In this document: positions 1 to 64,000 of the stretch, one piece after another | How the letters are laid out: every line of letters begins with the position of its first letter | Position numbering within the stretch: position 1 is the stretch's first letter | Sequence record: MH791409.1 | Source: Escherichia phage EcWhh-1 | Length of the DNA stretch: 64,000 nucleotides | Direction: 5' to 3' (one strand) | Translations under genes and position numbers: made by a program | The notes under the pieces: generated by a model | Seen by the model: only the letters and a program-made list of their open reading frames with translations | Database searches by the model: none | Told to the model about the DNA's origin: nothing

Positions 1-4
1 AAAA

Positions 5-20
5 GGGACCTTACGGTCCC
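5..20 (-). terminator. hairpin GGGACC-TTAC-GGTCCC downstream of rnlB
   Basis: perfect 6-bp inverted repeat with 4-nt loop, flanked by A/T runs. Confidence 0.5.
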
Positions 21-28
21 TTTATCAT

Positions 29-1036
29 TTATTCGGATACTAGTTCAATCCATACGGCCCGTAGGGTATCTTTTACACACTCAACGAGCTGCTTTTTAAC
101 TTCAACAGGGTTTTCTGCATCGGTTAATTCTAATTCTTCACGGGCTGCCTCTTCCAAAATATCTTGGACTGTCAGTCCCATTACCTTTCCAAAATCCTTT
201 TTAGATACTTCACCAATCTTACTGATAACGTTGTTAATACGGTTAACAGTCACATAATCAGTGAATTGCCACATCAAATCCATATCATCTTGGGATAAAA
301 CCACTGCAACTTTAATAGGCTTATCAGATTTTTTCTTCTCACTGAATTTAGAGTTCTTACATTTAATCGCTACACGATTTCCATTAGGGAGCCAGAGTGG
401 ATAACAGGGTTTTAATACGTACCCTTCAGCGGTAAATACTTCGCCTTTTGCTTCGGCATTCCACACATGAGCGTTAGCTTCGATTAGCCCAACATTATCT
501 ACCATAAAATTATAATCTTGGACGACAGAATCTAAATCATTTGGCAATTTAATAAGGTCTTCAAATTTACCACGGCCTAAAAGTGGGGCAACTTTAAATC
601 GAAATGTCTTACAGAATGATTCCAACATATAATCATCGACATAAGTCACATCGCCACTTTCTGTGGTAACAATAATGTCAAATACATAAAAATCTTTATC
701 ACCATAATCAACATTCTTCTGAATGCCAGGCCCGGCTAGTTCACCAAAAACTTGATAAGATACAGCAGCTGAAGTTTCCATGATATCTTGTACTGCTTTA
801 ATGGAATCAGCATAATTCTTTAAAACAATTTCATAACCAAAGAAATCTTCGGCTGGGAGAATTGGGCCAGTGCGCTTGGCGCATGTGACTGCGTCACGTT
901 CTATGATTAAACTAAAGTTGGTTCCATGAATCTTCTCACGTGCTACCCATTCACCGCCAGTCAAACCATTAATACGGAGTTTTTCGATAAACTTATTGTT
1001 GTAGTGGTTTTCGAGACTGCTATATTTCTTGAACAT
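29..1036 (-). CDS. rnlB: RNA ligase 2 (Rnl2)
   Basis: 335 aa; near full-length match to T4 Rnl2 as recalled ([13 protein letters not shown]...[15 protein letters not shown]); adjacent to hoc as in T4. Confidence 0.9.
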
Positions 1037-1150
1037 AAATCACCATAATAAATATAATTAAATAGAAGAGCTAGTAATCTTCTGTCACCAAGCCAAATGG
1101 TTTAACGGAAGGACCTAGACCCATTATAACACACGTAAATTTAAAGCATA

Positions 1151-1360
1151 TTACTTTGAACTAGAACGCGCTTTGCGCCGAACCTTATTGATTAGACGTT
1201 TACGATATACCACTTTCTCTTTTGTTTTAAATTTCTCTTTGGCTTGTTCCACATCAACCCATGCTTTGGCCATGTCTTTAGCGGTCCCGCCCATTTTTTT
1301 AGCAATTTCTATAAAATTCAACCCGGATTCGTGTAAAAAATGTACTTTAATCTTATCCAT
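1151..1360 (-). CDS. hypothetical small basic protein (T4 24.2/24.3 position)
   Basis: 69-aa ORF between rnlB and hoc; lysine-rich C-terminus. Confidence 0.45.
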   Translation of the reverse strand: MDKIKVHFLHESGLNFIEIAKKMGGTAKDMAKAWVDVEQAKEKFKTKEKVVYRKRLINKVRRKARSSSK

Positions 1361-1445
1361 AACAATTCTCTAGTTGAGTTGGTAAATCCATCTTAACATA
1401 GAATTTTTAACTTGTAAACAGGAATTTTGTACTTTAATGCAAAAT

Positions 1446-1459
1446 GGGCCTTGCGGCCC
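1446..1459 (-). terminator. hairpin GGGCC-TTGC-GGCCC downstream of hoc
   Basis: GC stem; loop is GCAA (GNRA) on the - transcript. Confidence 0.5.
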
Positions 1460-1463
1460 TTAA

Positions 1464-2591
1464 TTAATAAACGTAATCGTATATAATACCAGCTTCTAAA
1501 GCGGTGCGATGGATAATTCTTCCATTACGTGATTCTTGTACATCAACCTCTGGATAATCGGCAACCATTTTTTGAAGAGTATAGCGATGGAGATAATAAT
1601 CGCTATCAGGGTCATCAGTTTTCCAGTCTTTACCTTCAAGGGTCATTTTCTGGATTTCATCCATAACCCACCAGCCGGCCCAAATATACGCTGAATTACG
1701 AACAGGAAGTGGGTGTACATAAGGTAGTTCACCTTCCGGTTCAGGAGCGACTTTAGCCGTAATTGTTACATTACCGGATTTTGTGACGGTCACAGGATTA
1801 TAGTTGGTAGCCGAAACAACAACAGAAACTTCAATAACCTGCGAACCTTCAGCACTAGTATCAACCACTAAAGTATCTGTGGCACCTGCGACTGATGAAC
1901 CGTCTTTCTTCCAAGAATAAGCAAAAGTAGCACCAGCAGGCGCACCGGCTACGGTAGCTTTAAAAGAAGCTGGAGTTCCTTCCGGAACATTAATAGAGGC
2001 GGGCGTTAAAGTAACAGAAACACCTGACATAGTTTTCTTAACAAAAGTTACCGCAACACCTTTGGTAGCGGTAGCCGGGTCATATTCAGGGGCGGTAACA
2101 GTAACTTCACAGTTCAAAGTGTAATTTGCTTCCGCCGCTTCGGTTATGGTAATAGTTTTACCGGTTTGACCTGATATTACGCTAGTGTTACGTTTCCAAA
2201 CATAAGCGATTGTTGCACCAGAAGGAGCACCTGTTACGTTAGCAGTAACGACCTGAGATTGGCCAATTTCTTTAGAAACGGAAGTAGGGTCCAAGGCTAA
2301 AGAAATGGTCATGGTCTTATTAGCTACGGTAACTTCAAAAGTATCTTCAGCTACCTCAGGTTCGCCTTCAGCCGGAGTAGAAGTTGCTACTACTTTTAAA
2401 ACTTTCTTACCTGCAGGTGAAGCACCTGTATATTTCAAAACATTGGTTGCTTCTGGATTAGAAGCACCATCAATAGACCATACATATGTAATGGTTCCTT
2501 CTACAGCTGCACCTGTTGCGGTAGCAGTGTAGTTAGCACTTTCGCCTATTTTAATAGACGCTGTGCTGGCTATACTTACAGTAAAAGCCAT
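1464..2591 (-). CDS. hoc: highly immunogenic outer capsid protein Hoc (Ig-like repeats)
   Basis: 375 aa; repeated Ig-like segments and C-terminal EGELPYVHPLP...WWVMDEIQKMT as in T4 Hoc. Confidence 0.9.
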   Translation of the reverse strand: MAFTVSIASTASIKIGESANYTATATGAAVEGTITYVWSIDGASNPEATNVLKYTGASPAGKKVLKVVATSTPAEGEPEVAEDTFEVTVANKTMTISLALDPTSVSKEIGQSQVVTANVTGAPSGATIAYVWKRNTSVISGQTGKTITITEAAEANYTLNCEVTVTAPEYDPATATKGVAVTFVKKTMSGVSVTLTPASINVPEGTPASFKATVAGAPAGATFAYSWKKDGSSVAGATDTLVVDTSAEGSQVIEVSVVVSATNYNPVTVTKSGNVTITAKVAPEPEGELPYVHPLPVRNSAYIWAGWWVMDEIQKMTLEGKDWKTDDPDSDYYLHRYTLQKMVADYPEVDVQESRNGRIIHRTALEAGIIYDYVY

Positions 2592-2600
2592 AGTTTACCC

Positions 2601-3272
2601 TTATTTTAAAGTTACAAAAGATGAATTACGTGTTTCACGTACTAATACTGAGCCATTACGATTGATGTAATAAATCAGACTGAATAATGTTTGGTGGGCA
2701 GAAGGGTGTTGGAAATCTTTAGGACGTTCTTTCCAATCAGGGGTTTCAGAAATCCATTGATAAATCCACCAAGGAACAGTACAGTAACCAGGGTTTTTAC
2801 CAATAAGCAAAAGATTAGGACTAAAGTTTTCAGGCAAAGAGAATACAGGTTTTTCAGATTCAATAACCTCGGCTACAGCCTCTTTTAATTTCTCTTCGAC
2901 AAAAGGAACATCTTCTTCAATAATCTCTACCTTAGGAAGTTCGGCTACCTCAATAACTTCAACTACCGCTTCAGGGGCATCAAATAATAGGGTAGCCTCT
3001 TCTTTGGCAGGTTCAGCACCATCAACAAATTCGTTAGCGCCTGTTAGTTCGTCGGCAGCATCAATCAAATCAGAAATAGACAAACCTTCGGTTTCTGGAA
3101 GTGGTTCATCAGCCAGGGCTTTAAGGCCTTCAGAGATATCGATAATCAAATTATCAAACGAACGGGTTTTCTTAAGTTTTAAACCGAATTGTTCGCCGTA
3201 TTCGATTAACTTAGCTTTAGCTTCTTTTTTATCTTCGAGTGCACGAAGCTCTTCAATATATTGAGTATCCAT
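2601..3272 (-). CDS. inh: inhibitor of prohead protease (Inh)-like acidic protein
   Basis: 223 aa, between hoc and uvsW as in T4 (Inh 226 aa); assigned by synteny and size. Confidence 0.6.
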   Translation of the reverse strand: MDTQYIEELRALEDKKEAKAKLIEYGEQFGLKLKKTRSFDNLIIDISEGLKALADEPLPETEGLSISDLIDAADELTGANEFVDGAEPAKEEATLLFDAPEAVVEVIEVAELPKVEIIEEDVPFVEEKLKEAVAEVIESEKPVFSLPENFSPNLLLIGKNPGYCTVPWWIYQWISETPDWKERPKDFQHPSAHQTLFSLIYYINRNGSVLVRETRNSSFVTLK

Positions 3273-3291
3273 AATTAGTCTCTTGTTGGTG

Positions 3292-3313
3292 TATAAATAT
3301 AATTATATTTATA
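3292..3313. promoter_or_regulatory. back-to-back late promoters: TATAAATA (+, uvsW) and TATTTATA (- sense TATAAATA, inh)
   Basis: exact T4 late promoter consensus on both strands in the inh-uvsW divergent intergenic region. Confidence 0.6.
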
Positions 3314-3327
3314 ACTGAGAATTAGAC

Positions 3328-4824
3328 ATGCAAATTCAAGTACATTTTGATAATTTTAGTCATGTTCGTGTTGAGTGTGATGAATCCACCTTCTACGAAC
3401 TCAGAGACTATTTCAGCTTTGAAGCTGATGGATATAAATTTAACCCTAAATACCGTTACGGGCAATGGGATGGGAGAATTCGTCTTCTAGATTATAACCG
3501 TAAACTCCCGTATGGTCTAGTCCCACAAATTAAAAAATTCGCTGACCAGTTTGAATACTCTCTTTGGATAGACCCACGAATTCTTGAACAAGAAGATATT
3601 TCACGTGAAGATTTTGACTCATGGGTGGCTTCACAAGAGATTTATTCAGGTTCTACCAAGATTGAGCCACATTGGTATCAGAATGAAGCCGTATACAACG
3701 GTCTGACAAAACGTCGTGCAATTCTGAATTTACCTACATCTGCAGGTAAATCATTGATTCAGGCACTCCTGAGTCGATATTACGTTGAGAACTATGAAGG
3801 TAAAATTCTTATCTTAGTTCCTACTACTGCACTTGTCGACCAGATGATTAATGACTTCATTGATTATCGTTTGTTCCCTAAAGCTGCTATGCTTGGTATT
3901 CGTTCAGGTACTGCTCGTGATTCCGATGCAATGATTTATGTTTCAACTTATCAAACGGCTATTAAACAGCCTAAAGAATGGTTTGCTCAGTTTGGTATGT
4001 TTATGAACGACGAATGCCATTTGGCGACAGGTAAATCAATTTCTACCATCATCGAAGGCCTAACCAATTGTATGTTTAAATTCGGTTTGTCTGGTTCTTT
4101 AAAAGATGGTAAAGCCAATTTAATGCAATATATGGGTTTGTTTGGTGATGTGTTTAAGCCGGTATCCACTTCACAGTTAATGGAAGAAGGACAGGTTACA
4201 GACCTTAAAATCAACAGTATTTTCCTTCGTTATCCGGATGAATTCACTGTTAAGATGAAAGGTAAAGATTACCAATCAGAAATAAAGGTCATTACTAAGG
4301 CTACTCGTCGTAATAAATGGGTTGCTAATTTAGCTGTTAAACTCGCTAAGAAAGAAGAGAACGTATTCCTGATGTTTAAAAACATCGAACACGGTAAAAC
4401 TCTTTTTGAAATGGTTAAAGAGCAACATAAAGAAGTTTATTACGTATCAGGTGAAGTTAATACCGAAACGCGTAATGCTCTGAAAGTAATGGCGGAAAAT
4501 GGTAAAGGTATTATTGTTGTGGCAAGTTATGGTGTGTTCTCTACTGGTATTTCCGTTAAGAACCTTCATCATGTTGTATTTGCTCATCCAGTAAAATCCA
4601 AAATCATTGTACTCCAGACAATTGGTCGTGTACTCCGTAAACATGCTTCTAAATCAACAGCACAAGTTTGGGACATTATAGACGACATGGGCGTTAAGCC
4701 TAAATCAGCAAATGCTAAAAAGAAATATGTTCATTTGAATTATGCATTAAAACATGCCTTAGAACGTATTCAACGTTATGCTGACGAGAAATTTAATTAC
4801 GTAATGAAACAGGTGGATTTATGA
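3328..4824 (+). CDS. uvsW: UvsW DNA/RNA helicase (SF2)
   Basis: 498 aa; matches T4 UvsW throughout as recalled (Walker A NLPTSAGKS, DECH box). Confidence 0.92.
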   Translation: MQIQVHFDNFSHVRVECDESTFYELRDYFSFEADGYKFNPKYRYGQWDGRIRLLDYNRKLPYGLVPQIKKFADQFEYSLWIDPRILEQEDISREDFDSWVASQEIYSGSTKIEPHWYQNEAVYNGLTKRRAILNLPTSAGKSLIQALLSRYYVENYEGKILILVPTTALVDQMINDFIDYRLFPKAAMLGIRSGTARDSDAMIYVSTYQTAIKQPKEWFAQFGMFMNDECHLATGKSISTIIEGLTNCMFKFGLSGSLKDGKANLMQYMGLFGDVFKPVSTSQLMEEGQVTDLKINSIFLRYPDEFTVKMKGKDYQSEIKVITKATRRNKWVANLAVKLAKKEENVFLMFKNIEHGKTLFEMVKEQHKEVYYVSGEVNTETRNALKVMAENGKGIIVVASYGVFSTGISVKNLHHVVFAHPVKSKIIVLQTIGRVLRKHASKSTAQVWDIIDDMGVKPKSANAKKKYVHLNYALKHALERIQRYADEKFNYVMKQVDL

Positions 4825-5048
4825 AGTCCTTTAAAGAAGTTATCTATGAAGCCTCTATCGAGAGCTTCATGTCTAAAATTAGTTCTTGTCAAACCATGGA
4901 CGGTTTGAAGGAATTGGAAAAGTATTACAAAACTCGTAGTAAGGAAGCCGAACTTCGTGATTCGGATGATATCAGCGTACGCGATGCATTGGCTGGTAAG
5001 AGAGCCGAATTGGAGTCGATGGACGACGAGGAAGAGGAAGATTTCTAA
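4821..5048 (+). CDS. uvsW.1: UvsW.1-like acidic protein
   Basis: 75 aa, overlaps uvsW stop (ATGA), acidic C-terminus; same position as T4 uvsW.1. Confidence 0.7.
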   Translation: MKSFKEVIYEASIESFMSKISSCQTMDGLKELEKYYKTRSKEAELRDSDDISVRDALAGKRAELESMDDEEEEDF

Positions 5049-5055
5049 ACAAAAA

Positions 5056-5078
5056 GGGCCCAACCTTTCGGAAGGGCC
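5056..5078 (+). terminator. hairpin GGCCC...GGGCC after uvsW.1
   Basis: inverted repeat directly after the uvsW.1 stop. Confidence 0.4.
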
Positions 5079-5108
5079 AATAACCATAAAATGGCTATAC
5101 ACACTAGA

Positions 5109-5276
5109 CTAAAGTAATAATTGTGTTTCGTTCAGCTGTTCTTCAGTGTTTTCCGTAACAGGCATGCTTTGAACGTAATTATAACATGAACCCGGATGAA
5201 CCGGACCTTTTTCTGTTTCAACAACCAATGCAGCATCGATTGGAGTTTTACAGACAACGCAAATCTTATCTGACAT
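5109..5276 (-). CDS. small Cys-rich protein (uvsY.-2 position)
   Basis: 55-aa ORF not in the supplied track (<60 aa); MSDKICVVCKTP...GSCYNY suggests a zinc ribbon; coordinates approximate. Confidence 0.45.
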   Translation of the reverse strand: MSDKICVVCKTPIDAALVVETEKGPVHPGSCYNYVQSMPVTENTEEQLNETQLLL

Positions 5277-5402
5277 GATTGTCTCCTTAGTTTATCTTAC
5301 ATATCTATTTATTACTTGCTAAAGCGGCATTAATGAATTCTTGGAGAAGTTTCATCTTATCAGCATCTGCTTTAATGGGTTTGGTATTTTTAGTACGTCT
5401 CA

Positions 5403-5837
5403 TTATTTGCCAGCCTCAAATTGTCTCATCTCATGCATGGTCTTAAGGTTAAAACCTCGCGCCTTAATAGCATCCAGTGCTGAACTACAAAAGTCCTGTA
5501 ATAAGGCCCAATACTGGATTGATGTATCTATTTTAATCACGCTAGAATCTGCGGCCATTACAGTCTTTAATTCTGACTTCTCGTATTGGTCCATACAAAC
5601 CTCATCACCAGGCTCTCCGCGTCCCGTGTAGAAATCTAATCGCTTCTTAAGAGAGGTCTTTTTCTGGATTTCTAATCGCATTATCTCTTTCTTACAATTC
5701 GTATACAGCCTTAGCCATTTGCTGTGCAGCAAAACGTTGTTCTGTACTTCATACTGTAAACGAGTCCCATCAATTTTTAAATCTTCATCCAATGCATCTT
5801 GGAATGATTCCAATTTATATTCAATCTCTTTACTCAT
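5403..5837 (-). CDS. uvsY: UvsY recombination mediator
   Basis: matches T4 UvsY (LQYEVQNNVLLHSKWL...MHEMRQFEAGK); track ORF extends upstream from a GTG, ATG at MSKEI preferred. Confidence 0.85.
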   Translation of the reverse strand: MSKEIEYKLESFQDALDEDLKIDGTRLQYEVQNNVLLHSKWLRLYTNCKKEIMRLEIQKKTSLKKRLDFYTGRGEPGDEVCMDQYEKSELKTVMAADSSVIKIDTSIQYWALLQDFCSSALDAIKARGFNLKTMHEMRQFEAGK

Positions 5838-5895
5838 CGCATGTTTCCTGTGTAATAACCATAGGACCATTATACACCATTCATTTGAACAGCAA
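5838..5895 (-). promoter_or_regulatory. candidate uvsY promoter region (possible ori(uvsY) equivalent)
   Basis: - strand reads TTGCTGTTCA then TATAAT about 15 nt downstream, just upstream of uvsY; T4 has a middle promoter/origin at this position. Confidence 0.3.
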
Positions 5896-6285
5896 TTAAC
5901 CACTCTGTGAGAGTTGGATTCTAATTTGCTCTAATGTATCCGGGTCATCAACAATACTAAACTGAACGGATACTATAATAGAGTTGTCATCATAAACAGG
6001 GGTAACGCCTACGGCAAGAGCAGAAATTCTGGGTTCGAAGTTCCGCACAGCAGAAACTATATTACGCTTAATGGTATCCGTGATTAATGGGGTAATATTC
6101 TCAAATAGTTGATTACTGATATCACAACCAAATTCAGGCATAAAAGGGCGAGAACCCTTACGAGTAGTAATAATGCCTAACAAACTGTTTTTTACTGCAC
6201 GGGCCCCTGTAGCTTTAGCGACGTCTCTATTCCAAGACGTCCTCATTTCAGGGTCCAAATCTGAATACATTTTATCGATATTCAT
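5896..6285 (-). CDS. 25: baseplate wedge protein gp25
   Basis: 129 aa; matches T4 gp25 (NSLLGIITTRKGSRPF...PEFGCD). Confidence 0.9.
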   Translation of the reverse strand: MNIDKMYSDLDPEMRTSWNRDVAKATGARAVKNSLLGIITTRKGSRPFMPEFGCDISNQLFENITPLITDTIKRNIVSAVRNFEPRISALAVGVTPVYDDNSIIVSVQFSIVDDPDTLEQIRIQLSQSG

Positions 6286-6908
6286 TACATCACCTTAAAG
6301 AACTCTTTAAGTCCCTCAATAACGTGGACGGTATGCTCACCACATTCACAAGAAATAGGTATGGCCAAAATAGGCTTAGGGGCAACTAGAGCATCATAAA
6401 CTTCTTTTACATCTTTTTCTGTTATAACAGAATAAAGGTCGTCTAGTTCCGCATCACTTAAATCAGAAAGAAGAAGCTTTTCGCCTGCAGAAGTTAAAAT
6501 ATAATCGATACATCCTGCAACCATCATAGCCCTATTTTTGTCTTCAAAGAGCTTAGGATATCTGAACACTATTTTAAAGTTGCCGAAGTCCTTAATAATA
6601 TCAGGCTCTTTACCTAATGAAGCGCGAGTTAACGTCATAGGGACAACCTGTGAGCGACCACAACTGCAAACCCACTCACGTTCTATATTCACTTCAGCCA
6701 GTGAATGGGCCCACAGGTTTATCACCAGGAGCTCAGATTCTTGCTTGTTTAAACCACGAGCATCTGTGCAATTCAAAATGAGTTCATTGATAAAGGGCTC
6801 TATTCTGTCTTCTAATTTAGCTTGGAGCAAGTCCTTATACTCTCTGAGGGTAAATGCTCTGCATTTTATGGTCTTGTTTTTAATTTTTACGTCAAAAGTA
6901 TAATTCAT
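6285..6908 (-). CDS. 26: baseplate hub subunit gp26
   Basis: 207 aa (T4 gp26 208 aa); synteny 25-26-51-27. Confidence 0.75.
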   Translation of the reverse strand: MNYTFDVKIKNKTIKCRAFTLREYKDLLQAKLEDRIEPFINELILNCTDARGLNKQESELLVINLWAHSLAEVNIEREWVCSCGRSQVVPMTLTRASLGKEPDIIKDFGNFKIVFRYPKLFEDKNRAMMVAGCIDYILTSAGEKLLLSDLSDAELDDLYSVITEKDVKEVYDALVAPKPILAIPISCECGEHTVHVIEGLKEFFKVM

Positions 6909-6926
6909 TGTCTTCTCCTTTAAGCT

Positions 6927-6938
6927 TATTTATAAATA
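6927..6938. promoter_or_regulatory. palindromic back-to-back late promoters TATTTATAAATA (26/25 on -, 51 on +)
   Basis: contains TATAAATA on both strands between divergent genes 26 and 51. Confidence 0.6.
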
Positions 6939-6958
6939 CATCAATAAGAGGATACCCT

Positions 6959-7711
6959 ATGGCTAATATAGTGCGTTGCGAAATGCCTGATGGAGTCCAC
7001 CGATTTAAACCTTTTACAGTAGCTGATTATCGTGATTTTATTTTGATTCGAAATGATATGAATAATAAATCACCCGAAGAGCAAAAACAAATTTTAGATG
7101 AGTTACTGGAAGAATACTTTGGTGAGTACCCTGTGTCATGGCGCCCATACATGTTTATTGAATTGTATACGTCATCTCTCGGCAAGACCAAAATTCCTAT
7201 CCGATACACTTGCAGTAAGTGTGAAAAGGATAGACAAGTTTTATTCAATTTGAAGCAGACCAAGTTAGATAACCCTACAATTGAAGTGGCTGGCTTGAAA
7301 CTGACATTCAAATTCCCAGAAATAGAATATCACGATAAATCTGAATTGATTTTGAACACCCTCCAAACCGTAGAAGATGAAAACGGAAAATATAATTGGT
7401 CAGACCTTTCTGAAGAGGACCAATTAGCCGTAATAGATGCTATAGACTTATCCACTTTAGAGGATATAGTTAAACAAACTAGCCCTATTCATTTCGAGCT
7501 CAAATATGGGTGCTGTAATCGTAGAACAATTACATACACTGACATTTTAGAAGTGTTTAAACTTATAGTCAATCCGGATGAGATATTTTTATTTTACCAA
7601 ATAAACCATTTACTGGTAAAGAACAATTATTCATTAGAAAGCATTATGCAGATGATTCCAATCGAACGCGGTATTGCTTTGTCTTTGGTTGAAAAGGACC
7701 TTAAGAAATGA
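6959..7711 (+). CDS. 51: baseplate hub assembly catalyst gp51
   Basis: track ORF starts at 6908 inside the promoter; ATG at about 6959 ([10 protein letters not shown]) gives 250 aa vs T4 gp51 249 aa. Confidence 0.7.
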
Positions 7712-8877
7712 GTTCAAAAACTATGCAGCGTGAAGGCTTTCCTAATATCAGCATACGCCTTTACGAAGATTATGACGCCTGGTTAGAGCATCGTTTTGTT
7801 GAACTAGGCGCGACATTTACTACCCTAACAATGCGAGATGGCCTTTACGGTAGTAATGAAGGATTGCTCCAGTTTTATGATGCAAAAAACCTTCATACTA
7901 AAATGGACGGTGAACAGATTATCCAAGTTTCTGTTAAGAATGCCAACTCCGAGCGTACCCAATCAAGAATTTACGGAAGTAAACACTTTGCAGTAGGGGT
8001 GGATTCTAAGGGCGACAATATCATAACAATACAACTCGCCCCAATCCACTTTTTAGAAAATCTTAAATTCGGCCGTATGTTCTTCCCTAGTGTTCAAGAA
8101 ACATTAACCGAAATGATTGGTGTTATTTACCAGGACCGACCACTCCTTGCACCTCCATTGAACGGGATAAACGTTTATGTTCCTAACGTTCCATGGTGTG
8201 ATTCTATGGACAGATATATGGAATTTGTACGAGAAGTTGGTATGGCCGTTGAATCCGATAAATTTGTATTTGTCTGGGAAGATATAGATGGTATTTCTAT
8301 CATGGACTACGAATTTATGGTTAATCAAGAGCCTATCAATTTTGTGGTTGGTGAGCCTCGTTTAATAGGCCAATACGTCCAAGATATGGATACTCCTATT
8401 GCATTTGATTTTGAGTGGTTAACTAAAGCTAACCAACATACCCGAAAACCGTACGAAAATGCTACAGTATACGCCCATTCGTTCCTAGATAAAAACGCCA
8501 CACGAATTACTTTTGGTGACGGGCAAAACAGTATATTGGTTTCTCGTTCAGGTGGATATTCTGATTATACCTACCGAAACGGGTTTGAAGAAGCTGATAG
8601 ATTGGTTACTATGGCCCAGTATGATGGGTACGCTCATTGCAAGGTATATGGGAACTTTGAATTAACTCCGGGTGATAAGATTAACTTCTATGACCCTAAA
8701 AACCAATTCCAATACGATTTTTATGTAGACGAAGTTATTCATGAAGTGAGTAACAATACATCAATTACAAACCTTTATATGTTTACTAATGGTAAGCCTA
8801 TTAAGATTGAAGAGCCACCGAAGGTTAAAAATGAACTTAAAACTGATACTCCCGATCAAGAAAATAACGCTGGGTGA
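7708..8877 (+). CDS. 27: baseplate hub protein gp27
   Basis: 389 aa (T4 391 aa); N-terminal similarity to T4 gp27; synteny. Confidence 0.85.
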
Positions 8878-9352
8878 TAAAGAGATTTCCATTCCTAAAT
8901 TGGGTCTTAAACACCAAAAATTGGTTAAAGATGAAAAAGACCCTTATAAAGCTCTTCATATATTAATGAGTTCCATTTATAAGGGTTTAACTGCAGCCGA
9001 AACAGATTTCGCTGCTCTTCATCTTTTAGAATTCAACGGACGGTTGAAAGAAAAGGTAACTAAGGATGGGTTTACGTATAACCTAAATGACCTTTATATC
9101 TGCCAACGTCTTGAATTCCAATTCCAAGGTAAAACATTTAAATTTAAATCACATGAACCGTTCCAAACATTTGGTCCTGTTGATAGTGTATTACAATCCC
9201 TTTACCTTGGTGATGATGTACCAGATTTTCTGGATATGCCTGCCTTTGTTGCTACATGGGCCGACGATATAACTTCTACTGTAGCTATCCCTGGTCCTAA
9301 TGGTCCTATTAAAGGATTGCTTAAAATCATGGATATCTTAAATGAAGAATGA
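8831..9352 (+). CDS. 28: baseplate hub distal subunit gp28
   Basis: internal ATG (MNLKLILP) gives about 173 aa vs T4 177 aa; synteny. Confidence 0.65.
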
Positions 9353-11078
9353 ATCTAATCAGAATAGTTTTCGTCGCAATAAACTGATTGAAGAAATGGC
9401 TCCTCAGCGTCGTGCTGAGGCGCTAGCCCAAACCCAGAACGACGAATTAGGAAATATAACAGAAGCTTTATCAGAAACCCAGGCGGCGTCTGAATTGCTC
9501 TCTGAAGTTGTTGAAACAAAGTCTAATCAGATTATTAATTCTATAGACCGAGTAGATAAAAGTGTTCAAGATGTTGTCGCAGGAACAGAATTAACAGCCG
9601 AAGCTATATCAGAACAAACCCAACAATCTAAAGCTCTTTCGGATGCATTAAACGAAAAGATTAATAAGCTTTCTAATATGTTGGAGGCTAAATTCTCTGG
9701 TATTTCTATTCCGCCGGAAGGGAGCTCATTAAAGGTTATTGAAGACTCTATTCCTGAAGAACCTAAGGCTGAAACTCCTAAAGTTCCTGCTGTTATTGAA
9801 GATATTCTTCCGCCTGAAGATAATAAACCTGATGCTGAATTTGTACCAGAGCCTCCTAAAAATTCGGATGAAGGTAAAGAAGGTGATAAGTCTTCTCTTT
9901 CCGATAAAATCGAAGCCCTTACAAAAATAACCGAAAAAGGATTTAAAGCTTCTATAGGCGTCGCTGATAGAATTTCAGGTATGCTTTTTAAGTATACTAT
10001 TACTGCTGCTGCAGAAGCCGCTAAACTGGCTGCAGGCCTAGCCCTTTTAATATTTGGTATAGATGCTATTCGTGTATACTTCCAATATTTCATGGACCAA
10101 TTTAATGAAGGATGGAAAAAATTTAACGATAAGTTTAAAGAGTGGGGACCCGTACTTGAAGGCTTAATGACCTGGGCCAAGAATGCTGAAGCTATGTTTA
10201 GCGAAAGAAATTGGCTAGGTCTGGCAGAAGCTATTATTCGCGGTATGGTTAATCTTACCAAAAATATGGCACAACTGCTAATGCTCGGTATTTCTAAATT
10301 GATTTCTGCTATTTTAAGTAAAATACCAGGTATGGGTGATTTGGCTGAAAACGTAGAGGCATCAGCTTTAATGTCGTATCAACAAAATACTGGAGCCACT
10401 TTAGATGACGAAGACCAAACTAAAGTAGCCAAGTACCATGATAGACGTTCAGCTGAGGCTTTAGAAACAGCCGAGAAAATGAATAAGAAGTATAAGGGTA
10501 AACCTGAGCTTATAAACCAGGCAGAGAAATACGGTAACCTTACTAAAGAACAAGCCGACCAATTACGCTCTGGTGGAATTGACACAAGCTTCCGTGACCT
10601 CCCTGAAGAAGAACGTTTAGAGTATTTTAAGAAACGTGATAAAGCCCAGGCTGATATTATTCGTTTAACTCAAACCGCCGATAATATAATGAAGCCTGAT
10701 TCTAAAGATATCGAAAATGCCAAGGCATTTAAAGCGGATATCGAGAAACAATTGGCTGACCCTATTATGGCTAAAGGTGGAGCACCTAAGGACCTTAATA
10801 TTCAGCAATTACTTGATAAGATGAATAAATCTTTAGAGAAATTTAATGAAGCTGAAAAGCCTAAACCTGCTTCTGTGGCGGAATCTCCTGAAAATACCCA
10901 GGTTAAAAAGGTTGACGAGCAAATGAGAGCAAAGGAAAATGCTAAATATAGTCAGCAAGCTCCAACTCAAATAAATCAGCAAACGAATATCAAGAAAACG
11001 AGTAAGACTAGTTATAATTTACCGCCACAGTCTTCCACTCCTGCTCCTGGTATGCGTCAAGCTACTAAAGTTAATTAG
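9342..11078 (+). CDS. 29: baseplate hub / tail length determinator gp29
   Basis: 578 aa (T4 590 aa), extended low-complexity middle region; synteny. Confidence 0.8.
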   Translation: MKNESNQNSFRRNKLIEEMAPQRRAEALAQTQNDELGNITEALSETQAASELLSEVVETKSNQIINSIDRVDKSVQDVVAGTELTAEAISEQTQQSKALSDALNEKINKLSNMLEAKFSGISIPPEGSSLKVIEDSIPEEPKAETPKVPAVIEDILPPEDNKPDAEFVPEPPKNSDEGKEGDKSSLSDKIEALTKITEKGFKASIGVADRISGMLFKYTITAAAEAAKLAAGLALLIFGIDAIRVYFQYFMDQFNEGWKKFNDKFKEWGPVLEGLMTWAKNAEAMFSERNWLGLAEAIIRGMVNLTKNMAQLLMLGISKLISAILSKIPGMGDLAENVEASALMSYQQNTGATLDDEDQTKVAKYHDRRSAEALETAEKMNKKYKGKPELINQAEKYGNLTKEQADQLRSGGIDTSFRDLPEEERLEYFKKRDKAQADIIRLTQTADNIMKPDSKDIENAKAFKADIEKQLADPIMAKGGAPKDLNIQQLLDKMNKSLEKFNEAEKPKPASVAESPENTQVKKVDEQMRAKENAKYSQQAPTQINQQTNIKKTSKTSYNLPPQSSTPAPGMRQATKVN

Positions 11079-11080
11079 GA

Positions 11081-12175
11081 TTGATAATGAAAGTAAAAGA
11101 AATTGACATTGACGTAGCCTCCTTATTTAAAGGAGGTTCAAAAACCTCCGCGGGCCAATCTAAAGCTAAACCGGCCCAAACCACGGTAACTGCCCAGTAT
11201 CCAGCCGAAAGGGCCTCTGGCAATGATACCTCTACAGATATGGTGTTAAACGATTTATATAAAAATGGATTACTTTTTACGGCATATAATTTTAGCTCTC
11301 GTGTATCACCTGATTTACGTAACGACCGCTCGAGCCAAATGACCAAAAAGTTTTCAAAAGCTGCAGGTAAACTTACCGGTAATACTGGCGGGTTCAGTGC
11401 TGTTAAAAACCTGTTTAGTAACAACTCTAAAGGAGTTAAATTTGATAGCCAGGCTTTAGCCAATATTTTGCTCCCTCGTTCTAAATCTGATGTTGATTCG
11501 GTTACCCATAAATTTAATGATGTAGGCGAATCATTAATTACTAAAGGTGGTGGTACTGCTACGGGTATTTTGAGTAACGTTGCCAGTACTGCTGTATTTG
11601 GTGCATTGGAATCTGTAACTAACGGTGTAATGGCCGATTCTGGTGAGCAAATATACACAACCGCACGTAGTATGTATGCAGGGCCAGATAACCGTACTAA
11701 GGTATTCACTTGGGAAATGACCCCTAGAAACGCCCAAGACCTTATTCAGATTATTAAAATATATGAAATCTTTAATTACTATTCTTATGGTGAAACAGGC
11801 AACTCTGCCTTCGCCGGCGAATTAAAAGAGAAGATTGATACATGGTACCGTTCCACGTTTAAAAAAGAAGCTATTGATAACTTTGATGGTAAGCTATTAG
11901 GAGAAGGTATCACAAGTTTCCTTTCTAATGTTATTGTGGTAAGTAACCCAACTATTTGGTATATTCGAAACTTTGGTAATACAAGTTCATATGACGGACG
12001 TGAAGATATTTTTGGACCGTGCCAAATCCAAAGTATACGATTTGATAAAACTCCTGATGGACATTTTAATGGTTTGGCTATTGCTCCTAACTTACCATCC
12101 ACGTTTAGTTTAGAAGTTACTTTCCGTGAAATCATTACTTTGAACCGTGGCTCACTTTATACGGAAGGATTCTAA
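11081..12175 (+). CDS. 48: baseplate tail tube cap gp48
   Basis: 364 aa, identical in length to T4 gp48; synteny. Confidence 0.8.
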   Translation: MIMKVKEIDIDVASLFKGGSKTSAGQSKAKPAQTTVTAQYPAERASGNDTSTDMVLNDLYKNGLLFTAYNFSSRVSPDLRNDRSSQMTKKFSKAAGKLTGNTGGFSAVKNLFSNNSKGVKFDSQALANILLPRSKSDVDSVTHKFNDVGESLITKGGGTATGILSNVASTAVFGALESVTNGVMADSGEQIYTTARSMYAGPDNRTKVFTWEMTPRNAQDLIQIIKIYEIFNYYSYGETGNSAFAGELKEKIDTWYRSTFKKEAIDNFDGKLLGEGITSFLSNVIVVSNPTIWYIRNFGNTSSYDGREDIFGPCQIQSIRFDKTPDGHFNGLAIAPNLPSTFSLEVTFREIITLNRGSLYTEGF

Positions 12176-13128
12176 TGTATACTTTACAAGAATTTCAAAA
12201 CCAGGCAATTAATATTGACCTACAAAGGAATAACCTGTTTAGTGTAGTATTTGCTACAGTTCCTTCTTCTAAATCCCAAGCGCTCCTCGACCAGTTCGGT
12301 GGAGCTTTATTTAACAATATCCCGTTGAATACCGATTTGTTTGGAATTACCCAAGGAGATTTAACCCAAGGTGTTACGACATTAGTGACAGCGGGCACTC
12401 AGAAGTTGATTCGTAAGTCAGGTATAAGTAAATATCTGATTGGAGCTATGTCATCCAGGGTTGTGCAGAGCTTACTAGGTGAGTTTGAAGTAGGTACATA
12501 TCTGATGGATTTTTTCAATATGGCTTATCCTACGGCGGGTCTTTTAGTCCATGCCGTTAAAATTCCGGATAATACTTTGAACTATGAAATGGATTTGAAC
12601 CACAACTCGCCTAATATCAAAATTACCGGAAGAGAATATTCTCCATTGGTATTAAGCTTCCGCATGGATTCTGAAGCTGCCAACTACCGTGCTTTTAATG
12701 ATTGGGTCAATAGTGTCCAAGACCCTATTACACAATTAAGAGCATTGCCTGAAGATGTTGAAGCTGACATCCAAGTCAACCTTCATTCTCGTAATGGATT
12801 GCCACATACAGTAGTAATGCTTAATGGATGTGTTCCTGTAGGTGTTTCATCGCCGGAATTATCTTATGATGGCGATAACCAGATTGCTTCGTTTGATGTT
12901 ACATTTGCTTATAGAAGTGTACAGACGGGTGCAGTTGGTAAACAAGCTGCTTATGAATGGCTGGAAGATAAAGTCCTTAAAGGCGTAGCAGGCATAAGTG
13001 AGAGTAACTCATTAAGTTCTTCTGTAGCTAAATTAAGTAGACTTTCAGGAGCTTCTAGTGGATTGACCGGATTGGTTAATACGTTTGGTGGGCGTGCTAT
13101 TAATAATGGAATATCCAGGTTGTTATAA
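12175..13128 (+). CDS. 54: baseplate tail tube initiator gp54
   Basis: 317 aa (T4 320 aa); synteny. Confidence 0.8.
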   Translation: MYTLQEFQNQAINIDLQRNNLFSVVFATVPSSKSQALLDQFGGALFNNIPLNTDLFGITQGDLTQGVTTLVTAGTQKLIRKSGISKYLIGAMSSRVVQSLLGEFEVGTYLMDFFNMAYPTAGLLVHAVKIPDNTLNYEMDLNHNSPNIKITGREYSPLVLSFRMDSEAANYRAFNDWVNSVQDPITQLRALPEDVEADIQVNLHSRNGLPHTVVMLNGCVPVGVSSPELSYDGDNQIASFDVTFAYRSVQTGAVGKQAAYEWLEDKVLKGVAGISESNSLSSSVAKLSRLSGASSGLTGLVNTFGGRAINNGISRLL

Positions 13129-13136
13129 CAAAAAAA

Positions 13137-13154
13137 GGAGAGCTTACGCTCTCC
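13137..13154. terminator. hairpin GGAGAGC-TTAC-GCTCTCC between convergent gp54 and the alt-proximal ORF
   Basis: 7-bp stem preceded by an A7 run, at a convergent gene boundary. Confidence 0.55.
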
Positions 13155-13163
13155 TTTAGGGGT

Positions 13164-13454
13164 TTATTTACGGAACGAGATAAAACCTGCTGCGGTCATT
13201 AGTGGTTGCTTTTTAACAAAGACTGTGATAGAAATAGGAGCTTCAGATTCAAGCTGACCGGTTACTACGCCATTAAAGATATTTTCGGTTTGCTCAGGTT
13301 GTGAAAAATTTTCAACCGGACGTAAGTCGAACTGTTTGTCTTCGCCGAAAACTCGACGTAATTCATTACCGACTGCACTGTCGAACTCTTCAGAAGCAGG
13401 GATAACGTTTTCAACTACCAGTTCCTGACCATTAAAACGGAATGCAGATTTCAT
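13164..13454 (-). CDS. hypothetical protein (alt.-x position)
   Basis: 96-aa ORF with its own early promoter/stem-loop upstream. Confidence 0.5.
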   Translation of the reverse strand: MKSAFRFNGQELVVENVIPASEEFDSAVGNELRRVFGEDKQFDLRPVENFSQPEQTENIFNGVVTGQLESEAPISITVFVKKQPLMTAAGFISFRK

Positions 13455-13475
13455 AATGTTCTCCTCATGTTTGTG

Positions 13476-13512
13476 TAAGGTAATAGTACCACATCCTTGT
13501 GGTGTTGTAAAC
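13476..13512 (-). promoter_or_regulatory. early promoter with stem-loop (PeSL-like)
   Basis: - strand GTTTAC (-35) then TGGTACTATTAC (extended -10). Confidence 0.5.
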
Positions 13513-15638
13513 TACATTTTGAATTTATTTGATAAAGAAGAGATGTCCAAAGATGCAGCAAGGATTTCCATAGCCTCATTACTTTCTGAAACAGATTCTG
13601 AAACTAGGAATTCTTTAAACCCATTCATCAATTTAACTTCGCCAGTTTCCATCAGATGGTCGCCATCGTAAACGGATTCACTGAGTTCTGAAGGAGACGT
13701 CACTGTAGCTTCCATAAGGTATTTGTGAGATACCCTATCATTCATAGCAAAAGCCGCTACTTTATCAACCTTCATCAATAATCCACGCGGAAGGATAATT
13801 TCTGCTTCTTCAGCATATTCTGTAAGGTCGCCAGGAGCGATAACTTTAACTGCTTCAGCACCTCGAATAACCATACCGATTTCAGCAATCCTGTCTGCAG
13901 GGCCTTCAGGTGCAATTGGATTACCAAACTCGTCTTCTTCCCATTCTACCTCTTCGTCATCGACTTCACCCACATCAGATGAACTACCACTAGCCAATTT
14001 AAACAACTCATCAGCGGAGGATAAAGAACCTTCACCACCAACAAAAACGGCTTGGTTGTCGAGGGCCATATAATTTTTACCGAATTCACCAAAGATGTTA
14101 GGCTTTAATGAGGCTGACACAAAGTTCTTAAAGTAAAATGTTTTGTTATCGATATTATGACGCAGAATTTTGTATGGCAAATCCTGACCACGATACAAAA
14201 TAGTACCCTTAGGGAGTTTAATACCCTTGGTAAATGCTGAGTCTAAATCCTTAATCAATTTAATAGCCGTTGTATTGTTTTCGGATTCAGGTTTACCTAA
14301 AAGGAATAAGTTCATAGGAGCATATTCAGCTGCGCAATATTCAATAATAGCATTGCTTTCGTCTTTGGTTAGGTCCTTAGGTTTAATGAGCTCACCTGAA
14401 TAAGCATATGCATCACTAATAGAATCGTTAATTAGTTTATAAACGGCTTCCATAGCGAAAGCAATTCGAGAGGCCTTTTCTGAAGGGGACCCCTGAAAAC
14501 GAGCGCTCAAGTTATTAACAATTTTCTTAATAATATCCAGGCTATTGGTAGTATTGATTTGCGAAAGGCCACTTAAAAGTCTATCGACTTCTGTATTAAA
14601 AAATGCCATATTATTAGAGTAAATTTCAAACCCTTGTTTATCTCTATTAGCATAATTTAGTTTAAATTTACTATCAGTCATTAAAGCGTGGGTGAGAGCA
14701 ATAGTGTATCTAAAGTTGGCAAGGTCCTCACTCTTAGATTTAAACTGAGAGGCCTGACGCATTTTAGTAATAGCACCTTTTTTAAAGTTCTGGCTAATCT
14801 GTTCAATACCTTCGTTCTCAGGACCTTCAGCCGAATGAACAGGTACAGAAGCTTCAAACTCATTATAAACCTGCAATTCTTTAGGGGATAAAGTTTCGGG
14901 TTCGGCAGTAGAATACTGCGCTGCTGCAGCCATACGACGGGAAATCTTAGTACGAGAAATAACCGCCTTATCGGTACGTTTCTCTTCAACCTGTGCAATA
15001 GATGCCGCTACGGCTTCGACCTTACTTACGGCCTGGCCTGTTTTCTTAGAAACATAAACTTCGCCAACTTTAGACTCAACCTTGGTATAAAGATCAGCAT
15101 CAATTTCAGGCATACCCTTGATATCTTCGATATTAGAACCACGACGTACTAAAAGAACGTATGTATGTTTACCACTAAACTGGAACATATCATCGACAAC
15201 TTTAAACTTACCACCGGTACGTGCCATCACCAAACGAGCTAATACACGCTGAACGGTAGGACCCTTACCTTTCATTTTCTTGGTAGGGAAACGGAACAAA
15301 ACTGCATCCGTTTTAAGTTTGTTTACTTGTTCGTATACAGTATCGAAAATAGTATTCAGTGTACCAAGTGGGTCAGAACCAAGCCCGCCTTTGAGTTCAG
15401 CCGGAGCACCCTTGCTAGACAAACTCATCAAAATAACATGAACGTATTTGTCGCCGGGCTTAACCATTTTAATAGCGTCTCCTTGAGACGCATAAGATAC
15501 CATACGAGCAACCAGATTATCATTACCTGGTGCTTGGATAGAGAAAATCTGTGGAATACCGGAACCTGGTTTAAGATTTGTTACTGGATAGTTTTTAGCG
15601 GAATCACTATCAAAAACCTCGTTTAAATTTTCCATCAT
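13512..15638 (-). CDS. alt: Alt-like ADP-ribosyltransferase, copy 1
   Basis: 708 aa; R-S-E ART motifs (YRGQ, SAS, EIILPRG); N-terminal half conserved with copy 2 and with T4 Alt. Confidence 0.85.
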   Translation of the reverse strand: MMENLNEVFDSDSAKNYPVTNLKPGSGIPQIFSIQAPGNDNLVARMVSYASQGDAIKMVKPGDKYVHVILMSLSSKGAPAELKGGLGSDPLGTLNTIFDTVYEQVNKLKTDAVLFRFPTKKMKGKGPTVQRVLARLVMARTGGKFKVVDDMFQFSGKHTYVLLVRRGSNIEDIKGMPEIDADLYTKVESKVGEVYVSKKTGQAVSKVEAVAASIAQVEEKRTDKAVISRTKISRRMAAAAQYSTAEPETLSPKELQVYNEFEASVPVHSAEGPENEGIEQISQNFKKGAITKMRQASQFKSKSEDLANFRYTIALTHALMTDSKFKLNYANRDKQGFEIYSNNMAFFNTEVDRLLSGLSQINTTNSLDIIKKIVNNLSARFQGSPSEKASRIAFAMEAVYKLINDSISDAYAYSGELIKPKDLTKDESNAIIEYCAAEYAPMNLFLLGKPESENNTTAIKLIKDLDSAFTKGIKLPKGTILYRGQDLPYKILRHNIDNKTFYFKNFVSASLKPNIFGEFGKNYMALDNQAVFVGGEGSLSSADELFKLASGSSSDVGEVDDEEVEWEEDEFGNPIAPEGPADRIAEIGMVIRGAEAVKVIAPGDLTEYAEEAEIILPRGLLMKVDKVAAFAMNDRVSHKYLMEATVTSPSELSESVYDGDHLMETGEVKLMNGFKEFLVSESVSESNEAMEILAASLDISSLSNKFKM

Positions 15639-17726
15639 TTACCCTTGGATGAATTTTTCTGGGATGCCATAGAGGTCTATGCATGAAGCCAAAAGAGGCA
15701 GTACATCAAACCGTGTAGATTTAACAAATGAATCAAAAGATACAGGGCTTTCGGAAGTATCGAAATCATCTTGATACACAACCAACTCGCCGGTTTCCAT
15801 TAGTACGTCACCATCATACACTACAGATTCTTGAAGCTCATCTGATGTCATAACTTCAGCTTGAATAAATTTATTGTTAGACACCGCCCCAGAACCAGTA
15901 TTGGCTGATGCATCCACGATTTTATCTATTTTTACAAGTAGCCCGCGTGGTAAAATTATTTCCTTTTCGTTGGCATGCATGCTTAATTGGCCAGGATAAA
16001 TCACGTTAACTTTATGAGCGCCACTAATAGCCCAGCCAACATCAACACGGATTTGATCCGGCGCATACATATGTGTACGCACTTGACTGGCAGAGATGGT
16101 AACGCCTTCGTCATTATTATCAATGTTTAATTCTTTTCGAACATCATCGGAAGCAAGACCAATAGCCGCATTCTCTTTAAAGCCACCAAAAATGATTGGA
16201 GCCAATGAGGTTGAAACATAGTTTCTAAAATAGAATACCTTATTTTTAACTAATGCCTCGTAGATAGGCGCGCGCAAAGATTGGGCCCTATAAACCGTTA
16301 TTCCTTCAGGTAAACGGTCGCCATTTTTAAAGGCCGAATCCATTCCATCAATAGCACGTTTAACTTCGCTTTCGTCCAAAACTTCATAAAAGCCTGGTTT
16401 ATAACGGCCAAGAAGGACATTGTTAATATCAATATAAGCTGAAGAGGCGTATTCTCTGATAGCTCGTTTTTCTGCAAGTGTATATTGTTTAGGGTCTCGA
16501 GATGTTGTTATATTAAGAATTTCTCTAGTTGATTCTATAGCGTATGTATACATTATCTTAGACAAGAATGAAGACTTACGTTGTTTCCATACTCTTTCAC
16601 TGTTTTCATTCAATATCTCTTTTTCCAAATGGAAGTTGTCTTTTCTATAATCTTCGAACCAATCACTTTTAATAGATTCTGCGATTTCATTAGCAGCTTC
16701 AACAAAGGCAGCTAAAGCTTTAACTGACGTGGTTTTTTCATTTTTAATTTTTTTGACAAATGATTCTAAAGAAGAGTTAATTTTATCACCGTAAGAAACT
16801 TCATCCGCAAATTTAAATGAATCATCCATAGTATTATAAATTTTAAAATCAATAGCCGTAGCCAGCTTATCCTTAGCTGTTTCGGATGATAATGATAATT
16901 CAACTTCGGCTGCTTGTGGAATTAATTCCGCCGTAGCGGGCGCACTGAACTCGCTAGCAGTTTGCTCGTATTTCTGAAATAATTCACCTTCATTACGGTC
17001 TGCTTCTAATGACTGGCTTGCCGCAATCGCCCGACGGGAAATCTTAGTCTTGGTTACAACCATTTTATCAGTGCGACGTTCTTCAACTTTAGCAATACTG
17101 CCGGCAATAGCGGTTTCTTTAGTAACCTGAGCGCCTTCTTTTTTAGAAATATAAACTTCACCGACATCAGAATCTACCTTAGTGTATAATTCGGAATTAA
17201 TTCCTGGCATACCTTTGATATCTTCGATATCAGCTTGTTTACGAACTACTAGGATATAAGTATGTTTACCGGTAAATTGGTACATAGCAGGAACTACTTT
17301 AAAACGTCCACCGGTTTTCTGTGCTACCAAACGTTGGATAATCCGTTGGACGATAGGTCCTTGCCCTTTCATTTTCTTGGTTGGAAAACGGAACATCACA
17401 GCATCCATACGAAGCTTTTTAACTTGTTCGAATACTACATCGAAAATGGTATTGATAGCATCAATAGGAGTAGGGCCTAAGCCGCCTTTAAGTTCGGCTG
17501 GAGAACCTTTAGCCGAAAGGCTCATAAGGATAACGTGGGCGTATTTATCACCTAATTTAACCTGTTTAATAGCATCGCCTTCAGAGGCATAAGATACCAT
17601 ACGAGCAACTAATTGGGATTCGGCATCGCCAATCTTCCAAATCTGGGGTACTTTAAGTTTTGGGTTTAAGTTTACAGTAGGCAGGGTGCCTTCGGACTCA
17701 AACACTTCATTTAATTGTTCGGTCAT
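15639..17726 (-). CDS. alt: Alt-like ADP-ribosyltransferase, copy 2
   Basis: 695 aa; motifs YRAQ, STS, EIILPRG; tandem paralog of 13512-15638. Confidence 0.85.
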   Translation of the reverse strand: MTEQLNEVFESEGTLPTVNLNPKLKVPQIWKIGDAESQLVARMVSYASEGDAIKQVKLGDKYAHVILMSLSAKGSPAELKGGLGPTPIDAINTIFDVVFEQVKKLRMDAVMFRFPTKKMKGQGPIVQRIIQRLVAQKTGGRFKVVPAMYQFTGKHTYILVVRKQADIEDIKGMPGINSELYTKVDSDVGEVYISKKEGAQVTKETAIAGSIAKVEERRTDKMVVTKTKISRRAIAASQSLEADRNEGELFQKYEQTASEFSAPATAELIPQAAEVELSLSSETAKDKLATAIDFKIYNTMDDSFKFADEVSYGDKINSSLESFVKKIKNEKTTSVKALAAFVEAANEIAESIKSDWFEDYRKDNFHLEKEILNENSERVWKQRKSSFLSKIMYTYAIESTREILNITTSRDPKQYTLAEKRAIREYASSAYIDINNVLLGRYKPGFYEVLDESEVKRAIDGMDSAFKNGDRLPEGITVYRAQSLRAPIYEALVKNKVFYFRNYVSTSLAPIIFGGFKENAAIGLASDDVRKELNIDNNDEGVTISASQVRTHMYAPDQIRVDVGWAISGAHKVNVIYPGQLSMHANEKEIILPRGLLVKIDKIVDASANTGSGAVSNNKFIQAEVMTSDELQESVVYDGDVLMETGELVVYQDDFDTSESPVSFDSFVKSTRFDVLPLLASCIDLYGIPEKFIQG

Positions 17727-17762
17727 AATAATTCCTCTTTAATAACCGTATTTATGCCATAA

Positions 17763-17778
17763 AAGGCCCGAAGGCCTT
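17763..17778 (-). terminator. hairpin AAGGCC-CGAA-GGCCTT (UUCG loop on transcript)
   Basis: inverted repeat between the ligase operon and alt copy 2. Confidence 0.5.
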
Positions 17779-17947
17779 AAAGTGGTAGCAACGTGCGGTA
17801 TACTTCGAATGTCGGGCCTTTTTCATAGCCATCAAATGTATCTTTAAAATCGGCAAAAGCTATTTCGTCCTCAAACTCAAGGATGATTTGAGAGACTGCC
17901 GTGGTATTTGTATTTGATACAACAACTGTTTCTAAATAAACTTTCAT
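17777..17947 (-). CDS. hypothetical small protein
   Basis: track ORF trimmed to the ATG overlapping the ligase stop (TAATATG). Confidence 0.4.
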   Translation of the reverse strand: MKVYLETVVVSNTNTTAVSQIILEFEDEIAFADFKDTFDGYEKGPTFEVYRTLLPL

Positions 17948-17948
17948 A

Positions 17949-19472
17949 TTATAACCCAGTTTGAGACCAATCACCGAATACATCTTCAAATGTATCAGCT
18001 TCTGTTTTATCGAAACGCCAACCTTTAATGATTGGAAGGAAAATACCTACAGTATCAGTACGTCCTTTAGAATGAACCCAACCATTACATTCACAGTCAG
18101 CAATACGTCCAATCAACTTACCTTCACGAGCTTGTTTCATAAGAAGTTCACGGTCTAAATCAGGACGGTCTTCCAATGGAATCAATACCTTTTTACCTGA
18201 TTTATCTTTCTTATGGGTGGTATCTTTAAAGCCTGAGCCACAGTCACTTGTAATTCGACGACACCGTGATACCAATTCAACACCACCAAGTTTGTTAGGG
18301 TCCTTCGAGTGTTCATAATAACCTACCACTTCTAAAGCGATATCGATTACTTCTTTGAACTTGATAAGATTCTTAGAACGGCGGTTTTCCCAGTAGGAGT
18401 CCATGTTCTTAAGGATAATACCTTCCAGGCCTTGGTCAACGTATTTTTTATAAACGACTTTAGCTTCTTCGAGATTATTAACCCACTGGTTTTCGATAGC
18501 TTCAACACGCGTTGTACCATGCAATACGACATTATGAGCCACCATAAGTTCTAAGGCTGTAAAGCGTACATCGTACTTATCGCCTTTAATTTTGCCTTCA
18601 GAATACACGACATCCAACGGGACATAATCCCATGCCTGTAATACCATACCGGCAGCTTCGGATGGAGTGATAGTTCCTTGAAGAGCCTTATTAGCCAATC
18701 CATTTGACGTAGAACGGTCGGCGACAGTTTGGAATTCCTTGGCTTTACTTAATTCCGGAAGTTCTTCATCAAACATACTAAACAAATCATTAGATGCTTT
18801 CGGTTCAACTTTAGGTGTGTGGTAAACTAATTCACCGTCAATCATGACACCGTTAGGATGGCGTTGTCGAGCTTCTTCGGTCATCGCCATTAATTCAGCA
18901 GCCAAAAGATTAAGCCCTTGATATTCATTACCACCACGAGTAAGGAATGTCACACCGTCATTACGAACTTCAGCAAAACAACGAGCACCGTCAGCTTTTA
19001 ATTGAGCAAACGCAGGCCATTTAATATTTTTCTTAATCAAATCTTCATCATAAGAACTAGCCAACATCTGGGGTTGTTCAGGGATTAAACCTTTCCAAAC
19101 CTTGTTAGCAATAGAAATCGATGCACCGCATTCAAGGTCGCGCATCATTACACGACGTAATACCTCGGCGTCCGGGGCCTTAGCATCGGCAATGATTTGT
19201 GCCAGTTCTTCAATAGCAGCATTACCTGTAATCTTACGGGTGGCTAATGTGAACTCAGCGAAATCAAGAAGGTCTTCAAGTGTAATCATACCAAAGGATT
19301 GAGACGTAAATCCAGGTTCTGGCCACTTTTTAATACCATAGTTCAGACGACGGGTATAAGCCATACGATAAACACGTTTCAGAAGCTCGTTATCCTTTTC
19401 ACGAGCAATAATAGCTTCTTTAGCTTTAGTAGAATCGATAGCCGCAATTTCGTTCAAAATATCTAAAATCAT
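17949..19472 (-). CDS. 30: ATP-dependent DNA ligase gp30
   Basis: 507 aa; matches T4 DNA ligase (KADGAR motif I; GASISIANKVW...IPEQPQMLASSYDE). Confidence 0.92.
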   Translation of the reverse strand: MILDILNEIAAIDSTKAKEAIIAREKDNELLKRVYRMAYTRRLNYGIKKWPEPGFTSQSFGMITLEDLLDFAEFTLATRKITGNAAIEELAQIIADAKAPDAEVLRRVMMRDLECGASISIANKVWKGLIPEQPQMLASSYDEDLIKKNIKWPAFAQLKADGARCFAEVRNDGVTFLTRGGNEYQGLNLLAAELMAMTEEARQRHPNGVMIDGELVYHTPKVEPKASNDLFSMFDEELPELSKAKEFQTVADRSTSNGLANKALQGTITPSEAAGMVLQAWDYVPLDVVYSEGKIKGDKYDVRFTALELMVAHNVVLHGTTRVEAIENQWVNNLEEAKVVYKKYVDQGLEGIILKNMDSYWENRRSKNLIKFKEVIDIALEVVGYYEHSKDPNKLGGVELVSRCRRITSDCGSGFKDTTHKKDKSGKKVLIPLEDRPDLDRELLMKQAREGKLIGRIADCECNGWVHSKGRTDTVGIFLPIIKGWRFDKTEADTFEDVFGDWSQTGL

Positions 19473-19765
19473 TTTACCGTCCTTACAGTTTGTGTACTTC
19501 TATTATAAGCTACTTCATCTAAAAGCTCATTTAAAGTTTTGTGATACGAAATAATACGCTTATCTTTAATATCATATTCAGTAACATACATAAATCCACG
19601 CCGAACACATTGAATAAAGATATTTTCATCTTTGGCTTGGAAATATACAGGGTTCAATCGAAGGAATTGTCTAACGTTTCCGTAATCATGGGATTTAGGG
19701 ATTCCGTCAGTAATAGTATGAACAACAAACATATTAACCTCGTGCAATCCATTCAACTGCGGCAT
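19469..19765 (-). CDS. hypothetical protein (30.1 position)
   Basis: 98-aa ORF overlapping the ligase start. Confidence 0.5.
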   Translation of the reverse strand: MPQLNGLHEVNMFVVHTITDGIPKSHDYGNVRQFLRLNPVYFQAKDENIFIQCVRRGFMYVTEYDIKDKRIISYHKTLNELLDEVAYNRSTQTVRTVK

Positions 19766-20372
19766 TATTACGAAGGGATTCGATTGCTGCGATGTCGTCC
19801 CATGAATTAACCTTTACGGCCAAATTAGGTTTAAAGTCACGTTCACCACGTGCTAACCAATAAACTTGGATATCCATGAGAACATTAGATGCTGCATCGC
19901 AGTGGTGAGCCAAATCATCAACATAAAACTTAATACGTTTACCGTACGTATTTTTAGCTCTTATGAAGAGGTCTTCTTTTGATTCTGAATGACCGCACAT
20001 CAGAATCTCCTTGAATGCGCCAGGGAACAATGCATTCAAATTGAATTGTCTATTCAGCAGAGCATCAATTGAGTCGCCTAGCGCAGTCACGGCTACAAAA
20101 TCGAAGTCTTTTTTGAGCTTGTTGATATGTTTTAATGCGTCCATGTAAGGAGACAGATAACGAATAAAATCTGACTGATTATATTTCTCGATTAAACGAG
20201 CGCCTAATTCATTATCACAATTAAACAGCTCGCCTGGAGATAAGAAACGTTCGTCCTGAATCATATTCAAAATATGTTCTAAAGGCAAATTATATTTCTG
20301 TGCGAAATAAGGCAAGCCGGACTGCCAACTTAAACATACTCCATCGATATCTGTTAAGATAACTGGTTTCAT
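19734..20372 (-). CDS. HAD-superfamily phosphatase-like protein (30.2 position)
   Basis: 212 aa; N-terminal LTDIDGV matches the HAD DxDG motif. Confidence 0.55.
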   Translation of the reverse strand: MKPVILTDIDGVCLSWQSGLPYFAQKYNLPLEHILNMIQDERFLSPGELFNCDNELGARLIEKYNQSDFIRYLSPYMDALKHINKLKKDFDFVAVTALGDSIDALLNRQFNLNALFPGAFKEILMCGHSESKEDLFIRAKNTYGKRIKFYVDDLAHHCDAASNVLMDIQVYWLARGERDFKPNLAVKVNSWDDIAAIESLRNNAAVEWIARG

Positions 20373-20836
20373 AATAAATCTCTCAATTTGTTTAGGATGT
20401 CGATAAACTCTTTTTCAGTTAGTATTGTATCACATTCTGTGAGGTGGCTTGCCATCGAATGCTTTAAAACTTTACCTTTTGTGGATTGTAACGCATCGCG
20501 AAATCCTTTGTTTTGGAGCGCCGCTTCAAAATACGCACTTTCGTAAAGCTCTTTCCATGCTTCGGAATATCTTGAAAACGGAGTTCCAAGCCAGAACAAC
20601 GTGCCACGGTCCTGAGCTCTAGCATAAGCTCGTCCAGCTTTTTGCGCGTCCAACCCGGACATCCTAAATATACGTCTTTGTTGTTCAACATTTTTCACCT
20701 TGCATCCTTGGAGGAATCCTTCGAGTCCACCAAATTGGATATCATCCATAACGAAAGGCCATTTGGCAAAGTTACTTAATGCGCATGACGGCCATGGAAA
20801 GTTACTTCTAATTTCTAACTCAGACATCTTTGACAC
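20369..20836 (-). CDS. hypothetical protein (30.3 position), weak YbiA/DUF1768-like N-terminal motif
   Basis: 155 aa; LSNFAKWPF resembles the YbiA SNFxxWP signature, C-terminal half does not match. Confidence 0.45.
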   Translation of the reverse strand: MSKMSELEIRSNFPWPSCALSNFAKWPFVMDDIQFGGLEGFLQGCKVKNVEQQRRIFRMSGLDAQKAGRAYARAQDRGTLFWLGTPFSRYSEAWKELYESAYFEAALQNKGFRDALQSTKGKVLKHSMASHLTECDTILTEKEFIDILNKLRDLL

Positions 20837-21032
20837 TTACTACATCAACGTTTGCCCAATGACCATAAGCCGGTAGACGGTCTTCAATGGATAATCCACC
20901 GTCATATTTCAGCATTTTAATTGTTTTAGTATATGGTTCAATATTTCGGGCCCATGGACTTACATCAGTTACGCGATAAGTAACTTCAACCATTTCCCTA
21001 CCCAACAATTTCTGAATTAATTTCTTTAACAT
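20820..21032 (-). CDS. hypothetical protein
   Basis: 70-aa ORF in the compact 30.x block. Confidence 0.45.
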   Translation of the reverse strand: MLKKLIQKLLGREMVEVTYRVTDVSPWARNIEPYTKTIKMLKYDGGLSIEDRLPAYGHWANVDVVSVKDV

Positions 21033-21033
21033 A

Positions 21034-21228
21034 TTAACCTCGACGAAGCATTTTAATCAATGAAAGCTCTTCAACCATACGTACATCTTCAGTACCATCC
21101 ACCCATAAAACAGCGTAGGCTTCTTTAATTACTTTACCGTTAATTTTAAAAGCAGGTAAAACCTTTGAAATCATACCAGGAATACCTACACCTTTTAGCT
21201 GAACAGTTTGTGATAAGAATAGTTGCAT
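21034..21228 (-). CDS. hypothetical protein
   Basis: 64-aa ORF in the 30.x block. Confidence 0.45.
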   Translation of the reverse strand: MQLFLSQTVQLKGVGIPGMISKVLPAFKINGKVIKEAYAVLWVDGTEDVRMVEELSLIKMLRRG

Positions 21229-21515
21229 TAGAACCTCATCTGAAATCCATGTGATTTAACATTACCGCCGTAGATGTCAGAAGTATTGACTTCACGGGCG
21301 ACACTTGGGTCGATGTTAATATCATGGTTGAGCTTAGTGATTGCTAGGGTGTCACGACCATTGACTGTACGGAATTCTACTGGACAAACCACATCAGCAT
21401 AAGCCTTAATGGATTCACGAGTAGGCTGTTTGTCGGCAGGAACATCTTTACCGGCCTTAGAGAAAACAACTTCACAGAAATTTTTACGAGTATCGAAATA
21501 AGTGGTCATAAACAT
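21228..21515 (-). CDS. hypothetical protein
   Basis: track ORF 21228-21548; internal start likely because the 5-prime end is occupied by a GC hairpin. Confidence 0.45.
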   Translation of the reverse strand: MFMTTYFDTRKNFCEVVFSKAGKDVPADKQPTRESIKAYADVVCPVEFRTVNGRDTLAITKLNHDINIDPSVAREVNTSDIYGGNVKSHGFQMRF

Positions 21516-21530
21516 AATATTTTCCTCAAA

Positions 21531-21546
21531 GGAGGCCGAAGCCTCC
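21531..21546 (-). terminator. hairpin GGAGGC-CGAA-GCCTCC
   Basis: 6-bp GC stem after the stop of 21557-21922; overlaps the first ATG of the next ORF. Confidence 0.5.
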
Positions 21547-21556
21547 ATTTTTAAGA

Positions 21557-21922
21557 TTAGATATCGAATTCGTTCAGAACTACATCAAAGATTGCTTCCA
21601 GGTGTTCAGGTTTAGCTCGGTTGCTCAGGATGTGACGAATCCAAGTTTTAACCAGAAGCTTACGATTAACACCGTTCCAGCAAGGGTGGGTGCCTAAATC
21701 ACGTTGACGGAAATCATCATCTAAAGCGATTTTAAAAGTAGAACCTTCCATAGTGATTGAAACCGTAATACCATTTTCAAAGCGCATATAAACGTAGTTA
21801 GGAGTCATGCACTGTTCGATTTCACACACTGTACCGTTTTCGTGTTTCCATAGGCAAATAACTTCAGAAGAACCTGGGATACCGTTAGAAACATATTTAC
21901 GTTCAAAGTTGATGTAGTTCAT
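21557..21922 (-). CDS. hypothetical protein (promoter-cassette gene)
   Basis: 121 aa with dedicated early promoter and RBS. Confidence 0.55.
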   Translation of the reverse strand: MNYINFERKYVSNGIPGSSEVICLWKHENGTVCEIEQCMTPNYVYMRFENGITVSITMEGSTFKIALDDDFRQRDLGTHPCWNGVNRKLLVKTWIRHILSNRAKPEHLEAIFDVVLNEFDI

Positions 21923-21950
21923 TTTATTCTCCAGTTTGTTTTCGTATTAT

Positions 21951-21993
21951 TTGGTACAGGTCTATAATAACACAACCTGTACCAAAGTAAAAC
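21951..21993 (-). promoter_or_regulatory. early promoter/stem-loop cassette (PeSL-like)
   Basis: TTGGTACAGG...CCTGTACCAA inverted repeat enclosing the -10; upstream region near-identical to that of the next gene. Confidence 0.55.
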
Positions 21994-21995
21994 AT

Positions 21996-22328
21996 TTATT
22001 TCACAACATTCCAATTTTTCATATCAAGTTTACCAACTTTTTTCATCTGAGCAATCAGACGTTCAGCGCGTGTACGGGCATTAACGTAATAGAATTCACC
22101 AATTTTGTTTTCTTCAATACGACCAGTAATTACAGTTTTCAGTTCATAAATCCAACCTGTAAAGAAGTTGTGAAGCTCGATGGTAAATGTGAAATCAGTA
22201 CCCATACCTTCTGTTGTTTCAACTTCGATGATATCACCTTCAACTGCAGTCAGGACCCACATGGTTTCTTGATATTCACCGTTGAAACATTTAGCTTTAA
22301 CAGATGCATTCAGGTTTACAGTTTTCAT
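21996..22328 (-). CDS. hypothetical protein (promoter-cassette gene)
   Basis: 110 aa; 5-prime leader and RBS near-identical to 21923-21960. Confidence 0.55.
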   Translation of the reverse strand: MKTVNLNASVKAKCFNGEYQETMWVLTAVEGDIIEVETTEGMGTDFTFTIELHNFFTGWIYELKTVITGRIEENKIGEFYYVNARTRAERLIAQMKKVGKLDMKNWNVVK

Positions 22329-22356
22329 TTTATTCTCCGGTTTGTTTTCGTATTAT

Positions 22357-22399
22357 TTGGTACATGTCTATAGTATCATGCCTACCGGAGATGTATACC
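22357..22399 (-). promoter_or_regulatory. early promoter/stem-loop cassette (PeSL-like)
   Basis: GGTACATGTCTATAGTATCATG core; CTCCGG/CCGGAG stem includes the RBS. Confidence 0.55.
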
Positions 22400-22426
22400 C
22401 TTTTTTAAAGATTTAGAAACAAAAAT

Positions 22427-22444
22427 GGGACTCCGAAGAGTCCC
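22427..22444 (-). terminator. hairpin GGGACTC-CGAA-GAGTCCC
   Basis: 7-bp stem, UUCG loop on the - transcript, after the small basic ORF. Confidence 0.55.
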
Positions 22445-22449
22445 ATAAC

Positions 22450-22611
22450 TTATGCAATAACTTTACCGAAGCAAGCAGCATCTGCACGCAATACTGCACG
22501 AGCACGAGCTTGAAGCTTATCAACTACCTGATTGATACGCTTGTTAGACGCACGCTTGTAACCAGCGCGTTTAGAGGTTCCGTCAACTACTTTAACTTCT
22601 TTCTTAGCCAT
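22450..22611 (-). CDS. small Lys/Arg-rich protein of unknown function
   Basis: 53-aa ORF (MAKKEVKVVDGTSKRAGYKRASNKRINQ...) not in the track; flanked by a terminator and a 350-nt ORF-free region. Confidence 0.4.
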   Translation of the reverse strand: MAKKEVKVVDGTSKRAGYKRASNKRINQVVDKLQARARAVLRADAACFGKVIA

Positions 22612-22964
22612 TTTTTAAATCTCTTAAATTAGGATGCAGGACTTATTGGCACTGCCTGCGCAAGCCCTCAAGGGGAACATAGGTTTTAGATATTTAACGA
22701 CAGGATAACCGTAAACCTCGTCATCATAGCTCTTATCTGTTGCACACCGTTAGCTTAAAGGTTCCGGGTTCGATTTCTCGAGGATAAGATATATACTGAT
22801 GGATATAGGCCTTGAGGCGTACTCCCGATTGGCCATCACCTCGGGGTAGCATGCACTTGCCGCTATAAAATACCATTCAAGAGGTACACCGTAAAACTGC
22901 CGGGGGTCTTAAAACTATAATGATTCGCAAATCATTAATCAGACAGTTCGACGGCTCCTCGATT

Positions 22965-23213
22965 TTACTTCAGGGTAATAATAAAATGACGTACTGCTTT
23001 ACGAGCTGCTGAAGCCAAAGGCTTAGCATATTTCAGTTCATCTTTTGCTTCCAATTCAGCAGCCAGAGTAGCCTGAGCAGGATTAAGATGTTTGAAATAA
23101 CGCAGGATTTCCAGTGCTTCGGCTTCAACATCAATAGATGCGCCGTAGTTTTCGTGACCGTTGTTCCAAGCGTTGCGTTGCAGTTCAAGAGCGTGATTCA
23201 GATGTTTGTTCAT
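22965..23213 (-). CDS. rIII: rIII lysis inhibition accessory protein
   Basis: from internal ATG (MNKHLNHALELQRNAWNNGHENYG...) about 82 aa, matches T4 rIII. Confidence 0.85.
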   Translation of the reverse strand: MNKHLNHALELQRNAWNNGHENYGASIDVEAEALEILRYFKHLNPAQATLAAELEAKDELKYAKPLASAARKAVRHFIITLK

Positions 23214-23373
23214 TTTAAATTCTCGATTCGAGATAAAGATTGGTGGACACGTTCTTCTGAATTTCACTTCCTTTCGGCAAGTCTCTCAGTTGTAGTCCAC
23301 CGCTTAGGATTAGCTAACCCCATACACCAGCAAAGCTCTGTATGACATTAGCCAATCCATATTATTATTTATA

Positions 23374-23697
23374 TCACTTATAAAGACACGGAATAGCTTT
23401 ATAGTGGCAGGTAACGAATTTCTGTTTAATTTCTTTAGGCTGCTTAATACCAAGTGCAACTAAAGGATGAGGCACGTTAGCAATCTTACCAACAGGAAGT
23501 GGAGTCAAATCGCCTACTTCACAAAAACCTTCAGGGACATCAGGTCCTACAGAATAAATTTCACAAAGTTCAGGGATTTCACCTTGATGAAGTTTGCCAA
23601 TAACGATACCAGATGCAGTAGTTTCTTCATCACCAGCTTGTTTTGGTTCGGAAACGAGAATAACATATTCTCCGACCGCTTTAATAGGAAGTTCCAT
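23374..23697 (-). CDS. 31: co-chaperonin gp31 (GroES-like)
   Basis: 107 aa; matches T4 gp31 ([12 protein letters not shown]...[15 protein letters not shown]). Confidence 0.92.
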
Positions 23698-23755
23698 ATT
23701 TAATCCATGTTGTTTTGTTGATAGATTAATAATAACACGCTATTCTTAAAGCATA

Positions 23756-24055
23756 TTACAGGACAAGCAGAGTTTCAGTCTGAAGCCCATTAATAGAAAT
23801 CAGTTTATCGAAACGGAATGAACGCCAGTCATTAACCTTGGTATCAAATACACGAATATAATTAACCGGTTCTTTATTAGCTTCTGGGCCCGGGGCTTGA
23901 ATTTCTTTATACGGGAGGAGGTCCAGGTCGCGAGTACAAGTCATACGACGAACGCTACCATCCGCCTTTTCAAACAGAACTTCGTGAGTACCCACGGACA
24001 GAATAGTCTTGGCTTTTTCACGGAGTCGAATAGTTTCTTGTTCAGTTAAAATCAT
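23756..24055 (-). CDS. hypothetical protein (31.1 position)
   Basis: 99-aa ORF. Confidence 0.5.
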   Translation of the reverse strand: MILTEQETIRLREKAKTILSVGTHEVLFEKADGSVRRMTCTRDLDLLPYKEIQAPGPEANKEPVNYIRVFDTKVNDWRSFRFDKLISINGLQTETLLVL

Positions 24056-24057
24056 AA

Positions 24058-24291
24058 TTATTCCAGAATAGTTTTAATAGTGGTTGCATTACGCTCTTTT
24101 AGAGCTCTTAGTAGGCTATGGCAATTATCAAGAATAGGCACCGTTTTGTATTTCATGTTGGCATAGACCCACTCAGATTTATAGTACGATTTCCATCGAG
24201 AGAAAAAGTACTTTTTGTATTCTACCGAATAGGCTACTAAGCTTTCACCTTTTGAATTCAGACCTGAAAACTTCACTAATCGAAATTTCAT
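24058..24291 (-). CDS. hypothetical protein (31.2 position)
   Basis: 77-aa ORF. Confidence 0.5.
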   Translation of the reverse strand: MKFRLVKFSGLNSKGESLVAYSVEYKKYFFSRWKSYYKSEWVYANMKYKTVPILDNCHSLLRALKERNATTIKTILE

Positions 24292-24836
24292 TATTCACCA
24301 CAATAGTTTTGAATTGATTCCCAGTTCAGAGAACGGAGGCCAGTACGGTTATACTGGATAACTTCGATGCCTGATTCACGGAGGATATCATCCCATCCTT
24401 CAGGATTTCGGTCATAGAGTTCAGCATAAACCAGCGTTTTAATTCCGGACTGCGCAATAGACTTAGCACAATCTGCACACGGGGACAGTGTCACATACAT
24501 CGTAGCGCCGTCAATAGAACTTCCTGTACGAGCTGCGAACAGGATAGCATTCAGTTCGGCATGGATTTCATTTTTGGATGACCATGCGGCATGAGCCATA
24601 CGATGTTCTTTAAGAAGAATCGATTTATGGGTCATTCGTGCTGGGTCATACACAACACGAGTCCAGTCCTGTTCCACTGCATGGTCACAACAGTTAACAC
24701 CACCGGACGGAGAACCATTATATCCTGTAGAGATAATGCGACCATTCTTTTCGATAACGGCACCCACTTTCCATGAACAACATTTTGATTCCTGAGAAAT
24801 CAGATAGGCAATCTGAAGATATGTACTTGCTTTCAT
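24291..24836 (-). CDS. cd: dCMP deaminase
   Basis: 181 aa; zinc deaminase motifs HAE and PCADC. Confidence 0.88.
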   Translation of the reverse strand: MKASTYLQIAYLISQESKCCSWKVGAVIEKNGRIISTGYNGSPSGGVNCCDHAVEQDWTRVVYDPARMTHKSILLKEHRMAHAAWSSKNEIHAELNAILFAARTGSSIDGATMYVTLSPCADCAKSIAQSGIKTLVYAELYDRNPEGWDDILRESGIEVIQYNRTGLRSLNWESIQNYCGE

Positions 24837-25066
24837 TCTACGAACACTCGCTGCGCTTCGACCAGACCATCGGAACCAAGTTTTAACTGGGTAATCTGGC
24901 CGCCATTTTTAGGATTAACGATAACCAATACCGCACGTGGTGATTCCTGAATTACTCGCAGAGTTGCATCAGGAAAACGTACAGAAACCTTATTAATCAG
25001 AGCCTGAGCAAATTCTTTAACTTTAACTTGGAACTGCTCTACAGTAATAGGTTGTTCGCTCAGCAT
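24833..25066 (-). CDS. hypothetical protein (cd.1 position)
   Basis: 77-aa ORF overlapping the cd start. Confidence 0.5.
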   Translation of the reverse strand: MLSEQPITVEQFQVKVKEFAQALINKVSVRFPDATLRVIQESPRAVLVIVNPKNGGQITQLKLGSDGLVEAQRVFVE

Positions 25067-25620
25067 TAGATGGTCTCCAACTTAAGTTGTTTGGTAGTGG
25101 TAGCTTGGGTAACGTCGCCCTTAACAATATAACACACTTGTTGGAACGAACTGGTCAAAAGCTCTTCGGCTTGACGGTCGGCTTGTTCCTTTGTGTTATG
25201 GTGAGAATGGACTTCAATCTTACCATTTTTAACAATAAGCACTTTCCAATCAGCAGTGGCTTTTACTGGTTTAGGTTCCGGCTTTACGGCAATACTCGTA
25301 GTAGCCAGTGGACGTACCACTTCAATAAAGTATTCGAATTCATGGCCAAAAAAGCCTGTTGAGTTAAAAAGAACACCATTTGCATCATCAGGATTACCTG
25401 TGATTTTGCTCGGGTCGACAAACATCATCTCGTCATATACACGAATTCGGCTTACACGCTCACGCCCATTATGGTAATCAATTTCAACTTCAAACGGGTT
25501 CATACCTACATACTTAGCGAAAGCCGTATTGAGGCCATAAGCGCCGTTATTAGTGAATTTGTTTTTAGCGTATTCACCAGTGAACTTATAAAGCTTACCC
25601 TCTTCAAAGAACTTACTCAT
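25066..25620 (-). CDS. hypothetical protein
   Basis: 184 aa with its own early promoter. Confidence 0.55.
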   Translation of the reverse strand: MSKFFEEGKLYKFTGEYAKNKFTNNGAYGLNTAFAKYVGMNPFEVEIDYHNGRERVSRIRVYDEMMFVDPSKITGNPDDANGVLFNSTGFFGHEFEYFIEVVRPLATTSIAVKPEPKPVKATADWKVLIVKNGKIEVHSHHNTKEQADRQAEELLTSSFQQVCYIVKGDVTQATTTKQLKLETI

Positions 25621-25636
25621 TTCGATTTCCTCATGT

Positions 25637-25678
25637 GTTGGTAGGACTACTATACTACAGTCCTACCATGATGTAAAC
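25637..25678 (-). promoter_or_regulatory. early promoter/stem-loop cassette (PeSL-like)
   Basis: GGTAGGACT...AGTCCTACC stem around TATAGT; GTTTAC -35 on the - strand. Confidence 0.55.
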
Positions 25679-25680
25679 AC

Positions 25681-25959
25681 TTAAATTGCTTCGACAACTA
25701 CCGTTTGTTTCTGGAAGTCCATTTTGCATGAAATGGCCAAAATGTGGTTATCAATTTTAAATGGAACAATTGCAAATGCTGCACCAGGCGTGAGTTGAAC
25801 AGTGATTGCATCAACTGCATCTGGGAACATGATTTCCAGAATAGCAGACAAACGTCCGTGAACTTTTAGTTCAATCGAGGTGTCGACGGGTTCGTATAGG
25901 TAATCAGATACAATCTGACTAAAAACTACTTTAACAATTTCGGAATAAGTAGGGAACAT
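25681..25959 (-). CDS. hypothetical protein
   Basis: 92-aa ORF. Confidence 0.5.
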   Translation of the reverse strand: MFPTYSEIVKVVFSQIVSDYLYEPVDTSIELKVHGRLSAILEIMFPDAVDAITVQLTPGAAFAIVPFKIDNHILAISCKMDFQKQTVVVEAI

Positions 25960-25966
25960 AATTACC

Positions 25967-26182
25967 TCAGTGTACTGTATGGACCTTCACGTTAACAATA
26001 AACCGGTCAACGACTTCAGTCAGAGGAACGAACTCAACATAGTACTCGCCTTTATAACGTTCATTCAAATCGTTACGGAGAGCCGCTAGTGAGTTAATGA
26101 GGGTAGGAGACATATTCTGACCTACTAGTTTCTGAAGCTCTTTATAAGCTTCTTCTTCAACTTCATGGTGTTTGTTATACAT
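25967..26182 (-). CDS. hypothetical protein
   Basis: track ORF 25967-26287 trimmed to an internal ATG to remove overlap with the next gene. Confidence 0.4.
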   Translation of the reverse strand: MYNKHHEVEEEAYKELQKLVGQNMSPTLINSLAALRNDLNERYKGEYYVEFVPLTEVVDRFIVNVKVHTVH

Positions 26183-26371
26183 AATTTTCTTCCAAGAAGG
26201 CAAGGAGTTCAGGGGCGGATTTAAAAATACCACCATCGACCTTGTCCTCATCTTTATAGTCCATAACATCCAGGCCAATACGTCCATCAGTTAAAGGCCA
26301 TACGCCGAAGAAAAAGCATTTACGTTTTTCAATTTCTTCGATTGTACGAAAAATCTTTTCGATATTATTCA

Positions 26372-26372
<1 letters not shown>
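26175..26372 (-). CDS. hypothetical protein
   Basis: 65-aa ORF abutting the pseT stop. Confidence 0.45.
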
Positions 26373-27590
<1,218 letters not shown>

Positions 27591-27594
<4 letters not shown>

Positions 27595-28073
27595 ACACCA
27601 AGCTCCTTATAAAGTTCTTCGCGACAGGTTTTCAGAAGTTTACCACTTTCATATGCTGATTTTTCATCAACATCACCTAAAGCCACAGCTTGCTGCATCT
27701 GGCCGTGGCGTTTAGCTGCGTATTCAAAACTTTTTACTAGCTCACGAATACGTTCTTTTTCATTGTACTCTTCAATGAATTCAGGGTATTCCCAAACAGG
27801 TCGCATCATACGATACCACTGTTGGATGGTAATATAATTACTTCCGTTCAAATTAATAATCTGTGAAGGCTCAATAGACCCTGGAGCATAAAAAGTTACC
27901 TGTCTTACTACATCAATACCGTCCACAATAGCCCAAGCAAAATCGAAAGTTGCCTTCTTTTCAATAGGAGTGCTTGCACAGGACCCTAGTTTAAGGAGCT
28001 TTTGTAATACAGGAGATTTAATACTTGAAATGTATTCAGGCTTAGCCACAAAACTGTTATCACGTAATGTCAT
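27591..28073 (-). CDS. hypothetical protein
   Basis: track ORF trimmed to the ATG with GAGG RBS just downstream of a promoter cassette. Confidence 0.5.
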
Positions 28074-28094
28074 AATAATTTCCTCAATTTTTAT

Positions 28095-28137
28095 AATCCG
28101 TAGGAGCATTATACTCTGCTCCCAAGAGTTTGTAAAC
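28095..28137 (-). promoter_or_regulatory. early promoter/stem-loop cassette (PeSL-like)
   Basis: GGAGCA...TGCTCC stem; GTTTAC -35. Confidence 0.5.
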
Positions 28138-28240
28138 TATTTCCCAAAAATACCATTCATACACAGGCTGAACACGATACCAAAGCAAAAACATGCAGCA
28201 CCGAATTTAAAAACGTCCCACCCATCGATACAGGCTTCAA

Positions 28241-28531
28241 TCATTTGCACTTCTCCTCTTTTAGTCCGGAACGATAATAACATAACATAGATTTCTGGTC
28301 TTGTACATATCTTTTTACGTCGTTCAACCAAATTCTGTGTTCTTGCGAGTCTTCAAATGGCATACCAACCCAAGCCTTACCGTCGATTACCTTAACCTGC
28401 CATTTAACATTATGTTCGGCAATAGGTTGTGGCCATGAAGGGTGGAGTTGTTGCTTAGGCGCTACAGGGATGTCCTGGGCACATCCAACTAACAAGCCAA
28501 TAGATAACATTACAGCAGCCAATTTAATCAT
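28241..28531 (-). CDS. o-spanin (outer-membrane lipoprotein)
   Basis: 96 aa; signal peptide with lipobox LLVGC; follows the i-spanin (T4 pseT.2 position). Confidence 0.7.
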   Translation of the reverse strand: MIKLAAVMLSIGLLVGCAQDIPVAPKQQLHPSWPQPIAEHNVKWQVKVIDGKAWVGMPFEDSQEHRIWLNDVKRYVQDQKSMLCYYRSGLKEEKCK

Positions 28532-28881
28532 TCTGTGATGCTCCTGAAGTCTTCTGTAAAGGAATCGAAGGACTTGTTGATTTGTTTTTCGACCAATCCT
28601 GGCTTACTTGCCACCACGTGCGCCTTCTTCGAATCTTTACGGAGCTTTTCATTTTCTGCCTTAATTTTATCCATTCGGGCATTCATTTCAGTAGTACGGA
28701 ATTCAATATCAGAGTATTGACCACGAAGGTCATCAACAGCTTCAGCGTTCTGTTTAGCTGTTTGCTGGGTTGTTTTCAGTTCTTCAGTAAGGGTATCAAT
28801 ACGGCTTGATTGATACGAAATAAGACTGTAAGCACCTACTACAATGGCTCCAGCTAAAAGGTAAATACTTAATTTAGACAT
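28528..28881 (-). CDS. i-spanin (type II inner-membrane protein with coiled coil)
   Basis: 117 aa; N-terminal TM helix then charged helical region (T4 pseT.3 position). Confidence 0.7.
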   Translation of the reverse strand: MSKLSIYLLAGAIVVGAYSLISYQSSRIDTLTEELKTTQQTAKQNAEAVDDLRGQYSDIEFRTTEMNARMDKIKAENEKLRKDSKKAHVVASKPGLVEKQINKSFDSFTEDFRSITE

Positions 28882-29369
28882 TTGGTAATAATCTCGATGA
28901 TGTCATCACGTGACAGGGAGTTGATAAGAACCGTTTTAGGATTTTCACACTGAATTTTGTATGTTTCAAACATCACACACAATTCTTCAGCGGTATGGTA
29001 AGGGCTGGAAATGCCAAGGCGATTAAACTTGTCACTTAATGGGTCGCAAATCAAATAGAATGTGATTCCTGCGATTTTAACATTAGGCTGACTGATATTA
29101 ATGAATACCTCAGCATCATACTTAGAAAGGTTGTTTTGGAGAAACTCTACCATAGAATTAACTGCTTCAGGCATGGCCTCACGCTTTTCTTCTGCATAAC
29201 GGGTAGAATATTCTTTTTGCTTGATTTTCTTTTTAGCATTTTTAGCTAAAGTAACCCGAAGATCGGTAAGGTAACCTACCGCACGAGAACCTTTGAAAAC
29301 TTGGATACCGTCAGTAGAATCACCAAAAGCTTTAACAACCATTTCGTTAGTAATCATTTGCATATTCAT
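28869..29369 (-). CDS. alc: Alc-like protein (synteny only)
   Basis: 166 aa (T4 Alc 167 aa), between rnlA and the spanins. Confidence 0.5.
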   Translation of the reverse strand: MNMQMITNEMVVKAFGDSTDGIQVFKGSRAVGYLTDLRVTLAKNAKKKIKQKEYSTRYAEEKREAMPEAVNSMVEFLQNNLSKYDAEVFINISQPNVKIAGITFYLICDPLSDKFNRLGISSPYHTAEELCVMFETYKIQCENPKTVLINSLSRDDIIEIITKCLN

Positions 29370-29384
29370 TTTGTTTTCTCCTCA

Positions 29385-29428
29385 TTAGTTGGTAAGTCTA
29401 TACTAACATGTCATGAGGAGATGTAAAC
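29385..29428 (-). promoter_or_regulatory. early promoter/stem-loop cassette (PeSL-like)
   Basis: CTCCTCAT...ATGAGGAG stem pairs the RBS/start codon; GTTTAC -35. Confidence 0.55.
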
Positions 29429-30576
29429 TACTCTACCACAATTTCTTTCAAATATTTTTCAGGGATTTGAGCCTTATGATTTTTCAAGAACACAGAGTTA
29501 ATCTGGTCTACAACCGTATCATAATTAATACCGCCTACGTACGCCTGCATAAGAATAGAGAACAGCCCTGGGAAGTCCTTAAGGATTAACTGACCGGTAA
29601 CAGCGTAGTCCTTACGGTCGCGACCCTTGAGCTGAGAATACGCTGCTTCTAACAAAGCCAAGGACTGTTCTAAGTAGTCTAAATGGATACGTTCAAATGC
29701 ATTGATTTTCTCGATAGCAAATGAATCAGTGCTGAACAAACCTCGGAGGTCATCGGTTCCGCCTGCCACTACAACTTCAAATAAACGTTCGTTATTATTA
29801 ATGGAATCTTTGGTATGATGCAGTGCGCTATACCAAGCGGTTTTGAGTTTAAAGAACGTACCATCTTTCAGTACAAAGATAAAGCCTTCAATACCCTCTT
29901 GTTTACGGATATTGTCAACAAAATCGCCTTCAGAGAGTTCGTAGCTTTTAACCAAATGCTTACGCAGGGCGCCATCTTTAAACAGTTCAGCGTAAGGGAT
30001 ATACTCACCCGTTTCGTTATTACGAACGTTCAATAAGATAAGGTTTGTTTCTTGGTAAGCCAGCACAATACGGTTGGTAGGCGAAACATACTCGAGGTTG
30101 CATGTATAACCTGCTTTAGTAATTTCTTCTAAACGAGCAGCGAAGGCTTCGTTTTCAGGGAGTCGAAGGAAACGTAAAGAATCATGTACCATCGAAGAAT
30201 GGATAGAGCCTTTAGATTTAACAGAAAGATATTGTCTGTCCATAAAGGTAGAAATCAAGGAACCATCTTCCTTAGCCATAACCAAGTCGATATTTTCTTG
30301 TGATAAATCCAAACCAATAGTCAATGGGTTTTCATCGAGATTAAAGAACTTTTGCATAGGACGAGCAGCGATACGTACAGGACCGTTCTCGTCCATTTCA
30401 AACATAATGCCTCGACACTCTAGCGCGCCGTCTTCCAACCAATCACTATACGATGCATAGTTATAACTAAAGATGCGATAGTTGACTCCTAGCGCACTCT
30501 GAAAGTCTTTAAAGAAGAACTTAGATTTAGTTGAGTTTTTAACCAGGCCCATTAAGTTATCATATAATTCAATCAT
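29428..30576 (-). CDS. rnlA: RNA ligase 1
   Basis: 382 aa; matches T4 Rnl1 (YRIFSYNYASYSDWL...ECRGIMFEMD). Confidence 0.92.
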   Translation of the reverse strand: MIELYDNLMGLVKNSTKSKFFFKDFQSALGVNYRIFSYNYASYSDWLEDGALECRGIMFEMDENGPVRIAARPMQKFFNLDENPLTIGLDLSQENIDLVMAKEDGSLISTFMDRQYLSVKSKGSIHSSMVHDSLRFLRLPENEAFAARLEEITKAGYTCNLEYVSPTNRIVLAYQETNLILLNVRNNETGEYIPYAELFKDGALRKHLVKSYELSEGDFVDNIRKQEGIEGFIFVLKDGTFFKLKTAWYSALHHTKDSINNNERLFEVVVAGGTDDLRGLFSTDSFAIEKINAFERIHLDYLEQSLALLEAAYSQLKGRDRKDYAVTGQLILKDFPGLFSILMQAYVGGINYDTVVDQINSVFLKNHKAQIPEKYLKEIVVE

Positions 30577-30986
30577 TGCTTTATCCTATGTTGGGTATTC
30601 CAAGGTGGATTAAATTTCTTTATGAACATTGGCTCTTCAAGAGACATGGTCTCAACTGACATAGTTCCAAGTTCGTTGGTCATCGACAGATTAAAGCACT
30701 GTCTAGCATAGAACTCTACCTTTTTACCTGCCATTAATGCTTCATGAATCAGAATGGACTTAGTCGAATCTGACGTTTGGTCCTTACGATTAATAGCGGT
30801 TCGGTAGTAGTTGATGCGCTTACGAAGATTTTTAGTCTTCCCGATGTAGACTAGTATATCATCAACTGCTATAGCATATATGACATTTTGTTTATTTGGA
30901 ACCGTGATAGGGGCTATAGTAGCATCTGTTTGGAGCTCCAGTGTAACGTACTTGATAAAGCTAAATTCGTCTGCGATTTCTTTCAT
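30573..30986 (-). CDS. denA: endonuclease II (GIY-YIG)
   Basis: GIY-YIG motif (ILVYIGKT...RINYY); internal ATG preferred because the track N-terminus overlaps a terminator hairpin. Confidence 0.8.
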   Translation of the reverse strand: MKEIADEFSFIKYVTLELQTDATIAPITVPNKQNVIYAIAVDDILVYIGKTKNLRKRINYYRTAINRKDQTSDSTKSILIHEALMAGKKVEFYARQCFNLSMTNELGTMSVETMSLEEPMFIKKFNPPWNTQHRIKQ

Positions 30987-30994
30987 AGCAATAA

Positions 30995-31008
30995 GGGGCC
31001 GAAGCCCC
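30995..31008 (-). terminator. hairpin GGGGC-CGAA-GCCCC after nrdB
   Basis: 5-bp GC stem, UUCG loop on transcript. Confidence 0.5.
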
Positions 31009-31013
31009 ATTCC

Positions 31014-32195
31014 TTAAAAATATTTCTTGTACGATGCCATTACTTTTTCATCGACATCGTTATCAATTTGTGCTACAAGGTAAGAACTGATTTCCACTTC
31101 CTGAGGAGCAGCCTGTACAGCATCAGAGTTCAGGTATTCGCGAATCCAAGGATAAGGATGGCGAGTAGGAGCATCAGTAATAGGACATGGTAAGCCACAT
31201 TGCTTCATACGAGAAACTGTCAGGTAATCGACAAAAGCACCCATGTTCTGAGTATTTAATCCAGGGCAAGTACCATCTTTGAACAGGTGGGTGGCCCACT
31301 CTTTTTCTTGTCGGTTAACTTCCATGAAAATATCAACTGCTTCTTGTTCACACTCTTGAGCAATTTTAACCCATTCATCGCCATCAGTACCAAGTTGAAG
31401 TTGGCGAATAATGTATTGAGTGCCCTTGAGGTGAAGCTGTTCATCGCGTGCAATAAACTTCATAATCTTAGCATTACCTTCCATGATTTCCATATTCTTA
31501 TGGAAGTTAAAGGTACATGCGAAAGATACGTAAAAACGAATAGCTTCCAATGCGTTGATTACGTGGAGGCAAAGGTAAAGAGAACGCATTAGTTCGCGTT
31601 TCTCTTTAGCAATACGCATATCCAGCCCAACAAGAGCAAAAGATTCTACTTTAGCTTCCTCTTCCAATTTTTCCATTTCTGCTACAGAAGTTTGCCAAAT
31701 ACGGGTTTTCTCAATAACGTCATCGTAATAACGACCGATTGACTCGGCACGTTTCATAATGGCATCATCTAACAGAATTTCATCAAATACCTTAGATGGG
31801 TCTGTATAGAGGTTACGCATGATATGGGTATAAGAACGAGAGTGAATGGTCTCACTAAAGGTCCATGTGGCAACCCATGTATCAAGGCTAGGGTCTGAAA
31901 TCAATGCTTGGAGTGCAGCAGAAGGAGCACGTCCCTGGATACTATCCAGAAGTGATTGATACTTCAGGTTATTGGTAAAAATATTTTGCTGGAATTGTGG
32001 AAGCTTATTAAACTGGGCTGCATCCATCATCAAGTTAACTTCCTCTGGACGCCAGAAGAAACTCAACTGCTTTTCACAAAGCTCTTCGAATACTTTATGG
32101 CGTTGGATATCGTAACGAGCAATACCCAAACCTGAACCAAAGAACATCGGTTCGGCTAAAACATCAACTGGGGTAGTATTAAAAACTGTAGACAT
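31014..32195 (-). CDS. nrdB: ribonucleotide reductase beta subunit (uninterrupted, no intron)
   Basis: matches T4 NrdB from MSTVFNT; continuous ORF. Confidence 0.9.
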   Translation of the reverse strand: MSTVFNTTPVDVLAEPMFFGSGLGIARYDIQRHKVFEELCEKQLSFFWRPEEVNLMMDAAQFNKLPQFQQNIFTNNLKYQSLLDSIQGRAPSAALQALISDPSLDTWVATWTFSETIHSRSYTHIMRNLYTDPSKVFDEILLDDAIMKRAESIGRYYDDVIEKTRIWQTSVAEMEKLEEEAKVESFALVGLDMRIAKEKRELMRSLYLCLHVINALEAIRFYVSFACTFNFHKNMEIMEGNAKIMKFIARDEQLHLKGTQYIIRQLQLGTDGDEWVKIAQECEQEAVDIFMEVNRQEKEWATHLFKDGTCPGLNTQNMGAFVDYLTVSRMKQCGLPCPITDAPTRHPYPWIREYLNSDAVQAAPQEVEISSYLVAQIDNDVDEKVMASYKKYF

Positions 32196-32248
32196 ATTAT
32201 TCTCATTTGTTAGTGACTCATCCATGAGTCAATTATAATCAGATTTTA

Positions 32249-34504
32249 TTAAAGCTTACAAGCTGCACAATCATCGGCTTTAGGAGTTTCGATTTCGTAA
32301 TCGTCGGTACCAGAGCCGTCACGGGTGTTATGGTAGTAAAGGTTCTTACCACCAAAGTACCAGAAATATAACAGGTCATCAAGCATTACTGACATAGGAA
32401 CTTTTCCTTTCTCATAGTTCTGAGGGTCGTAATACGTATTCGCTGATGCTGATTGGCAAACCCATTTCAACATAATTGCTACTTGGGTAAGATAAGGTTT
32501 ATTACCTTTCTTAGCGAGGCTCCAAGCGTAATCATAAAGGCCTTGGTTATGTTCTACATTAGGAACTACCTGTCGGAAGTTACCTTCTTTAGATTCTTTA
32601 ATACTTACCGGGCCGCGCGGAGGTTCGATACCGTTTGTAGAGTTGGAAACCTGGCTGCTTGATTCACACGGCATAAGTGCTGATAATGTGCTATTACGGA
32701 TGCCATGTTTAGCCAAGTCTTCCCGCAACGACGCCCAGTCACAAACATAGTTAGGGGCTGCGATTTGGTCAATCTTTTTATTGTACCAGTCGATAGGAAG
32801 CTCGCCTCGAGACCATTTAGTGTCTGAATAATACTCGCAAGGTCCTTTTTCTTCGGCCAACTTGATTGATGCTCTGATAAGTCCATACTGTAATCTCTCA
32901 AACAGTTCATGAGTTAAATCGTTTGCGTCTTCATAAGAAGCAAAGTTGCTTGCCAGCCATGCTGCGTAGTTAGTAACACCGACACCCAAGTTACGACGTT
33001 TCTTAGCCTTCAGAGCTTCAGGAACAGGATAATCTTGGTAGTCTAACAAGTTATCAAGTGCACGTACCTGTACTTCAGCAAGTTCGTTGATTTTGTCTTG
33101 GTCTTGCCAATCAAAGTTATCTAATACGAATGCAGACAGAGTACACAACCCGATTTCGGCGTCAGGACTATTCACATCGGTAGTCGGGATAGCAATTTCA
33201 CAACACAGGTTACTCTGGCGAATAGGAGCCTTTTCACGAATAAATGGTGTGAAGTTGTTAGTGTTATCAACGAACTGAGGATAAATTCGTGCAGTGCCTG
33301 AACGTTCGGTCATAAACAATTCGAAGAGGTCGCGTGCTTTAATACGTTTCTTACGAATACTAGGGTCTTTTTCAGCAGCTTCATACAATTCACGGAAACG
33401 TTCTTGGTCTTCGAAATAAGAATAATAAAGCTCGCCACCCATTTCATGAGGACTAAACAGGGTAATGTAATCATTTTTACCGAAACGTTCCATCATCAGG
33501 TCGTTTAACTGGATTCCGTAGTCCATATGACGAATACGGTTCTCATCGACACCTTTGTTGTTTTTCAGAACGAGCAGATTTTCAACTTCCAAATGCCAAA
33601 TAGGATAATAAGCAGTAGCAGCGCCGCCACGGATTCCACCTTGTGAACATGATTTAACAGCAGTCTGGAAATGTTTCCAGAATGGAATAACACCGGTATG
33701 TTTGACTTCACCCATGCCAATACGAGAACCTTCAGCACGAATCATACCAACGTTAATACCAATACCTGCACGTTTAGAAATGTATTCAATTATTGAGTTT
33801 GCAGTTTTGTTAATAGATTTCAGTGAGTCACCTGCTTCAATAACAACACAAGAACTAAATTGACGGGTTGGAGTACGTGCACCAGCCATAATAGGAGTAG
33901 GCAACGAAACCTGACGAGTACTTACAGCGTCATAAAAACGAATAATATGTGCTAAACGGTTACCCGGCTCATCTTGGTGTAAGGCCATACCAATACACAT
34001 GATAGCGAACTGAGGAGTTTCATAGATTTTACCGGTTGTTTTATCTTTAACCAGATATTTCTCTTTCAGCTGCATTGCGCCAGCATAAGTCAATTCGAAA
34101 TCGCGTTCATGCTTGATATGAGATTCTAAGAAAGTAATTTCTTCTGCAGAATATCGAGATAGCAATTCTGGGTCATATTTACCTTCGTTAACACAATAGG
34201 AAATATGGTCGATAAAACTACGTGGTTCAAACTGACCGTAAACTTCTTTACGCAGCGCAAACATCAATTCTTTTGCTGCTACATATTGGTAATCAGGTTC
34301 TTCAACTGAAATAAGGTTAGCCGCAACTTTAACAGTCAGATTCTGGATATCTTTGGTAGTCATACCATCACGAAGGTGGGGTTTAATTTCTTCGTATAAT
34401 TCATAAGGGTCGATTTGGGTTCCTTCACAGCCCCAAGTCAGAACTTTAATAATTTTTTGTGCGTCAAAATCTTGGGATACACCACTACTCTTTTGTACTT
34501 GCAT
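32249..34504 (-). CDS. nrdA: ribonucleotide reductase alpha subunit
   Basis: 751 aa (T4 754 aa), class I RNR large subunit. Confidence 0.92.
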   Translation of the reverse strand: MQVQKSSGVSQDFDAQKIIKVLTWGCEGTQIDPYELYEEIKPHLRDGMTTKDIQNLTVKVAANLISVEEPDYQYVAAKELMFALRKEVYGQFEPRSFIDHISYCVNEGKYDPELLSRYSAEEITFLESHIKHERDFELTYAGAMQLKEKYLVKDKTTGKIYETPQFAIMCIGMALHQDEPGNRLAHIIRFYDAVSTRQVSLPTPIMAGARTPTRQFSSCVVIEAGDSLKSINKTANSIIEYISKRAGIGINVGMIRAEGSRIGMGEVKHTGVIPFWKHFQTAVKSCSQGGIRGGAATAYYPIWHLEVENLLVLKNNKGVDENRIRHMDYGIQLNDLMMERFGKNDYITLFSPHEMGGELYYSYFEDQERFRELYEAAEKDPSIRKKRIKARDLFELFMTERSGTARIYPQFVDNTNNFTPFIREKAPIRQSNLCCEIAIPTTDVNSPDAEIGLCTLSAFVLDNFDWQDQDKINELAEVQVRALDNLLDYQDYPVPEALKAKKRRNLGVGVTNYAAWLASNFASYEDANDLTHELFERLQYGLIRASIKLAEEKGPCEYYSDTKWSRGELPIDWYNKKIDQIAAPNYVCDWASLREDLAKHGIRNSTLSALMPCESSSQVSNSTNGIEPPRGPVSIKESKEGNFRQVVPNVEHNQGLYDYAWSLAKKGNKPYLTQVAIMLKWVCQSASANTYYDPQNYEKGKVPMSVMLDDLLYFWYFGGKNLYYHNTRDGSGTDDYEIETPKADDCAACKL

Positions 34505-34520
34505 AATTTCCTCAATATGT

Positions 34521-34562
34521 TAGGTTCTACATCTATAATAACATAGAACCTGTTAAGCATGG
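34521..34562 (-). promoter_or_regulatory. candidate MotA-type middle promoter with stem-loop upstream of nrdA
   Basis: - strand ATGCTTAAC (MotA-box-like) then TATTAT inside GGTTCTA...TAGAACC. Confidence 0.4.
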
Positions 34563-34570
34563 ACTGATAT

Positions 34571-34990
34571 TTATAGGTCTTCTAATGAGAACGTATCTTT
34601 GAAAAGTTTGTTAACAACCAGGGCTATCACATCCCCATGACAGTCCTTAGGTTTACAGGTGCACGCTATTCGCATACCTCTAAGGGTTTCAAGGTGTTCT
34701 CTTTTAATTTCACCCGATTTTATTTTAGCAATAAAGTATTCTTTAAAGTTCTTGATGTTTTCCTCACGGGTCCCATCTTTAAATGGATTACCCCACATGG
34801 TCCCGCGTTGGATATTGACATCAAAATCTTCTTTATACTTGTTAACAACTCTGCAGACTCTCATTATAACACCAAATTCAGTCCGACCATAATAACCAAA
34901 AACAGAGTACAGATTATTTGAATTTTCATACAGCCATTTTAGCCTTAATGGTAGGGTGTGATTCGTAACCAATGAGTTTAAAATCTTCAT
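34571..34990 (-). CDS. DUF4326-like protein (GNPF, CTC...CHGD motifs)
   Basis: 139-aa track ORF overlapping td by about 65 nt; real start probably internal (about 34864); motifs recalled from DUF4326. Confidence 0.45.
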   Translation of the reverse strand: MKILNSLVTNHTLPLRLKWLYENSNNLYSVFGYYGRTEFGVIMRVCRVVNKYKEDFDVNIQRGTMWGNPFKDGTREENIKNFKEYFIAKIKSGEIKREHLETLRGMRIACTCKPKDCHGDVIALVVNKLFKDTFSLEDL

Positions 34991-35785
34991 GGACCATATG
35001 CTCTGTTACCCAATGAAGCTGTAATGTCGTGCTCCAATCAGAGAATCCTTCAGGCCAATTAATTTCCAGTTCACAAAGCTCTTTAGGCTCACGACGAAGA
35101 ACTTCTTGACATTGTTCAACGTGGTTAGAATAGATGTGCGTATTGCCGCCTGAGAACACTAAATCGCCAGGAATAAGATTACACATCTTAGCTACAATAT
35201 GCACAAGAGCGGCGTAAGAGGCGATATTAAATGGCAATCCTAAGAACACGTCAACAGAACGCTGATACCACTGGAGGTCAAGATGGCCGTTACGAACGTT
35301 GAACTGGTAAAAGCAATGGCAAGGCGGAAGAGCCATCCGGTTGATTTCAGCCGGGTTCCATGCAGATACGATTTGACGACGGTCGTTAGGCATCTTTTTA
35401 ATGCGGTCGATAATTTCTACAACCTGGTCGACACCACCAAAATCTCGCCATTGTTTACCGTATACAGGACCCAGTTCGCCGCTATGATAGCCAAGGTCTT
35501 TAGCTTGGTTTTCATAGTTTTCGTCCCAAATAGTTTTACCACCAATTAATGAACCGTGAGTACGTAAACGAAGGTCGTTAACGTTTGTTGAACCCGAAAG
35601 GAACCAAAGGAGCTCAGCAATGCAGGCTTTCCATGCTAATTTTTTAGTTGTTACTGCAGGAAAGCCTTTAGTTAAATCAAAACGTAATTTAGTACCGAAC
35701 AGTGCAATTGTACCGGTGCCGGTACGGTCGTCGGTTTCGTAGCCATTTTCCAGGATATCTTTAATTAAAAATTGGTATTGTTTCA

Positions 35786-35798
<13 letters not shown>
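34926..35798 (-). CDS. td: thymidylate synthase (uninterrupted, no intron)
   Basis: 290 aa; near-identical to T4 Td as recalled, continuous ORF. Confidence 0.92.
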
Positions 35799-36909
<1,111 letters not shown>

Positions 36910-36918
36910 ATATTTTCC

Positions 36919-37158
36919 TCACGCTTTCTTAGCAACTTTCCAGTCGGCTTTAAATTGGTCAATATCAGAATGGTGAATCCAGAAACCAGATGAGCTACCA
37001 TCTTCATAAAGAGGACAACCATCACACTCATCTTTCCAACCCATTTCACACAAAGCTTGTTCGGCTTTTTCCAGAGCTTCCGGATTGCTACCTTGGATTG
37101 TGAAGTACCATTTGCCTTTAACTTCAGAATCTTTAATTGATTCGCGTTGTAATTTCAT
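36919..37158 (-). CDS. hypothetical Cys-containing acidic protein
   Basis: 79-aa ORF with promoter cassette upstream. Confidence 0.5.
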   Translation of the reverse strand: MKLQRESIKDSEVKGKWYFTIQGSNPEALEKAEQALCEMGWKDECDGCPLYEDGSSSGFWIHHSDIDQFKADWKVAKKA

Positions 37159-37172
37159 TTTATTCTCCTCAA

Positions 37173-37214
37173 GTTGATAAGGCTATAGTATCACTACCAT
37201 AGCCTTAGGTAAAC
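37173..37214 (-). promoter_or_regulatory. early promoter/stem-loop cassette (PeSL-like)
   Basis: AAGGCTAT...ATAGCCTT stem around TATAGTATC; GTTTAC -35. Confidence 0.55.
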
Positions 37215-37216
37215 AC

Positions 37217-37444
37217 TTATTTTTGAATTAAGCCCATATAAAATTTATTGTCTTCTGGGTGCATACCATCGCAATATTCATCAGCCATAAAGCGGGTAAG
37301 GTCTTCAAGAGGACCTTGGACTTCAATTTGCATACTACAGAATTGTGTGTCTTTGATATAAGTCATAGTCAAAGAAGGATAACGATTACGGATAACTTCG
37401 TAAGTGTATTCAAAATCAACGATATCAATATTAACCTTAGCCAT
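37217..37444 (-). CDS. hypothetical protein
   Basis: 75-aa ORF between two promoter cassettes. Confidence 0.55.
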
Positions 37445-37457
37445 TTTATTTTCCTCA

Positions 37458-37501
37458 TTAGTTGATAGGTCTATAGTATCATGCCTATAGACCTTGTAAA
37501 C
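37458..37501 (-). promoter_or_regulatory. early promoter/stem-loop cassette (PeSL)
   Basis: TTGATAGGTCTATAGTATCATG core shared with six or more other copies. Confidence 0.6.
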
Positions 37502-37503
37502 AC

Positions 37504-37764
37504 TTATTTTTGAATTTTATCTAGCCATTTACCAAGTTTAATCATTTCCTTGGTGGCTTTTTCCATACTTCTGAATTTAACCAGTAAAGGTTGGGCATCA
37601 ACACCCATAACTAAGCTGGTTACAAGACTATGTTCACCTACAAGCCATAATGAATACGTTTGGATATCAAGACCGTAATTTCGGTCTTTATGAACTCGTA
37701 CACCCATCACTTCAAATTTCTCACTGGCTTTTTCTACTGCATCCAGGAAATCATCTTTAGTCAT
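37504..37764 (-). CDS. hypothetical protein
   Basis: track ORF trimmed to an internal ATG. Confidence 0.45.
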
Positions 37765-37765
37765 G

Positions 37766-38161
37766 TTAGGCCTTAAAAGTTTTTTGCAAAAGTTCAATAA
37801 TTTGGTCGACGTTCTGTTCAGTGACAATGCAATGGATTTGGGTCACACCGGTCTTAGTAACAGGTTTGTCAACTTCATCTTCGTCATATTCACGGAAGCA
37901 ATAGAACTCATCTTCATGCAATTCAAAATATTCCTCTAGTGTTCCGTCCGAACTAAAAATCTTGCCATTAGCACATTTGATTTTAGTTACAAATTTATCC
38001 CCATCTGTGGTCATTGTATCCTTTACTTCAAACCACCCACCGTTTTCTTGGATAATATCGACCATATCATTATTATTGATAGGGGTGATATTAATAAAAG
38101 CTTTGATACACTCAGGGCGAAGTTCGTATTTTTTACCAATTTTCATTTTTTTAAATTCCAA
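37766..38161 (-). CDS. hypothetical protein, paralog A
   Basis: 131 aa; shares KIGKKYEL...KDGTI...EYFEL...IH...TF pattern with 38151-38516. Confidence 0.55.
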   Translation of the reverse strand: MEFKKMKIGKKYELRPECIKAFINITPINNNDMVDIIQENGGWFEVKDTMTTDGDKFVTKIKCANGKIFSSDGTLEEYFELHEDEFYCFREYDEDEVDKPVTKTGVTQIHCIVTEQNVDQIIELLQKTFKA

Positions 38162-38516
38162 AGGTAGCTTTAATCAAGGCAACAACTTCTGCCGCATTTT
38201 TGTGGTTTACCTGTACATGGATAGTTTGGGTATCAACGGCAGGAGCATCGCCATCAACTTCCAGGAAGTGACAGAATTCCCATTCACCGAGTTCAAAGTA
38301 CTCATCAGAATCACCCATACTATTCAGGATGGTGCCATCTTTCATTTCAACTTTTTCAACAAAATAATCACCTTCAATATAACGCATATCCAAGACTTTG
38401 AAGGAATTGCCATGTTGTTCCATCAACCTGACCATGCACGAATTATCATCAGGACTAAAAGCGATGAATTGTTTTTTAGCAGCAGGGTCTAATACGTAAA
38501 ATTTACCAATTTCCAT
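38151..38516 (-). CDS. hypothetical protein, paralog B
   Basis: 121 aa; paralogous to 37766-38161. Confidence 0.6.
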   Translation of the reverse strand: MEIGKFYVLDPAAKKQFIAFSPDDNSCMVRLMEQHGNSFKVLDMRYIEGDYFVEKVEMKDGTILNSMGDSDEYFELGEWEFCHFLEVDGDAPAVDTQTIHVQVNHKNAAEVVALIKATFGI

Positions 38517-38530
38517 TTTTATTTCCTCAT

Positions 38531-38574
38531 GTAGTTGATAGGTCTATAGTATCATGTTTAAAGGCATTGTAAAC
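38531..38574 (-). promoter_or_regulatory. early promoter/stem-loop cassette (PeSL)
   Basis: GTAGTTGATAGGTCTATAGTATCATG...GTAAAC. Confidence 0.6.
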
Positions 38575-38590
38575 CATTAAATGCCAAAAA

Positions 38591-38610
38591 GGGAAGACCG
38601 AAGTCTTCCC
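38591..38610 (-). terminator. hairpin GGGAAGAC-CGAA-GTCTTCCC after gene 32
   Basis: 8-bp stem, UUCG loop on transcript, 17 nt after the gp32 stop. Confidence 0.65.
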
Positions 38611-38626
38611 ATTATAAATCAATAAC

Positions 38627-39532
38627 TTATAGACCAGCTAACAGGTCGTCCAGACCATCGTCATCAGAAGGACTTACTGATGGTTCAGGAGTAGTGGAAC
38701 GGGCCGGTGTAGACGGTTTGGAATCATATGCATCAAGGTCTGCACTGAATGCGTCCAGGTCATCACCAATCTTATCAGCAGCTGCAGAAGCTTTAGCGGC
38801 AGCACCACCAAGAGCAGCAGTACCAACAACTTTCTTAAACTTGGCTTCGTTAGTTTCAAAGGATTTGAACTCGAGCAGTTTAGAAAGGTCGTGCATTTCT
38901 TCCATCAATTTAGCTTGGTAAGCTTCATCATTGATGTTAGGAATTTCAGACTGACCCATGAATTTGGAATCGTCGTAGTTTTTGAAGTCGCCAACTTTCT
39001 TAGATTTCAGTACGAAGTTAGCACCATCAAACGGACATGTTACGTCAACCGGCACTTCACCGATATCAGTATCAACTTCAACCATCTGGTTGATTTTATC
39101 CATAATTTTCTGACCGAAACGGAATTTAAACACTTTACCTTCGTTAGCAGGCACTGCACTATCCTTAATAACAAGGATGTTAGCCCAGAAGGAAGTTTTA
39201 CGTTTCATCAGTTTGTATTCGGCGTTATTAGTATTATACGTATCGTTCTGGTTCATGTATTTACATACAGGACAAGAATCGAAATCGCCGTGAGTAGACG
39301 TACAGTTTTCAATGTACCATTGACCATTTTTCTTAAAGCCGTGGTTAACGAGCTTAACGAATGGAGATGGATTTTCTTCGTTTTTCGAAGGTAGGAAACG
39401 AATTACCGCAGTACCAACACCATTGTCATCTTTCAATTTCCATTCAGCTTTATCATCGGAAGAGAAAGAAGAACCACCTTTCATTGCAGACAGTTGAGCA
39501 GCCAGTTGGGAAGGGTCTTTACGTTTGAACAT
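38627..39532 (-). CDS. 32: single-stranded DNA-binding protein gp32
   Basis: 301 aa; matches T4 gp32 ([11 protein letters not shown]...[14 protein letters not shown]). Confidence 0.93.
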
Positions 39533-39622
39533 ATTATTTACCTTAGCAGATTTTAGCAGTTGTATTTTATTAACAGTTTTTAACAGATTGAGTTAGTATA
39601 TTAACACATTTGATATGAAGCA
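39533..39622 (-). promoter_or_regulatory. gene 32 leader (candidate autoregulatory translational operator)
   Basis: 90-nt A/U-rich leader between 59 and 32; T4 gp32 autoregulates at this site. Confidence 0.35.
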
Positions 39623-40276
39623 TTAAAACTTACAAGATTTGATAGTTTCAATGAACAATTTACGAGCTTCTAAATTATCGATTATAAGAATTTTCTTATA
39701 AGCATTTAATTTAGTCGAATACTTAGACCACACTAAATCGTTGGTCTGTTCATCATGTTTATTTATTATGTCCATAAATGAATCAAGCAAAATAAACGTT
39801 TCGAACGAAATAACATTCGATTGAAGGAGCTTAAAAATATAGCTCGAGTTAACTTTTTTATTATAATCAAAAATTTCAGAAAGCGCTTTAACTTCCACTT
39901 TCTTACTGAAATAATAGATGTTTTTGATATCGTCCTCAAAAACTTGTTTTATTCTTTTAAGTCTACCAATATATTCTCGGTAAAAGACTAAGGCGTCAGC
40001 ATCACTGATGTCGCCAATCCATGCGTCTTGGTTAGCCACCAAGTTACTCATGAAGATAAGAGCAAGCTCTTTCAAAGTGTATTTATCACTCAATTTCTCG
40101 AAGAAATATTTGTCACGACGTTTTTGGTAAGCCGTATCAGAGATTCGCATGACCCAGTTATATTTTATAACGTCGTATTTGGCGTTGAAGTGATGTTTGA
40201 GCATTAAGTATAGTGAATATACGCTCTTACCATTCACCATACGATTATTGTTTGGTGGCATGCGAATCTTAATCAT
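39623..40276 (-). CDS. 59: helicase loader gp59
   Basis: 217 aa, same length as T4 gp59 and near-identical over long stretches as recalled. Confidence 0.92.
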   Translation of the reverse strand: MIKIRMPPNNNRMVNGKSVYSLYLMLKHHFNAKYDVIKYNWVMRISDTAYQKRRDKYFFEKLSDKYTLKELALIFMSNLVANQDAWIGDISDADALVFYREYIGRLKRIKQVFEDDIKNIYYFSKKVEVKALSEIFDYNKKVNSSYIFKLLQSNVISFETFILLDSFMDIINKHDEQTNDLVWSKYSTKLNAYKKILIIDNLEARKLFIETIKSCKF

Positions 40277-40575
40277 AACAAGAAATCCAGGGTATTAGTT
40301 TTTTGCGTTCGTGCCATTGAAGGACGAAGCAAGTTATCATCAATGGCCTCGTTCATAATTTTATCAATAATTCCTGCAGGCAAATAACGAGCAAAGTTAC
40401 CTTCAGGGATGCTGTTCTCTTCCAACCATGTGGTGGCCGCTTCGAGATAGCTACATCCTTCAGCCTCAACAAAGGCCTCAATATCAAGGCCATTCTGTTG
40501 TTTATTTACCAATACATGGACAGGTTCAGAAGCGGTATTAACCGCTCCATCAAAATCATTCAAAGATTGTGTCAT
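40273..40575 (-). CDS. 33: late transcription accessory protein gp33
   Basis: 100 aa acidic protein between 59 and dsbA. Confidence 0.7.
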   Translation of the reverse strand: MTQSLNDFDGAVNTASEPVHVLVNKQQNGLDIEAFVEAEGCSYLEAATTWLEENSIPEGNFARYLPAGIIDKIMNEAIDDNLLRPSMARTQKTNTLDFLL

Positions 40576-40825
40576 ACAGTTCTACCACTTCAGTTTTTTC
40601 GTCTTCGAAACGTTCACGAGTGCCTTTATGATACAAGGAGAACAGCTGGTTAAACATTTTACCGTCTACACCAAGTTCAGTCTTAGCACGGTCTTTGATA
40701 TCTTTAATTTCGTCACCATATGCTTCCATTTTTAATTTGGTATCGGAAGCAGTTTTAATCAACTGGGCTAGGGTATTACCATGTTCTTCTTGGTTGAATT
40801 CAACTTTCACTTTTTCTTTAGCCAT
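40556..40825 (-). CDS. dsbA: dsDNA-binding protein DsbA
   Basis: MAKEKVKVEFNQEEHGNTLAQLIK... matches T4 DsbA; internal ATG used. Confidence 0.85.
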   Translation of the reverse strand: MAKEKVKVEFNQEEHGNTLAQLIKTASDTKLKMEAYGDEIKDIKDRAKTELGVDGKMFNQLFSLYHKGTRERFEDEKTEVVELYDTIFE

Positions 40826-40835
40826 TATATTCACC

Positions 40836-41783
40836 TTAATAAAAATCAGCTACTGTAGCAGTTAGTTTAGACAAACCCGATTTAACGAAATAAGGATAAA
40901 CTTTAGATTTCGAAGGTTTGTTATACGTATTATATCTTTCAGTAATTAAAGCAACAATATCATCTGGAATAAAGTCCATATCAATTAAGATTTGGTTTTC
41001 ACAGAAACGTTCATATTGTTCCTCAGTAAGAAGTGTTTTAATTATATCATGGTCATAATAATTCAGAGCAATTGCTTCAAGTTCCTTAGCACGAGTGCTA
41101 GGAGTACGTTCACCTTCAACCATTGTCAACCAATAATCACCACGAACTTTAATACTTGCAACGTTATCCTTGCGGTCACCTTTAATAACCTTAGTCACAC
41201 AATCAAGCAGAGCATCACCAGATTTTGTTTTGACGAATTTTTTCTGCATTGGAGACCATTGTTTTACACCAGGGAATTTATGAAGTTGGGTAAAGTCACC
41301 ATCAGAAGAACCAATCATAACCGGATGGCCTTTAGCCGTAAGGATACGAGTCAACACAGCAATATGGTCATCGGCCTCGATTGTATCGATATTCATAACA
41401 ATATAAGGCATATTTTGTTCCAGTTCATCCACAATAATATGCATTGCAGTGAATAAGCCTTCCCAATCAAATGGTGATTCGTCACGTGCCTTAGCACGGT
41501 TTTTCTTATAATAAGAAGAATAACGACGACGCCAATAACCTGATTTAGAGTTATCAACACAAATGATTAGTTGGTTGTAACCTTGTTTTTTAAAGTCTTT
41601 AATGTTTTTCTTGATTGAATTCAAGACGAGATGTCGAAGCATTGCTGTTGTTACTTTAGGAAATCCAGCGTTTTCACCAAATTCTTGGAAGGCTGCCGCC
41701 ATAATGATTTGGCTGAAATCCAGGAGTAAAAATCCATCTTTTTGTTGGTCTTCTTCAGGAAGTAAAAAATCTAAATCGTTCAT
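40836..41783 (-). CDS. rnh: RNase H (FEN-1-type 5-prime nuclease)
   Basis: 315 aa; matches T4 RNase H (SGYWRR...YKKNR, EADDHIAVL, SSDGDFTQLHK). Confidence 0.88.
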   Translation of the reverse strand: MNDLDFLLPEEDQQKDGFLLLDFSQIIMAAAFQEFGENAGFPKVTTAMLRHLVLNSIKKNIKDFKKQGYNQLIICVDNSKSGYWRRRYSSYYKKNRAKARDESPFDWEGLFTAMHIIVDELEQNMPYIVMNIDTIEADDHIAVLTRILTAKGHPVMIGSSDGDFTQLHKFPGVKQWSPMQKKFVKTKSGDALLDCVTKVIKGDRKDNVASIKVRGDYWLTMVEGERTPSTRAKELEAIALNYYDHDIIKTLLTEEQYERFCENQILIDMDFIPDDIVALITERYNTYNKPSKSKVYPYFVKSGLSKLTATVADFY

Positions 41784-41799
41784 ATGAACCTCTGTCCAA

Positions 41800-41843
41800 T
41801 TAGTGTAGAAGGTTATTATATCATGGCCCTGGAAGAAGTAAAC
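41800..41843 (-). promoter_or_regulatory. early promoter with stem-loop upstream of rnh
   Basis: GTTTAC -35 then extended -10 on the - strand. Confidence 0.45.
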
Positions 41844-41850
41844 ACTTTGC

Positions 41851-41858
41851 TATAAATA
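41851..41858 (+). promoter_or_regulatory. late promoter TATAAATA for gene 34
   Basis: exact late consensus 33 nt upstream of the gp34 ATG. Confidence 0.6.
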
Positions 41859-41890
41859 GTTCTATACCCTGAAAACGAAAAGGAAATAAA

Positions 41891-44800
41891 ATGGCTGATA
41901 TTTTAAAACCTGCATTCCGTGCTACATCCGGACTCGATGCTGCGGGCGAGAAAGTTATCAATGTTGCCAAAGCCGATTACAATGTACTAGATGATGGCGT
42001 CAACGTTGAATTCTTTATAGATGAGAACACCATCCAGGCGTACGACGAGACGCGCGGATATAAGAAAGGGTTTGCAGTAATCCATGACCAACGTATTTGG
42101 GTTGCTCAACGTGATATCGCTGCACCAGCTGGAACTTTTGTACCTGGTTATTGGACCGCTACCCGTACTGACCCTAAATGGATTACAGTAGCATCTCCTA
42201 CACGCCAGCTGGCTTCCGGTGAATATATCGCAGTGGATTCTGCTGCTAGCTTTACTACATTTACCCTGCCTCCTAACCCTACTGATGGCGATACCGTCGT
42301 AATCAAGGATATCGGTGGCCGTGTAGGTTATAATGAAATCAAGGTTCAATCTAGTTCTGCTCCAGGCGGTGGTAATCAGAAAATTGTTCGATTTGGTAAC
42401 CAGTTCTCTGAAACTCTGATAACCAAACCTTTTTCTTATAACATGCTTATCTTTGCTAACCGCCTTTGGCATTTCTGGGAAGCCGGTAACGAAGAACGTG
42501 GTATTCGTGTAGAGCCTAACACTGCACAGTTCCAATCACAAGCAGGTGATAACGTTTTACGTCGTTATACTTCAGGTGCAGTAATTAAATTTACTCTTCC
42601 CAAGTATGCGAACCAAGGTGACATGGTTAAAACCGTAGATATCGATGGTCTTGGAAGTAAGTTCCACTTAATCGTTGAAACCTTTGATGCATCGTCTTCA
42701 TTAGGTAAGCCTGGCCAGCATAGCATGGAATTCCGTACCTCTGGTGATGGGTTCTTTGTTTATAACTCTGTTGAAAAAATGTGGTATGTTTGGGACGGCG
42801 ACCGCCAAACTCGTCTGCGTGTTATTCGTGATGACGTAGAACTTTTGGCTAACGAAAGTATTATTGTTTTTGGTGAGAACAATTCCACACCTCAAACAAT
42901 TAATATCACGTTACCTACCGGTGTAGCTATTGGTGATACTGTTAAGATTGCTCTGAACTATCTTCGTAAAGGCCAGACTGTAAATATCAAGGCAGTTACT
43001 GGTGATAAAATTGCATCTTCTGTTCAGTTGCTTCAGTTCCCTAAACGTTCGGAATATCCACCAGACACTGAATGGGTATTGGTTGATTCATTAACCTTTA
43101 ATGGTAATATCAGTTATACTCCGGTTATTGAGTTGAGTTATATCGAAGACCATGTAGAAGATAAAAACTATTGGGTTGTTGCTCAGAACGTTCCTACGGT
43201 AGAACGTGTGGATTCTAAGGATGATTTAACTCGTGCTCGTCTCGGTGTTATTGCCCTTGCGTCTCAGACCCAGGCAAACGTTGACCATGAAAATAATCCT
43301 GAAAAAGAACTTGCAATTACTCCGCAGACTTTAGCCAATCGTGTTGCCACTGAAACTCGTCGTGGTATTGCTCGTATTGCTACTACTGCTCAGGTGAACC
43401 AGGACACAACCTTCGCATTCCAGGACGATTTGATTATTTCTCCTAAGAAATTAAACGAACGTACTGCAACCGAAACTCGTCGTGGTGTAGCCGAAATTGC
43501 TACGCAACAGGAAACTGATTCCGGTGTTGACGATACCACCATTATTACTCCTAAGAAGCTACAGACGCGCCAGGGCACTGAAAGTCTTTCAGGTATTGTA
43601 AAATATACCTCTACGGTAGACACCACTCCTGCGACTGCTAGGGACACTGTAGGTACTAACGTTTATAATAAGAACGTAGGCAATTTGGTTATTTCTCCTA
43701 AAGCTTTAGACCAATATAAAGCTACTCAAGCCCAACAAGGTACGGTATATCTTTCTACCCAGTCAGAAGTTAATACCGGACAATCTGCTAGCGGATTTGC
43801 TAACAGTGCAGTTTCTCCTGAAACGTTGCATGCCCGTGTGGCTCTTGATACTCGTACAGGGTTAATTGAAATTGCTACGCAAGTAGAGACCGATACTGGA
43901 ACAGATTATACTCGTGCGGTAACGCCTAAAACGTTAAATGATAGGAAAGCTACGGAAGGATTGACTGGTATTGCTAGAATTGCAACCCAAGCAGAATTTG
44001 ATGCAGGCACGTTAGATAATGTTATTTCAACTCCGTTGAAAATTAAAACAAGACTTAATGATACTGCTAGAACTTCTGTCTCAGCAGCCAGTGGTTTGAT
44101 TGAATCAGGAACCTTATGGAACCATTATACACTAGATATTAGAGAAGCAAATGAGACCCAACGTGGTACCGCTCGTCTGGCTACCCAGACCGAAGTCAAT
44201 GTTGGCACCGATGACAAAACCATCATCACTCCTTTGAAATTACACTCTAAAAAATCTACTGAAAGTTCTGAAGGTATTATTCGTGTTGCAACGAATACCG
44301 AAACCACTGCAGGAACTTCTAAAGTTCTGGCTGTAAGCCCTTCTGGTTTAAAATATGTAGTACAGACCGAAACCACTTGGGAAGCTACTGCACTTCGTCG
44401 TGGATTTGTTAAATTGACCGAAGGTGCTTTGACTTACTCAGGAAATAAAGTTACCGGTTCTGGTGTTAAATTTAACTCAGGTACAGGCCTTTATGAGAAC
44501 GACGATACTGTTCTGAATGCAGCCAACTATCCTAAAACAGGTTATGCGGTTTCATCTTACGAGATGAATAAAACTTTACAGAACTTTTTACCTATAAATG
44601 CTACGGCTGTGAACTCTGAGAAATTGGATGGTCTGGATTCACTTCAGTTCATTCGTAGAGACGTCGACCAAACGGTTAATGGTTCTTTAACCCTGACCAA
44701 ACAATTGAACCTGGCAGCCCCTCTGGTGTCTTCTAGTACTGCTACATTTACGGATGTTACAGCTACTAATTCTACCTTTGGTACAGTGAACGTTGTTAAC

Positions 44801-45862
44801 GGAACCAATAAATGGAAAATAACATCTCCATCTACCGGAACTACATTAACGATTGGCGATACTACTAACGTATTGACATTAAACACTGCTACAGGTAATG
44901 TTGCTGCACTTAACAACCTTAGCGCTGGTAATGATGTTCAAGCCAAAAATAACTTTGTGTTAAATGGAAGAACTATCGCAACCACCACTGGTGAAGCTTC
45001 TGGTGCTACATTGACTTTAGGCGATAACTCACAGAATTTAGTGCTCAAAACTCTTGATGCTGGTAATATCATAGCAAATGGCGGTGGTGCATTTAAAGTT
45101 CTTACCGAGAAAAACGCAGTAGAAATTGTAGACAGAAACTTTGTTAACCAAGCAGGTGATACAATGTCCGGTGTACTCCGTGTGAATGCTCCGGTTCGTG
45201 TATTTGGTACTAAGCCTACATTAGCTTCTCAGGTTCCTACGGCAGAGACAGTTGGCTTCTGGTCTGTTGATATCAATGACGAGGCCACTTATAGTAAGTT
45301 CCCTGGGTATCATAGAATGATATTACGTCGTCATATAACTATTGATACAATTCAGACCAAGCCACCTTCGGTGACGGATGAAGTTTGGAAAGCCTCAGGC
45401 TGGTTGACGTTAGATGGAACTTTTAGTTCGCCTGAAATACATTATCTGAATGAGGATGGTACTGAAGGAGCCCCAGTTTTAGGCTCTAATGATGAAAAGC
45501 TTAGAGGCCAATGGTTTGATTTCTTTGATAGAGATAAAAACGAAATTAAATACCCTGGTACGTTAACCCAGTTTGGTAATACATTGGATTCGTGTTATCA
45601 AGATTGGATTTGTTATCCTGTAGGTTTGAATGGTGGTACCATTCGTTATACCCGTACTTGGCAGAAAAATAAAAATGAGTGGACGGATTTTGCTATGGTT
45701 TATACAGCAGCTAACCCGCCTACAGCCAATGACGTTGGTGCTTTACCTGCAGATAATGCCACCATGAAAAACATTACAATCCTTGATTGGTTACGTATTG
45801 GTAATGTTCGTATTATCCCTGACCCAGTCACTAAATCCGTTAAGTTTGAGTGGATTGAATAA
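41891..45862 (+). CDS. 34: long tail fibre proximal subunit gp34
   Basis: 1323 aa (T4 1289 aa), repetitive beta-rich; synteny 34-35-36-37. Confidence 0.88.
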   Translation: MADILKPAFRATSGLDAAGEKVINVAKADYNVLDDGVNVEFFIDENTIQAYDETRGYKKGFAVIHDQRIWVAQRDIAAPAGTFVPGYWTATRTDPKWITVASPTRQLASGEYIAVDSAASFTTFTLPPNPTDGDTVVIKDIGGRVGYNEIKVQSSSAPGGGNQKIVRFGNQFSETLITKPFSYNMLIFANRLWHFWEAGNEERGIRVEPNTAQFQSQAGDNVLRRYTSGAVIKFTLPKYANQGDMVKTVDIDGLGSKFHLIVETFDASSSLGKPGQHSMEFRTSGDGFFVYNSVEKMWYVWDGDRQTRLRVIRDDVELLANESIIVFGENNSTPQTINITLPTGVAIGDTVKIALNYLRKGQTVNIKAVTGDKIASSVQLLQFPKRSEYPPDTEWVLVDSLTFNGNISYTPVIELSYIEDHVEDKNYWVVAQNVPTVERVDSKDDLTRARLGVIALASQTQANVDHENNPEKELAITPQTLANRVATETRRGIARIATTAQVNQDTTFAFQDDLIISPKKLNERTATETRRGVAEIATQQETDSGVDDTTIITPKKLQTRQGTESLSGIVKYTSTVDTTPATARDTVGTNVYNKNVGNLVISPKALDQYKATQAQQGTVYLSTQSEVNTGQSASGFANSAVSPETLHARVALDTRTGLIEIATQVETDTGTDYTRAVTPKTLNDRKATEGLTGIARIATQAEFDAGTLDNVISTPLKIKTRLNDTARTSVSAASGLIESGTLWNHYTLDIREANETQRGTARLATQTEVNVGTDDKTIITPLKLHSKKSTESSEGIIRVATNTETTAGTSKVLAVSPSGLKYVVQTETTWEATALRRGFVKLTEGALTYSGNKVTGSGVKFNSGTGLYENDDTVLNAANYPKTGYAVSSYEMNKTLQNFLPINATAVNSEKLDGLDSLQFIRRDVDQTVNGSLTLTKQLNLAAPLVSSSTATFTDVTATNSTFGTVNVVNGTNKWKITSPSTGTTLTIGDTTNVLTLNTATGNVAALNNLSAGNDVQAKNNFVLNGRTIATTTGEASGATLTLGDNSQNLVLKTLDAGNIIANGGGAFKVLTEKNAVEIVDRNFVNQAGDTMSGVLRVNAPVRVFGTKPTLASQVPTAETVGFWSVDINDEATYSKFPGYHRMILRRHITIDTIQTKPPSVTDEVWKASGWLTLDGTFSSPEIHYLNEDGTEGAPVLGSNDEKLRGQWFDFFDRDKNEIKYPGTLTQFGNTLDSCYQDWICYPVGLNGGTIRYTRTWQKNKNEWTDFAMVYTAANPPTANDVGALPADNATMKNITILDWLRIGNVRIIPDPVTKSVKFEWIE

Positions 45863-45870
45863 GAGGTATT

Positions 45871-46992
45871 ATGGAAAGATTTATGGCAGAATTTGGACAA
45901 GGATATGTCCAGGTTCCTACATTATCTGAAAACAATGCTGTAAGGTATAAACTTAGTATAGCAGGTAGTTGTACTAAGTCTACCACAAAAGCATATGTTA
46001 AATTTCAAGATGGGGACTTTGGTCCCCAGAATTTTCAAAATGGACTAAACCTTATAGAAATTGATGTTAGTGCCGAACCTAAAGTGGTGGCTAACAAAAC
46101 TTATAGCTTTACAAAAGATTTTGATGTTATCTCTGAAGCTTTTATTACTTACATAAGTTCAATACCGGCCAATAGAATAGTTTGTTTAGTATCTTCCGGT
46201 AGATTAAATGCTTCGCAAAATCTTATTGATTGGTTCCGTGCAGCAGGAAGTACCGCATTTCCATCTAAATGGCTAATAGACCGCTTCGAGCCGTCTTATT
46301 CGGCCTTTTACGTGTCTGGTAGAAATACTATAGTGATGGAACATGTCCTTTATAATGACGGGGTGTTTGTTGAAGATGTTTCTACCCCGTTAGAAGTTGT
46401 TTTTGACGATATCAGTGATGTTGGCGGCACCGGGTATCCTATAAGAATAGTGGAAGATGAAAACACTTATCTAAGTAATGATGGAGAGGAAATAAAACGT
46501 TTCCCTACTGAATCTCCTACTACTCCTTGCGCCGATTATAATATGAAGCCTGGAGAATTCTTTTATCTTAAATTCCAAATGATGTGTGACCAGGAATTAA
46601 AAGATTTAGGGACCTCTCAGATGTCTGTTAGATTTTTTAATGCCTCAGGTGCTTTAACAGGGTCGGTTAATATGGAAGTTCCACCTAATGTCCCTGCTGG
46701 GTCTTGGATGACTTTTGAGCGGGTAATTGAAGTTCCTGCTAATACTGAAACATTTACATTGTATGCAAGAAAAACAGTGGCCGATGGAGTCGGTGGTGTA
46801 CGTAATGTGATGTTCGGGGAAGTATCAGAGCCAGAATCTCAACCTAAATTGGCCGAATTTGGTGTAAATGGTATTCGTATGAATTTCGGTACCGAAACAA
46901 AGAATATGGGTACTACCATAGCCCAGTTATACGATAAAACAGGTACTAAACCAGGACAGGTTTGGGTGTCTGAATTTAGAGAAAAATATTAA
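45871..46992 (+). CDS. 35: long tail fibre hinge connector gp35
   Basis: 373 aa (T4 372 aa); synteny. Confidence 0.8.
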   Translation: MERFMAEFGQGYVQVPTLSENNAVRYKLSIAGSCTKSTTKAYVKFQDGDFGPQNFQNGLNLIEIDVSAEPKVVANKTYSFTKDFDVISEAFITYISSIPANRIVCLVSSGRLNASQNLIDWFRAAGSTAFPSKWLIDRFEPSYSAFYVSGRNTIVMEHVLYNDGVFVEDVSTPLEVVFDDISDVGGTGYPIRIVEDENTYLSNDGEEIKRFPTESPTTPCADYNMKPGEFFYLKFQMMCDQELKDLGTSQMSVRFFNASGALTGSVNMEVPPNVPAGSWMTFERVIEVPANTETFTLYARKTVADGVGGVRNVMFGEVSEPESQPKLAEFGVNGIRMNFGTETKNMGTTIAQLYDKTGTKPGQVWVSEFREKY

Positions 46993-47008
46993 GGAACCTT
47001 CGGGTTCC
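46993..47008 (+). terminator. hairpin GGAACC-TTCG-GGTTCC after gene 35
   Basis: UUCG tetraloop hairpin then T-run; the same hairpin occurs inverted at 55284-55299. Confidence 0.65.
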
Positions 47009-47068
47009 TTTTTCGTTTTCTACGGCCATAAATATATAAAAGGCTATAACTCCCAAAGGAAACTCAAA

Positions 47069-47716
47069 ATGGCAGATTTAAAATTAGGTTCTACAGCAGG
47101 AGGTTCGGTATTATGGCACCAAGGTAATTTCCCCTTAACGCCTGTATCAAATGACCTTCTTTACAAAACATATAAAGTTTACACCGAGTATAATAAACCT
47201 CAAGCAGTTGATAACGATTTCGTTTCAAAAGCTAACGGCGGTAATTATAAGAACAACGTGTATTTTGAAAAAGGTTTGACCTTTAATGATACTAATGGAT
47301 ATGGTATTAAATTAGGAGCAAGAACCGGCGGGGCTCCGTTCACAGCTTCTTTCCGTATTAAAGGTGCTTTTGGATATGAAACGGAAGATGGTACTCCGTT
47401 TGTGATATTTGACCCAAGTAAAGTAGTGGGTGCTAAACGTCTTACCGTAATGGGTGATTCATTATTCCGCCAAGTATATGATGAATCGGGCCGCGTATTC
47501 AGCCCTGGCAACACCCCTACTAAGGCCCAAGTTGGATTGTCATTAGTAGATAACGCAAAACAGGTCCAAATAAATAATACTGACATGCAAATAATGGATG
47601 GAGTGCTAGCGGCTCCTAACTTTATTTCACGGAATCCGGCCTCTGGTGCAGGACACGTTCCTCGCTTTGACCAGATTGTTCAAAAAGATTCTATTCAAGA
47701 TTTTGGTTATTATTAA
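47069..47716 (+). CDS. 36: long tail fibre distal subunit connector gp36
   Basis: 215 aa (T4 221 aa); synteny. Confidence 0.8.
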   Translation: MADLKLGSTAGGSVLWHQGNFPLTPVSNDLLYKTYKVYTEYNKPQAVDNDFVSKANGGNYKNNVYFEKGLTFNDTNGYGIKLGARTGGAPFTASFRIKGAFGYETEDGTPFVIFDPSKVVGAKRLTVMGDSLFRQVYDESGRVFSPGNTPTKAQVGLSLVDNAKQVQINNTDMQIMDGVLAAPNFISRNPASGAGHVPRFDQIVQKDSIQDFGYY

Positions 47717-47724
47717 GAGGCATT

Positions 47725-50700
47725 ATGGCTACTTTAAAACAGATACAATTTAAAAGAAGTAAAGTAGCTGGTGTACGTCCTACGCCAGCGCAGTTGGCTG
47801 AAGGCGAGCTGGCTATTAACTTAAAAGACCGTTTGTTATTTACCAAAGATGACACTGGAGCGATTATCGACCTTGGCTTTGCTAAAGGTGGTAATATCGA
47901 CGGAAACGTTATTCATAACGGTAACTACAACCAGACCGGCGATTATGCCCTGAAGGGTGCTTTTACCCAAACAGGTAGTTATACGACATCCGGAAGTATA
48001 ACAGCAAATGGCGATATCACAGCAAAATCTCGCCTAATGACAGATAACGGTGAAGTTCTTGTACGGGGTGCAGGAACTACCCACGTTCGATTCCAGGATT
48101 TGGCTGATGCGCGTGAAAGAGGCATAATTTATTCTCAAAACCGTGCTGGGGATACCAAGCAAATCTTAAATGTTCGTGTTCAGGATTACACTAATTCAAC
48201 ATCTAATATTTTTGCATTCAACGGTGACGGTTTATTTTATGCTCCATCTATTTCTGGTGGAACATCGGTAAAATCTCCAATAATTTATACTAATAAAGTT
48301 ATTACCGACGGTAAAGCCGCCGGCGATTACGATATATCTTCATTATCAAATAACACTCCATTGGCAGAAAGCGAAACGGCTATTAACCACCTCCGTGTTA
48401 TGCGAAATGCTGTAGGAGCAGGTATTTTCCACGAAGTTAATGTTAATGACGGAATAGCCTGGTATTCCGGAGATGGCTTAGACACTTATCTTTGGTCGTT
48501 TACCTGGTCCGGTGGATTGAAAGCCGGTCATTCTATTTCTGTAGGTCTTCCAGGTGGCCCTAAAGGATATTCTGAATTAGGGACGGCTTCAATTGCTCTT
48601 GGTGACAATAACACAGGTTTGAAATGGAAACAAGACGGCCAGTTCCATACAGTTAATAATGGAGCTTATACTTTACTTACAACTCCGACTGAAGTTACAA
48701 GCCTTAAACAGTTAGTTGCTGGTTATTCAACCAACGGTTCTGATTTAATTCTTCCTACAGCTCAAAACTATCCATTAGTTATTGTTAATACTACTAATGA
48801 TAAAAACGGCTTTGGTGATGGACAGACTCTTTTAGGTTATCATCAGAGTGGTAAATACCACCATTATTTCCGTGGTAAAGGTGTAACAAACGTTAACACT
48901 GATGGTGGGTTGTTGGTTACTCCTGGTAACGTTGAAGTCCGTGGTGGTTCGGTTAATATTGACGGTCGTGGTAACGCTTCCACTGTGATTTTTAAAGGAA
49001 GTACCACAGGATATAGTTCAGTTGATAATATAGAGCTCAAAGGTTGGGGTGACACTTTTAATACGGTAGGTGGTTCTCGTAAAAACGTATTGGAAACATC
49101 TGATGCTACCGGCTGGATGCACTATATTCAACGAACTACAGCAGGTAAAGTCGAATCTTATTTAAACGGCACGATGAACATCGTCGAAGGATTGTCTGTC
49201 AGTCAAGATACATCCTTAAAACGCAATCTGTATGTTTCCAATGAAATTAAAGTCCGCGCTGCTAGTGGTCTTCGTATTTGGAATGATAAGTATGGTGTTA
49301 TTTTTCGAAATTCAGAAGACCAGCTGCATATTATCCCAACCAATGCTAATGCTGGTGAAAGTGGCGGATTGGGTCCATTACGCCCATTAAGTATTATGTT
49401 AGACACTGGTCGGGTTAAAATCCCTAACTTAGAAGCTAAGCAGGTTTCAGGTGTATTGGAATTCATCACCACTCACGGCTCCTCTTATGCCAACCAGAAT
49501 ACGACTAAAGCCCCGTTGTATCAAACATTAGATTCTGCGTCTGCTCAAGCATTCTATCCTATTACTAAGCAGAAAAATACTGTTTCGAATGTAACTGTTA
49601 CTCAAGGTATGGACCGAACTACAAGTGAATACCGAATTGTTGCTCAAGGTGATTTGCTTGATGATGGTGATGATACAGGATTAAAATATTGGCGCTTTAC
49701 CAAAGAAGGTAACTTCATGGCTCAGAACCGCTTATATGCCGGTACAGCTTTCATGGATACCGAGGGTAATATTGTTGGTTCTATTTGGAACAAGTATAGC
49801 GGTGCTACTAACCTTGACGCAGCGGTGAATACTCGTGTTGGTAAAGGCGGGGACACAATGACAGGCCGCTTAACTCTTAAAACCAATTCAGACGCTATTG
49901 TTATTGATTATCCGGCAGATGAAGCGGGTTATGTTAAGGGTAAAAAAGGTGGTGTTGATAACTGGTATATAGGTAATGGTGGTGCTGATAACGGTTTAGC
50001 CTTCTGGAGCTTCCAATCCCAAGGTGGTATCAATATTAACCCGAATGGCGAGGTTATTTTATCTCCACAAGGTGCTTCAGTATTCAATGTAAACCGAGAC
50101 CGTATTTATATGAACGGTTCCAACTGGATTGCACATAAATCTGGTGCATGGGGTGACCAATGGGGTTTAGAAGCACCTTATTTCCTTGAGTTTGGTAGTG
50201 TGGGTGAAGACAGTTATTATCCTATTATTAAAGGTAAATCAGTAATTACTGGTCAAGGATATACTACTTCTGTTGAGCTTGGTATTAGACGTACACCTCA
50301 AGCATGGGGACAAGCGATAATTCGTGTAGGTAATGCCGAGCGCGGCGACGGTCCTGTAGGTATTTTCGAATTCCATTCTAGCGGACTATTCTACAGCCCT
50401 ACTATGGTTCAAACTCCTGCAATCGGTGTTGGTACTGTTAACGGATTAGGTGCTCCTAGTATTGCAATTGGTGATAATGATACAGGCTTATCACACGGTG
50501 GTGACGGCCGAATCAATATGGTTGCCAATGGGATTCATATTGCGTCATGGTCCAGCTCATACCATATCCATCAAGGTCTTTGGGATACCACTGGCGCTTT
50601 ATGGACTGAGCAAGGAAGAGCTATTATGTCTTATGGTCATCTTGTTCAGGCAAACGACAGCTATTCTACATATGTCCGTGACGTTTATGTCCGTTCTGAT

Positions 50701-51030
50701 ATTCGTGTTAAAAAGGACCTCGTTAAATTTGAAAATGCTTCTGATAAGCTTTCTAAAATTAACGGTTACACTTATATGCAGAAACGTGGAATGGACGAAG
50801 AAGGTAATCAGAAATGGGAACCTAACGCTGGTTTAATTGCTCAAGAAGTTCAAGCTATTTTACCAGAATTAGTTGAAGGTGACCCTGACGGTGAAGCTTT
50901 ACTTCGTTTGAACTACAACGGTGTAATTGGTTTAAATACAGCTGCAATCAACGAGCATACTGCAGAAATTGCAGAACTCAAATCAGAGATTGAAGAGCTT
51001 AAAAAATTGGTTAAATCATTGTTGAAATAA
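47725..51030 (+). CDS. 37: long tail fibre distal subunit gp37 with C-terminal intramolecular chaperone domain
   Basis: 1101 aa; C-terminus (SDIRVKKDL...[17 protein letters not shown]...[19 protein letters not shown] + coiled coil) resembles auto-cleaving tail-spike chaperone domains. Confidence 0.85.
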
Positions 51031-51035
51031 TAAGA

Positions 51036-51049
51036 GGGGCTTAGGCCCC
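51036..51049 (+). terminator. hairpin GGGGC-TTAG-GCCCC between 37 and 38
   Basis: GC stem-loop immediately after the gp37 stop. Confidence 0.45.
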
Positions 51050-51061
51050 TTGGAGGTTTAT

Positions 51062-51835
51062 ATGGCAGTTGAAGGACCGTGGGTAGGATGGTCTGCAAGG
51101 GTACAAACTGGAGACCCTTGGATGGCAGGAGCAGCCGTAAGATTAAGAATGGGTGTTCCGTTTTGGATGAGTAATATGATAGGTCGATCTGTTGAAGTAA
51201 TTCACACACTTGGGGCAGATCATAACTTTAACGGACAATGGTTTAGAGACCGTTGTTTTGAAGCCGGTGGTGCTCCTATCGTGTTTAACATAACTGGGGA
51301 CTTAGTATCTTATACTAAAGACGTTCCATTATTCTTTATGTATGGAGATACCCCTAACGAATATGTTACTTTGAATATTCATGGTGGTGTTCATATGTGG
51401 GGCCGAGGTGGCAACGGTACAGTAAATGGAAACCCAGGCACTAATGGTGGTGACGTAATCCAAAATGATATTGGTGGACGACTTCGCATTTGGAATTATG
51501 GTGTGATAGCCTCCGGTGGTGGCGGCGGCGGTGGCGTATCATTACAGAATAGTTGGCCTGCAAATTCTACAGCAGGTGGTGGAGGCGGCAGACCATTTGG
51601 TCTCGGCGGCGGTGGTGTTAATTGGCCAGGCGGCAATGCTAGTTATGTTGGTCCAGGTGGCGGTGGTAATGCAAGCCAATTTGGCGGTGGCAATGGTGGT
51701 GATGCTGGAGGTTGGGGCGGAGATGGATGGGGTAAAAACTTATCCAGGTCAGGTGGTGGTGCTCCTGGTAGAGCAGTATTCGGTTCCTCCCCATCATGGG
51801 GCGCTACAGGCACTATCTACGGCTCTTGGTTATAA
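51062..51835 (+). CDS. 38: T2-type tail fibre adhesin gp38 with polyglycine-rich motifs
   Basis: C-terminal half has GGGGGGG, GGGGG and GGGG runs separated by short variable segments; ATG (MAVEG) with GGAGG RBS. Confidence 0.85.
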
Positions 51836-51851
51836 TACGAAAGTATTAAAT

Positions 51852-51859
51852 TATAAATA
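51852..51859 (+). promoter_or_regulatory. late promoter TATAAATA for holin t
   Basis: exact late consensus 19 nt upstream of the t ATG. Confidence 0.6.
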
Positions 51860-51877
51860 TCTTTAAAGGAGAAAAGT

Positions 51878-52531
51878 ATGGAACCAAAAGTAGGATTTTC
51901 ATTATCAGACCTACTTTTTGGACTTCTTGATAGAATTTTTAAAGATACTTCTTCCGGGAAAGTAGTTTTTTCCCGGGTCCTAGTCGTAATATTATTGTTC
52001 TTTATGGCATTAGTTTGGTATAAAGGCGAGTATATTCTAAACTTTTATAAAGAGACAACTTATGCCTCTTATACTGAAATGATTAGACAAGACCAGGACA
52101 ATAGATTTAAAATTGCGGCTATCGAGCAGCTCCGAATAGTGCATTCTTCTTCAGGCGCAGACTTCACAGCAATATATTCTTTTAGACCAACCAACATGAA
52201 TTATTTTGTGGACATGGTTGCTTATGAGGGTAAATTACCGGAAACGGTAGACGCAAAAAATACGGGAGGGTTTCCAATTGACAAAACGTCAGTAGAATAT
52301 ATGGCGGGAGTTAACGGGAACTATTTTGAATCAAGTACCGAAACTGTATTCCTTCCTACAAAGAAGAAAACACAATTCACGTATATGTTTTCATGCCCGT
52401 TTTTTAATTTGGATAACATCTATGCCGGCTCGATATCATTATATTGGTATGATATCAAACCGGATTTAGGATTTCCTAGACTTTCGTCTATGTGTGGTCA
52501 GGCTGGGAGAACATTAGGTCGAACTCGTTAA
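51878..52531 (+). CDS. t: holin T
   Basis: 217 aa (T4 218 aa); matches T4 T as recalled (N-terminal TM, FNLDNIYAG). Confidence 0.9.
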   Translation: MEPKVGFSLSDLLFGLLDRIFKDTSSGKVVFSRVLVVILLFFMALVWYKGEYILNFYKETTYASYTEMIRQDQDNRFKIAAIEQLRIVHSSSGADFTAIYSFRPTNMNYFVDMVAYEGKLPETVDAKNTGGFPIDKTSVEYMAGVNGNYFESSTETVFLPTKKKTQFTYMFSCPFFNLDNIYAGSISLYWYDIKPDLGFPRLSSMCGQAGRTLGRTR

Positions 52532-52803
52532 AAATTGGAGGTATACATCATTAGATAACGATGTATATCTTCATACCCTTCATTAAATTGCTCAATAAGA
52601 GTATCACGTTCATCTTCAGTTAAAGACTTAAAGAGTTTATTAAAAGATAGGCCGTTAAGTTCCTTTCCATGTTCATTACGAATACCCAACTCATTCAAAA
52701 AGGCAATAAACTCATCACGGCGCTGCATGATGTCTTCACAATCCGTTTTAATCAAAATGGAAACAATAGTAGCAATTTCGGAAACGATTTCAATTTTAGT
52801 CAT
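52528..52803 (-). CDS. asiA: anti-sigma70 factor AsiA
   Basis: 91 aa; matches T4 AsiA (IAFLNE...EQFNEGYE.I.RYL.MYT). Confidence 0.9.
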   Translation of the reverse strand: MTKIEIVSEIATIVSILIKTDCEDIMQRRDEFIAFLNELGIRNEHGKELNGLSFNKLFKSLTEDERDTLIEQFNEGYEDIHRYLMMYTSNF

Positions 52804-52833
52804 AATATTCTCTTCAATTCAGTACGACATTAT

Positions 52834-52873
52834 CTGATAAGGCTATAATAACATATCCTTATGGATTGTAAAC
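52834..52873 (-). promoter_or_regulatory. early promoter/stem-loop cassette upstream of asiA
   Basis: AAGGCTATAATAAC...GTTTAC on the - strand. Confidence 0.55.
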
Positions 52874-53106
52874 ATGTTCTTCGTTCTTTTTAACATATTC
52901 CTGATACATTTCTTCAATAGGTTCCTGGAACTTAAAATCAGCTCCTAGGAATTCCTCAAAGCACTCCTGCTCACGAGTACGCATACCTGTTACGGTATTC
53001 TCTAAGTTATGACTCATACCCTTTACCCTTATGTTTCTGCTTACGCTTGGACTCTTTAAAATTTTTCTTCTTGTCCTTATGGACCGAAGCCTTATTGAAA
53101 TCGTGC

Positions 53107-53388
53107 TTAGCTACAAGATTGTTCACGTAATTTCCTTAATTGATATTCAAGAGAACTGATAATTTCTTTATTAGTTGCAATATACATATCACGTAGGAAC
53201 GGCTTCAACCCTTCCATATTCCCATGAATTGTCTTAGAACTAATATTCTTTATATATTCATGGTCTAATGCATCCCAAGCCGGCTGGTTGACATAAGTTC
53301 CCCAGTTGTCTTCAACCATAACATTCAGACGTTTAATGTGGTTGATATGGGCTTCGATTGCATCAATCTGGAGTTGTTTAAGATTCAT
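53107..53388 (-). CDS. arn: Arn-like anti-restriction protein (synteny)
   Basis: 93 aa next to asiA as in T4; identity by position and size only. Confidence 0.55.
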   Translation of the reverse strand: MNLKQLQIDAIEAHINHIKRLNVMVEDNWGTYVNQPAWDALDHEYIKNISSKTIHGNMEGLKPFLRDMYIATNKEIISSLEYQLRKLREQSCS

Positions 53389-53876
53389 TAGTAAAGGTCC
53401 TCAGAGTAAAGTTCTTTTTCACTACCACCACGTTCAATACGAACTTGATTAGCATATGTTGCAATAATCATTGCTTCTTCGCGAGTCCAATAGTTTGAGT
53501 ATTGGTCGATAAATCCTTGGTCATCACCGCAAACATGCTCTGACACAAGTTTATCACTTACTTGGTCAAGCACTTCTGCCATATCTTTTGAATAATGACG
53601 AGCTCCTGGAATAACCAGAGTCCCACCGTCTTTTAACTTAAAGCGATTGGCTGCGCATACAATTCGACGTTGGTATTTTTCATTGTTATTCCAATGAGCA
53701 ATCTGCCAACAGATTTCAGGAACCTCTTCCAAAACATCCTCTTCCGAATATTCAGCGTAATCACCGTAGGCCTGTAATTTAGCTGCTAGACTTTTAGGAG
53801 TCTCACGAGAAAGGGCTTTATCTAATAAAGCCAATTGGGCTTTAAAAGACAATTCTTTAGCTTTTAATGGGTTCAT
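53388..53876 (-). CDS. hypothetical protein
   Basis: track ORF 53388-53885 trimmed to the ATG overlapping the upstream stop. Confidence 0.5.
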
Positions 53877-54202
53877 TTGAACCATCCTTTAACACGTTGC
53901 CATAAAGTTTTCTGTTGAGCTTTATTAACACCAATTGAACGAATAACCGGTTGTGATTCCTGGTATTCTTTGTAGTCGGCTTTATAGACTTCATAAGCGG
54001 CAGGAACAAAGGTGCTGATTGCGGCCATGAAATTCTTGCGGATTCCCATAGAAGCTTCAGAACCGCCACGGATGATTAAGTATTTACCAGCTTTAATCTT
54101 AACAATAGTGCCGAGATAAGCACCATGGTACCAAATATCCCAACCTTCTTGAGTAGGTTCTGCACAACGACGAAGTTCATTAACAATATTCAGCTTGTTC
54201 AT
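53873..54202 (-). CDS. hypothetical protein (motA.1 position)
   Basis: 109-aa ORF between motA and the arn block. Confidence 0.5.
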
Positions 54203-54216
54203 AATAATTTCCTCAG

Positions 54217-54852
54217 TCAGTTAATTGCGTTGGTTACGGTTTTGATAACTTCAGATGATACGTTTTGGAAGTCGATATAAGTATTCTTACCACCAGTCTT
54301 AATCTTAACATCAAGATTCAAAGAAGTAAACACTTGTTTTTCTTTATCGGTCATATTATAACCGAAGATACGCATCATTCCGTCACGACGGACTTCAATT
54401 TGACGAATGCCATTGGTACGTTTAGCGAACCGAACTTCAAGGTTGCTACGGTTTTCAGCAATTTCACGAATCTCGATACGGTCTTCTAATAAAGCTTTAA
54501 CTTCATCAGCCAATACCACCATTTCAGGAGTAACACCACGTGAACTGCGTGTTTTACGTTTTTCCAACATCTCTGGAGCATTTTCAGAAGCGAACAGATC
54601 AGCAGCTTTTTGAACTAAGTCCATTGCTTCACCTGTAGCCACCAGTCCATCACCAGATTTTTCGATGAATCCTTTCTTAATCAATACACCAATGTTAGAG
54701 TTAACTACCGCTGCACTAAATTGTTCACTCAGGGCTTCACGGACTTCGCCTGAAGTGATGAAGTTGTTCTTGATGATATGTACTAAGATAGAAGCCGTTT
54801 TTTCATTCAGGACGTCTTCAGAAGCTTTGATGATATAAGTAATTTTAGACAT
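54217..54852 (-). CDS. motA: middle transcription activator MotA
   Basis: 211 aa, same length as T4 MotA, with N-terminal identity as recalled. Confidence 0.9.
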   Translation of the reverse strand: MSKITYIIKASEDVLNEKTASILVHIIKNNFITSGEVREALSEQFSAAVVNSNIGVLIKKGFIEKSGDGLVATGEAMDLVQKAADLFASENAPEMLEKRKTRSSRGVTPEMVVLADEVKALLEDRIEIREIAENRSNLEVRFAKRTNGIRQIEVRRDGMMRIFGYNMTDKEKQVFTSLNLDVKIKTGGKNTYIDFQNVSSEVIKTVTNAIN

Positions 54853-54875
54853 TTTAATCTCCGATAACCATTTAT

Positions 54876-54915
54876 TTGATAGGTCTATAGTATCATGTTT
54901 AAAGCAGAAGTAAAC
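54876..54915 (-). promoter_or_regulatory. early promoter/stem-loop cassette (PeSL), copy flanking the 75-aa ORF
   Basis: TTGATAGGTCTATAGTATCATGTTTAAAGCAGAAGTAAAC; near-identical direct repeat of 55219-55259. Confidence 0.6.
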
Positions 54916-54954
54916 TTTATTTTGAGCTCTTTTTCAAGAGCTCTAATAAAGTAC

Positions 54955-55182
54955 TTACTTAATGTTCAGATTACGAACTTCGATTTCGTCTTCAGGGGCA
55001 AAATCAAACTGTTTGAATTCTGTGTCACCTTTAAATTTAAAAATCATTGTGAAGAAAGTCAGAACACCGGGTTTTTCTTCACGAACTCCACATATATCAT
55101 ATTCAATACCATCTACAACCAGTTTGTTAGCAGTCAGAGCATTTTTAGCTTTAACGATTTCGTTTTCGATTTTAAATTTCAT
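54955..55182 (-). CDS. hypothetical protein in a promoter-flanked cassette
   Basis: 75-aa ORF bracketed by two near-identical promoter cassettes. Confidence 0.55.
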   Translation of the reverse strand: MKFKIENEIVKAKNALTANKLVVDGIEYDICGVREEKPGVLTFFTMIFKFKGDTEFKQFDFAPEDEIEVRNLNIK

Positions 55183-55218
55183 TTTTGTATCTCCGGGTTG
55201 TTTGTTTCAGTTCATTTA

Positions 55219-55259
55219 TTTGATAGGTCTATAGTATCATGTTTAAAGCAGATGTAAAC
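55219..55259 (-). promoter_or_regulatory. early promoter/stem-loop cassette (PeSL)
   Basis: TTGATAGGTCTATAGTATCATGTTTAAAGCAGATGTAAAC. Confidence 0.6.
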
Positions 55260-55283
55260 ACTTTTTTGCACTAAACCCAAAAA

Positions 55284-55299
55284 GGAACCCGAAGGTTCC
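55284..55299 (-). terminator. hairpin GGAACC-CGAA-GGTTCC after gene 52
   Basis: reverse complement of the hairpin at 46993-47008, so UUCG loop on the - transcript. Confidence 0.6.
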
Positions 55300-55400
55300 T
55301 TACTTTTTAAAGTGGGCCGCTATTAAACCTATAGCTAAGCCTGTTGCCAGGCCTAGGATAACAGCAAAGATACAGAGTAGCAAGAACTCGACTCCAAGGC

Positions 55401-56780
55401 TCATAGAGCCTCCAAATCTTTAACATACTCAGTTACAACATCAGTGGTTTTCCAGTATTGATGCTCTTCTTTCTTAGCCTTGGCTTCCAAAGCCAGTTTC
55501 TTAGCTTCATCGGACGTGATATGGAAAATATTCATTGCTACGAGTTTATCAGCGTATTCGCCGTAGACTTTATTACCGGCTAATTCTTCGGTTAAAACCT
55601 TACGGGTCTTACCTTGGATAACCACTACACCATCAATAACATCTTTGATAAATGTGGCTTTAGCCAATGCCAGTTTGAAAGCTTCTTCGGTTTCGATGAT
55701 TTTACCATCAATACGTTTTTGTACAAAGGTCTTACGGACCTCAACGAAATCACGAATCAATTCAACTACATCTTCGTAAACCTTAAGTTTACCTTTCTCA
55801 TTAATGACTGTCAGGTTTTGCGAACGACGTTCGATTAACCCGAAGTCCTTCATGATTTTCTCATGCTTCTTATTTTCTTCAGTAGGCAATTCGTATTCTT
55901 TACGAATTTTAACCTTGAAGCCGAAACCATTCTCGTCACAGTCATCATCATACGTGATGTACCCTTTGTCTTCTAAAGGGTCCAACACCTTAGCCACATA
56001 CGTTTCACGGTCGTATTTGTACGGGATTTCTATGATATGCATTTGGGTTCGAGATGTGAACTTATACGTGCCTCGTAGTTCATAACTACCCGGTTCAATC
56101 TCAACCACATCACCACGGAATTCCGGATAAGCCACCTTAGGCTTGGTTACGCGTTTTTCTTGAAGAACCTGCAATACAGCTTTCTTAACAGAATCAAAAC
56201 TATGAGGAAGAATATTAGTTGCATAACCAGTTGCAATACCGGAAATACCATTAAGAAGAACAGTAGGAATAATAGGCAGATAAAAAGCTGGTGGCTTATG
56301 TTCGACATCCGCATGAACCGGAGCATATTCTGTATCCTTATAAACTTTGGCAAAGTTACTTCCGATACGAGCAAAAATATAACGAGATGCCGCTGCTTTT
56401 TGAACCAAACGAGAACCAAAGTTACCTTGGCCATCCAACAGTGGGAAGTTGTTGTTCCAAGTGTTAGCCATCAGAGCACCTGCTTCTTGAGCAGAGCCTT
56501 CACCATGGTGATATCCAAGGTCGGCTACACCACCTGCAATAGAAGCCAGTTTGTGGAATTTTTCTTTATTACCACGAGCCATATCAAGACAACGAGCAAC
56601 TACAAAACGTTGCACTGGTTTAAAGCCGTCAATCATATTTGGAATGGCGCGGTTTTCGACAGTATACATTGCGTAAGCCAGCGCTTCATTGTCGATAATG
56701 CTTTTTAAGTCACGACGAGTAAAAGCATCATCGTAAACATCTAAGGATTGTTTAAAAAGGGTATCAATTACATCAGCCAT
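55401..56780 (-). CDS. 52: DNA topoisomerase II medium subunit gp52
   Basis: 459 aa; matches T4 gp52 (KSIIDNEALAYAMYTVENRAIPNMIDGFKPVQRF). Confidence 0.92.
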   Translation of the reverse strand: MADVIDTLFKQSLDVYDDAFTRRDLKSIIDNEALAYAMYTVENRAIPNMIDGFKPVQRFVVARCLDMARGNKEKFHKLASIAGGVADLGYHHGEGSAQEAGALMANTWNNNFPLLDGQGNFGSRLVQKAAASRYIFARIGSNFAKVYKDTEYAPVHADVEHKPPAFYLPIIPTVLLNGISGIATGYATNILPHSFDSVKKAVLQVLQEKRVTKPKVAYPEFRGDVVEIEPGSYELRGTYKFTSRTQMHIIEIPYKYDRETYVAKVLDPLEDKGYITYDDDCDENGFGFKVKIRKEYELPTEENKKHEKIMKDFGLIERRSQNLTVINEKGKLKVYEDVVELIRDFVEVRKTFVQKRIDGKIIETEEAFKLALAKATFIKDVIDGVVVIQGKTRKVLTEELAGNKVYGEYADKLVAMNIFHITSDEAKKLALEAKAKKEEHQYWKTTDVVTEYVKDLEAL

Positions 56781-56784
56781 AATT

Positions 56785-56925
56785 TTACCATACTAGTGAA
56801 TGAATAACCATAATAACATCGGAAATAAAAAGCACAACTTGGATAAGACCGAATATTACTCCATAATACAGTGCTACCAATAAAGCAGCAAGGGCCACCG
56901 AGTAGCCCAAGATTTTCTTAATCAT
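56785..56925 (-). CDS. small hydrophobic membrane peptide (52.1 position)
   Basis: 46-aa ORF ([27 protein letters not shown]...) not in the track; stop 4 nt before gene 52. Confidence 0.45.
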   Translation of the reverse strand: MIKKILGYSVALAALLVALYYGVIFGLIQVVLFISDVIMVIHSLVW

Positions 56926-57079
56926 TTTTAATCATCTTAAGTAAACCGACAAAAGTAGAAAGAACCCAGCCAATAAACAGAAAACTTAAGAATACCGGAC
57001 CAGGGGTCCACACACCTAAAAAGAAGCAAACCGAACAGACTATAGCCGTAATAAGTTCAATAAAAACTATGATAATCAT
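56918..57079 (-). CDS. small hydrophobic membrane peptide Y (ac-like position)
   Basis: 53-aa ORF (MIIIVFIELITAIVCSVCFFLGVW...); start/stop overlap neighbours. Confidence 0.45.
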   Translation of the reverse strand: MIIIVFIELITAIVCSVCFFLGVWTPGPVFLSFLFIGWVLSTFVGLLKMIKND

Positions 57080-57089
57080 ATTTTCCTCA

Positions 57090-57228
57090 TTAGCGTCCGA
57101 AGACGCCTTTAGTTTTAAGATTGTTACGATAGAACTGCATCACATGTTCGTTATGGGAATTACTCCGTAATACAGTGTTACTAATAAAGAAGAAAGGGCT
57201 ACCGAGTAACCCAAGATTTCTTAATCAT
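57090..57228 (-). pseudogene. chimeric remnant: 5-prime part of a 52.1-like gene fused out of frame to a 3-prime stp copy lacking a start codon
   Basis: 57161-57228 is about 88% identical to 56861-56926; 57090-57165 encodes ...[21 protein letters not shown] with CGG in place of ATG; junction at shared GAGTAAT. Confidence 0.55.
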
Positions 57229-57374
57229 TTTTTGGTAAAGGCCTGTAGAATCAGAACAAATGCCAATATGAATTGTGGAATGGCCTGAGAAATGACCGAA
57301 GTTTCACCCGTAGTAATAGTCCAAATACCTAGATAAGTCCAAATACCCGCAGCAAAACCTTGTAAAATATTCAT
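57225..57374 (-). CDS. small hydrophobic membrane peptide X (ac-like position)
   Basis: 49-aa ORF (MNILQGFAAGIWTYLGIWTITTGE...) with GAGG RBS overlapping the stp stop. Confidence 0.45.
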   Translation of the reverse strand: MNILQGFAAGIWTYLGIWTITTGETSVISQAIPQFILAFVLILQAFTKK

Positions 57375-57381
57375 ATTTTCC

Positions 57382-57462
57382 TCAAGGGCGTCCGAAGACA
57401 CCAGTTAATTTCAGATTATGACGGTGCCATTGCATCACATGTTCGTTATGGAAATTACTCAT
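57382..57462 (-). CDS. stp: Stp peptide (activator of host PrrC anticodon nuclease in T4)
   Basis: 26-aa [29 protein letters not shown] vs T4 Stp [26 protein letters not shown] (recalled); ATG overlaps ndd stop. Confidence 0.75.
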
Positions 57463-57911
57463 TAGTAAGCCTGCAGAACGAATTTGAAGTTATCGGCCAA
57501 CATACGGTTCATTTCTTCCAGTGTCTGAAGGTCTGAACTATGATTGCGAGTGAAAGCCATTGCAATTTGACCTTTACCAAAGCCTGTAGTCAGAGGTTTC
57601 ATTTTAGAAGCTGGCACATAAAGAACTTCATACACCACACCATTCACTGCCATAGTGCGAGCTGATTGAGAACGTTTCTTACGGATGTTAGCCACAATAC
57701 CATCAAGACCTTGAGCTGAACGTTGGTTACCGACATAAAAGCGAGCGGCTACGACACGAGAATCTGCTTCACCTTTAACAAAGAAGTAGAAGCCTGGCTG
57801 AGCTGAGATTTCTTTAGAAGGCTTACCATTTTGGTATTCGCCATTCTTAACATAAGCAACAGTAGTAGCACCAGCAGACAGAACGTTACCGCGAGTCATA
57901 TAAGTATTCAT
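57462..57911 (-). CDS. ndd: nucleoid disruption protein Ndd (synteny)
   Basis: 149 aa (T4 Ndd 151 aa), immediately upstream of stp. Confidence 0.65.
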
Positions 57912-57946
57912 ATCAATTTCCTCAGTAGATTAATGTTTTGTTATCC

Positions 57947-57989
57947 AGTCAACGAGAACCATTATAACATGATTCTCGAGGTTGTAAAC
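57947..57989 (-). promoter_or_regulatory. early promoter/stem-loop cassette upstream of ndd
   Basis: CGAGAACC...GATTCTCG stem around the -10; GTTTAC -35. Confidence 0.55.
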
Positions 57990-58333
57990 TATTTTTGTAG
58001 CTGTTCTAAAATAAATCCGCTCGTATAAAAGGACGCATTATATACCTTATTCAGTGGGTTCAAAGCGCGTCCATAGGTATCACGTAATTCTTTGATAACA
58101 TTTTCGTAACTCACATAGTAAGCACTACGATAGTCAGGGTCCATGCTCATACGGAATTTGATGAATCGATAAAACCCTGTATCCGGGTCTTGAACGAAAA
58201 CGAAATCCGCGCTTGCCATAGTTTTTGAATCTAACCCAGTAACCAGTTCTTGATTAAAGGCTGCCAATGCCTCTTTAAGACTGAGTTGCTCAAAGAACAT
58301 AACCTTAGCATTACCAAAAAATACTTTAGACAT
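57989..58333 (-). CDS. hypothetical protein (ndd.x position)
   Basis: 114-aa ORF. Confidence 0.5.
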   Translation of the reverse strand: MSKVFFGNAKVMFFEQLSLKEALAAFNQELVTGLDSKTMASADFVFVQDPDTGFYRFIKFRMSMDPDYRSAYYVSYENVIKELRDTYGRALNPLNKVYNASFYTSGFILEQLQK

Positions 58334-58347
58334 AATAATTTCCTCAA

Positions 58348-58614
58348 TTATTCAGAGTCGACTTCTTCTGATAATTCCATCAGTTCATCAACCGTGAAAC
58401 ACTCGGTATTATTTTCAATAGCAAAACGCTTTTGATAAAAAGGATAATCCAAACAGTTTTCAGTACGAATGGGACGCTCACTATTATCCATCAAAGGAGA
58501 AATGCGAATCAATTGTTGGCCGTTACCTAATACAAATTTTTCACCAACTGCGACATCTTTAAAAAGTTTCATAATATTTTCCTCAGAAGTTAAAGAATAC
58601 ACGTACATGGTCAA
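58348..58614 (-). CDS. hypothetical protein (ndd.x position)
   Basis: 88-aa ORF. Confidence 0.5.
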   Translation of the reverse strand: MTMYVYSLTSEENIMKLFKDVAVGEKFVLGNGQQLIRISPLMDNSERPIRTENCLDYPFYQKRFAIENNTECFTVDELMELSEEVDSE

Positions 58615-58694
58615 TCATAAAAACTATTGGGAAAATGCTCAATACCATTAACAACACAAACATGTTCCAAATTGCTTTAAGTAAGTTTTTCATA

Positions 58695-58738
58695 ATCATC
58701 TCCATTAGTTGATAGGTCTATAGTATCATGTCTAATGG
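58695..58738 (-). promoter_or_regulatory. early promoter/stem-loop cassette (PeSL)
   Basis: TTGATAGGTCTATAGTATCATG core; CTCCATTAG...CTAATGGAG stem includes the RBS of a roughly 38-aa hydrophobic ORF. Confidence 0.55.
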
Positions 58739-58838
58739 AGATGTATACTGATTTATGCCAATTTCCACAACAATAAACTAAAACATACGCAAATCACTGG
58801 GATACAGGCTATCCAAATAAGGCACCACATTTTGCTAC

Positions 58839-59099
58839 TCATAATACTATCTCTTTTATTTCCATAAACCCATCATTCAGTGCATGGCGGAGTTCATAAT
58901 GGATATCTATACCATCGACATTATCTAATTTACCGTCGATAAGTTTTTGTAAATCTTTTTTTGACGCTATCAAAGGACGAAGAAATCTACAATTAGAAAG
59001 GGATAATTCCGTAATAACATCTTCACCTGATGCATCGTACATTGCGGCAACAACTTTACCTGTAACTTTGTGTTTAGCGTAATATAATTTGATATCCAT
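58839..59099 (-). CDS. hypothetical protein
   Basis: 86-aa ORF with promoter cassette upstream. Confidence 0.5.
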   Translation of the reverse strand: MDIKLYYAKHKVTGKVVAAMYDASGEDVITELSLSNCRFLRPLIASKKDLQKLIDGKLDNVDGIDIHYELRHALNDGFMEIKEIVL

Positions 59100-59115
59100 T
59101 TTGTTTTCCTCTCAT

Positions 59116-59160
59116 GTAGTTGATAGGAAGATAGTAACACCATCCATGGTGTATGTAAAC
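59116..59160 (-). promoter_or_regulatory. early promoter/stem-loop cassette (diverged PeSL)
   Basis: GTAGTTGATAGGAAGATAGTAACACC...GTAAAC. Confidence 0.5.
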
Positions 59161-59174
59161 ACTTATTTTAAAAA

Positions 59175-59795
59175 TTATAAGGCGAGATACCAGCCGTTGT
59201 AATTACTCTTACGGACTAGCTTTTTGATGGATTCTCTGTCACCAGAGAACTTAGGAGTGAACAGGACGTCGCCTGCCTCATTTACTGAAGTGTCGAATAT
59301 AATTATACAGTCTGCAACTTTATGATTCAAGAGCGGTCCCAGGTTAATCCCTGTTCCATAAGGGAAGTCACCCGAGTATCCTGTAGTGCAGGAAATCCAC
59401 TTAGAATCAGATTGGTGGGTCTTGACCTCTACACGTAGTCCACAGTACATAGGATGGGCTAAAACATCCCAGGCGTAGGTATAAGGGTCGTCATGGTCTT
59501 CCAGACCACTGTTGACGTATCCTTTCAACCAATCAGCAACCATGTACTCTGCATACGTTGCAATAACACATCGAGTCAATACTTCTTTCTTATCTTGGGA
59601 TGGGTCTTGGCCTAAGGAATACAATACGGTATCCTTAATCTTGACCTTCATTTCACCTGTTAAATCAGATGTCTTCAGGGTAAATGTCGGCATCTTCGAC
59701 AGTCGAACTAGTCCCGGATTTGACGGATTCATAATCACCACCAATATACAATTCTTCGACGTGGACATTACCAAAATAGATACGAGAGTTTTCAC
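59175..59795 (-). CDS. hypothetical protein (denB region; start uncertain)
   Basis: 206-aa track ORF; N-terminus overlaps the upstream ORF so the real start is probably internal. Confidence 0.45.
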   Translation of the reverse strand: MKTLVSILVMSTSKNCILVVIMNPSNPGLVRLSKMPTFTLKTSDLTGEMKVKIKDTVLYSLGQDPSQDKKEVLTRCVIATYAEYMVADWLKGYVNSGLEDHDDPYTYAWDVLAHPMYCGLRVEVKTHQSDSKWISCTTGYSGDFPYGTGINLGPLLNHKVADCIIIFDTSVNEAGDVLFTPKFSGDRESIKKLVRKSNYNGWYLAL

Positions 59796-59991
59796 TCAAT
59801 TTACTATGGTCTAATTTTTTAAGGTTTTCAACTGAATCGAAAATCACATCTGTTGCAAAAAGATGGCCTGTAGCTTTATCAGATTTGATTACATCTACAC
59901 AATAAACCTTATCGGCCACATGATTACCTTGGAGATAACTATCTTTGATATCTTCGTCGCCGACGTTCATGTAATTAATCATTTTACTCAC
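59665..59991 (-). CDS. hypothetical protein
   Basis: 108-aa ORF. Confidence 0.45.
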   Translation of the reverse strand: MSKMINYMNVGDEDIKDSYLQGNHVADKVYCVDVIKSDKATGHLFATDVIFDSVENLKKLDHSKLSENSRIYFGNVHVEELYIGGDYESVKSGTSSTVEDADIYPEDI

Positions 59992-60181
59992 CGAAATAAG
60001 AAATACGAACCTCTAAACAATGAACATATGCACCCATCGCATCCAGTTGGGCAATCAGTAACCCTTGTTGACGGATATCAAGAGTTTCAAAAATAGCACC
60101 TTTAATAAACTCTTCAAGAGCGTTAATTTTCAAGACCAGTTGGGCGTATTCATCAATTACACGTGCTTGGAAACCTAACAT
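59984..60181 (-). CDS. hypothetical protein
   Basis: 65-aa ORF downstream of rIIB. Confidence 0.45.
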   Translation of the reverse strand: MLGFQARVIDEYAQLVLKINALEEFIKGAIFETLDIRQQGLLIAQLDAMGAYVHCLEVRISYFGE

Positions 60182-60193
60182 AATTCCTCATTA

Positions 60194-60209
60194 GGAGGCC
60201 GGAGCCTCC
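60194..60209 (-). terminator. hairpin GGAGGC-CGGA-GCCTCC after rIIB
   Basis: 6-bp GC stem 11 nt after the rIIB stop. Confidence 0.5.
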
Positions 60210-60219
60210 GTTTATTGAT

Positions 60220-61188
60220 TTAGTATTTGTATTCGTTTGCGAACTGTTCAGTGACGTCTTCCAGAACTTCATAATAACATACACGCATTTTAGCATCACC
60301 GTAATCGACCGGGATACTAACAACATCACGCGGGTTAACTTTGCATGAAACTACTTTACAGTTAGAGTTACCAAAATGACCAATATAGCTACGAGAGCAA
60401 ACATGCAGACCTGTTGAACAAGTTACTTCGTCGTCATCATTTACACGTGAACGTGGCATTTTAACTGGCTTACCTGGCGAGTTATCAAACGTGCCGGTAC
60501 GGCAGTCAGTATAATCAGAGTTAACAACTTTCCATGTGATAAAGTGGCCGTCTTCAGTGATTTTGATATCGTTCGCGACCAGGAAGTCGAACAGACGCTG
60601 TACAGCTTTTTCGCTTGGGTTTTCTAACAGATTCTCAAGGAACGGCAGGTAGAATTCGAAGTCTTCGCCATTTTCCATTGAGGTGATAATACGGTCAATC
60701 AACCCTGAACGCAATTCGATACCTTGATAAACCAGACGTCCACCTTCAATACGAACGTTACCTTTAACGAAAGCCTTAACAGCTTCTTTAATGGAAATCA
60801 GTTTAATCGCGTCATCAAAACGGGATTCTTTAAGGGCCTGTACGATGGCATCAAAATGTTTGTTCTTATTAGTGGTGTTCCATACTGTACGACCTTCAGT
60901 GATGGATACGAATTTAGAACTGGCGTTCCAGATAATTTCCGGACGAGAACCACCAATAGTAACTTCAACCGGAACTGCACGAGGCTCGTTAGGAACCGTT
61001 ACTTTAATATTTCCGGTAATAACCACTTGTGAACGTTTAGCTTCTTCAGCATTTTTCAGAACTTTACGGACCGTATCAACCGAGATACCAAAATCTTCAG
61101 CCAGATCAGATTGGGTATAATTACCTGAAGCATACATAGAAGTAATTAAGGTTTGTTCGTATTCAGAGACACATTTAATATTGTACAT
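60220..61188 (-). CDS. rIIB: rIIB protein
   Basis: 322 aa; matches T4 rIIB (MYNIKC...SGNYTQ...NAEEAKR; IEGG.L.YQ.IELRSGL). Confidence 0.9.
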   Translation of the reverse strand: MYNIKCVSEYEQTLITSMYASGNYTQSDLAEDFGISVDTVRKVLKNAEEAKRSQVVITGNIKVTVPNEPRAVPVEVTIGGSRPEIIWNASSKFVSITEGRTVWNTTNKNKHFDAIVQALKESRFDDAIKLISIKEAVKAFVKGNVRIEGGRLVYQGIELRSGLIDRIITSMENGEDFEFYLPFLENLLENPSEKAVQRLFDFLVANDIKITEDGHFITWKVVNSDYTDCRTGTFDNSPGKPVKMPRSRVNDDDEVTCSTGLHVCSRSYIGHFGNSNCKVVSCKVNPRDVVSIPVDYGDAKMRVCYYEVLEDVTEQFANEYKY

Positions 61189-61202
61189 AATATTTCCTTA
61201 GA

Positions 61203-63413
61203 TTAAGCCGCTTCCACGGCTTTCATGAATTTAACGATTTGAGCTACAGAAGCCTCGGTAATGGATGTTCCACGACGATACATGTAGTCCGAAACTAAAT
61301 GGTAATCAGATTCAAACTGTACAGTCATTTTATCATTGTTACTTGAAGCATTATTGGTTAACGTATTGAACGTGGTGTTACAGATTTTCTTGATAACAGA
61401 AAGTTTGTCATCAGTTATATACCCATGGAAATTCATATAACGGAATATATCATAGAAATTGCTCAGACGAGTATATGCTTCAGACACCGGCTTATCACTG
61501 AAATATTTAGTCATAAAACCAAGCTCAGGGAACTTAGCAATGATTTCAAGATAATACCTTGCACGGGTATTACTACCAATATAATCATCGATATCTACAG
61601 CATCTAATGCTTCGGCATAAGCTTCTAACGTGGTTTCCATCAAGCATTCACATTGGCCCAACTTTTTAATCTTTTTGGCAATCTGAGGGCGAATGATATG
61701 GAATTCGGTAGCACCAATCAAATTAGCCATACGACACATAGTAGTGGTATTGATGTCAAAGATACCATAAGCTTCATCCATTCCCATGATATCAGAACGA
61801 CTACCAAACAATACGTACCCTGTAATTTCTTCTGCTTCTGCAGCAGTTAAGTATAAGGTCTCTTGTTGCCAACGTCCATCTTTAATGAACCAACGATAAG
61901 CACTTGGTGTTTTAGGACGAGGTTCTGATGAACGGACAGTAACCGGAATCCATGGCTTAACAATTTTATTCAGTTCAGAGACTTTATAAAAATGAATAGT
62001 ATCACCTTTAAAAAGTTCTTTAACCTTTTCAAGTTGTTGCATTTGCAGCATTGAATTTGGGTCGACAAAAATAAGGTCAGTTCCATATTTAGGAATATTG
62101 TTCTCTTTAACAATTTTCTTAGCCGAAGCACTGTTGTCCATTGCCAGAGCCCAAAGTCCTCGAACTAATGGCACACGACCCTTTTCATCATCAAAAACAA
62201 TATGGATTTCTTTATTATTAATGCCTAATAAACTACTAAGTCCTGCTACCGAAGAAGTATTACTACTTGGCTTAATTCGTTTCAAACGTGGGTCTGAAAC
62301 GATTTCGTAAACCACACCTAAATTAATAAGGTCGTTTTGAAGTGTGTAACGTTGGTATAATTTCTCATATGTCAATTTTTCTGTAGTAAACAGGCTAGTC
62401 CCACCTTTTTTGGTAAGATAGTCACGAGCACTGTAACCAAGGTTAGAAAGGTCGCGATAAACATGGCGTGGATTATCAGATTCAACCCATTCTTGTGTAT
62501 CGTTTTTAAAGACCACTGCATCCAGTGCTTCGATACGGGTTGCAATATTTTCCATCGTACGTTTATCAAGAGACAACACTTCACGAGACGGAGCAATATC
62601 CAGCGAGCCCATAGGGAACTTAATATAAACTACATCATGGCGAGTACGCATCCATGTGCCTTTATTATAAGCAGAATCCAATGGATAAACAATACCACCA
62701 TAAACTGCATAAAGTCCTGAACGTTCGAAGCTGCCATAATTTGTAGTGGTTACAGGATAGTAGTCTTCAAATTCAGGGAAATAATCAACTTCAACACCGT
62801 CAACATCACCAAGTCCAATGAACGGACGCATGATATATCGAACTTCAGTTTCAAACTTACGGAAATCTTCTTCATCGACAGGAACCGTGATTTCGATACC
62901 TGTTTTATCACCTGGCTGCATAGGTTCTACGAAAGTAGGTTTAATCTGCGGCCCATCACCATCCATATATGCCACATAACCGCGAACTTCACCATTATGC
63001 CATGAGGTAATGTTGAAAGTTTCGGTATAACTGAACGGAGATTTTGAACCAAGGCCAAAGCCACCGATGAAATCGTTAGAAGCGGTTTTGGATGATGCGA
63101 AATAAGAGTTATACAAACCGGTTTCGTTTTCATCGCCACGAATCTGGAAATCACTCATGCCTGGTCCGAAGTCACGGCACACAAAGCGAGGGTCGAGCTT
63201 ACCAGGAACCTGTACTTTCCAACGTTCTTTATTACCATTCAGAATATGAGCATCAATCATGTTGGTAATTAGTTCACGAACTACGGCACGTACCTTATTA
63301 CTATAAAGGTCTGATGAAAGAATTTTAAAGACCTTAGGCGAGGCCTGGATAGTAAATCCTGTGGACTTAGAGCCGTTGCCAATGATTTGTTCTTTTTCGG
63401 TTTCAATAATCAT
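61203..63413 (-). CDS. rIIA: rIIA protein
   Basis: 736 aa; matches T4 rIIA N-terminus (SPKVFKILSSDLY.NK.RAVVRELITNMIDAH). Confidence 0.92.
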   Translation of the reverse strand: MIIETEKEQIIGNGSKSTGFTIQASPKVFKILSSDLYSNKVRAVVRELITNMIDAHILNGNKERWKVQVPGKLDPRFVCRDFGPGMSDFQIRGDENETGLYNSYFASSKTASNDFIGGFGLGSKSPFSYTETFNITSWHNGEVRGYVAYMDGDGPQIKPTFVEPMQPGDKTGIEITVPVDEEDFRKFETEVRYIMRPFIGLGDVDGVEVDYFPEFEDYYPVTTTNYGSFERSGLYAVYGGIVYPLDSAYNKGTWMRTRHDVVYIKFPMGSLDIAPSREVLSLDKRTMENIATRIEALDAVVFKNDTQEWVESDNPRHVYRDLSNLGYSARDYLTKKGGTSLFTTEKLTYEKLYQRYTLQNDLINLGVVYEIVSDPRLKRIKPSSNTSSVAGLSSLLGINNKEIHIVFDDEKGRVPLVRGLWALAMDNSASAKKIVKENNIPKYGTDLIFVDPNSMLQMQQLEKVKELFKGDTIHFYKVSELNKIVKPWIPVTVRSSEPRPKTPSAYRWFIKDGRWQQETLYLTAAEAEEITGYVLFGSRSDIMGMDEAYGIFDINTTTMCRMANLIGATEFHIIRPQIAKKIKKLGQCECLMETTLEAYAEALDAVDIDDYIGSNTRARYYLEIIAKFPELGFMTKYFSDKPVSEAYTRLSNFYDIFRYMNFHGYITDDKLSVIKKICNTTFNTLTNNASSNNDKMTVQFESDYHLVSDYMYRRGTSITEASVAQIVKFMKAVEAA

Positions 63414-63420
63414 ATTTTTC

Positions 63421-63624
63421 TCAATTCAGGTTACGTTTAAAAATATCTGCTACTTCAAGGAGCTCTTCCTTAGTAGCGATGTCGTTGAGTATTTTATATC
63501 TGATTTCTTTAAAGCGTTCTTTAAAATCTTCAGCTGCATTGATATCAAAAAATCTCTGGATTAGCCGGAATTCTTTGTGGACAGCTTTATCAAACAAATC
63601 AATGTTGACTTTAAAGTTTGTCAT
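63421..63624 (-). CDS. rIIA.1-like small protein
   Basis: 67-aa ORF immediately upstream of rIIA. Confidence 0.5.
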   Translation of the reverse strand: MTNFKVNIDLFDKAVHKEFRLIQRFFDINAAEDFKERFKEIRYKILNDIATKEELLEVADIFKRNLN

Positions 63625-63934
63625 TTTTAACTACCTCATGTTGAACATATTCTCTGGTAGAACCCAGTTCAGCCAGAATTCTTCTCATAGAACCCATTGT
63701 ACTTTTGTGCTCTCTGTGGCGATACAATATCTCTAGAACCTTTTCCTGGACAATAGGAGAGAGCGCCTGGTTATCTTTAATCTTTAAGGCAATAGATTTT
63801 ACAGCCTTGAGATATTCTAGTCCCTTGCCGCTTGTAATCACTACTCCTTCGTCTTTACAATTGCGAATTGCCGTCTCCATAAAAGACAAAGCCAAGTTGT
63901 CAGTGTTCACTATACTATTATCTTGCATAATCAT
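63611..63934 (-). CDS. hypothetical protein
   Basis: 107-aa ORF with its own promoter; not similar to T4 gp60 as recalled. Confidence 0.5.
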   Translation of the reverse strand: MIMQDNSIVNTDNLALSFMETAIRNCKDEGVVITSGKGLEYLKAVKSIALKIKDNQALSPIVQEKVLEILYRHREHKSTMGSMRRILAELGSTREYVQHEVVKNDKL

Positions 63935-63944
63935 ATTCTCACCT

Positions 63945-63981
63945 CTTAGAGAATCGTATCACACTTTTAATCTGTTGTAAA
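63945..63981 (-). promoter_or_regulatory. early promoter upstream of 63611-63934
   Basis: GTTTAC -35 on the - strand, followed at the window edge by a truncated GGGCCTTGCG hairpin. Confidence 0.4.
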
Positions 63982-64000
63982 CCCCGAAAAGGGCCTTGCG

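Follow-up and report, generated by a model that had tools for sequence, protein, structure and literature searches.

Alt of phage T4 (NP_049811) is a head-packaged ADP-ribosyltransferase that is injected into the host and acts on RNA polymerase. It is targeted to the head and processed by means of short propeptides at its termini, which are cut after ITE-6 and LTE-619 (PMC5694885), and the E577A mutant is without ADP-ribosylation activity (PMC11404850). Duplications of alt have already been published (PMC1524935), and an expanded target range has been proposed for alt duplication (PMC13600099). What is known of Alt comes almost wholly from T4, which lost its second copy: one intact alt is accompanied by a truncated one, alt.-1/alt.-2, left over when 1.7 kb was deleted from within that second copy, and these remnants are N-terminal, not effector cassettes. 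The single copy of T4 is thus a derived state, and the statement in the first-pass annotation that T4 carries a single alt holds for intact genes but not for the locus, where the truncated copy remains. Because of this loss, no member of the B-type, which T2, Dhakavirus phages and many candidate therapy phages carry, has been studied.

The tandem alt locus of a Dhakavirus phage

The window, the whole stretch of 64,000 nucleotides from Escherichia phage EcWhh-1 (MH791409.1) that was analysed, belongs to a JS98-like T4-type phage of Dhakavirus. In it, two alt genes lie head-to-tail on the minus strand, as do all features located below. The upstream "A slot", which adjoins alt.1 and gene 30, holds altA (15639..17726), encoding an Alt-like ADP-ribosyltransferase of 695 residues, and the downstream "B slot", which adjoins alt.-3, holds altB (13512..15638), encoding one of 708 residues. 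As in the T4 and JS98 annotations, gene 30/alt.1 lies on one side of the pair and alt.-3/gene 54 on the other, and the baseplate genes run on the opposite strand. The sole neighbours of the pair, alt.1 and alt.-3, are both kept regardless of the type of internal block that the alt genes carry.

The open reading frames, BLASTP, PHROG 802 and PF03496 agree that these are two adjacent full-length Alt paralogues, as the first-pass annotation had claimed. Each protein spans the whole of PHROG 802 (Alt-like RNA polymerase ADP-ribosyltransferase; positions 1-674 of 674, E values of 1e-250 and 2e-257), and the two score 101 bits (AltA) and 64.8 bits (AltB) against Pfam PF03496 (ADPrib_exo_Tox), for which the gathering cut-off is 23.4. 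T4 Alt is matched over its full length in BLASTP, with 43% identity for AltA and 33% for AltB. A phmmer search found no match for the Alt proteins among PDB sequences.

The same annotation had implied that the tandem pair is novel, which is not the case. It is already annotated as alta and altb in JS98 and JS10, and the observation as first made adds nothing to a JS98-like annotation; JS98 (Dhakavirus, GenBank EF469154) has the same genes at the same relative coordinates with only point differences, its AltA (ABX11129) and AltB (ABX11128) sharing 99.1% and 98.3% amino acid identity with those of the window. AltB is 99.3% identical to its UP19 counterpart, and over the alt locus the nucleotide identity is 95.9% to JS98 and 97.8% to UP19, placing the window slightly nearer UP19. 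Tandem full-length pairs are common among relatives of T4 and are also found in T2, pSs-1, Shewanella Thanatos-2 and Aeromonas phage 31, distant Straboviridae included, and the copy number at the locus varies from 1 to 4 across phages, with one copy in Mosigvirus and three in KIT01. In T2 and pSs-1 (Tequatrovirus), the two full-length copies occupy the same two slots, A-type upstream and B-type downstream, and their second copy is the best match of AltB outside Dhakavirus (48% identity). Their N-terminal domains, however, are only 42-47% identical to those of the window and cluster with each other instead.

Upstream of altA, we read a hairpin, GGCCTTCGGGCC, followed by TTTT and a late-promoter-like CATAAATA (17749..17776), 22 nt upstream of the altA ATG, and a GAGG Shine-Dalgarno sequence at 17734-17737. 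T4 has the same hairpin at the same place, followed by the consensus TATAAATA; that the altA site is only near-consensus counts against the reading we prefer below. Before altB there is neither intergenic space nor a TATAAATA sequence, and the altA stop codon TAA directly abuts the altB ATG (15636..15641). The two genes appear to share one late-promoter-like site, and the abutting stop and start codons suggest that they are co-transcribed and possibly translationally coupled. A terminator-like hairpin of 10 bp with a T run (13134..13157) closes the alt operon after alt.-3.

Domains, catalytic residues and processing motifs

AltA and AltB share 41% identity over their full length (pairwise BLASTP, E = 7e-150), distributed as 65% in residues 1-237, 13% in the middle domain (238-410), 39% in the catalytic domain (411-620) and 38% in the last 75 residues. 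These values bear out the conserved N-terminal half and divergent remainder described for the pair in the first-pass annotation, with the middle domain being the truly different part and the catalytic domain and C-terminal tail merely moderately divergent. The N-terminal region of AltA (residues 8-237; 17016..17705) is a lineage-specific basic alpha/beta domain with linker helices (pI 9.8; AF2 pLDDT 83.5), only 47% identical to the N-terminal domain of T2 Alt-1 as against 65% to that of AltB. The corresponding AltB region (residues 8-240; 14919..15617) also has a pI of 9.8 and is modelled by AF2 as an alpha/beta domain (15-200) followed by linker helices; a GNAT acyl-CoA N-acyltransferase fold, with its CoA-binding (Gln or Arg)-x-x-Gly-x-(Gly or Ala) loop, was among the folds considered for the Alt N-terminal domain. 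The N-terminal region of AltB leads into an all-helical middle domain (residues 241-418; 14385..14918; AF2 helices across 252-418), which shares 47% identity with that of T2 Alt-2 and 13% with that of AltA.

The catalytic domain of AltB (residues 419-654; 13677..14384) is supported by PF03496 and Foldseek matches. The AF2 model of AltB (pLDDT 76.7) matches Vis, Certhrax, C3bot, CDTa and VIP2 with E values from 3e-7 to 1e-4 and target TM-scores of about 0.6, as for a C3-like catalytic fold. The predicted catalytic residues of AltA are Arg480 in YRAQ (479-482; codon at 16287..16289), Ser505-Thr-Ser507 (STS; 16206..16214) and Glu587-Lys-Glu589 in the ExE loop (15960..15968; EKEIILPRG, 587-595), which aligns with the ExE of T4 Alt. 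AltB has YRGQ at 482-485 (Arg483), SAS at 508-510 (Ser508 and Ser510) and EAEIILPRG at 611-619 (Glu611 and Glu613). All the motifs quoted earlier for the pair (YRGQ/YRAQ, SAS/STS and EIILPRG) are thus present, and the Arg, Ser-x-Ser and Glu-x-Glu columns are invariant in 21 of 21 aligned Alt sequences, T4 Alt included. Loss of the catalytic Arg or Glu from one copy, raised earlier as a possibility, was checked in this alignment, and both copies retain them; the second Glu of each ExE is the aligned counterpart of the T4 Alt residue whose mutation to Ala abolishes activity.

Between the Ser-x-Ser strand and the ExE loop, AltB contains a specific acidic insertion of 64 residues (519-582; 13893..14084; located by alignment), with 17 Asp/Glu versus 2 Lys/Arg. 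Its AF2 pLDDT is below 50 at 519-540, 551-568 and 572-579, so the insertion is predicted to be disordered; it is shorter in T2 Alt-2, which is without most of it, and absent in A-type copies. This disordered segment inside a catalytic domain was weighed against our preferred reading.

Both cleavage motifs mapped in T4 Alt are, as judged by alignment, retained in AltA and AltB. The N-terminal propeptide of AltA, MTEQLNE (17706..17726), carries an L-x-E prohead-protease motif (LNE-7) that aligns with T4 MELITE and would be cleaved there. Its predicted C-terminal propeptide, residues 634-695 after LQE-633 (15639..15827, stop codon included), aligns at T4 LTE-619, and that of AltB comprises residues 655-708 after LSE-654 (13512..13676, stop codon included). 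LNE-7 and LSE-654 of AltB line up with the sites at which T4 Alt is cut, and the L and E columns of the C-terminal motif are invariant in the alignment. Proteomics detected the single Alt of Mosigvirus, a homologue 73% identical to AltA, in virions (PMC6563131). It is probable that AltA and AltB travel in the phage head and, once injected, attach ADP-ribose to host proteins. The packaging role that had been suggested for the 230-residue N-terminal domain may be supposed, rather than taken as established.

Exchange of the effector block and selection on both copies

Comparison of the window with JS10 DNA uncovered an exchangeable block in altA, about codons 245-622 (15855..16990), which covers the helical middle and the catalytic domain. 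Identity is 39-79% inside the block and 91-100% on both sides, with sharp breakpoints near AltA codons 235-250 and 622-625, and, despite the swap of the preceding block, the C-terminal tails of AltA in the window and in JS10 are 96% identical. The catalytic part of the JS10 block shares 86-94% nucleotide identity with T2 alt-1; at the protein level, JS10 AltA and T2 Alt-1 are 94% identical in the catalytic domain and 47% in the N-domain. Among 70 homologues compared, there are 42 pairs whose N-domains are at least 90% identical but whose catalytic domains are at most 65% identical.

Phylogenetic trees of the separate parts conflict. In the N-domain tree, all Tequatrovirus copies cluster (99% bootstrap) and the N-domains sort by phage lineage, whereas the effector-block trees separate an A-type from a B-type clade, with members of Dhakavirus and Tequatrovirus in either one and 100% bootstrap for both; in the tail tree, the AltB tail clusters with the second copies of T2 and pSs-1 (87% bootstrap). 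The alt genes are mosaics, in which the N-domain follows lineage and the middle and catalytic block belongs to A or B types that are common to genera and swapped between phages. The tree topologies indicate that the A and B effector types each predate the Dhakavirus/Tequatrovirus split. In our literature search, no paper was found on exchange of the alt middle and catalytic block. The block boundaries lie near AltA residue 245 and, a short way ahead of the C-terminal protease site, near residue 622; these natural junctions could serve for chimeras that address target choice and for engineering head-delivered cargo.

Purifying selection acts on both copies, with dN/dS values against other Dhakavirus phages of 0.05-0.08 for altA and 0.03-0.065 for altB, and of 0.035 for the AltB effector block.

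Functional interpretation and comparison with known systems

The most reasonable reading of two full-length paralogues with intact R-S-ExE residues, a shared N-terminal module, divergent effector parts and purifying selection is that they are two functional injected ADP-ribosyltransferases with different specificity. We consider it likely that the two conserved slots hold old paralogues of T4 alt, altA and altB, which differ in function and are late-expressed, packaged and injected to act on different targets. The late-promoter-like site ahead of altA would drive both genes, and their products would become part of the prohead core, be trimmed by the prohead protease at LNE-7 and at LQE-633 (AltA) or LSE-654 (AltB), stay in the mature head and enter the host along with the DNA. 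Both would be arginine-specific mono-ADP-ribosyltransferases of the R-S-ExE (C3/VIP2-like) type, in which the basic N-terminal domain and the C-terminal propeptide may serve as a lineage-matched carrier frame and the helical middle and catalytic domain as the effector part that sets the target range. Different target sets would follow from how far the A and B effectors have diverged (13% identity in the middle and 39% in the catalytic domain) and from their origin before the Dhakavirus/Tequatrovirus split; the inference of different targets draws only on how dissimilar these two domains are in sequence.

A broader reading, which we put forward tentatively, is that the alt locus of T4-type phages is an effector locus of two to four slots, in which the carrier is re-armed by cross-genus recombination of internal blocks, co-resident N-domains are homogenised in each lineage, and B-type targets differ from those of T4 Alt and are possibly defence proteins. 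The sequence pattern behind re-arming is itself solid. Should A-type and B-type enzymes indeed act on different proteins of the host, the capacity of a phage for host takeover or counter-defence would be easy to gauge from its genome, with the number of alt copies and their block types as the marker.

A point against the preferred reading is that the T4 alt gene is non-essential and that T4 lost its B copy without obvious harm, so that the B function is dispensable, at least on laboratory hosts.

Among alternatives, it is possible, though rather unlikely, that one copy, most likely AltB, mainly modifies host defence or toxin proteins and not the transcription machinery, block exchange then reflecting an arms race. 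The MazF toxin is a reported substrate of T4 Alt, and blocks that move between genera while carrier parts stay (JS10 AltA versus T2 Alt-1), the varying copy number and the 42 divergent pairs would all fit. However, B-type Alts are not known to have a defence target, and the point-substitution rates indicate purifying, not diversifying, selection; this alternative also overlaps with two enzymes of different specificity and does not exclude them.

It is improbable that the duplication just increases the dose of injected enzyme, with both copies modifying RNA polymerase alpha. Such redundancy would agree with the identical catalytic motifs and same carrier ends, and one copy suffices for T4 and Mosigvirus, but the middle and catalytic domains have diverged too far apart in identity to favour it, and two types kept separate since before the genus split, each under purifying selection, are unexpected for interchangeable copies. 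It is very improbable that AltB is a pseudo-enzyme, catalytically dead and retained solely as a structural component of the head core during assembly. Its large acidic insertion and the description of Alt as a head core component might lend something to this idea, but AltB has an intact Arg483, Ser508/Ser510 and Glu611/Glu613, its YRGQ, FVSASL and EIILPRG are conserved, the dN/dS of its effector block is low and T4 head assembly does not need Alt.

Compared with T4 Alt, the two proteins we read as enzymes of different specificity have the same architecture, synteny and catalytic residues, both protease motifs, and the upstream hairpin and late promoter; the T4 effector block differs in being a third A-subtype, common to pSs-1. 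Polymorphic toxin systems (PMC3482391) such as Rhs, CDI and MuF-fused phage effectors likewise combine a conserved delivery part with an effector part replaced by recombination. In Alt, unlike in these, the exchanged block is internal, with conserved carrier sequence on both flanks, and a single enzyme class is exchanged. Since neither an immunity gene nor orphan effector cassettes neighbour the alt locus in the window or the compared phages, polymorphic toxins are used here as an analogy only and not as a classification. Alt resembles the R-S-E toxins C3, VIP2, Vis and Certhrax (PF03496) in the fold of its catalytic domain and in carrying Arg, Ser-x-Ser and (Gln or Glu)-x-Glu, at a sequence identity of 11-20%. 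These toxins are secreted, whereas Alt is delivered from the phage head and has, in addition, an alpha/beta domain at its N-terminus, a middle domain of helices and two propeptides.

Two full-length Alt paralogs in the window

The genes altA (15639-17726, minus strand; 695 aa) and altB (13512-15638, minus strand; 708 aa) are arranged head-to-tail in the window. Their products shared 41% identity over the full length in a pairwise protein alignment (E 7e-150), matched PHROG 802 (Alt-like RNA polymerase ADP-ribosyltransferase) along its entire length and exceeded the gathering score of Pfam PF03496, so that the ORFs, the alignment and the profile matches bear out the claim of the first-pass annotation that two adjacent full-length Alt paralogs lie here. 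Its description of a similar N-terminal region and a divergent remainder was also correct: identity was 65% over residues 1-237, whereas it was 13% over residues 238-410, 39% in the catalytic domain and 38% in the last 75 residues. Among the NCBIfam profiles, no match was found for AltA, AltB, Alt.-3 or Alt.1. Besides PF03496, a precomputed Pfam match to PF26846 was present on all but P0015 of the listed homologues P0001-P0120. PF26846, probably a newer model covering a non-catalytic part of Alt, did not appear when the window proteins were scanned against Pfam at full length (E up to 1) or when their N-terminal domains (N-domains) were scanned alone, for which E up to 10 returned only noise.

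The R-S-E motifs quoted in the first-pass annotation were present in both copies, as YRAQ (R480), STS (505-507) and EKEIILPRG (E587/E589) in AltA and as YRGQ (R483), SAS (508-510) and EAEIILPRG (E611/E613) in AltB, and the Arg, Ser-x-Ser and Glu-x-Glu columns were invariant in all 21 aligned Alt sequences. Loss of the catalytic Glu or Arg from one copy would have spoken against two ADP-ribosyltransferases; by alignment, both copies were intact. The Glu-x-Glu of the window proteins aligned with the T4 Alt motif containing E577 (a numbering that is consistent when counting starts at the first of two adjacent T4 ATG codons), and the E577A variant of T4 Alt lacks ADP-ribosylation activity (PMC11404850). 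Every sequence and fold feature that could be tested agreed with membership of the T4 Alt family and of the R-S-E ADP-ribosyltransferase clade. Compared to other Dhakavirus phages, dN/dS was 0.05-0.08 for altA and 0.03-0.065 for altB, indicating that both are kept as protein-coding genes. Positive selection as the cause of the divergence among close relatives was ruled out by dN/dS values of 0.03-0.14.

The AF2 model of AltB (pLDDT 76.7, pTM 0.71) comprised an alpha/beta N-domain (residues 15-200, with linker helices to 241), an all-helical middle domain (252-418), a catalytic domain (425-646) resembling the solved structures of Vis, Certhrax, C3, CDTa and VIP2, and a low-confidence C-terminal tail. 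A search of PDB sequences with the full protein and with an N-domain profile gave no match; a solved Alt structure was not found. The N-domain is basic in AltA and AltB alike (pI 9.8). Within its catalytic domain, where the Ser-x-Ser strand leads to the Glu-x-Glu loop, Dhakavirus AltB carries an acidic insertion of 64 residues (519-582; 13893-14084, minus strand), predicted to be disordered, with 17 Asp/Glu against 2 Lys/Arg and containing the run DVGEVDDEEVEWEEDEF; T2 Alt-2 has a shorter version and A-type copies have none. In T4, mass spectrometry has located two cleavages of Alt by the prohead protease gp21, after ITE-6 and after LTE-619, with loss of 63 residues from the C-terminus (PMC5694885). 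Both sites aligned with L-x-E motifs in the window proteins, namely LNE-7 in AltA and AltB, LQE-633 in AltA and LSE-654 in AltB, and the predicted mature proteins are ~70 kDa (AltA) and ~71 kDa (AltB).

Putative transcription signals and neighbouring genes

Upstream of altA (17749-17776, minus strand), a hairpin GGCCTTCGGGCC with a T run is followed by the late-promoter-like box CATAAATA, which lies 22 nt before the altA ATG; a ribosome-binding site GAGG is also present. T4 carries an identical hairpin in the same place, ahead of the consensus late promoter TATAAATA, despite Alt protein identity falling to 43%. The altB ATG directly follows the altA stop codon TAA, and a promoter of its own for altB was rejected, as the two genes abut and neither TATAAATA nor another late-promoter match occurs nearby; sigma-70-like matches were no commoner than in shuffled sequence. 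A strong terminator-like hairpin lies downstream of alt.-3. From these sequence signals we infer a single late transcript that would span altA, altB and alt.-3.

The alt.-3 homologue (13164-13454, minus strand; 96 aa) is directly downstream of altB, with which it probably shares a transcript. In T4, mutants with a C-terminally extended Alt.-3 evade the CmdTAC defence system by preventing CmdA from being degraded (PMC11618068). On the other side, the mechanically called alt.1 ORF (17777-17989, minus strand) has its start codon, a TTG, at 17989 and overlaps with the end of gene 30; alt.1 of JS98 is annotated shorter, with an ATG start corresponding to window position 17947.

Alt copies in related phages and the loss in T4

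The 5-kb alt region was 97.8% identical to that of Escherichia phage UP19 and 95.9% to that of JS98, both Dhakavirus. In the JS98 record (EF469154), the same two genes bear the names alta and altb and lie between alt.1 and gene 30 at one end and alt.-3 and gene 54 at the other, and their products are 99.1% and 98.3% identical to the window proteins; JS10 and IME08 are annotated likewise. Tandem full-length pairs were also found in T2 (698 aa in the annotation, 697 by its coordinates, and 685 aa), pSs-1, Shewanella phage Thanatos-2 and Aeromonas phage 31, three copies in KIT01 and UGJNEcP phages, and a single copy in Mosigvirus and VR7. Phage 04086 (locus L007, 2439-8990) has three intact copies and a broken altB split into two ORFs; it includes a further, very divergent alt copy of 631 aa. 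KIT01 and 04086 are Dhakavirus phages, a third alt copy thus being present in part of this genus. When 50,697 phage records were searched with tblastn, Alt was located at 1835 places in 1221 records, and extra copies or remnants are therefore frequent.

Nolan et al. (2006) described T4 alt.-1/alt.-2, RB49ORF183c and 44RRORF188c as partial alt duplications and 44RRORF187c as a full-length one (PMC1524935), and a 2026 paper reported a Tequatrovirus with two Alt-like paralogs, 43% identical, and suggested an expanded target range (PMC13600099). Given the JS98 annotation and these publications, the tandem pair described in the first-pass annotation is real but not new, being already known, annotated and common in T4 relatives, and its idea that the two Alts may differ in target range is reasonable and previously published as a suggestion. 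The literature searched held nothing relevant on virion proteomics of Dhakavirus Alt proteins.

In the T4 record, alt.-1 and alt.-2 are explained as reflecting an old duplication of the start of alt, and these ORFs (NC_000866; locus L004, 5066-5451) correspond to roughly the opening 115 codons of a second copy. By blastn, the T4 locus was collinear with that of T2 through approximately the first 350 bp of the second T2 copy (L006, 5601-7658), then skipped ~1.7 kb (T2 locus ~5948-7639) and resumed where that copy ends, continuing at 95.7% identity into alt.-3. This jump indicates that the T4 copy in the downstream (B) position was lost through an internal deletion. Two alt copies are the older state for Tequatrovirus.

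Exchange of effector blocks and comparison with known systems

Region-by-region identities and bootstrapped neighbour-joining trees for each region conflicted in a consistent manner. The N-domain tree followed phage lineage, grouping the five Tequatrovirus copies (99% bootstrap), Dhakavirus with Mosigvirus (74%), the Thanatos pair (100%) and the Aeromonas 31 pair (100%). In contrast, the tree of the effector block (middle plus catalytic domain) resolved A-type and B-type clades, each with 100% support and each spanning Dhakavirus and Tequatrovirus, and gave 0% support to an all-Tequatrovirus grouping. The C-terminal tail tracked gene position, B tails clustering at 87%. The contrast between A/B clades spanning genera and lineage-wise N-domains indicates that the A/B split predates the Dhakavirus/Tequatrovirus split and that N-domains were homogenised or replaced within lineages. 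A recent conversion of altA by altB, or the reverse, was rejected for EcWhh-1, since N-domain DNA identity was 50-74% (32-63% at third codon positions); no long identical tracts were seen between the two N-domain DNAs.

Several comparisons indicate that effector blocks have also been exchanged between phages more recently. The window was 91-100% identical to JS10 DNA except at ~16990-15855 (AltA codons ~245-622), where identity was 39-79%; in its catalytic part, this JS10 block was 86-94% identical in nucleotides to T2 alt-1, with 40-64% in the flanking N-domain and 50-63% in the tail. T4 and T2 alt-1 were 95-100% identical in N-domain and tail and 38-72% in the block. In the extra KIT01 copy (L002, 4639-6684), a Dhakavirus B-like N-domain (90% amino-acid identity) is coupled with a block of the VR7 type (middle domain 83%, catalytic domain 76%). 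N-domain identity of at least 90% together with catalytic-domain identity of at most 65% was seen for 42 pairs in a set of 70 database homologues. On the right, the breakpoint falls shortly before the C-terminal protease site, and thus N-domain and C-terminal propeptide stay with the phage while the mature effector moves. The altA block of the window is JS98-type and looks vertically inherited, because its divergence from Mosigvirus is about even along the whole gene. The pattern of internal block exchange is clear and apparently undescribed, no account of mosaic alt genes or block exchange having been found in the literature searched, the coverage of which was incomplete.

The best reading is that AltA and AltB would be made late in infection, packaged in the head, trimmed by the protease and injected into the host, where they may act as arginine-type mono-ADP-ribosyltransferases with differing target ranges. 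The deletion in T4 left the model phage without a B-type enzyme, and B-type Alt enzymes have for that reason never been studied. The main value of the locus lies in these enzymes and in the swapping of internal effector blocks, which seems not to have been described before. Although alt has neither immunity genes nor orphan effector cassettes, so that the comparison is an analogy only, its modular working pattern resembles that of polymorphic toxin loci.

Follow-up and report, generated by a model that had tools for sequence, protein, structure and literature searches.

The window, a 64,000-nt stretch of Escherichia phage EcWhh-1 (MH791409.1) that was analysed as a whole, belongs to a Dhakavirus, a JS98-like T4-type phage. 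A T4-type early promoter cassette occurs in it 19 times, each time on the minus strand; the copies precede small early genes and cluster in the small-gene (hyperplastic) regions. The initial annotation had counted about 18 copies between 21923 and 59160; 16 were found in this range and three more outside it (63982, 13512 and 1419). The features are listed below, and cassettes are referred to by their higher coordinate. In class A hairpins the promoter spacer pairs with the -10/+1 region, and in class B hairpins it pairs with the SD.

1358-1419, minus: cassette outside 21923-59160; terminator hairpin GGGCC-GCAA-GGCCC at 1446-1459 just 5'
13452-13512, minus: cassette outside 21923-59160; small palindrome within spacer
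21920-21992, minus: cassette 5' of gene 30.7-like (21557-21922); -35 TTTTAC, TGTTATTAT; 12-bp class A hairpin TTTGGTACAGGT/ACCTGTACCAAA, dG -18.8, z -4.05
21996-22328, minus: gene 30.8 (Pfam Phage_30_8), between two cassettes
22326-22398, minus: cassette 5' of gene 30.8; class B, spacer TCTCCGGT with SD region ACCGGAGA, z -3.18
22427-22444, minus: terminator hairpin GGGACTC-TTCG-GAGTCCC then T-run, 5' of cassette 22398
25618-25678, minus: cassette; class A hairpin GGTAGGACT/AGTCCTACC, z -2.32; flanks invariant among relatives
28071-28137, minus: cassette; class A hairpin GGGAGC/GCTCC(T), z -2.87
29367-29428, minus: cassette 5' of alc; class B, spacer TCTCCTCAT with SD region ATGAGGAGA, z -4.16; -35 overlapped by the rnlA stop codon
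37156-37214, minus: cassette 5' of frd.1; class A hairpin TAAGGCTAT/ATAGCCTTA, z -3.94
37442-37501, minus: cassette 5' of frd.3; exact 22-mer core; class A hairpin AGGTCTATAG/CTATAGACCT, z -3.16
38514-38574, minus: cassette 5' of frd.2; exact 22-mer core; no embedded hairpin
38591-38610, minus: terminator hairpin GGGAAGAC-TTCG-GTCTTCCC then TTTTT, just 5' of cassette 38574
41781-41843, minus: cassette 5' of rnh, in the divergent gap opposite gene 34; no significant hairpin
52801-52873, minus: cassette 5' of asiA; -35 within the end of the upstream ORF; weak hairpin ATAAGG/CCTTAT
54302-54331, minus: early-promoter match within motA (3' part), ~100 nt ahead of an arn.4-like gene; promoter alone, without the full cassette
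54850-54915, minus: cassette 5' of motA; exact 22-mer core; downstream partner around the 75-aa ORF
54924-54943, minus: hairpin GAGCTCTT-GAAA-AAGAGCTC lacking a T-run; lies between ORF-A and cassette 54915
54955-55182, minus: ORF-A, 75 aa, PHROG 10955 (function unassigned)
55180-55259, minus: cassette 5' of ORF-A; exact 22-mer core; upstream partner of the pair
55282-55301, minus: terminator hairpin AAGGAACC-TTCG-GGTTCCTT then TTTGGG, 5' of cassette 55259
57909-57989, minus: cassette 5' of ndd; class A hairpin CGAGAA/TTCTCG, z -1.86; upstream stop overlaps -35
58691-58748, minus: cassette; exact 22-mer core; class B, spacer ATCTCCATTAG with CTAATGGAGAT including the SD, z -5.16
59097-59160, minus: cassette; small palindrome (CACCATGGATGGTG) within spacer
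63932-63982, minus: weaker copy outside 21923-59160; GC hairpin directly 5'

Anatomy of the cassettes

Each cassette occupies the whole intergenic gap separating two minus-strand genes, beginning at the upstream stop codon and ending at the ATG. The motifs follow one another in the order A-rich UP region, GTTTAC, N14-15, TGnTAnnAT, (C/T)TA(T/C)CAAC leader, SD (of the GGAG type) and ATG. The 22 nt 5' of the -35 are 74% AT, compared with 61% window-wide, and near-identity among copies spans 45-60 nt. The 60-nt upstream regions of genes 21557-21922 and 21996-22328 had been described as near-identical, which is true from the -10 to the ATG (45/48 identical) but not of the -35/spacer part (10/25).

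Motif searches confirmed that the recurring promoter cassette is real. The core CATGATACTATAGACCTATCAA had five exact matches (0 expected), all on the minus strand, at 37462, 38535, 54876, 55220 and 58709, which are the five places where it had been annotated. GTTTAC-N14-TGNTANNAT with at most one mismatch was matched 11 times, against 0.63 expected. The earlier formula, GTTTAC N17 TGATACTAT, gave no useful match when taken literally and should read GTTTAC N14 TGATACTAT; 17 nt is the spacing from GTTTAC to TACTAT. A two-block weight matrix trained on 18 minus-strand sites scored these at 16 bits or more and the next best site at 12 or less, values that are partly circular because the sites scored were also the training set. 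Copy 63982, which was kept out of the training, scored 11.7 bits. With the same matrix, no plus-strand site reached 10 bits and no site in shuffled sequence reached 14.

Hairpins within and upstream of the cassettes

Strong embedded hairpins (z < -2), with the promoter spacer as the 5' arm, were found in eight of the 19 copies and weak ones in three more, while folding and z-scores gave no significant embedded structure in the other eight. The cassettes had been said to lie usually within an inverted repeat; this applies to the first two groups. The pairing is not random: when each spacer is matched with the downstream sequence of its own copy, the longest Watson-Crick run averages 6.7, compared with 4.6 for re-paired copies (p < 1/2000). 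The inverted-repeat sequence is internal to the cassette and varies from copy to copy. Frequent pairing of both the RBS and the start codon was an overstatement, since among the 19 folded copies the SD is paired in three only (58748, 29428 and 22398) and the start codon essentially never.

Folded from the predicted +1 onward (an assumed position), the same regions are unstructured (dG ~0). As a cassette's own transcript begins 3' of the spacer arm, the embedded hairpin would form only on RNA read through from upstream.

Classic terminator hairpins (UUCG/GNRA loop) lie just upstream of most copies that have no embedded hairpin. Those at 55282-55301, 38591-38610, 22427-22444 and 1446-1459 resemble rho-independent terminators in their GC-rich stems, UUCG/GNRA loops and T-runs, whereas none of the promoter-embedded hairpins has a U-tract after its 3' arm; the latter are therefore not canonical intrinsic terminators.

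The pairing upstream of alc was followed across T4-like genera. Of 34 orthologues, 26 had a duplex between spacer and 5'UTR at -12 kcal/mol or below, compared with 17% of cross-pairings, and the arm sequences diverge widely among these orthologous promoters. RNAalifold returned 12 pairs, four of them with compensatory changes, for 12 alignable alc-upstream sequences. In 172 early-promoter contexts a spacer/5'UTR duplex was found in 42% (8.6% when re-paired), and the SD was masked in 22% (7.3% when re-paired). These data establish hairpin geometry and covariation, from which effects on termination or translation are predicted. The maintenance of the alc spacer-SD pairing across genera through compensatory changes suggests that it may be a translational insulator against read-through RNA.

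The embedded hairpins could instead be terminators or attenuators of upstream transcription, as proposed for the PeSLs of RB49/phi1, and not translational masks. This agrees with class A hairpins, which leave the SD untouched, and with one RB49 PeSL stem-loop, which was as effective as rrnB T1 in lowering lacZ expression (PMC2839356), but the SD itself serves as the 3' arm in class B, and this is the feature conserved across genera. The replacement of a missing embedded hairpin by a classic terminator suggests equivalent roles; against termination, the embedded ones have no U-tract, and termination would silence promoterless genes downstream as well. Overall, a terminator role for the embedded hairpins is possible but rather doubtful.

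Gene exchange at the cassettes

Gene content around the cassettes was compared across 13 related genomes. At least five alleles of the 52.1-motA gap (empty, A, B, C and B+C) occur among the relatives, and their junctions lie within the cassette, either at the SD-ATG or in its ..TATAGACCTATCAA core. The copies bracketing the 75-aa ORF (55259 and 54915), which had been called near-identical, do match at 46/47 positions from the -35 onward, and derived variants are common to both copies at one locus in IME08 and in g170473. ORF-A is 98.2% identical at the nucleotide level to the copy in Tequatrovirus DalCa. Relative to that phage the ORF-A module, which has the cassette motif at both edges, is 96-98% identical, compared with 70% for gp52 and 60% for motA. 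The module has evidently moved between phage genera.

Gene 30.8 is swapped for a divergent 122-aa allele in two relatives, CLBP2 and IME341, and homology restarts exactly at the flanking cassettes. The gene at 27591-28073, 3' of cassette 28137, is missing from IME281 and LQ5, and JS98, CLBP2 and Ec2 carry other sequence in place of its 5' part. Relatives also have insertions at or just 5' of cassette 58748, and in QL01 and LQ5 a 75-aa ORF is inserted behind cassette 59160, flanked by a 46-bp repeat of the cassette 3' half. The aligned genomes thus demonstrate gene exchange with junctions inside cassettes, at five loci. Not all flanked genes are invariant across the relatives, and both ORF 54955-55182 (one of at least five alleles) and 21996-22328 (an allele swap) proved to be exchanged as predicted, so that the PeSL/exchange interpretation of the initial annotation is supported.

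Gene gain and loss here nevertheless proceed mainly by routes other than the cassettes. The boundaries of indels were not significantly enriched at cassette junctions (7/14 vs 17/52, one-sided p=0.19). Seven cassettes have invariant flanks among the relatives, including the well-structured 25678, 37214, 37501 and 29428. Most single-gene indels occur at tightly packed junctions without a cassette, and none of the segments inserted at such junctions carries one. The big mosaic switch points also lie away from cassettes (the IME281 switch at ~35.0 kb, and the UP19-identical block at 26.3-28.7 kb).

It is improbable that the cassettes are plain strong early promoters with a constrained leader, their likeness reflecting promoter and RBS demands, the inverted repeats being by-products and recombination incidental. 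The -35, TGn and -10 do fit the T4 early consensus (PMC2988021). A similar -10/leader core is present in many T4-like genera, and the missing boundary enrichment and the seven invariant flanks also agree with this reading. Promoter spacers normally vary freely, but in each copy here the spacer complements that copy's downstream sequence, and it co-varies with the SD region across genera. The five loci with junctions inside cassettes and the moved module bounded by cassettes on both sides are further evidence against it.

Still less probable is an action of the inverted repeats as DNA, in which cruciforms or single-strand hairpins create recombination hotspots by stalling replication or by attracting a nuclease or recombinase. 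Arbiol et al. speculated on a stem-loop-recognising protein (PMC2839356), and exchange junctions do lie in or beside the repeats. The most-exchanged cassettes (55259 and 54915), however, have no embedded inverted repeat, the structured cassettes named above have invariant flanks, and the arm sequences show no conservation for a protein to recognise. Stem mismatches (G-T vs A-C, 6 vs 2) lean towards RNA, non-significantly (p=0.29). That the cassettes are autonomous, self-inserting MITE-like elements, as numerous near-identical short copies bearing inverted repeats might imply, is highly implausible, because terminal inverted repeats and target-site duplications are absent from the copies and a transposase from their vicinity, every copy lies on the coding strand exactly from stop codon to start codon, and the inverted repeat is internal and different in each.

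Relation to known elements and proposed mechanism

In PeSLs, an upstream stop is followed by a UP region rich in A and T, by -35/-10 boxes resembling those of sigma-70 promoters, and by an SD and an ATG; the stem-loop is placed between the boxes, over them or just upstream (PMC2839356, PMC4122927). They were reported in RB49/phi1 (Arbiol et al. 2010, PMC2839356) and in PST/T4 and nt-1/KVP40 (Comeau et al. 2014, PMC4122927); in JS98-group phages, these papers note no more than 'PeSL-like sequences' near gene 43. Judged by sequence, the EcWhh-1 cassettes belong to this known kind of element. The likeness suspected earlier was borne out, as part order, stem-loop placement (mostly between the boxes or over the -10, as in RB49/phi1) and location in small-gene hyperplastic regions fit the published definition. 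In both, ORFs between two copies are deleted or replaced among close relatives, and junctions retain partial ('half') copies, of which the 46-bp repeat at 59160 is an example. Unlike PeSLs, which have perfect TTGACA/TATAAT, EcWhh-1 has a T4-type promoter (TTTACA..TAnnAT with TG), its stems, different in each copy, are not of the G(n)/C(n) type, and some spacers pair with an SD ~30 nt downstream, an arrangement absent from the descriptions in the PeSL papers. Promoter and terminator activity and mini-circles are putative for the EcWhh-1 cassettes.

T4 early 'uber' promoters (PMC2988021) share the UP region, GTTTAC -35, extended -10, 17-nt spacing and early-gene strand, but the ~15 conserved nt after the -10 and the downstream-complementary spacer of EcWhh-1 fall outside the promoter definition.

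The favoured explanation, to which we assign a probability of roughly 0.8, is that these are self-contained PeSL-type early-gene expression cassettes with insulating stem-loops that serve as recombination landing pads. The promoter is of the T4 'uber' sigma-70 type (GTTTAC, 17 nt, TAnnAT, extended -10 TG), and its consensus suggests that host RNA polymerase fires it directly upon infection. Most copies bear a putatively insulating stem-loop, either an upstream classic terminator or a promoter-embedded hairpin. On read-through RNA the class A hairpin would stop just short of the SD and the class B hairpin would engulf it, so that the gene would be expressed from its own promoter to the exclusion of upstream transcription. 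The near-identity of copies over 45-60 nt makes them landing pads for the phage's very active homologous recombination, and the genome comparisons show genes between two copies being deleted, replaced, stacked in tandem and transferred between genera, with junctions within the cassette.

RBS-sequestering hairpins with an internal promoter are known for e, soc, 49, 25, 26, I-TevI and segB of T4 and for mobE of Aeh1 (PMC2988022). There too the SD lies in a hairpin with the promoter inside it and long read-through transcripts are masked; since the promoter is inside the hairpin, RNA started at the gene's own promoter is free of the 5' arm and can be translated. The known cases, however, involve late promoters and late genes (PMC2988022), whereas in EcWhh-1 the promoter is early sigma-70 and the genes are early (alc, 30.8 and a 36-aa ORF). 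The logic of the T4 late hairpins would thus be mirrored in EcWhh-1, with translation confined to the early window.

Anatomy and distribution of the early promoter cassettes

The window belongs to a JS98-like T4-type coliphage of the genus Dhakavirus, and its early genes lie on the minus strand. Gene annotation was transferred from IME281, JS98 and UP19. The range singled out in the initial annotation (21923-59160) spans two small-gene regions, 30.x–rIII–31–cd–pseT–alc–nrd–td–frd–32–rnh and asiA–arn–motA–52–ndd–denB, with a late tail-fibre block on the plus strand (41.9-52.5 kb) between them. No record of the phage collection matched the whole window. Two blocks were 100% identical to a relative, ~35.0-63.6 kb to IME281 and 26.3-28.7 kb to UP19; elsewhere identity was 90-97% with every relative. 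The genome is mosaic on a fine scale, switching near 35.0 kb and at 26.3-28.7 kb.

The initial annotation had proposed about 18 copies of an early promoter cassette in this range, with five core positions as examples. The 22-mer CATGATACTATAGACCTATCAA occurs exactly five times (zero expected), all on the minus strand and precisely at those five cores. The pattern GTTTAC-N14-TGNTANNAT gave 11 minus-strand matches with at most one mismatch, compared with 0.63 expected. A gap of N17 before TGATACTAT, as originally written, gave no useful matches; the correct gap is N14, and 17 nt is the distance from GTTTAC to the -10 hexamer.

Copies were detected by a seed scan followed by a two-block weight matrix. 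The scores were sharply bimodal (18 minus-strand sites at 16 bits or more, the next best at 12 or less), a separation that is partly circular because the matrix was trained on those 18 sites. The held-out copy 63982 (copies are named by coordinate) scored 11.7 bits. On the plus strand of the window no site reached 10 bits, and none reached 14 bits in shuffled sequences. The recurrence was thereby confirmed, with a count of 16 rather than 18 inside 21923-59160 and three more copies outside it (63982, 13512 and 1419).

Sigma-70-like boxes ~17 nt apart (GTTTAC-N14/15-TGnTAnnAT) are present in all 19 copies. The 22 nt upstream of the -35 are A-rich (74% AT, compared with 61% in the window), and the stop codon of the upstream gene usually lies within TAAGTGTTTAC or TAGTTTAC. 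A Shine-Dalgarno sequence (SD; GGAG or GAGG) and an ATG start codon form the 3' end of 18 of the 19 copies, and copy 54331 consists of the promoter only. Since a copy spans the upstream stop region through SD and ATG, each makes up an entire intergenic region of ~60-80 nt. Seventeen copies lie within 19.4-41.9 and 52.5-64 kb, the hyperplastic small-gene regions, and the tail-fibre block contains none.

A leader motif, (C/T)TA(T/C)CAAC, is found just after the -10 at ~+2 to +12 of each cassette (e.g. 37462-37472). It extends past what the -10 itself requires and is kept in early promoters of many T4-like genera. The MotA-box (middle) promoters at 23697-23756 and 34504-34571 have the same -10/leader core as the early cassettes, and are counterparts of the 'PmSL' elements reported in phage nt-1; an 8-bp hairpin (AGGTTCTA/TAGAACCT) is embedded in the promoter that precedes nrdA.

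Gene exchange at the cassettes

The window was aligned to 13 Dhakavirus genomes, and every break of at least 100 bp was listed. IMG/VR contained only ~6 Dhakavirus genomes. One of its contigs, 2974741249 (155,101 bp), had recurrent ~100-bp gaps when compared with the window and every other relative. These probably reflect faulty assembly or masking, and the contig was left out of the breakpoint statistics.

The gap between 52.1 and motA contains, in the window, a 75-aa ORF (ORF-A; 54955-55182, minus strand) between two copies (55259 and 54915) that are identical at 46 of 47 positions. At least five alleles of this gap were found among the window and the 13 genomes.

Alleles of the 52.1–motA gap
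Empty, one cassette: QL01, NC-G, LQ5
ORF-A: window, IME281, B-01, Ec2, UP19
ORF-B: JS98, CLBP2, g170473
ORF-C and a different downstream cassette: IME341, 04086
ORF-B and ORF-C in tandem: IME08

ORF-A, ORF-B and ORF-C represent three unrelated PHROG families without known function. The exchange junctions lie in the ..TATAGACCTATCAA core or at the SD-ATG, GGAGAT(T/A)(A/C)AAAATG. In LQ5 the ATG of motA is directly fused to the ORF-B leader, the motA leader of UP19 is a chimera of the two leaders, and a remnant, AGACCTATCAA, is found at the end of ORF-B. IME08 and g170473 have derived substitutions common to the copies at this locus, consistent with gene conversion and also with a cassette duplicated during insertion. 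Judged from these alignments, the junctions fall inside the cassette.

Proteins with at least 95% identity to ORF-A occur in 137 phage records, and many of these are genomes of T4 size. In the Tequatrovirus DalCa ORF-A occupies the same place, between 52.1 and motA.

Nucleotide identity between DalCa and the window at the 52.1–motA locus
gp52: 70%
First promoter, -35 to -10: 61%
Leader (UTR-A): 95.8%
ORF-A: 98.2%
Hairpin and second cassette: 91%
motA: 59.5%

These values indicate that the ORF-A module has moved between genera. Its limits coincide with cassette motifs: at one end the conserved leader just downstream of the -10, at the other the SD-ATG belonging to the next cassette.

Cassettes 22398 and 21992 enclose gene 30.8 (21996-22328, minus strand). 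CLBP2 and IME341 have a divergent 122-aa allele in its place, which belongs to the same Pfam family, and homology returns exactly at ATGAAAA and at the next GTTTAC. This allele (CLBP2 5829-6191) has 80-95% protein identity to copies in ~190 other phage records and is only ~38% identical to that of T4; the comparison suggests import from another T4-like lineage. Five relatives lack the gene behind cassette 28137 or have half of it replaced, and insertions are found in relatives at or just upstream of cassette 58748. Behind cassette 59160, QL01 and LQ5 contain a 75-aa ORF, on whose flanks the 3' half of the cassette recurs as a 46-bp repeat. The cassettes are demonstrably used for the exchange of non-homologous inserts. 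With junctions in cassettes at five loci and a module shared between genera, the earlier suggestion that the flanked genes are candidates for exchange was borne out.

Promoter-early stem-loops (PeSLs) were defined in RB49/phi1 as a stop codon, an AT-rich region, a sigma-70 promoter, a stem-loop, an SD and an ATG, concentrated in hyperplastic regions; promoter and terminator activity were shown, and mini-circles between neighbouring copies were demonstrated (PMC2839356). They were later described in PST/T4, with the promoter TTTACW-N17-TAYWAT, and in nt-1/KVP40 (PMC4122927). JS98 appears in these papers only for 'PeSL-like sequences' near gene 43 (PMC2839356, PMC4122927). All of the defining features at the sequence level were found in the window cassettes, including a stable stem-loop in or beside the promoter. 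Together with the position of the exchange junctions, this anatomy supports the PeSL assignment made in the initial annotation, so far as sequence can identify such elements. A reading of the cassettes as MITE-like mobile elements was ruled out on anatomy. The very clean allelic series and the cassette-bounded transfer between genera go beyond the accessible literature.

Breaks in at least one of the 13 relatives were found at 7 of 14 cassette junctions and at 17 of 52 other minus-strand junctions, which is no significant enrichment (OR 2.1, one-sided Fisher p=0.19). Many single-gene indels lie at tightly packed junctions without a cassette, and no cassette sequence was found in the segments inserted there. 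Seven cassettes (25678, 29428, 37214, 37501, 38574, 52873 and 57989) have invariant flanks, and the large mosaic switch points relative to IME281 and UP19 are not at cassettes. The cassettes are therefore one exchange route among several.

At 53873-53881, most relatives (JS98, CLBP2, UP19, IME341, NC-G, IME08 and LQ5) carry a gene of 326 bp, inserted between arn.3 and arn.4, that is absent from the window and IME281; the stop and start codons overlap at this junction, which has no promoter cassette. Two small membrane-protein genes have as their upstream regions the units of a 94-bp direct repeat (~80% identity; 57072-57165 and 57367-57460), and each of them contains a hairpin (GGCGTCTTCGGACGC) and an SD. 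Relatives gain or lose these units, which makes the repeat a second, cassette-independent indel hotspot. Between 30.9 and rIII there is a GC-richer, apparently non-coding gap of 354 nt (22612-22964), which folded no better than shuffles (z-score -0.78). IME281, IME341, LQ5 and QL01 have 44 bp in place of its inner part (22728-22864), and an Rfam search of the window, including this gap, gave no match.

Pairing of the promoter spacer with the Shine-Dalgarno region

Each copy was folded as RNA from the -35 to the ATG and compared with 200 dinucleotide shuffles. Eight copies had z < -2 (58748, 29428, 21992, 37214, 22398, 37501, 28137 and 25678) and three had weaker hairpins (57989, 59160 and 13512); the remaining eight of the 19 had no significant embedded structure. 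The arm sequences vary between copies. The promoter spacer serves as the 5' arm in all structured copies, and two classes differ in the 3' arm: in class A it covers the -10 end together with the first bases to be transcribed (37501: AGGTCTATAG/CTATAGACCT), and in class B it is the SD region.

Class B hairpins of the window (spacer arm/SD arm)
Copy 58748, minus strand: ATCTCCATTAG/CTAATGGAGAT
Copy 29428, minus strand: TCTCCTCAT/ATGAGGAGA
Copy 22398, minus strand: TCTCCGGT/ACCGGAGA

The initial annotation had the inverted repeat often pairing the ribosome-binding site and start codon, which holds for these three copies and fails for most. The mean longest Watson-Crick run was 6.7 between a spacer and its own downstream region and 4.6 with those of other copies, a complementarity matched in 0 of 2000 permutations. 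Leaders taken from the predicted +1 (start site assumed) were unstructured, with dG about 0.

Terminator-like hairpins, with a UUCG or GNRA loop and usually a T-run, lie just upstream of cassettes 55259, 38574, 1419, 63982 and 54915, none of which has an embedded hairpin; overall, the upstream hairpins go with five or six copies of that type. Copies 41843, 52873 and 54331 have neither an embedded nor an upstream hairpin.

The promoter upstream of alc was gathered from 43 T4-like loci, among which Alc identity falls as low as 27%. In most lineages its spacer is complementary to the SD region, although the sequences differ.

Spacer/SD pairs upstream of alc in example lineages
UCUCCUCAU/AUGAGGAGA
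AUCCUCAUUUUGUUG/CAACAAAAUGAGGAU
UCUCCAUUUGGUU/AACCAAAUGGAGA
CCUCGUUUGUU/AACAAACGAGG
AUCCUCAUCAG/CUGAUGAGGAU

In an alignment-free test the mean spacer/leader duplex was -15.4 kcal/mol for own pairs and -8.1 for cross-pairings, and -12 kcal/mol was reached by 26 of 34 own pairs, compared with 17% of cross-pairings. When all 33 alc-upstream promoters were aligned with MAFFT, RNAalifold found no consensus structure, because the position of the 3' arm varies from lineage to lineage. With the 12 alignable sequences, a subset selected for equal loop length, it gave 12 pairs, four of them with compensatory changes. Among 172 distinct early-promoter contexts a spacer duplex was present in 42% (8.6% when re-paired) and the SD was covered in 22% (7.3% when re-paired). 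Stem mismatches, as a measure of RNA- versus DNA-level selection, were G-T in six cases and A-C in two, not a significant difference (p=0.29). Since the same alc promoter has a class A hairpin in some lineages, the two classes look interchangeable. No description of spacer/SD pairing in early promoters was found in the literature searched; older T4 papers lie outside that search, and novelty is uncertain. The covariation, which shows an anti-SD in the spacer of a subset of these promoters, goes beyond the accessible literature.

The 5' arm, being the -35/-10 spacer, lies upstream of any start from this promoter (start assumed), and the hairpin could therefore form only on read-through RNA or single-stranded DNA. 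The best reading of its role is insulation: translation would proceed from the gene's own early transcript, and on read-through RNA the gene would be masked. Cleavage of GGAG by RegB may play a part too, as RNA structure blocks this cleavage (PMC3014915). A serious rival is the terminator or attenuator reading of Arbiol et al., which applies to class A. However, the embedded hairpins are followed by AUCAAC.., none has a U-run after it, and they are therefore not canonical terminators; a GC-rich stem followed by a U-run is found only in the separate upstream hairpins.

Insulation has a parallel in T4, where e, soc, 49, 25, 26, I-TevI and segB have a promoter inside an SD-sequestering hairpin; this internal promoter is late, and 'they are all late genes' (PMC2988022). 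As in T4, the hairpin includes the SD (copies 58748, 29428 and 22398; 22% of the 172 contexts), and the gene's own transcript is predicted to lack the 5' arm (start site assumed). Unlike the late promoter there (TATAAATA), the internal promoters of the window cassettes are early sigma-70 promoters, which places the cassettes outside the described T4 set. By analogy, they would work in the same way with the timing reversed.

That promoter-embedded hairpins are a widespread translational insulator across T4-like phages is a tentative proposal, to which we give roughly one chance in three. About one fifth of early promoters have an anti-SD in their own spacer. An early gene of this kind would then be translatable only from mRNA started at its own promoter, which would fire in the first minutes of infection, and would be silent on any read-through, middle or late transcript, with its GGAG possibly shielded from RegB. 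With this architecture each gene would also be a self-sufficient module that works in any position, and the movement of cassettes between genomes would thereby be explained.

Significance for T4-like phages

The PeSL concept now covers the JS98 group of therapeutic coliphages, and the natural evidence, five alleles at one intergenic site and one gene module that crossed between genera with cassette motifs at either end, is unusually clean. The analysis also pinpoints mobile small genes of unknown function (ORF-A, ORF-B and ORF-C, the 30.8 alleles and the 160-aa gene behind cassette 28137), which are probably host-adaptive. The spacer–SD covariation leads to the hypothesis that densely packed early genes may be kept independent of upstream transcription.

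Follow-up and report, generated by a model that had tools for sequence, protein, structure and literature searches.

Our comparisons favor, with moderate confidence, the reading that the spacer between genes rIII and 30.9 is a transcribed chain of RNA modules in which elements A, C and D act in cis, while module B is a structured RNA of a new family, autonomous and shuffled horizontally. The spacer lies within the window, by which we mean the whole 64-kb stretch of DNA that was analyzed; its sequence places the window in a JS98-like Dhakavirus, a T-even phage and relative of T4. Few viruses have been studied as intensively as T4 and its relatives, which are also in wide therapeutic use against E. 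coli and Klebsiella; to our knowledge, T4-type phages have no annotated non-coding RNAs beyond tRNAs, RNAs C and D, and three introns. The presence in ∼400 genomes of a complex RNA fold that is better conserved than neighboring proteins points to an unrecognized RNA-level function in infection, and the cassette-like behavior of B together with the shuffling of modules suggests that phages exchange structured RNA parts much as they exchange genes.

Around the rIII-30.9 region the window is 98% identical over 1.1 kb to Escherichia phage JS98, and the same 1.1 kb is matched by ∼960 T4-type records. The minus strand carries all genes here, and the gene order in the JS98 annotation (31, rIII, 30.9, 30.8, 30.7) is identical in T4. 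An earlier reading of the DNA from its letters (the sequence-only reading) had described an orphan region lacking a T4 counterpart, and neither description survived comparison: parts of the spacer were matched in 996 phage records (Tevenvirinae), T4 has a homologous spacer of 244 nt (130541-130784), and the 53-aa ORF next to the spacer corresponds to gp30.9, with 29/40 residues (73%) identical to the T4 protein. A limited literature search found no paper on the rIII-30.9 spacer; the one title of direct relevance, on expression of rIII and 30.9, was Driukas and Nivinskas 2003 (Biologija).

Table 1. Coordinates of features in the rIII-30.9 region of the window
Feature	Position	Strand	Description	Basis
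Gene rIII	22965-23213	-	cistron upstream of the spacer	JS98 annotation; 100% protein match to the JS98 locus
rIII-30.9 spacer	22612-22964	-	353 nt; array A-B-C-D1-D2	matches in phage records; modular alignment of 24 loci
Module A	22881-22960	-	irregular long hairpin, 80 nt; starts 4 nt past the rIII stop codon	
Module B	22725-22867	-	∼140-nt RNA domain	covariance model R1, pair counts, covariation
Kissing helix, 5' arm	22833-22838	-	UGAUGG; apical loop of the P3 arm, module B	
Kissing helix, 3' arm	22797-22802	-	CCAUCA; loop of hairpin P4, module B	
Module C	22680-22727	-	hairpin; loop GUU-NNN-GGUUAUC; flanks UAUGAUG and GUUAAAUAUC-AAAACC	
Module D1	22661-22675	-	hairpin CCC(N3-6)GGG, then conserved CUUG	invariant in T4, JD18, KM16 and the window
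Module D2	22636-22659	-	hairpin GCAGG/CCUGC, 14-nt loop	24-locus alignment
Gene 30.9	22450-22611	-	53-aa basic protein	ORF list; JS98 annotation; PHROG 1427
Terminator hairpin after 30.9	22446-22425	-	AUGGGACUC-UUCG-GAGUCCCAU, then UUUUGUUU	terminator scan

The basic 53-aa ORF, the UUCG hairpin and the gap of ∼350 nt had all been located correctly in the sequence-only reading (Table 1). Gene 30.9 is kept downstream of rIII in JS98, T4, JD18 and KM16, and its product belongs to PHROG 1427 (E=6.5e-26), a family annotated as of unknown function. The protein had no confident Pfam match (best DUF5773, E=0.058, 14 bits against a cut-off of 25 bits), and searches of NCBIfam and of PDB sequences found no relative. 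The hairpin begins 4 nt past the 30.9 stop codon and combines nine pairs, 5/9 of them G-C, with a 4-nt UUCG loop and a U-run, features that fit an intrinsic terminator of 30.9; both the ORF and the terminator are ordinary. The putative Shine-Dalgarno sequence of 30.9 is AAGAG at 22621-22625.

Genes rIII and 30.9 and the spacer between them lie on one strand and read as one transcription unit. No sigma-70-type or late promoter was found inside the spacer, and the sole promoter-like site within 22300-23500 is at 22379-22352. The late-promoter motif TATAAATA is present at 23366-23373, upstream of rIII, and was not found in the spacer. D1 and the spacer were also considered as MotA-box (middle) or late promoters, but on inspection neither the spacing nor the -10 elements fit, and both readings were discarded. 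The only terminator in the scan is the one after 30.9. This arrangement, with the spacer on the gene strand, agrees with the long leader that had been listed as one candidate in the sequence-only reading. Expression of T4 rIII is driven by early, middle and late promoters (PMC9409239), and by analogy the module array should be transcribed at all stages of infection, within the rIII-30.9 message.

The spacer is GC-richer than its surroundings, as had been noticed from the sequence: its GC content is 43.9%, compared with 39.3% for the window and 30–36% for two adjacent short spacers, which places it in the top 7.5% of 353-nt windows. The accompanying claim that it is closed in all frames did not hold as stated. 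A 47-aa sense ORF is present at 22733-22876 together with a few ORFs of 29–30 aa; none of these is conserved, and no frame is kept in relatives. Across 25 sequences of module B, which range from 137 to 149 nt in length, stops occur in essentially all six frames. A search of relatives for a protein-coding or decayed gene revealed no conserved frame and no genuine ORF at this place, and the spacer is accordingly classed here as non-coding from comparison of its relatives. Its folding energy is ordinary (z = -0.78 for the whole spacer and -0.41 for module B), with no significant thermodynamic z-score on either strand for the spacer or for B, and the case for structure therefore rests on comparison and covariation.

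Loci were collected via the rIII protein, and the rIII-to-30.9 stretch was aligned; 29 loci were obtained, and the modular alignment comprises 24 loci. The aligned blocks are present, absent or re-ordered from lineage to lineage. On the RNA strand the window reads A, B, C, D1, D2 and then the ribosome-binding region of 30.9. The T4 spacer matches both ends of the window spacer without its centre, and is ordered as an extra 5' hairpin followed by A, C and D, with B absent. The order is C-E-B-D1-F in JD18 and D1-B-C in Karamvirus and EcS1, and some relatives carry a different 50-nt insert at the place held by B in the window. Distant T4-type phages (loci L038-L043) have no long spacer, and most are without 30.9. 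A structured non-coding RNA and a search for compensatory changes by comparative alignment had both been proposed in the sequence-only reading, and the alignment bears them out: the spacer is conserved and consists of RNA modules (A, B, C, D1 and D2) that fold separately, each with compensatory changes. That the module order differs by genus, and that the central module also resides at an unrelated locus, had not been foreseen.

Module A, which is present in T4, consists of an outer GAGG/CCUC helix and an apical UAAUGAUU-UGCG-AAUCAUUA hairpin; RNAalifold on 11 distinct close relatives predicted 25 pairs, five of which show compensatory double changes. Module C was recovered in 22 distinct versions that keep an 11–13-nt loop and its flanks. 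For 15 of these versions RNAalifold predicted eight pairs, three of them doubly changed (columns 10:32 are UA in eight, AU in six and GC in one, and columns 11:31 are CG in nine and GC in six). A conserved loop with conserved flanks on a covarying stem is typical of a candidate binding site. A leader peptide initiated at the AUGAUG of module C was rejected, as the ORF varies from 3 to 35 codons with frames broken by indels. D1 is nearly invariant, with the variants CCUC..GAGG and CCC-GAAA-GGGG; in several genera it adjoins B, on one side or the other, and it recurs at the Slopekvirus uvsY locus. D2 varies as GCGGG/CCUGC in locus L028 (a G·U pair) and as GAACUGG/CCAGUUC in locus L030 (compensatory).

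In Klebsiella phages D2 is replaced by a larger element (stem, UACAAC...GAAGAACGU, stem), which recurs in the rIII leader of the window; these spacers therefore draw on a common stock of small RNA elements. All of A, C, D1 and D2 are also in T4, and the best reading of them is as elements acting in cis on the rIII-30.9 transcript, where they may serve as barriers to RNA decay, as processing or binding sites, or in control of the 30.9 ribosome-binding region. Their presence in T4 itself makes the array directly open to T4 genetics.

Module B is the principal finding. The covariance model R1 matches the window at 22728-22865 (165 bits, E=2e-36). In the predicted fold, a closing stem (P1) leads into a perfect four-way junction of P1, P2, P4 and P5 without linker nucleotides. 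The long arm is formed by P2, an internal loop and P3, hairpin P4 also branches from the junction, and P5 opens into a three-way junction with P6 and P7, P6 being capped by GAAA. Two long unpaired runs, GGCAAGKGCAUG and GCUAACRGUGUGCAAC, are invariant, and invariant stretches in B reach 16- to 20-mers.

Distinct copies of B were collected from viral and metagenome contigs via an invariant 20-mer, and 21 were aligned. RNAalifold predicted 42 pairs, 15 of which show compensatory double changes. When the pairs of the 21 sequences were counted, with the kissing helix described below included, 98.9% of the cells were paired and 17 pairs were doubly changed. With 25 sequences, two distant genera among them, 99.0% were paired and 30 of the 44 pairs were doubly changed; alignment A4 was fitted to the nested part of B, a fitting in which neither the kissing helix nor the two distant genera had a part. 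None of 500 shuffles equaled the pairing of B, a control that overstates significance for kin (many of the sequences are close relatives), and slid controls were 27–39% paired. After the two distant sequences were brought into register, the pairs comprised 1038 Watson-Crick, 11 G·U, 0 A·C and 4 other; the excess of G·U over A·C identifies the gene strand as the RNA strand of B. P7, invariant before, gained a C-G to U-A change once the distant genera were added. Two alternative helices in B, GGCC/GGCC and GAGGYG/CGCCUC, were dropped in favor of P3, which shows double compensatory changes in locus L046.

Complementarity between the apical loop of the P3 arm and the loop of P4 was spotted by eye, and both arms of this kissing helix covary. 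The variants are UGAUGG/CCAUCA, CGAUGG/CCAUCG, CUAUGG/CCAUAG, CAAUGA/UCAUUG and UGCAUU/AAUGCA, the last being that of Slopekvirus and Pseudotevenvirus, in which the sequence is wholly different and still complementary. R1 was built without the kissing helix, which was not part of the model behind the alignment. Taken together, these comparisons show, as far as covariation can, that B is a real, complex and well-supported RNA structure with a defined tertiary contact.

B was found at 407 places in 406 phage records, and is thus present once per genome. The T4-type phages that carry it infect E. coli, Shigella, Klebsiella, Enterobacter, Yersinia, Salmonella, Citrobacter and Serratia. The B copies of JD18 and KM16, phages of other genera, are 90–94% identical to that of the window, compared with 67–77% for rIII, gene 31 and 30.9 at the DNA level. 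Its position among the other modules varies: B separates A from C in the window and in its relatives from E. coli, follows C and another small module in Jiaodavirus, stands directly behind a D1 hairpin in Karamvirus and EcS1, and begins 8 nt past the rIII stop in Moonvirus. The closing stem P1 moves with B and differs by lineage (UAUAGC/GCUAUA, UAAAC/GUUUA, UAGUAG/CUACUA and UUAUAAGC/GCUUAUAA). The absence of B from T4 indicates that it is dispensable for the core life cycle.

A second locus, after uvsY.-2, contains B in two lineages only, Slopekvirus K41P2 and Pseudotevenvirus EC-F2. These copies are full-length and much more divergent, with R1 scores of 87 and 81 bits. The order there is uvsY, uvsY.-2, a group of small ORFs, B, a terminator and the convergent uvsW.1, so that no gene lies downstream of B. 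KP27 and other relatives have otherwise the same spacer at the uvsY.-2 site without B, which identifies B as an insertion at this locus; in RB43-like phages, too, B is absent from this site. B behaves as a cassette, present or absent at a given site and variable in position among modules.

Bacterial copies of B were sought and not found. A blastn search of 5,426 complete E. coli genomes was negative, none of 185,579 species-representative genomes contains the invariant 20-mer, and a three-part pattern of B returned two chance matches in the species-representative set, neither of which was supported by R1; a host origin or mimicry of B was set aside on these searches. The two-part pattern GGCAAGKGCATG...TGGCCTAT matched nine other viral contigs, all by chance and in GC-rich coding sequence. 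One contig from the 20-mer scan of metagenomes (L064) was rejected as a chance match, and one from a 16-mer scan (L075) had no R1 match. No candidate antisense target of the invariant segment of B was found within the 64-kb window.

It is this context-independence that suggests autonomy of B. Its sequence and fold are kept everywhere, including at the site with nothing downstream, and we infer from this that B acts as an RNA in its own right and not as a regulator of 30.9. Among the rival readings a cis-acting leader or riboswitch for 30.9 ranks first, followed by a passive barrier to decay and then by a ribozyme or selfish RNA element. The leader reading, which holds that the whole spacer including B is a riboswitch-like or protein-operated element controlling translation or stability of 30.9, is in our judgment unlikely. 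Its attractions are that the spacer lies directly upstream of 30.9 on the same strand, that D2 ends 10 nt before the putative Shine-Dalgarno sequence, that a UCUCC...GGAAGA hairpin able to sequester that sequence is present in Klebsiella, Serratia and Karamvirus phages, and that B at the main locus is always upstream of 30.9 and resembles an aptamer in its closing stem, its junction of several helices with invariant nucleotides, and its pseudoknot. However, B at the uvsY.-2/uvsW.1 locus has no downstream gene, its order and spacing with respect to C, D and the start of 30.9 vary by genus, T4 and many other phages express 30.9 without B, and at the distant locus L040 a 30.9-like gene begins 9 nt past rIII without a leader. 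Because the central module is also found at an unrelated locus, B should be more than a 30.9 leader; for modules C and D the cis-leader reading is still reasonable.

The position of B 3' of a cistron at both loci raises a different explanation, in which the modules are passive RNA-stability elements following rIII or uvsY.-2 that block 3'-to-5' exonucleases or scanning by RNase E. Such a role would account for position independence, and the spacer is a string of hairpins. A stable stem suffices as a roadblock, yet the folding energy of B is ordinary, and neither the extreme conservation of its unpaired nucleotides nor the conserved kissing interaction would be called for; these two features imply a specific tertiary fold or a partner. 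We consider passive protection quite improbable.

The compact junction and pseudoknot architecture with its invariant junction nucleotides, and the patchy, clean insertion of B at several sites, would also be in keeping with a self-cleaving ribozyme or processing element that separates the rIII and 30.9 messages, or with a selfish mobile RNA element. Enzymes for healing and sealing RNA ends are encoded by T4-type phages. Against this explanation, no Rfam ribozyme or intron family matched even at E<=10, no endonuclease or reverse transcriptase is associated with B, there is one copy per genome, and filled and empty sites compared show no target-site duplication, so that we give it little credence. 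A role of the conserved sequence as DNA, whether in binding a protein, as an origin or as a hotspot of recombination, is very improbable: the shuffling of modules implies recombination at or near these sequences, but the pairing is strand-asymmetric and the covariation keeps RNA-type helices, among them the long-range loop-loop helix. Least credible of all is gene decay, or a scar left by a homing endonuclease or other mobile gene, without present function; the remnant of a lost mobile gene had been a candidate of the sequence-only reading. The unusually long gap in a tightly packed genome and the 47-aa sense ORF might recall such an origin, but it is contradicted by conservation above that of the flanking genes, compensatory stem substitutions, frame-breaking indels with stops in all frames, and the lack of any relative with a real gene there (the one long CDS annotated in the KM16 spacer is an upstream GTG extension of 30.9).

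Under the favored reading of B as an autonomous RNA, B would be transcribed as a segment of polycistronic mRNA initiated at the early, middle and late promoters that precede rIII, and would fold unaided into a compact tertiary structure. T4 RNAs C and D are processed from a polycistronic transcript. By analogy with these RNAs and the T4 tRNAs, which are cut from long transcripts, B would most likely be excised at its A/U-rich flanks, which together with the closing stem would permit excision, and then act as an RNA in its own right. A protein or small ligand would probably be contacted through its invariant unpaired runs. We put forward tentatively, as a possible though not the expected outcome, that B represents a new functional RNA class with a biochemical activity of its own, perhaps an aptamer for a ligand or protein that serves as decoy or sponge against a host factor or defence system, or a new small ribozyme. 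If so, B would spread among T4-type phages as a ∼150-nt RNA cassette that works wherever it is placed in a transcript, and T-even spacers, including that of T4, would be arrays of exchangeable RNA parts.

Known RNA classes were compared with B and the spacer. The Rfam covariance search suggested in the sequence-only reading came back empty: none of the 4227 models of Rfam 15, including group I and II introns, riboswitches and self-cleaving ribozymes, matched in the spacer at E<=10, and in a scan of five related loci nothing overlapped B or the other modules. Sub-threshold matches all fall outside the modules and resemble miRNA and snoRNA in the window, and snoRNA, miRNA, leader and sRNA families in the related loci. 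The tRNA search it also suggested gave nothing, as ARAGORN found 0 genes (tRNA or tmRNA) in the 64-kb window. The motif GGTTCGATT, from which a tRNA-like feature had been surmised, is indeed present at 22767-22775 on the plus strand. That strand is antisense to the RNA; there the motif is the complement of the covarying P6 hairpin and the start of P7, and is not a T-loop, which would be of the GGTTCGAAT type on the RNA strand.

Riboswitch aptamers such as those for cobalamin, lysine and SAM-I resemble B in being closed by a P1 stem, 100–150 nt in size and built on a four-way junction with a loop-loop or pseudoknot contact and invariant junction nucleotides. B differs from them in matching no Rfam model, in having no constant downstream gene or expression platform, and in occurring in two unrelated contexts, one of them at the end of an operon, with variable order relative to C, D and the 30.9 start. 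T4 RNAs C and D (rnaC and rnaD; species 1 and 2 RNA), at 119–139 nt, are likewise structured phage RNAs to which no function has been assigned, and according to the T4 annotation they share with B a single copy per genome and the lack of a promoter of their own. They differ from B in locus and sequence, and B is absent from T4; homology to B was rejected when R1, with filters off, gave a best match of 5.2 bits (E about 1) in T4 69500-74500, which holds the tRNA, rnaC and rnaD genes. The orphan phage RNA motifs of Weinberg and Breaker (PMC5737381, PMC10690425) are backed by the same kind of evidence as B, conservation together with covariation. Set against the 4227 families of Rfam 15, B belongs to an RNA family outside Rfam.

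The modules of the spacer also resemble PeSLs in being short, conserved, non-coding cassettes shuffled among T4-type intergenic sites. PeSLs are reportedly promoter-early stem-loop cassettes of T4-type phages that are shuffled between intergenic sites (Arbiol et al. 2010). A PeSL combines a simple stem-loop with an early promoter, whereas B has a complex tertiary fold and the spacer is without a promoter-like site. True PeSL-like repeats are present nearby in the window, upstream of 30.7 and 30.8.

Seven relatives (loci L016-L018, L020, L022, L027 and L029) carry, in place of module B, the structured domain of ~140 nt in the rIII-30.9 spacer, a different insert of ~50 nt at the site equivalent to window position ~22868. 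This insert lies between the module A and module C hairpins and includes another GGUUAUC hairpin, similar to module C. Because module B is replaced in these relatives by a different insert with a module C-like hairpin, the A/C junction is a hotspot at which small RNA modules are exchanged. In module C, a conserved AUGAUG opens a mini-ORF that ranges from 3 to 35 codons in relatives, with neither frame nor length conserved; the second AUG belongs to a covarying stem.

A second locus that contains module B, together with a D1-like hairpin and additional conserved sequence, is the uvsY.-2/uvsW.1 region of Klebsiella phage K41P2, which closes with a strong terminator facing both converging operons. 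Apart from module B, this region is common to many Slopekvirus genomes, and pieces of the non-B part have matches at three places per genome.

Coordinates of the features discussed
Feature	Locus	Coordinates	Strand	Remarks
55-nt direct repeat, two copies	window	21918-21972 and 22324-22378		copies 93% identical
Hairpin arms	window	21951-21961 / 21975-21985		
Mini-ORF in module C	window	22686-22727		13 codons
GGAG	window	22955-22958		7 nt past the rIII stop codon, in the module A outer stem
Gene 31-rIII spacer	window	23214-23373		
Late promoter TATAAATA	window	23366-23373	minus	in the gene 31-rIII spacer
Non-coding region of ~400 nt	L069 (K41P2)	1080-1480		between uvsY.-2 and uvsW.1
Annotated 117-aa CDS	L004 (Salmonella phage KM16, NC_070779)	936-1289		GTG start inside the spacer; extends into 30.9

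The 117-aa CDS of KM16 is an annotation artefact that masks the non-coding RNA region; the true 30.9 start in this phage is MSKAKK, not the annotated GTG. Several other records likewise have features labelled "hypothetical protein" across the rIII-30.9 spacer. The GGAG within module A is the core of the motif that RegB recognises, and the sequence 3' of this GGAG does not match the strong-site consensus GGAGRAYARAA, as quoted in PMC3014915.

In addition to a late promoter, the gene 31-rIII spacer carries a structured rIII leader, in which the stem GGUGGAC/GUCCACC shows covariation across six genera and the rIII Shine-Dalgarno sequence sits within a small hairpin. In Klebsiella phage JD18, the rIII-30.9 spacer also contains the inner part of this leader, UACAAC...GAAGAACGU.

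The upstream regions of 30.7 and 30.8 each consist of one copy of the 55-nt repeat, which contains a Shine-Dalgarno sequence and a promoter-like stretch. Promoter-early stem-loop cassettes have been described for T4-type phages, and we take the repeat to resemble these. The sub-threshold miRNA-like Rfam matches in the window came from a hairpin whose 5' arm overlaps the first copy of the repeat.

Follow-up and report, generated by a model that had tools for sequence, protein, structure and literature searches.

Positions 47725-51835 of the window, a 64,000-nucleotide stretch of sequence record MH791409.1, are an ordinary T2/S16-type long tail fibre tip module of a T-even coliphage, of a kind that is already known. 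The source is a JS98-like (Dhakavirus) coliphage, and exact look-up identified gp37 and gp38 as the deposits QAY00004.1 and QAY00005.1 of Escherichia phage EcWhh-1. The gene identities, the motifs, the homology to solved structures, the identity of the adhesin to that of phage IME281, the conservation of an intercistronic hairpin and the operon layout were all observed here, and we observed no sequence evidence that contradicts the standard T2/S16-type reading. We consider it very probable that the module works as a whole through a gp37 tip matured by S74 autocleavage, a gp38 adhesin that binds OmpF, a hairpin that is read through, and a cassette of these parts that travels between phages. Gene 38 lies directly downstream of gene 37, across a spacer of 31 nt, in a layout common to nine annotated relatives. 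A literature search for 'EcWhh-1' found no paper. The features of the module and its surroundings are collected in Table 1.

Table 1. Features of the gene 37-gene 38 region, with positions in the window
Feature	Positions	Strand	Description and basis
Gene 37, long tail fibre distal subunit, 1101 aa	47725..51030	+	ORF; PHROG 1699; 100% identical to QAY00004.1
Mosaic patch in gp37 shaft, aa ~550-940	49375..50550	+	58-95% nt identity to IME281; flanks 100%
gp37 distal tip, aa ~932-990	50518..50694	+	Ends DVYVR; 6F45_A homology; alignment with fPS DVYIR and S16 DLNVS
Intramolecular chaperone (IMC, Peptidase_S74), aa 991-1101, 111 aa	50695..51027	+	Pfam PF13884
Intercistronic RNA hairpin	51034..51051	+	Stem GAGGGGC/GCCCCUU, loop UUAG; conserved, covarying
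Shine-Dalgarno GGAGG of gene 38	51052..51056	+	5 nt before ATG; GGAG conserved in all loci examined
Gene 38, T2-type receptor-recognising adhesin, 257 aa	51062..51835	+	Pfam, 9V85, 6F45_D; identical to QAY00005.1 and AWD91035.1
gp38 N-terminal attachment domain, aa 1-40	51062..51181	+	Gp38_N; Trp prongs W7, W20, W35
Glycine-rich region, aa 111-240, 38% Gly	51392..51781	+	Counterpart of the polyglycine-II sandwich, in which hypervariable loops alternate with glycine-rich motifs
Receptor loop A equivalent, aa 120-125, TVNGNP	51419..51436	+	PP01 loop A W119-I124
Receptor loop B equivalent, aa 161-170	51542..51571	+	PP01 loop mapping
Receptor loop C equivalent, aa 184-188, GGVNW	51611..51625	+	PP01 loop mapping
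Receptor loop D equivalent, aa 203-207, NASQF	51668..51682	+	Contains Q206 (51677-51679), OmpF-type residue
Receptor loop E equivalent, aa 220-226, GDGWGKN	51719..51739	+	PP01 loop mapping
T4-type late promoter of holin gene t	51852..51859	+	TATAAATA; end of 36-37-38 transcription unit
Holin gene t	51878-52531	+	Pfam Phage_holin_T

The gp37 tip and its chaperone

PHROG 1699 ('long tail fiber protein distal subunit') covers gp37 from end to end, and residues 907-1101 match 6F45_A, which holds the tip and chaperone of S16 gp37 (E 1.2e-46). Within this part, Peptidase_S74 (PF13884) covers residues 991-1050 of 1101 (E 8.9e-13, 48.8 bits against a cutoff of 22), in an alignment that spans model positions 1-57 of 58 and places model position 1 at S991. 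The stretch DVYVR/SDIRVKK of gp37 aligns with the S16 autocleavage site DLNVS/SDRRIKK, and on this alignment gp37 is predicted to cleave itself between R990 and S991, which would free its last 111 residues. The Ser-x4-Lys motif that follows, S991-D-I-R-V-K996, is invariant in all 10 sequences compared (EcWhh-1 and nine relatives) and aligns with the motifs of fPS, RB69, RB51, Bas47 and S16. The roles of the Ser/Lys dyad in S74-type autocleavage are established for endosialidase and MYRF, and by analogy S991 and K996 are the putative catalytic dyad of gp37; the autocleaving domain of MYRF (7dc3) gave a weak direct match to gp37, aligned on the same motif. In S16, autocleavage releases the last 113 residues of gp37 and bares the gp38 docking surface (PMC7917993), and the gp37 of T2 and T6 has been described as 'proteolytically cleaved' (PMC3157838). 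An auto-chaperone at the C-terminus of gp37 had been proposed in the sequence-only reading, and the Pfam S74 match, together with the Ser-x4-Lys motif aligned to the published S16 site, bears this out.

The distal tip, predicted to become the gp38-docking surface after release of the chaperone, is also the start of a block that is conserved across genera, with 78-94% amino acid identity to RB69 as against 24-66% upstream of it. The mosaic patch in the shaft, of about 1.2 kb, is nearer to JS10 and MN04 than to IME281; its best database match is MN04 at 90.7%, and no near-identical donor was present in the sequence collection searched. In principle, this difference from IME281 could create or modify a secondary contact, for example with LPS.

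Family and architecture of gp38

Gene 38 starts at the ATG at 51062, with an N-terminus (MAVEGPWVG) that aligns with residue 1 of S16 gp38. The mechanical ORF begins at a TTG at 51050, a start that was rejected because the GGAGG at 51052-51056 and the S16 N-terminal alignment favour the ATG. Two further ORFs inside gene 38, at 51516-51866 (+) and 51643-51813 (-), were set aside as artefacts of GGN-codon runs.

The protein is covered by Pfam GP38 (PF05268; E 7e-81, 271.6 bits against a cutoff of 25, model positions 1-218 of 218) and Gp38_N (PF21721; E 3e-19, 69.2 bits against a cutoff of 25, model positions 1-40 of 40), and it matches PHROG 2056 over its full length. Among solved structures, it matches the receptor-binding domain of PP01 gp38 (9V85; E 5.7e-76, 67% identity over residues 36-255) and S16 gp38 (6F45_D; E 5e-49 over residues 1-257, 50% identity). 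The comparisons of gp38 covered these two structures and nine annotated relatives. The earlier assignment of the module as T2/S16-type and not T4-type agrees with every one of these comparisons, as GP38, Gp38_N, both chains of 6F45 and PP01 gp38 all match.

In the N-terminal attachment domain, W7, W20 and W35 are invariant across an alignment of gp38 from EcWhh-1, RB69, Bas47, fPS-2 and S16. The Trp prongs of S16 gp38 plug into the gp37 tip, in a complex with a gp37:gp38 ratio of 3:1 (PMC6851490). Of the 257 residues of EcWhh-1 gp38, 68 are glycine; 48 of them lie in the C-terminal half, and the glycine-rich region has 50 among its 130 residues. As the first reading described it, this half is built of oligo-glycine runs split by variable segments: there are six runs of 3-7 glycines (seven at 152-158, five at 172-176, four each at 182-185 and 199-202, and three each at 208-210 and 231-233), and alleles differ mostly in loops A, D and E. 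From residue 105 of S16 gp38 onward, 39 of its 45 glycines are kept in EcWhh-1. Homology to 9V85 and 6F45_D suggests that the fold is a three-layer polyglycine-II sandwich.

Receptor loops and the assignment of OmpF

Loops A-E of EcWhh-1 gp38 were mapped one to one onto the loops defined in the PP01 crystal. Against the nearest alleles, those of JS10 and MN04, five of nine differences fall inside these crystal-defined loops. The N203/A204 patch of loop D was found in EcWhh-1 and IME281 only, and a search of IMG/VR for a donor of this patch found the exact 20-mer confined to the IME281 contig. That the variable segments between the glycine runs determine host range, as the sequence-only reading supposed, has already been established (PMC3157838, PMC12892980, PMC12032242). 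The comparison it had suggested, with the loops of adhesins of known receptor, showed that the OmpF-type Q206 is kept and that loops A-C are near-identical to those of the OmpF clade.

Gene 38 of EcWhh-1 and gene 38 of IME281 differ at no nucleotide, and the proteins are 100% identical. The receptor of IME281 is OmpF: resistant mutants carry ompF mutations and an ompF deletion strain is not infected (PMC6499177), while adsorption drops from 8.7e-10 to 7.6e-11 without OmpF and is regained on complementation (PMC6499177). Because an OmpF-dependent phage carries the same adhesin gene, nucleotide for nucleotide, the sequence lets us predict with high confidence that the receptor of EcWhh-1 is OmpF. 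OmpF is also used by RB69 and RB51, which also depend on FhuA and on a complete LPS core (PMC3157838), by Bas47 (PMC8594841), by FL31, FL33 and FL34, where plaquing of FL31 is down by just ~1 log on an ompF mutant (PMC12032242), and by fPS-2 (PMC7917993). The gp38 of these OmpF-using relatives is 85-92% identical to that of EcWhh-1.

There are two other ways of reading the tip. In a T4-type arrangement, gp38 would be an assembly chaperone missing from the virion, leaving the role of receptor-binding tip to the C-terminus of gp37 itself. The label 'distal long tail fiber assembly catalyst' in many database records speaks for this, although the support comes only from annotations of relatives (IME281, JS10 and RB69), and a note in the RB69 record itself limits the assembly role to the T4 subfamily and describes the gp38 of the T2 subfamily as an unrelated adhesin. 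EcWhh-1 gp38, however, belongs to the Pfam family named 'Phage tail fibre adhesin' and matches adhesin crystals, the C-terminus of gp37 appears to be a self-cleaving S74 chaperone and not a T4-like needle tip, and the sequence of T4 gp38 shows no relationship to this protein (PMC6851490). The family assignment effectively refutes the chaperone reading of gp38, and we give a T4-type arrangement almost no probability. Taking gp38 as an adhesin, it is also possible to suppose that its receptor is another porin (e.g. OmpW, FadL or OmpC), or that a co-receptor is required. The loop-D patch of V196, G201, N203 and A204 lies beside residue 206 and is unlike all other characterised OmpF binders, one change in that same loop, Q206L, switches RB51/RB68 from OmpF to OmpW (bioRxiv 10.64898/2026.04.02.716166), the gp37 shaft of EcWhh-1 is a different mosaic, and the FhuA and LPS dependencies of RB69 and RB51 are a precedent for additional requirements. 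Against this, IME281 carries the identical gp38, loop-D patch included, and has a strict and complemented need for OmpF on BL21(DE3), and residue 206 of EcWhh-1 is still glutamine. A different or additional receptor is therefore very unlikely, and OmpF remains our assignment.

A conserved hairpin at the 37/38 junction

The spacer holds a hairpin of six Watson-Crick pairs (AGGGGC/GCCCCT, 51035-51050), five of them G-C, extended by a G-U pair at 51034/51051 and closed by a 4-nt TTAG loop. It has an energy of -13.2 kcal/mol, follows the double stop TAATAA and precedes the Shine-Dalgarno sequence of gene 38. The hairpin is present in 27 of 27 T2-type loci retrieved, always between the gene 37 stop or stops and the gene 38 Shine-Dalgarno sequence, and ends 0-8 nt before the latter (1 nt in EcWhh-1). 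In an alignment of 15 sequences, 94.4% of cells are paired, compensatory changes occur at three of the six pairs, and none of 500 shuffles reached the covariation score. Loops are mostly UNCG among the T2-type loci, with UUCG in the Mosigvirus and Tequatrovirus copies and UUAG in EcWhh-1.

On the + strand a U-tract is absent, as the 3' flank, UUGGAGGUUU, is the ribosome-binding site of gene 38, and a terminator scan made no + strand call at this hairpin. The late promoter motif TATAAATA occurs on the + strand of the region examined only at 41851, before gene 34, and at 51852, before gene t; none lies on that strand between 41858 and 51852, and the 31-nt spacer consists of the hairpin and the Shine-Dalgarno sequence alone. 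Since gene 38 lacks a dedicated promoter and the hairpin lacks a U-tract, read-through is needed and the hairpin is not an efficient terminator. Of the terminator-like hairpin first described here, the hairpin stands, conserved and covarying, but on the + strand the label 'terminator-like' does not.

A working intrinsic terminator, whether of the gene 37 transcript or of antisense early transcription on the minus strand, is improbable at this site. It would fit the GC-rich stem of 6-7 bp and its folding energy, a consensus scan that found the element terminator-like on the minus strand with the tail CTTATTATTT, and the similar UUCG hairpins with T-runs that act as terminators elsewhere in the window; gene 35, for example, is followed by a canonical hairpin and T-run terminator with the tail TTTTTCGTTTTC. 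On the + strand, however, the place of a U-tract is taken by the gene 38 Shine-Dalgarno sequence, and gene 38 relies on read-through across a spacer without a late promoter. On the minus strand, the T-richness is largely forced by the TAATAA stops and is weaker in other lineages (e.g. loci L025-L027). In the record of fPS-2, terminators are annotated nearby but none at the 37/38 junction. Position and conservation instead make an mRNA-stabilising or attenuating element the most likely function of the hairpin. A more specific proposal, which we regard as speculative and rather doubtful, is that it is a dosage device that sets the 3:1 ratio of gp37 to gp38 and moves with the tip, chaperone and gp38 cassette as part of a functional module; it might act through partial attenuation, through translational uncoupling, or by shielding a processed gene 37 message at its 3' end. 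A limited literature search found no characterisation of a 37/38 junction element, and an Rfam scan of 46900-52600 at E<=1 placed no family over the hairpin. The same scan gave a c-di-GMP-I match inside gene t, at 22 bits against a threshold of 35, which was taken as chance.

Proposed mechanism and its meaning

In the mechanism that we favour, genes 36, 37 and 38 would be co-transcribed late, with transcription passing through the GC hairpin. gp37 would trimerise into the distal half-fibre, its residues 991-1101 serving as a chaperone that templates folding of the trimeric tip. The chaperone would then cut itself off at R990/S991 by means of the Ser991/Lys996 dyad, exposing a flat tip that ends in DVYVR, on which one gp38 monomer would dock through W7, W20 and W35. 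The C-terminal half of gp38 would form a polyglycine-II helix lattice, from which five distal loops project and bind the porin OmpF in what is probably a reversible first step of adsorption. For EcWhh-1, the cleavage, the docking, the presence of gp38 in the virion and the binding of OmpF are expected from homology and from the identical adhesin of IME281, and the role of the hairpin is suggested by its position and conservation.

Residues 982-1101 of gp37 together with gp38 are 92-100% identical to those of RB69, RB51 and FL31, as against 24-66% for the gp37 shaft. It is likely that the tip, chaperone, hairpin and gp38 move as one cassette common to three T-even genera.

Nothing in this module is new: the exact adhesin is deposited, and the receptor was found experimentally for a phage carrying the same gp38. 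The receptor of EcWhh-1 can thus be assigned to OmpF with high confidence from sequence alone. Many database records still mislabel the T2-type gp38 adhesin as a T4-style 'assembly catalyst', and the conserved 37/38 hairpin is the only slightly under-explored element of the module.

Comparison with known systems

The closest system is IME281 (vB_EcoM_IME281, MH051913, Dhakavirus), in which gp37 residues 1-550 and 932-1101, the hairpin and the Shine-Dalgarno sequence are identical to those of EcWhh-1 and the gene order, 36-37-38-t-asiA, is the same. It differs in the gp37 shaft patch (EcWhh-1 49375-50550), where the two are 58-95% identical.

The OmpF clade of RB69, RB51, Bas47 (AlbertHofmann), FL31/FL33 and fPS-2 has identical or nearly identical loops A, B and C and keeps Q206, and in RB69, RB51 and FL31 the gp37 tip and chaperone are also nearly identical to those of EcWhh-1. 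The junction hairpin of this clade is the same but for its loop, UUCG in place of UUAG. These phages belong to Mosigvirus and Tequatrovirus, and their loop-D neighbourhood, YDAPGGAGYTSQF, differs from that of EcWhh-1.

The structural model is the S16 gp37(3)-gp38 complex (PDB 6F45; Dunne et al. 2018), in which gp37 forms a trimeric tip and loses its S74 chaperone by autocleavage, while gp38 is a monomer that combines Trp prongs with a beta-helix and with a polyglycine-II sandwich; the EcWhh-1 proteins are likened to it in all these respects by homology. The cleavage motif S-D-x-R-x-K is conserved in both, whereas the residue before the scissile bond is Ser in S16 and Arg, as predicted, in EcWhh-1. 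S16 binds Salmonella OmpC, while adhesins of the EcWhh-1 type bind E. coli OmpF; the S16 loops have other sequences and lengths, with loop B five residues longer in EcWhh-1. PP01, a phage of E. coli O157 (PDB 9V85; mBio 2026), has the beta-helix and polyglycine-II lattice that EcWhh-1 gp38 would share, but it binds OmpC via loops D and E (residues G208 and Y230). None of its five loop sequences is the same as in EcWhh-1, with NTGTGY against NASQF in loop D and NPGAGYS against GDGWGKN in loop E.

Endosialidase-type chaperones (PF13884, found also in MYRF) are likewise C-terminal domains of trimeric fibres that start with Ser-x4-Lys, as in EcWhh-1 gp37. There, release matures a tailspike, whereas in EcWhh-1 it would make the docking site for a separate adhesin.

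Organization of the fibre locus

The stretch at 47725-51835 is part of a T-even cluster of long-tail-fibre genes, all read from the + strand, in which each gene assignment is backed by PHROG and Pfam scans. On its 3′ side the cluster gives way to early genes on the opposite strand, by synteny with annotated relatives asiA, arn.x and motA. By DNA comparison the window belongs to the genus Dhakavirus, JS98/JS10 group, with flanks 94-96% identical to UP19, MN04, JS10 and IME281. Exact-sequence look-up returned QAY00004.1 for gp37 and QAY00005.1 for gp38, both from Escherichia phage EcWhh-1, and therefore both genes were already deposited and annotated. As a side observation, residues 57-130 of gp35, the fibre hinge, match the Pfam family ILEI (‘interleukin-like EMT inducer’) barely over the cutoff (28.8 versus 27 bits, E 1.8e-6). 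An Rfam c-di-GMP-I hit at 52219-52278 within the holin gene t (22.2 bits against a gathering threshold of 35, E 0.47) was taken as chance.

Features of the long-tail-fibre region (nucleotide positions in the window) and loops of gp38 (residues)
Feature	Position	Strand	Length or sequence
Gene 34	41891-45862	+	1323 aa
Gene 35	45871-46992	+	373 aa
Intrinsic terminator after gene 35	46991-47020	+	AAGGAACC-TTCG-GGTTCCTT plus TTTCGTTTTC
Gene 36	47069-47716	+	215 aa
Gene 37	47725-51030	+	1101 aa
Gene 38	51062-51835	+	257 aa
Holin gene t	51878-52531	+	217 aa
gp38 loop A	residues 120-125
gp38 loop B	residues 161-170
gp38 loop C	residues 184-188
gp38 loop D	residues 203-207
gp38 loop E	residues 220-226

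The gp37 tip and the gp38 adhesin

A sequence-only reading had proposed a T2/S16-type receptor-recognition module, and Pfam and crystal-structure matches bear this out, with the gene 38 start moved to 51062. The TTG at 51050 offered by a mechanical ORF list was rejected; the ATG at 51062 has GGAGG 5 nt upstream and gives an N-terminus, MAVEGPWVG, that aligns at residue 1 of S16 gp38. The Pfam models GP38 (271.6 bits) and Gp38_N (69.2 bits) were both covered over their full length, and the protein matches the receptor-binding domain of PP01 gp38 (9V85; E 5.7e-76, 67% identity) as well as the complete S16 gp38 (6F45_D; E 5e-49, 50% identity). The same reading's description of oligo-glycine runs split by short variable segments is accurate: glycine makes up 26% of gp38 and 38% of residues 111-240, in runs of 3-7, and of the 45 glycines that S16 gp38 has from residue 105 on, 39 are retained. 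In S16 these glycine-rich motifs make the polyglycine-II helices of a ‘PGII sandwich’ (PMC6851490). Also invariant are W7, W20 and W35 (window numbering), whose S16 counterparts dock gp38 by plugging into the tip of gp37.

In the part of gene 38 rich in glycine codons, GGN codons raise the GC content locally (0.48) and give a skew of +0.29; long ORFs over these codons in other frames (51516-51866 on the + strand, 51643-51813 and 51639-51797 on the minus strand) were rejected as spurious. Several records (IME281, JS10, RB69 and others; comparison loci L001, L002 and L005) label the T2-type gp38 ‘distal long tail fiber assembly catalyst’, a name that fits T4 gp38, which is unrelated to the T2-type adhesin, and the MN04 record names both gp37 and gp38 ‘hypothetical protein’.

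At the other side of the junction, the suggested auto-chaperone-like end of gp37 is matched by Pfam Peptidase_S74 (‘chaperone of endosialidase’) at residues 991-1050 (48.8 bits, cutoff 22), with model position 1 at S991, and residues 907-1101 match S16 gp37 chain 6F45_A (E 1.2e-46). Autocleavage of S16 gp37 at DLNVS^SDRRIKK is reported to remove 113 C-terminal residues and so expose the gp38 docking surface (PMC7917993). The aligned counterpart here is DVYVR|S991-D-I-R-V-K996-K; the S-D-x-R-x-K motif is unchanged in nine of nine relatives examined, and the MYRF autocleaving domain gives a weak match aligned at this motif. The predicted products would be a mature gp37 of residues 1-990 and a freed 111-residue chaperone.

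A conserved hairpin between genes 37 and 38

The hairpin GAGGGGC-UUAG-GCCCCUU (51034-51051, -13.2 kcal/mol) follows the TAATAA double stop of gene 37, and its stem stops one base short of the gene 38 Shine-Dalgarno (SD) sequence. All 27 T2-type loci retrieved have it at this position, despite very different gp38 types, with stems that include GGGGC/GCCCC, GGGCC/GGCCC, GAGCC/GGCUC and GGGGGC/GCCCCC and loops that are mostly UNCG (UUCG, CUCG, UACG). In an alignment of 15 sequences, 94.4% of cells are paired and three of six pairs carry compensatory changes; the covariation score was reached by none of 500 shuffles, and every slid register scored lower. This conservation across loci, together with the covariation, indicates a real structure under selection. 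No Rfam family matched it.

The hairpin had been called terminator-like, a description that does not hold for the + strand in the canonical sense: its 3′ side lacks a U-tract, a consensus terminator scan calls it on the minus strand only, and no late promoter for gene 38 follows it. In contrast, the 3′ end of gene 35 has a textbook terminator, GGAACC-UUCG-GGUUCC with a U-run, followed upstream of gene 36 by a near-consensus late promoter, CATAAATA, and therefore genes 34-35 and 36-37-38 form separate late transcription units. On the + strand of the region, TATAAATA late promoters occur only at 41851, ahead of gene 34, and at 51852, ahead of gene t; with none between genes 37 and 38, transcription of gene 38 must pass through the hairpin. 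Most likely the hairpin protects the mRNA 3′ end, acts as a partial attenuator or leaves the SD free of structure; any tie to the 3:1 stoichiometry of gp37 and gp38 is speculative.

GC hairpins with UUCG loops are a class first described in T4 mRNA (PMC4371310). They occur repeatedly over the window and are a genome-wide trait of EcWhh-1. GC-rich hairpins at 17763, 21531, 22425, 38591 and 55282 have a CGAA loop on the + strand and UUCG on the minus strand, on which at least three (22425, 38591 and 55282) are followed by T-runs.

Mosaicism and receptor specificity

Gene 37 is identical to that of IME281 at 47725-49374 and 50551-51030, while the intervening shaft (49375-50550, ~1.2 kb, residues ~550-940) is 58-95% identical to IME281 and in parts closer to JS10/MN04. 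No near-identical donor for this segment was found in the phage collection, the best match being MN04 at 90.7%. From ~50518 to 51835, the last ~120-170 residues of gp37, together with gp38, share about 92-100% protein identity with RB69, RB51 and FL31, which are of other genera, against 24-66% for the remainder of gp37, and gene 38 differs from that of RB69 at 89 synonymous versus 20 non-synonymous codons. The cross-genus identity and the synonymous excess point to a shared cassette: tip, chaperone, hairpin and adhesin look to have been passed horizontally together under purifying selection. Cross-genus fibre-tip cassettes are typical of T-even fibre loci (PMC3157838).

Exchange on a smaller scale is suggested within gp38. 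Relative to JS10/MN04, substitutions cluster at 51647-51682 (residues 196-207: D196V, A201G, Y203N, T204A), and in codons 201-205, in and beside loop D, nine of 15 nucleotides differ from JS10, including a serine TCC to AGC switch. A small recombinational patch would fit this cluster better than stepwise mutation; an exact 20-mer of the patch was found in IMG/VR in the IME281 contig only. The DNA of the glycine-rich motifs forms direct repeats of 12-21 nt of GGTGGYGG type, which agrees with the published proposal that exchange takes place at or close to these conserved motifs (PMC3157838). Loops A-E were mapped from the PP01 crystal-structure definitions, and five of the nine substitutions between the window and JS10 gp38 fall within their 33 residues, in keeping with the suggestion that the variable segments determine host range, which is established for the family.

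In RB51/RB68, Q206L in HVS3 was shown to suffice for an OmpF to OmpW switch (preprint, bioRxiv 10.64898/2026.04.02.716166); residue 206 of the window gp38 is Q. The GenBank RB68 gp38 (KM607004, L004 4201-4974) is identical to RB51 gp38 (L003), with Q206, whereas the preprint's own RB68 stock has L206, given as the cause of its OmpW specificity (bioRxiv 10.64898/2026.04.02.716166); the deposited sequence and the laboratory stock therefore differ. Loop variation, Q206 and motif exchange are established biology of this adhesin family.

Apart from that of IME281, the closest characterised adhesins also come from OmpF-dependent phages: RB69 (92% identity) and RB51 (90%) (PMC3157838), FL31 (90%) and FL33 (85%) (PMC12032242), Bas47 (86%; PMC8594841) and fPS-2 (86%; PMC7917993). 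Gene 38 of IME281 has no nucleotide differences from that of the window, and the IME281 receptor was experimentally determined as OmpF: resistant mutants carry mutations in ompF, the phage fails to infect a strain deleted for ompF, loss of ompF lowers the adsorption constant from 8.7e-10 to 7.6e-11, and both infection and adsorption are regained on complementation (PMC6499177). The exact sequence of the 37/38 module is public, and OmpF has been shown experimentally to be the receptor of a phage with an identical adhesin; the module is a textbook member of the T2/S16-type class.
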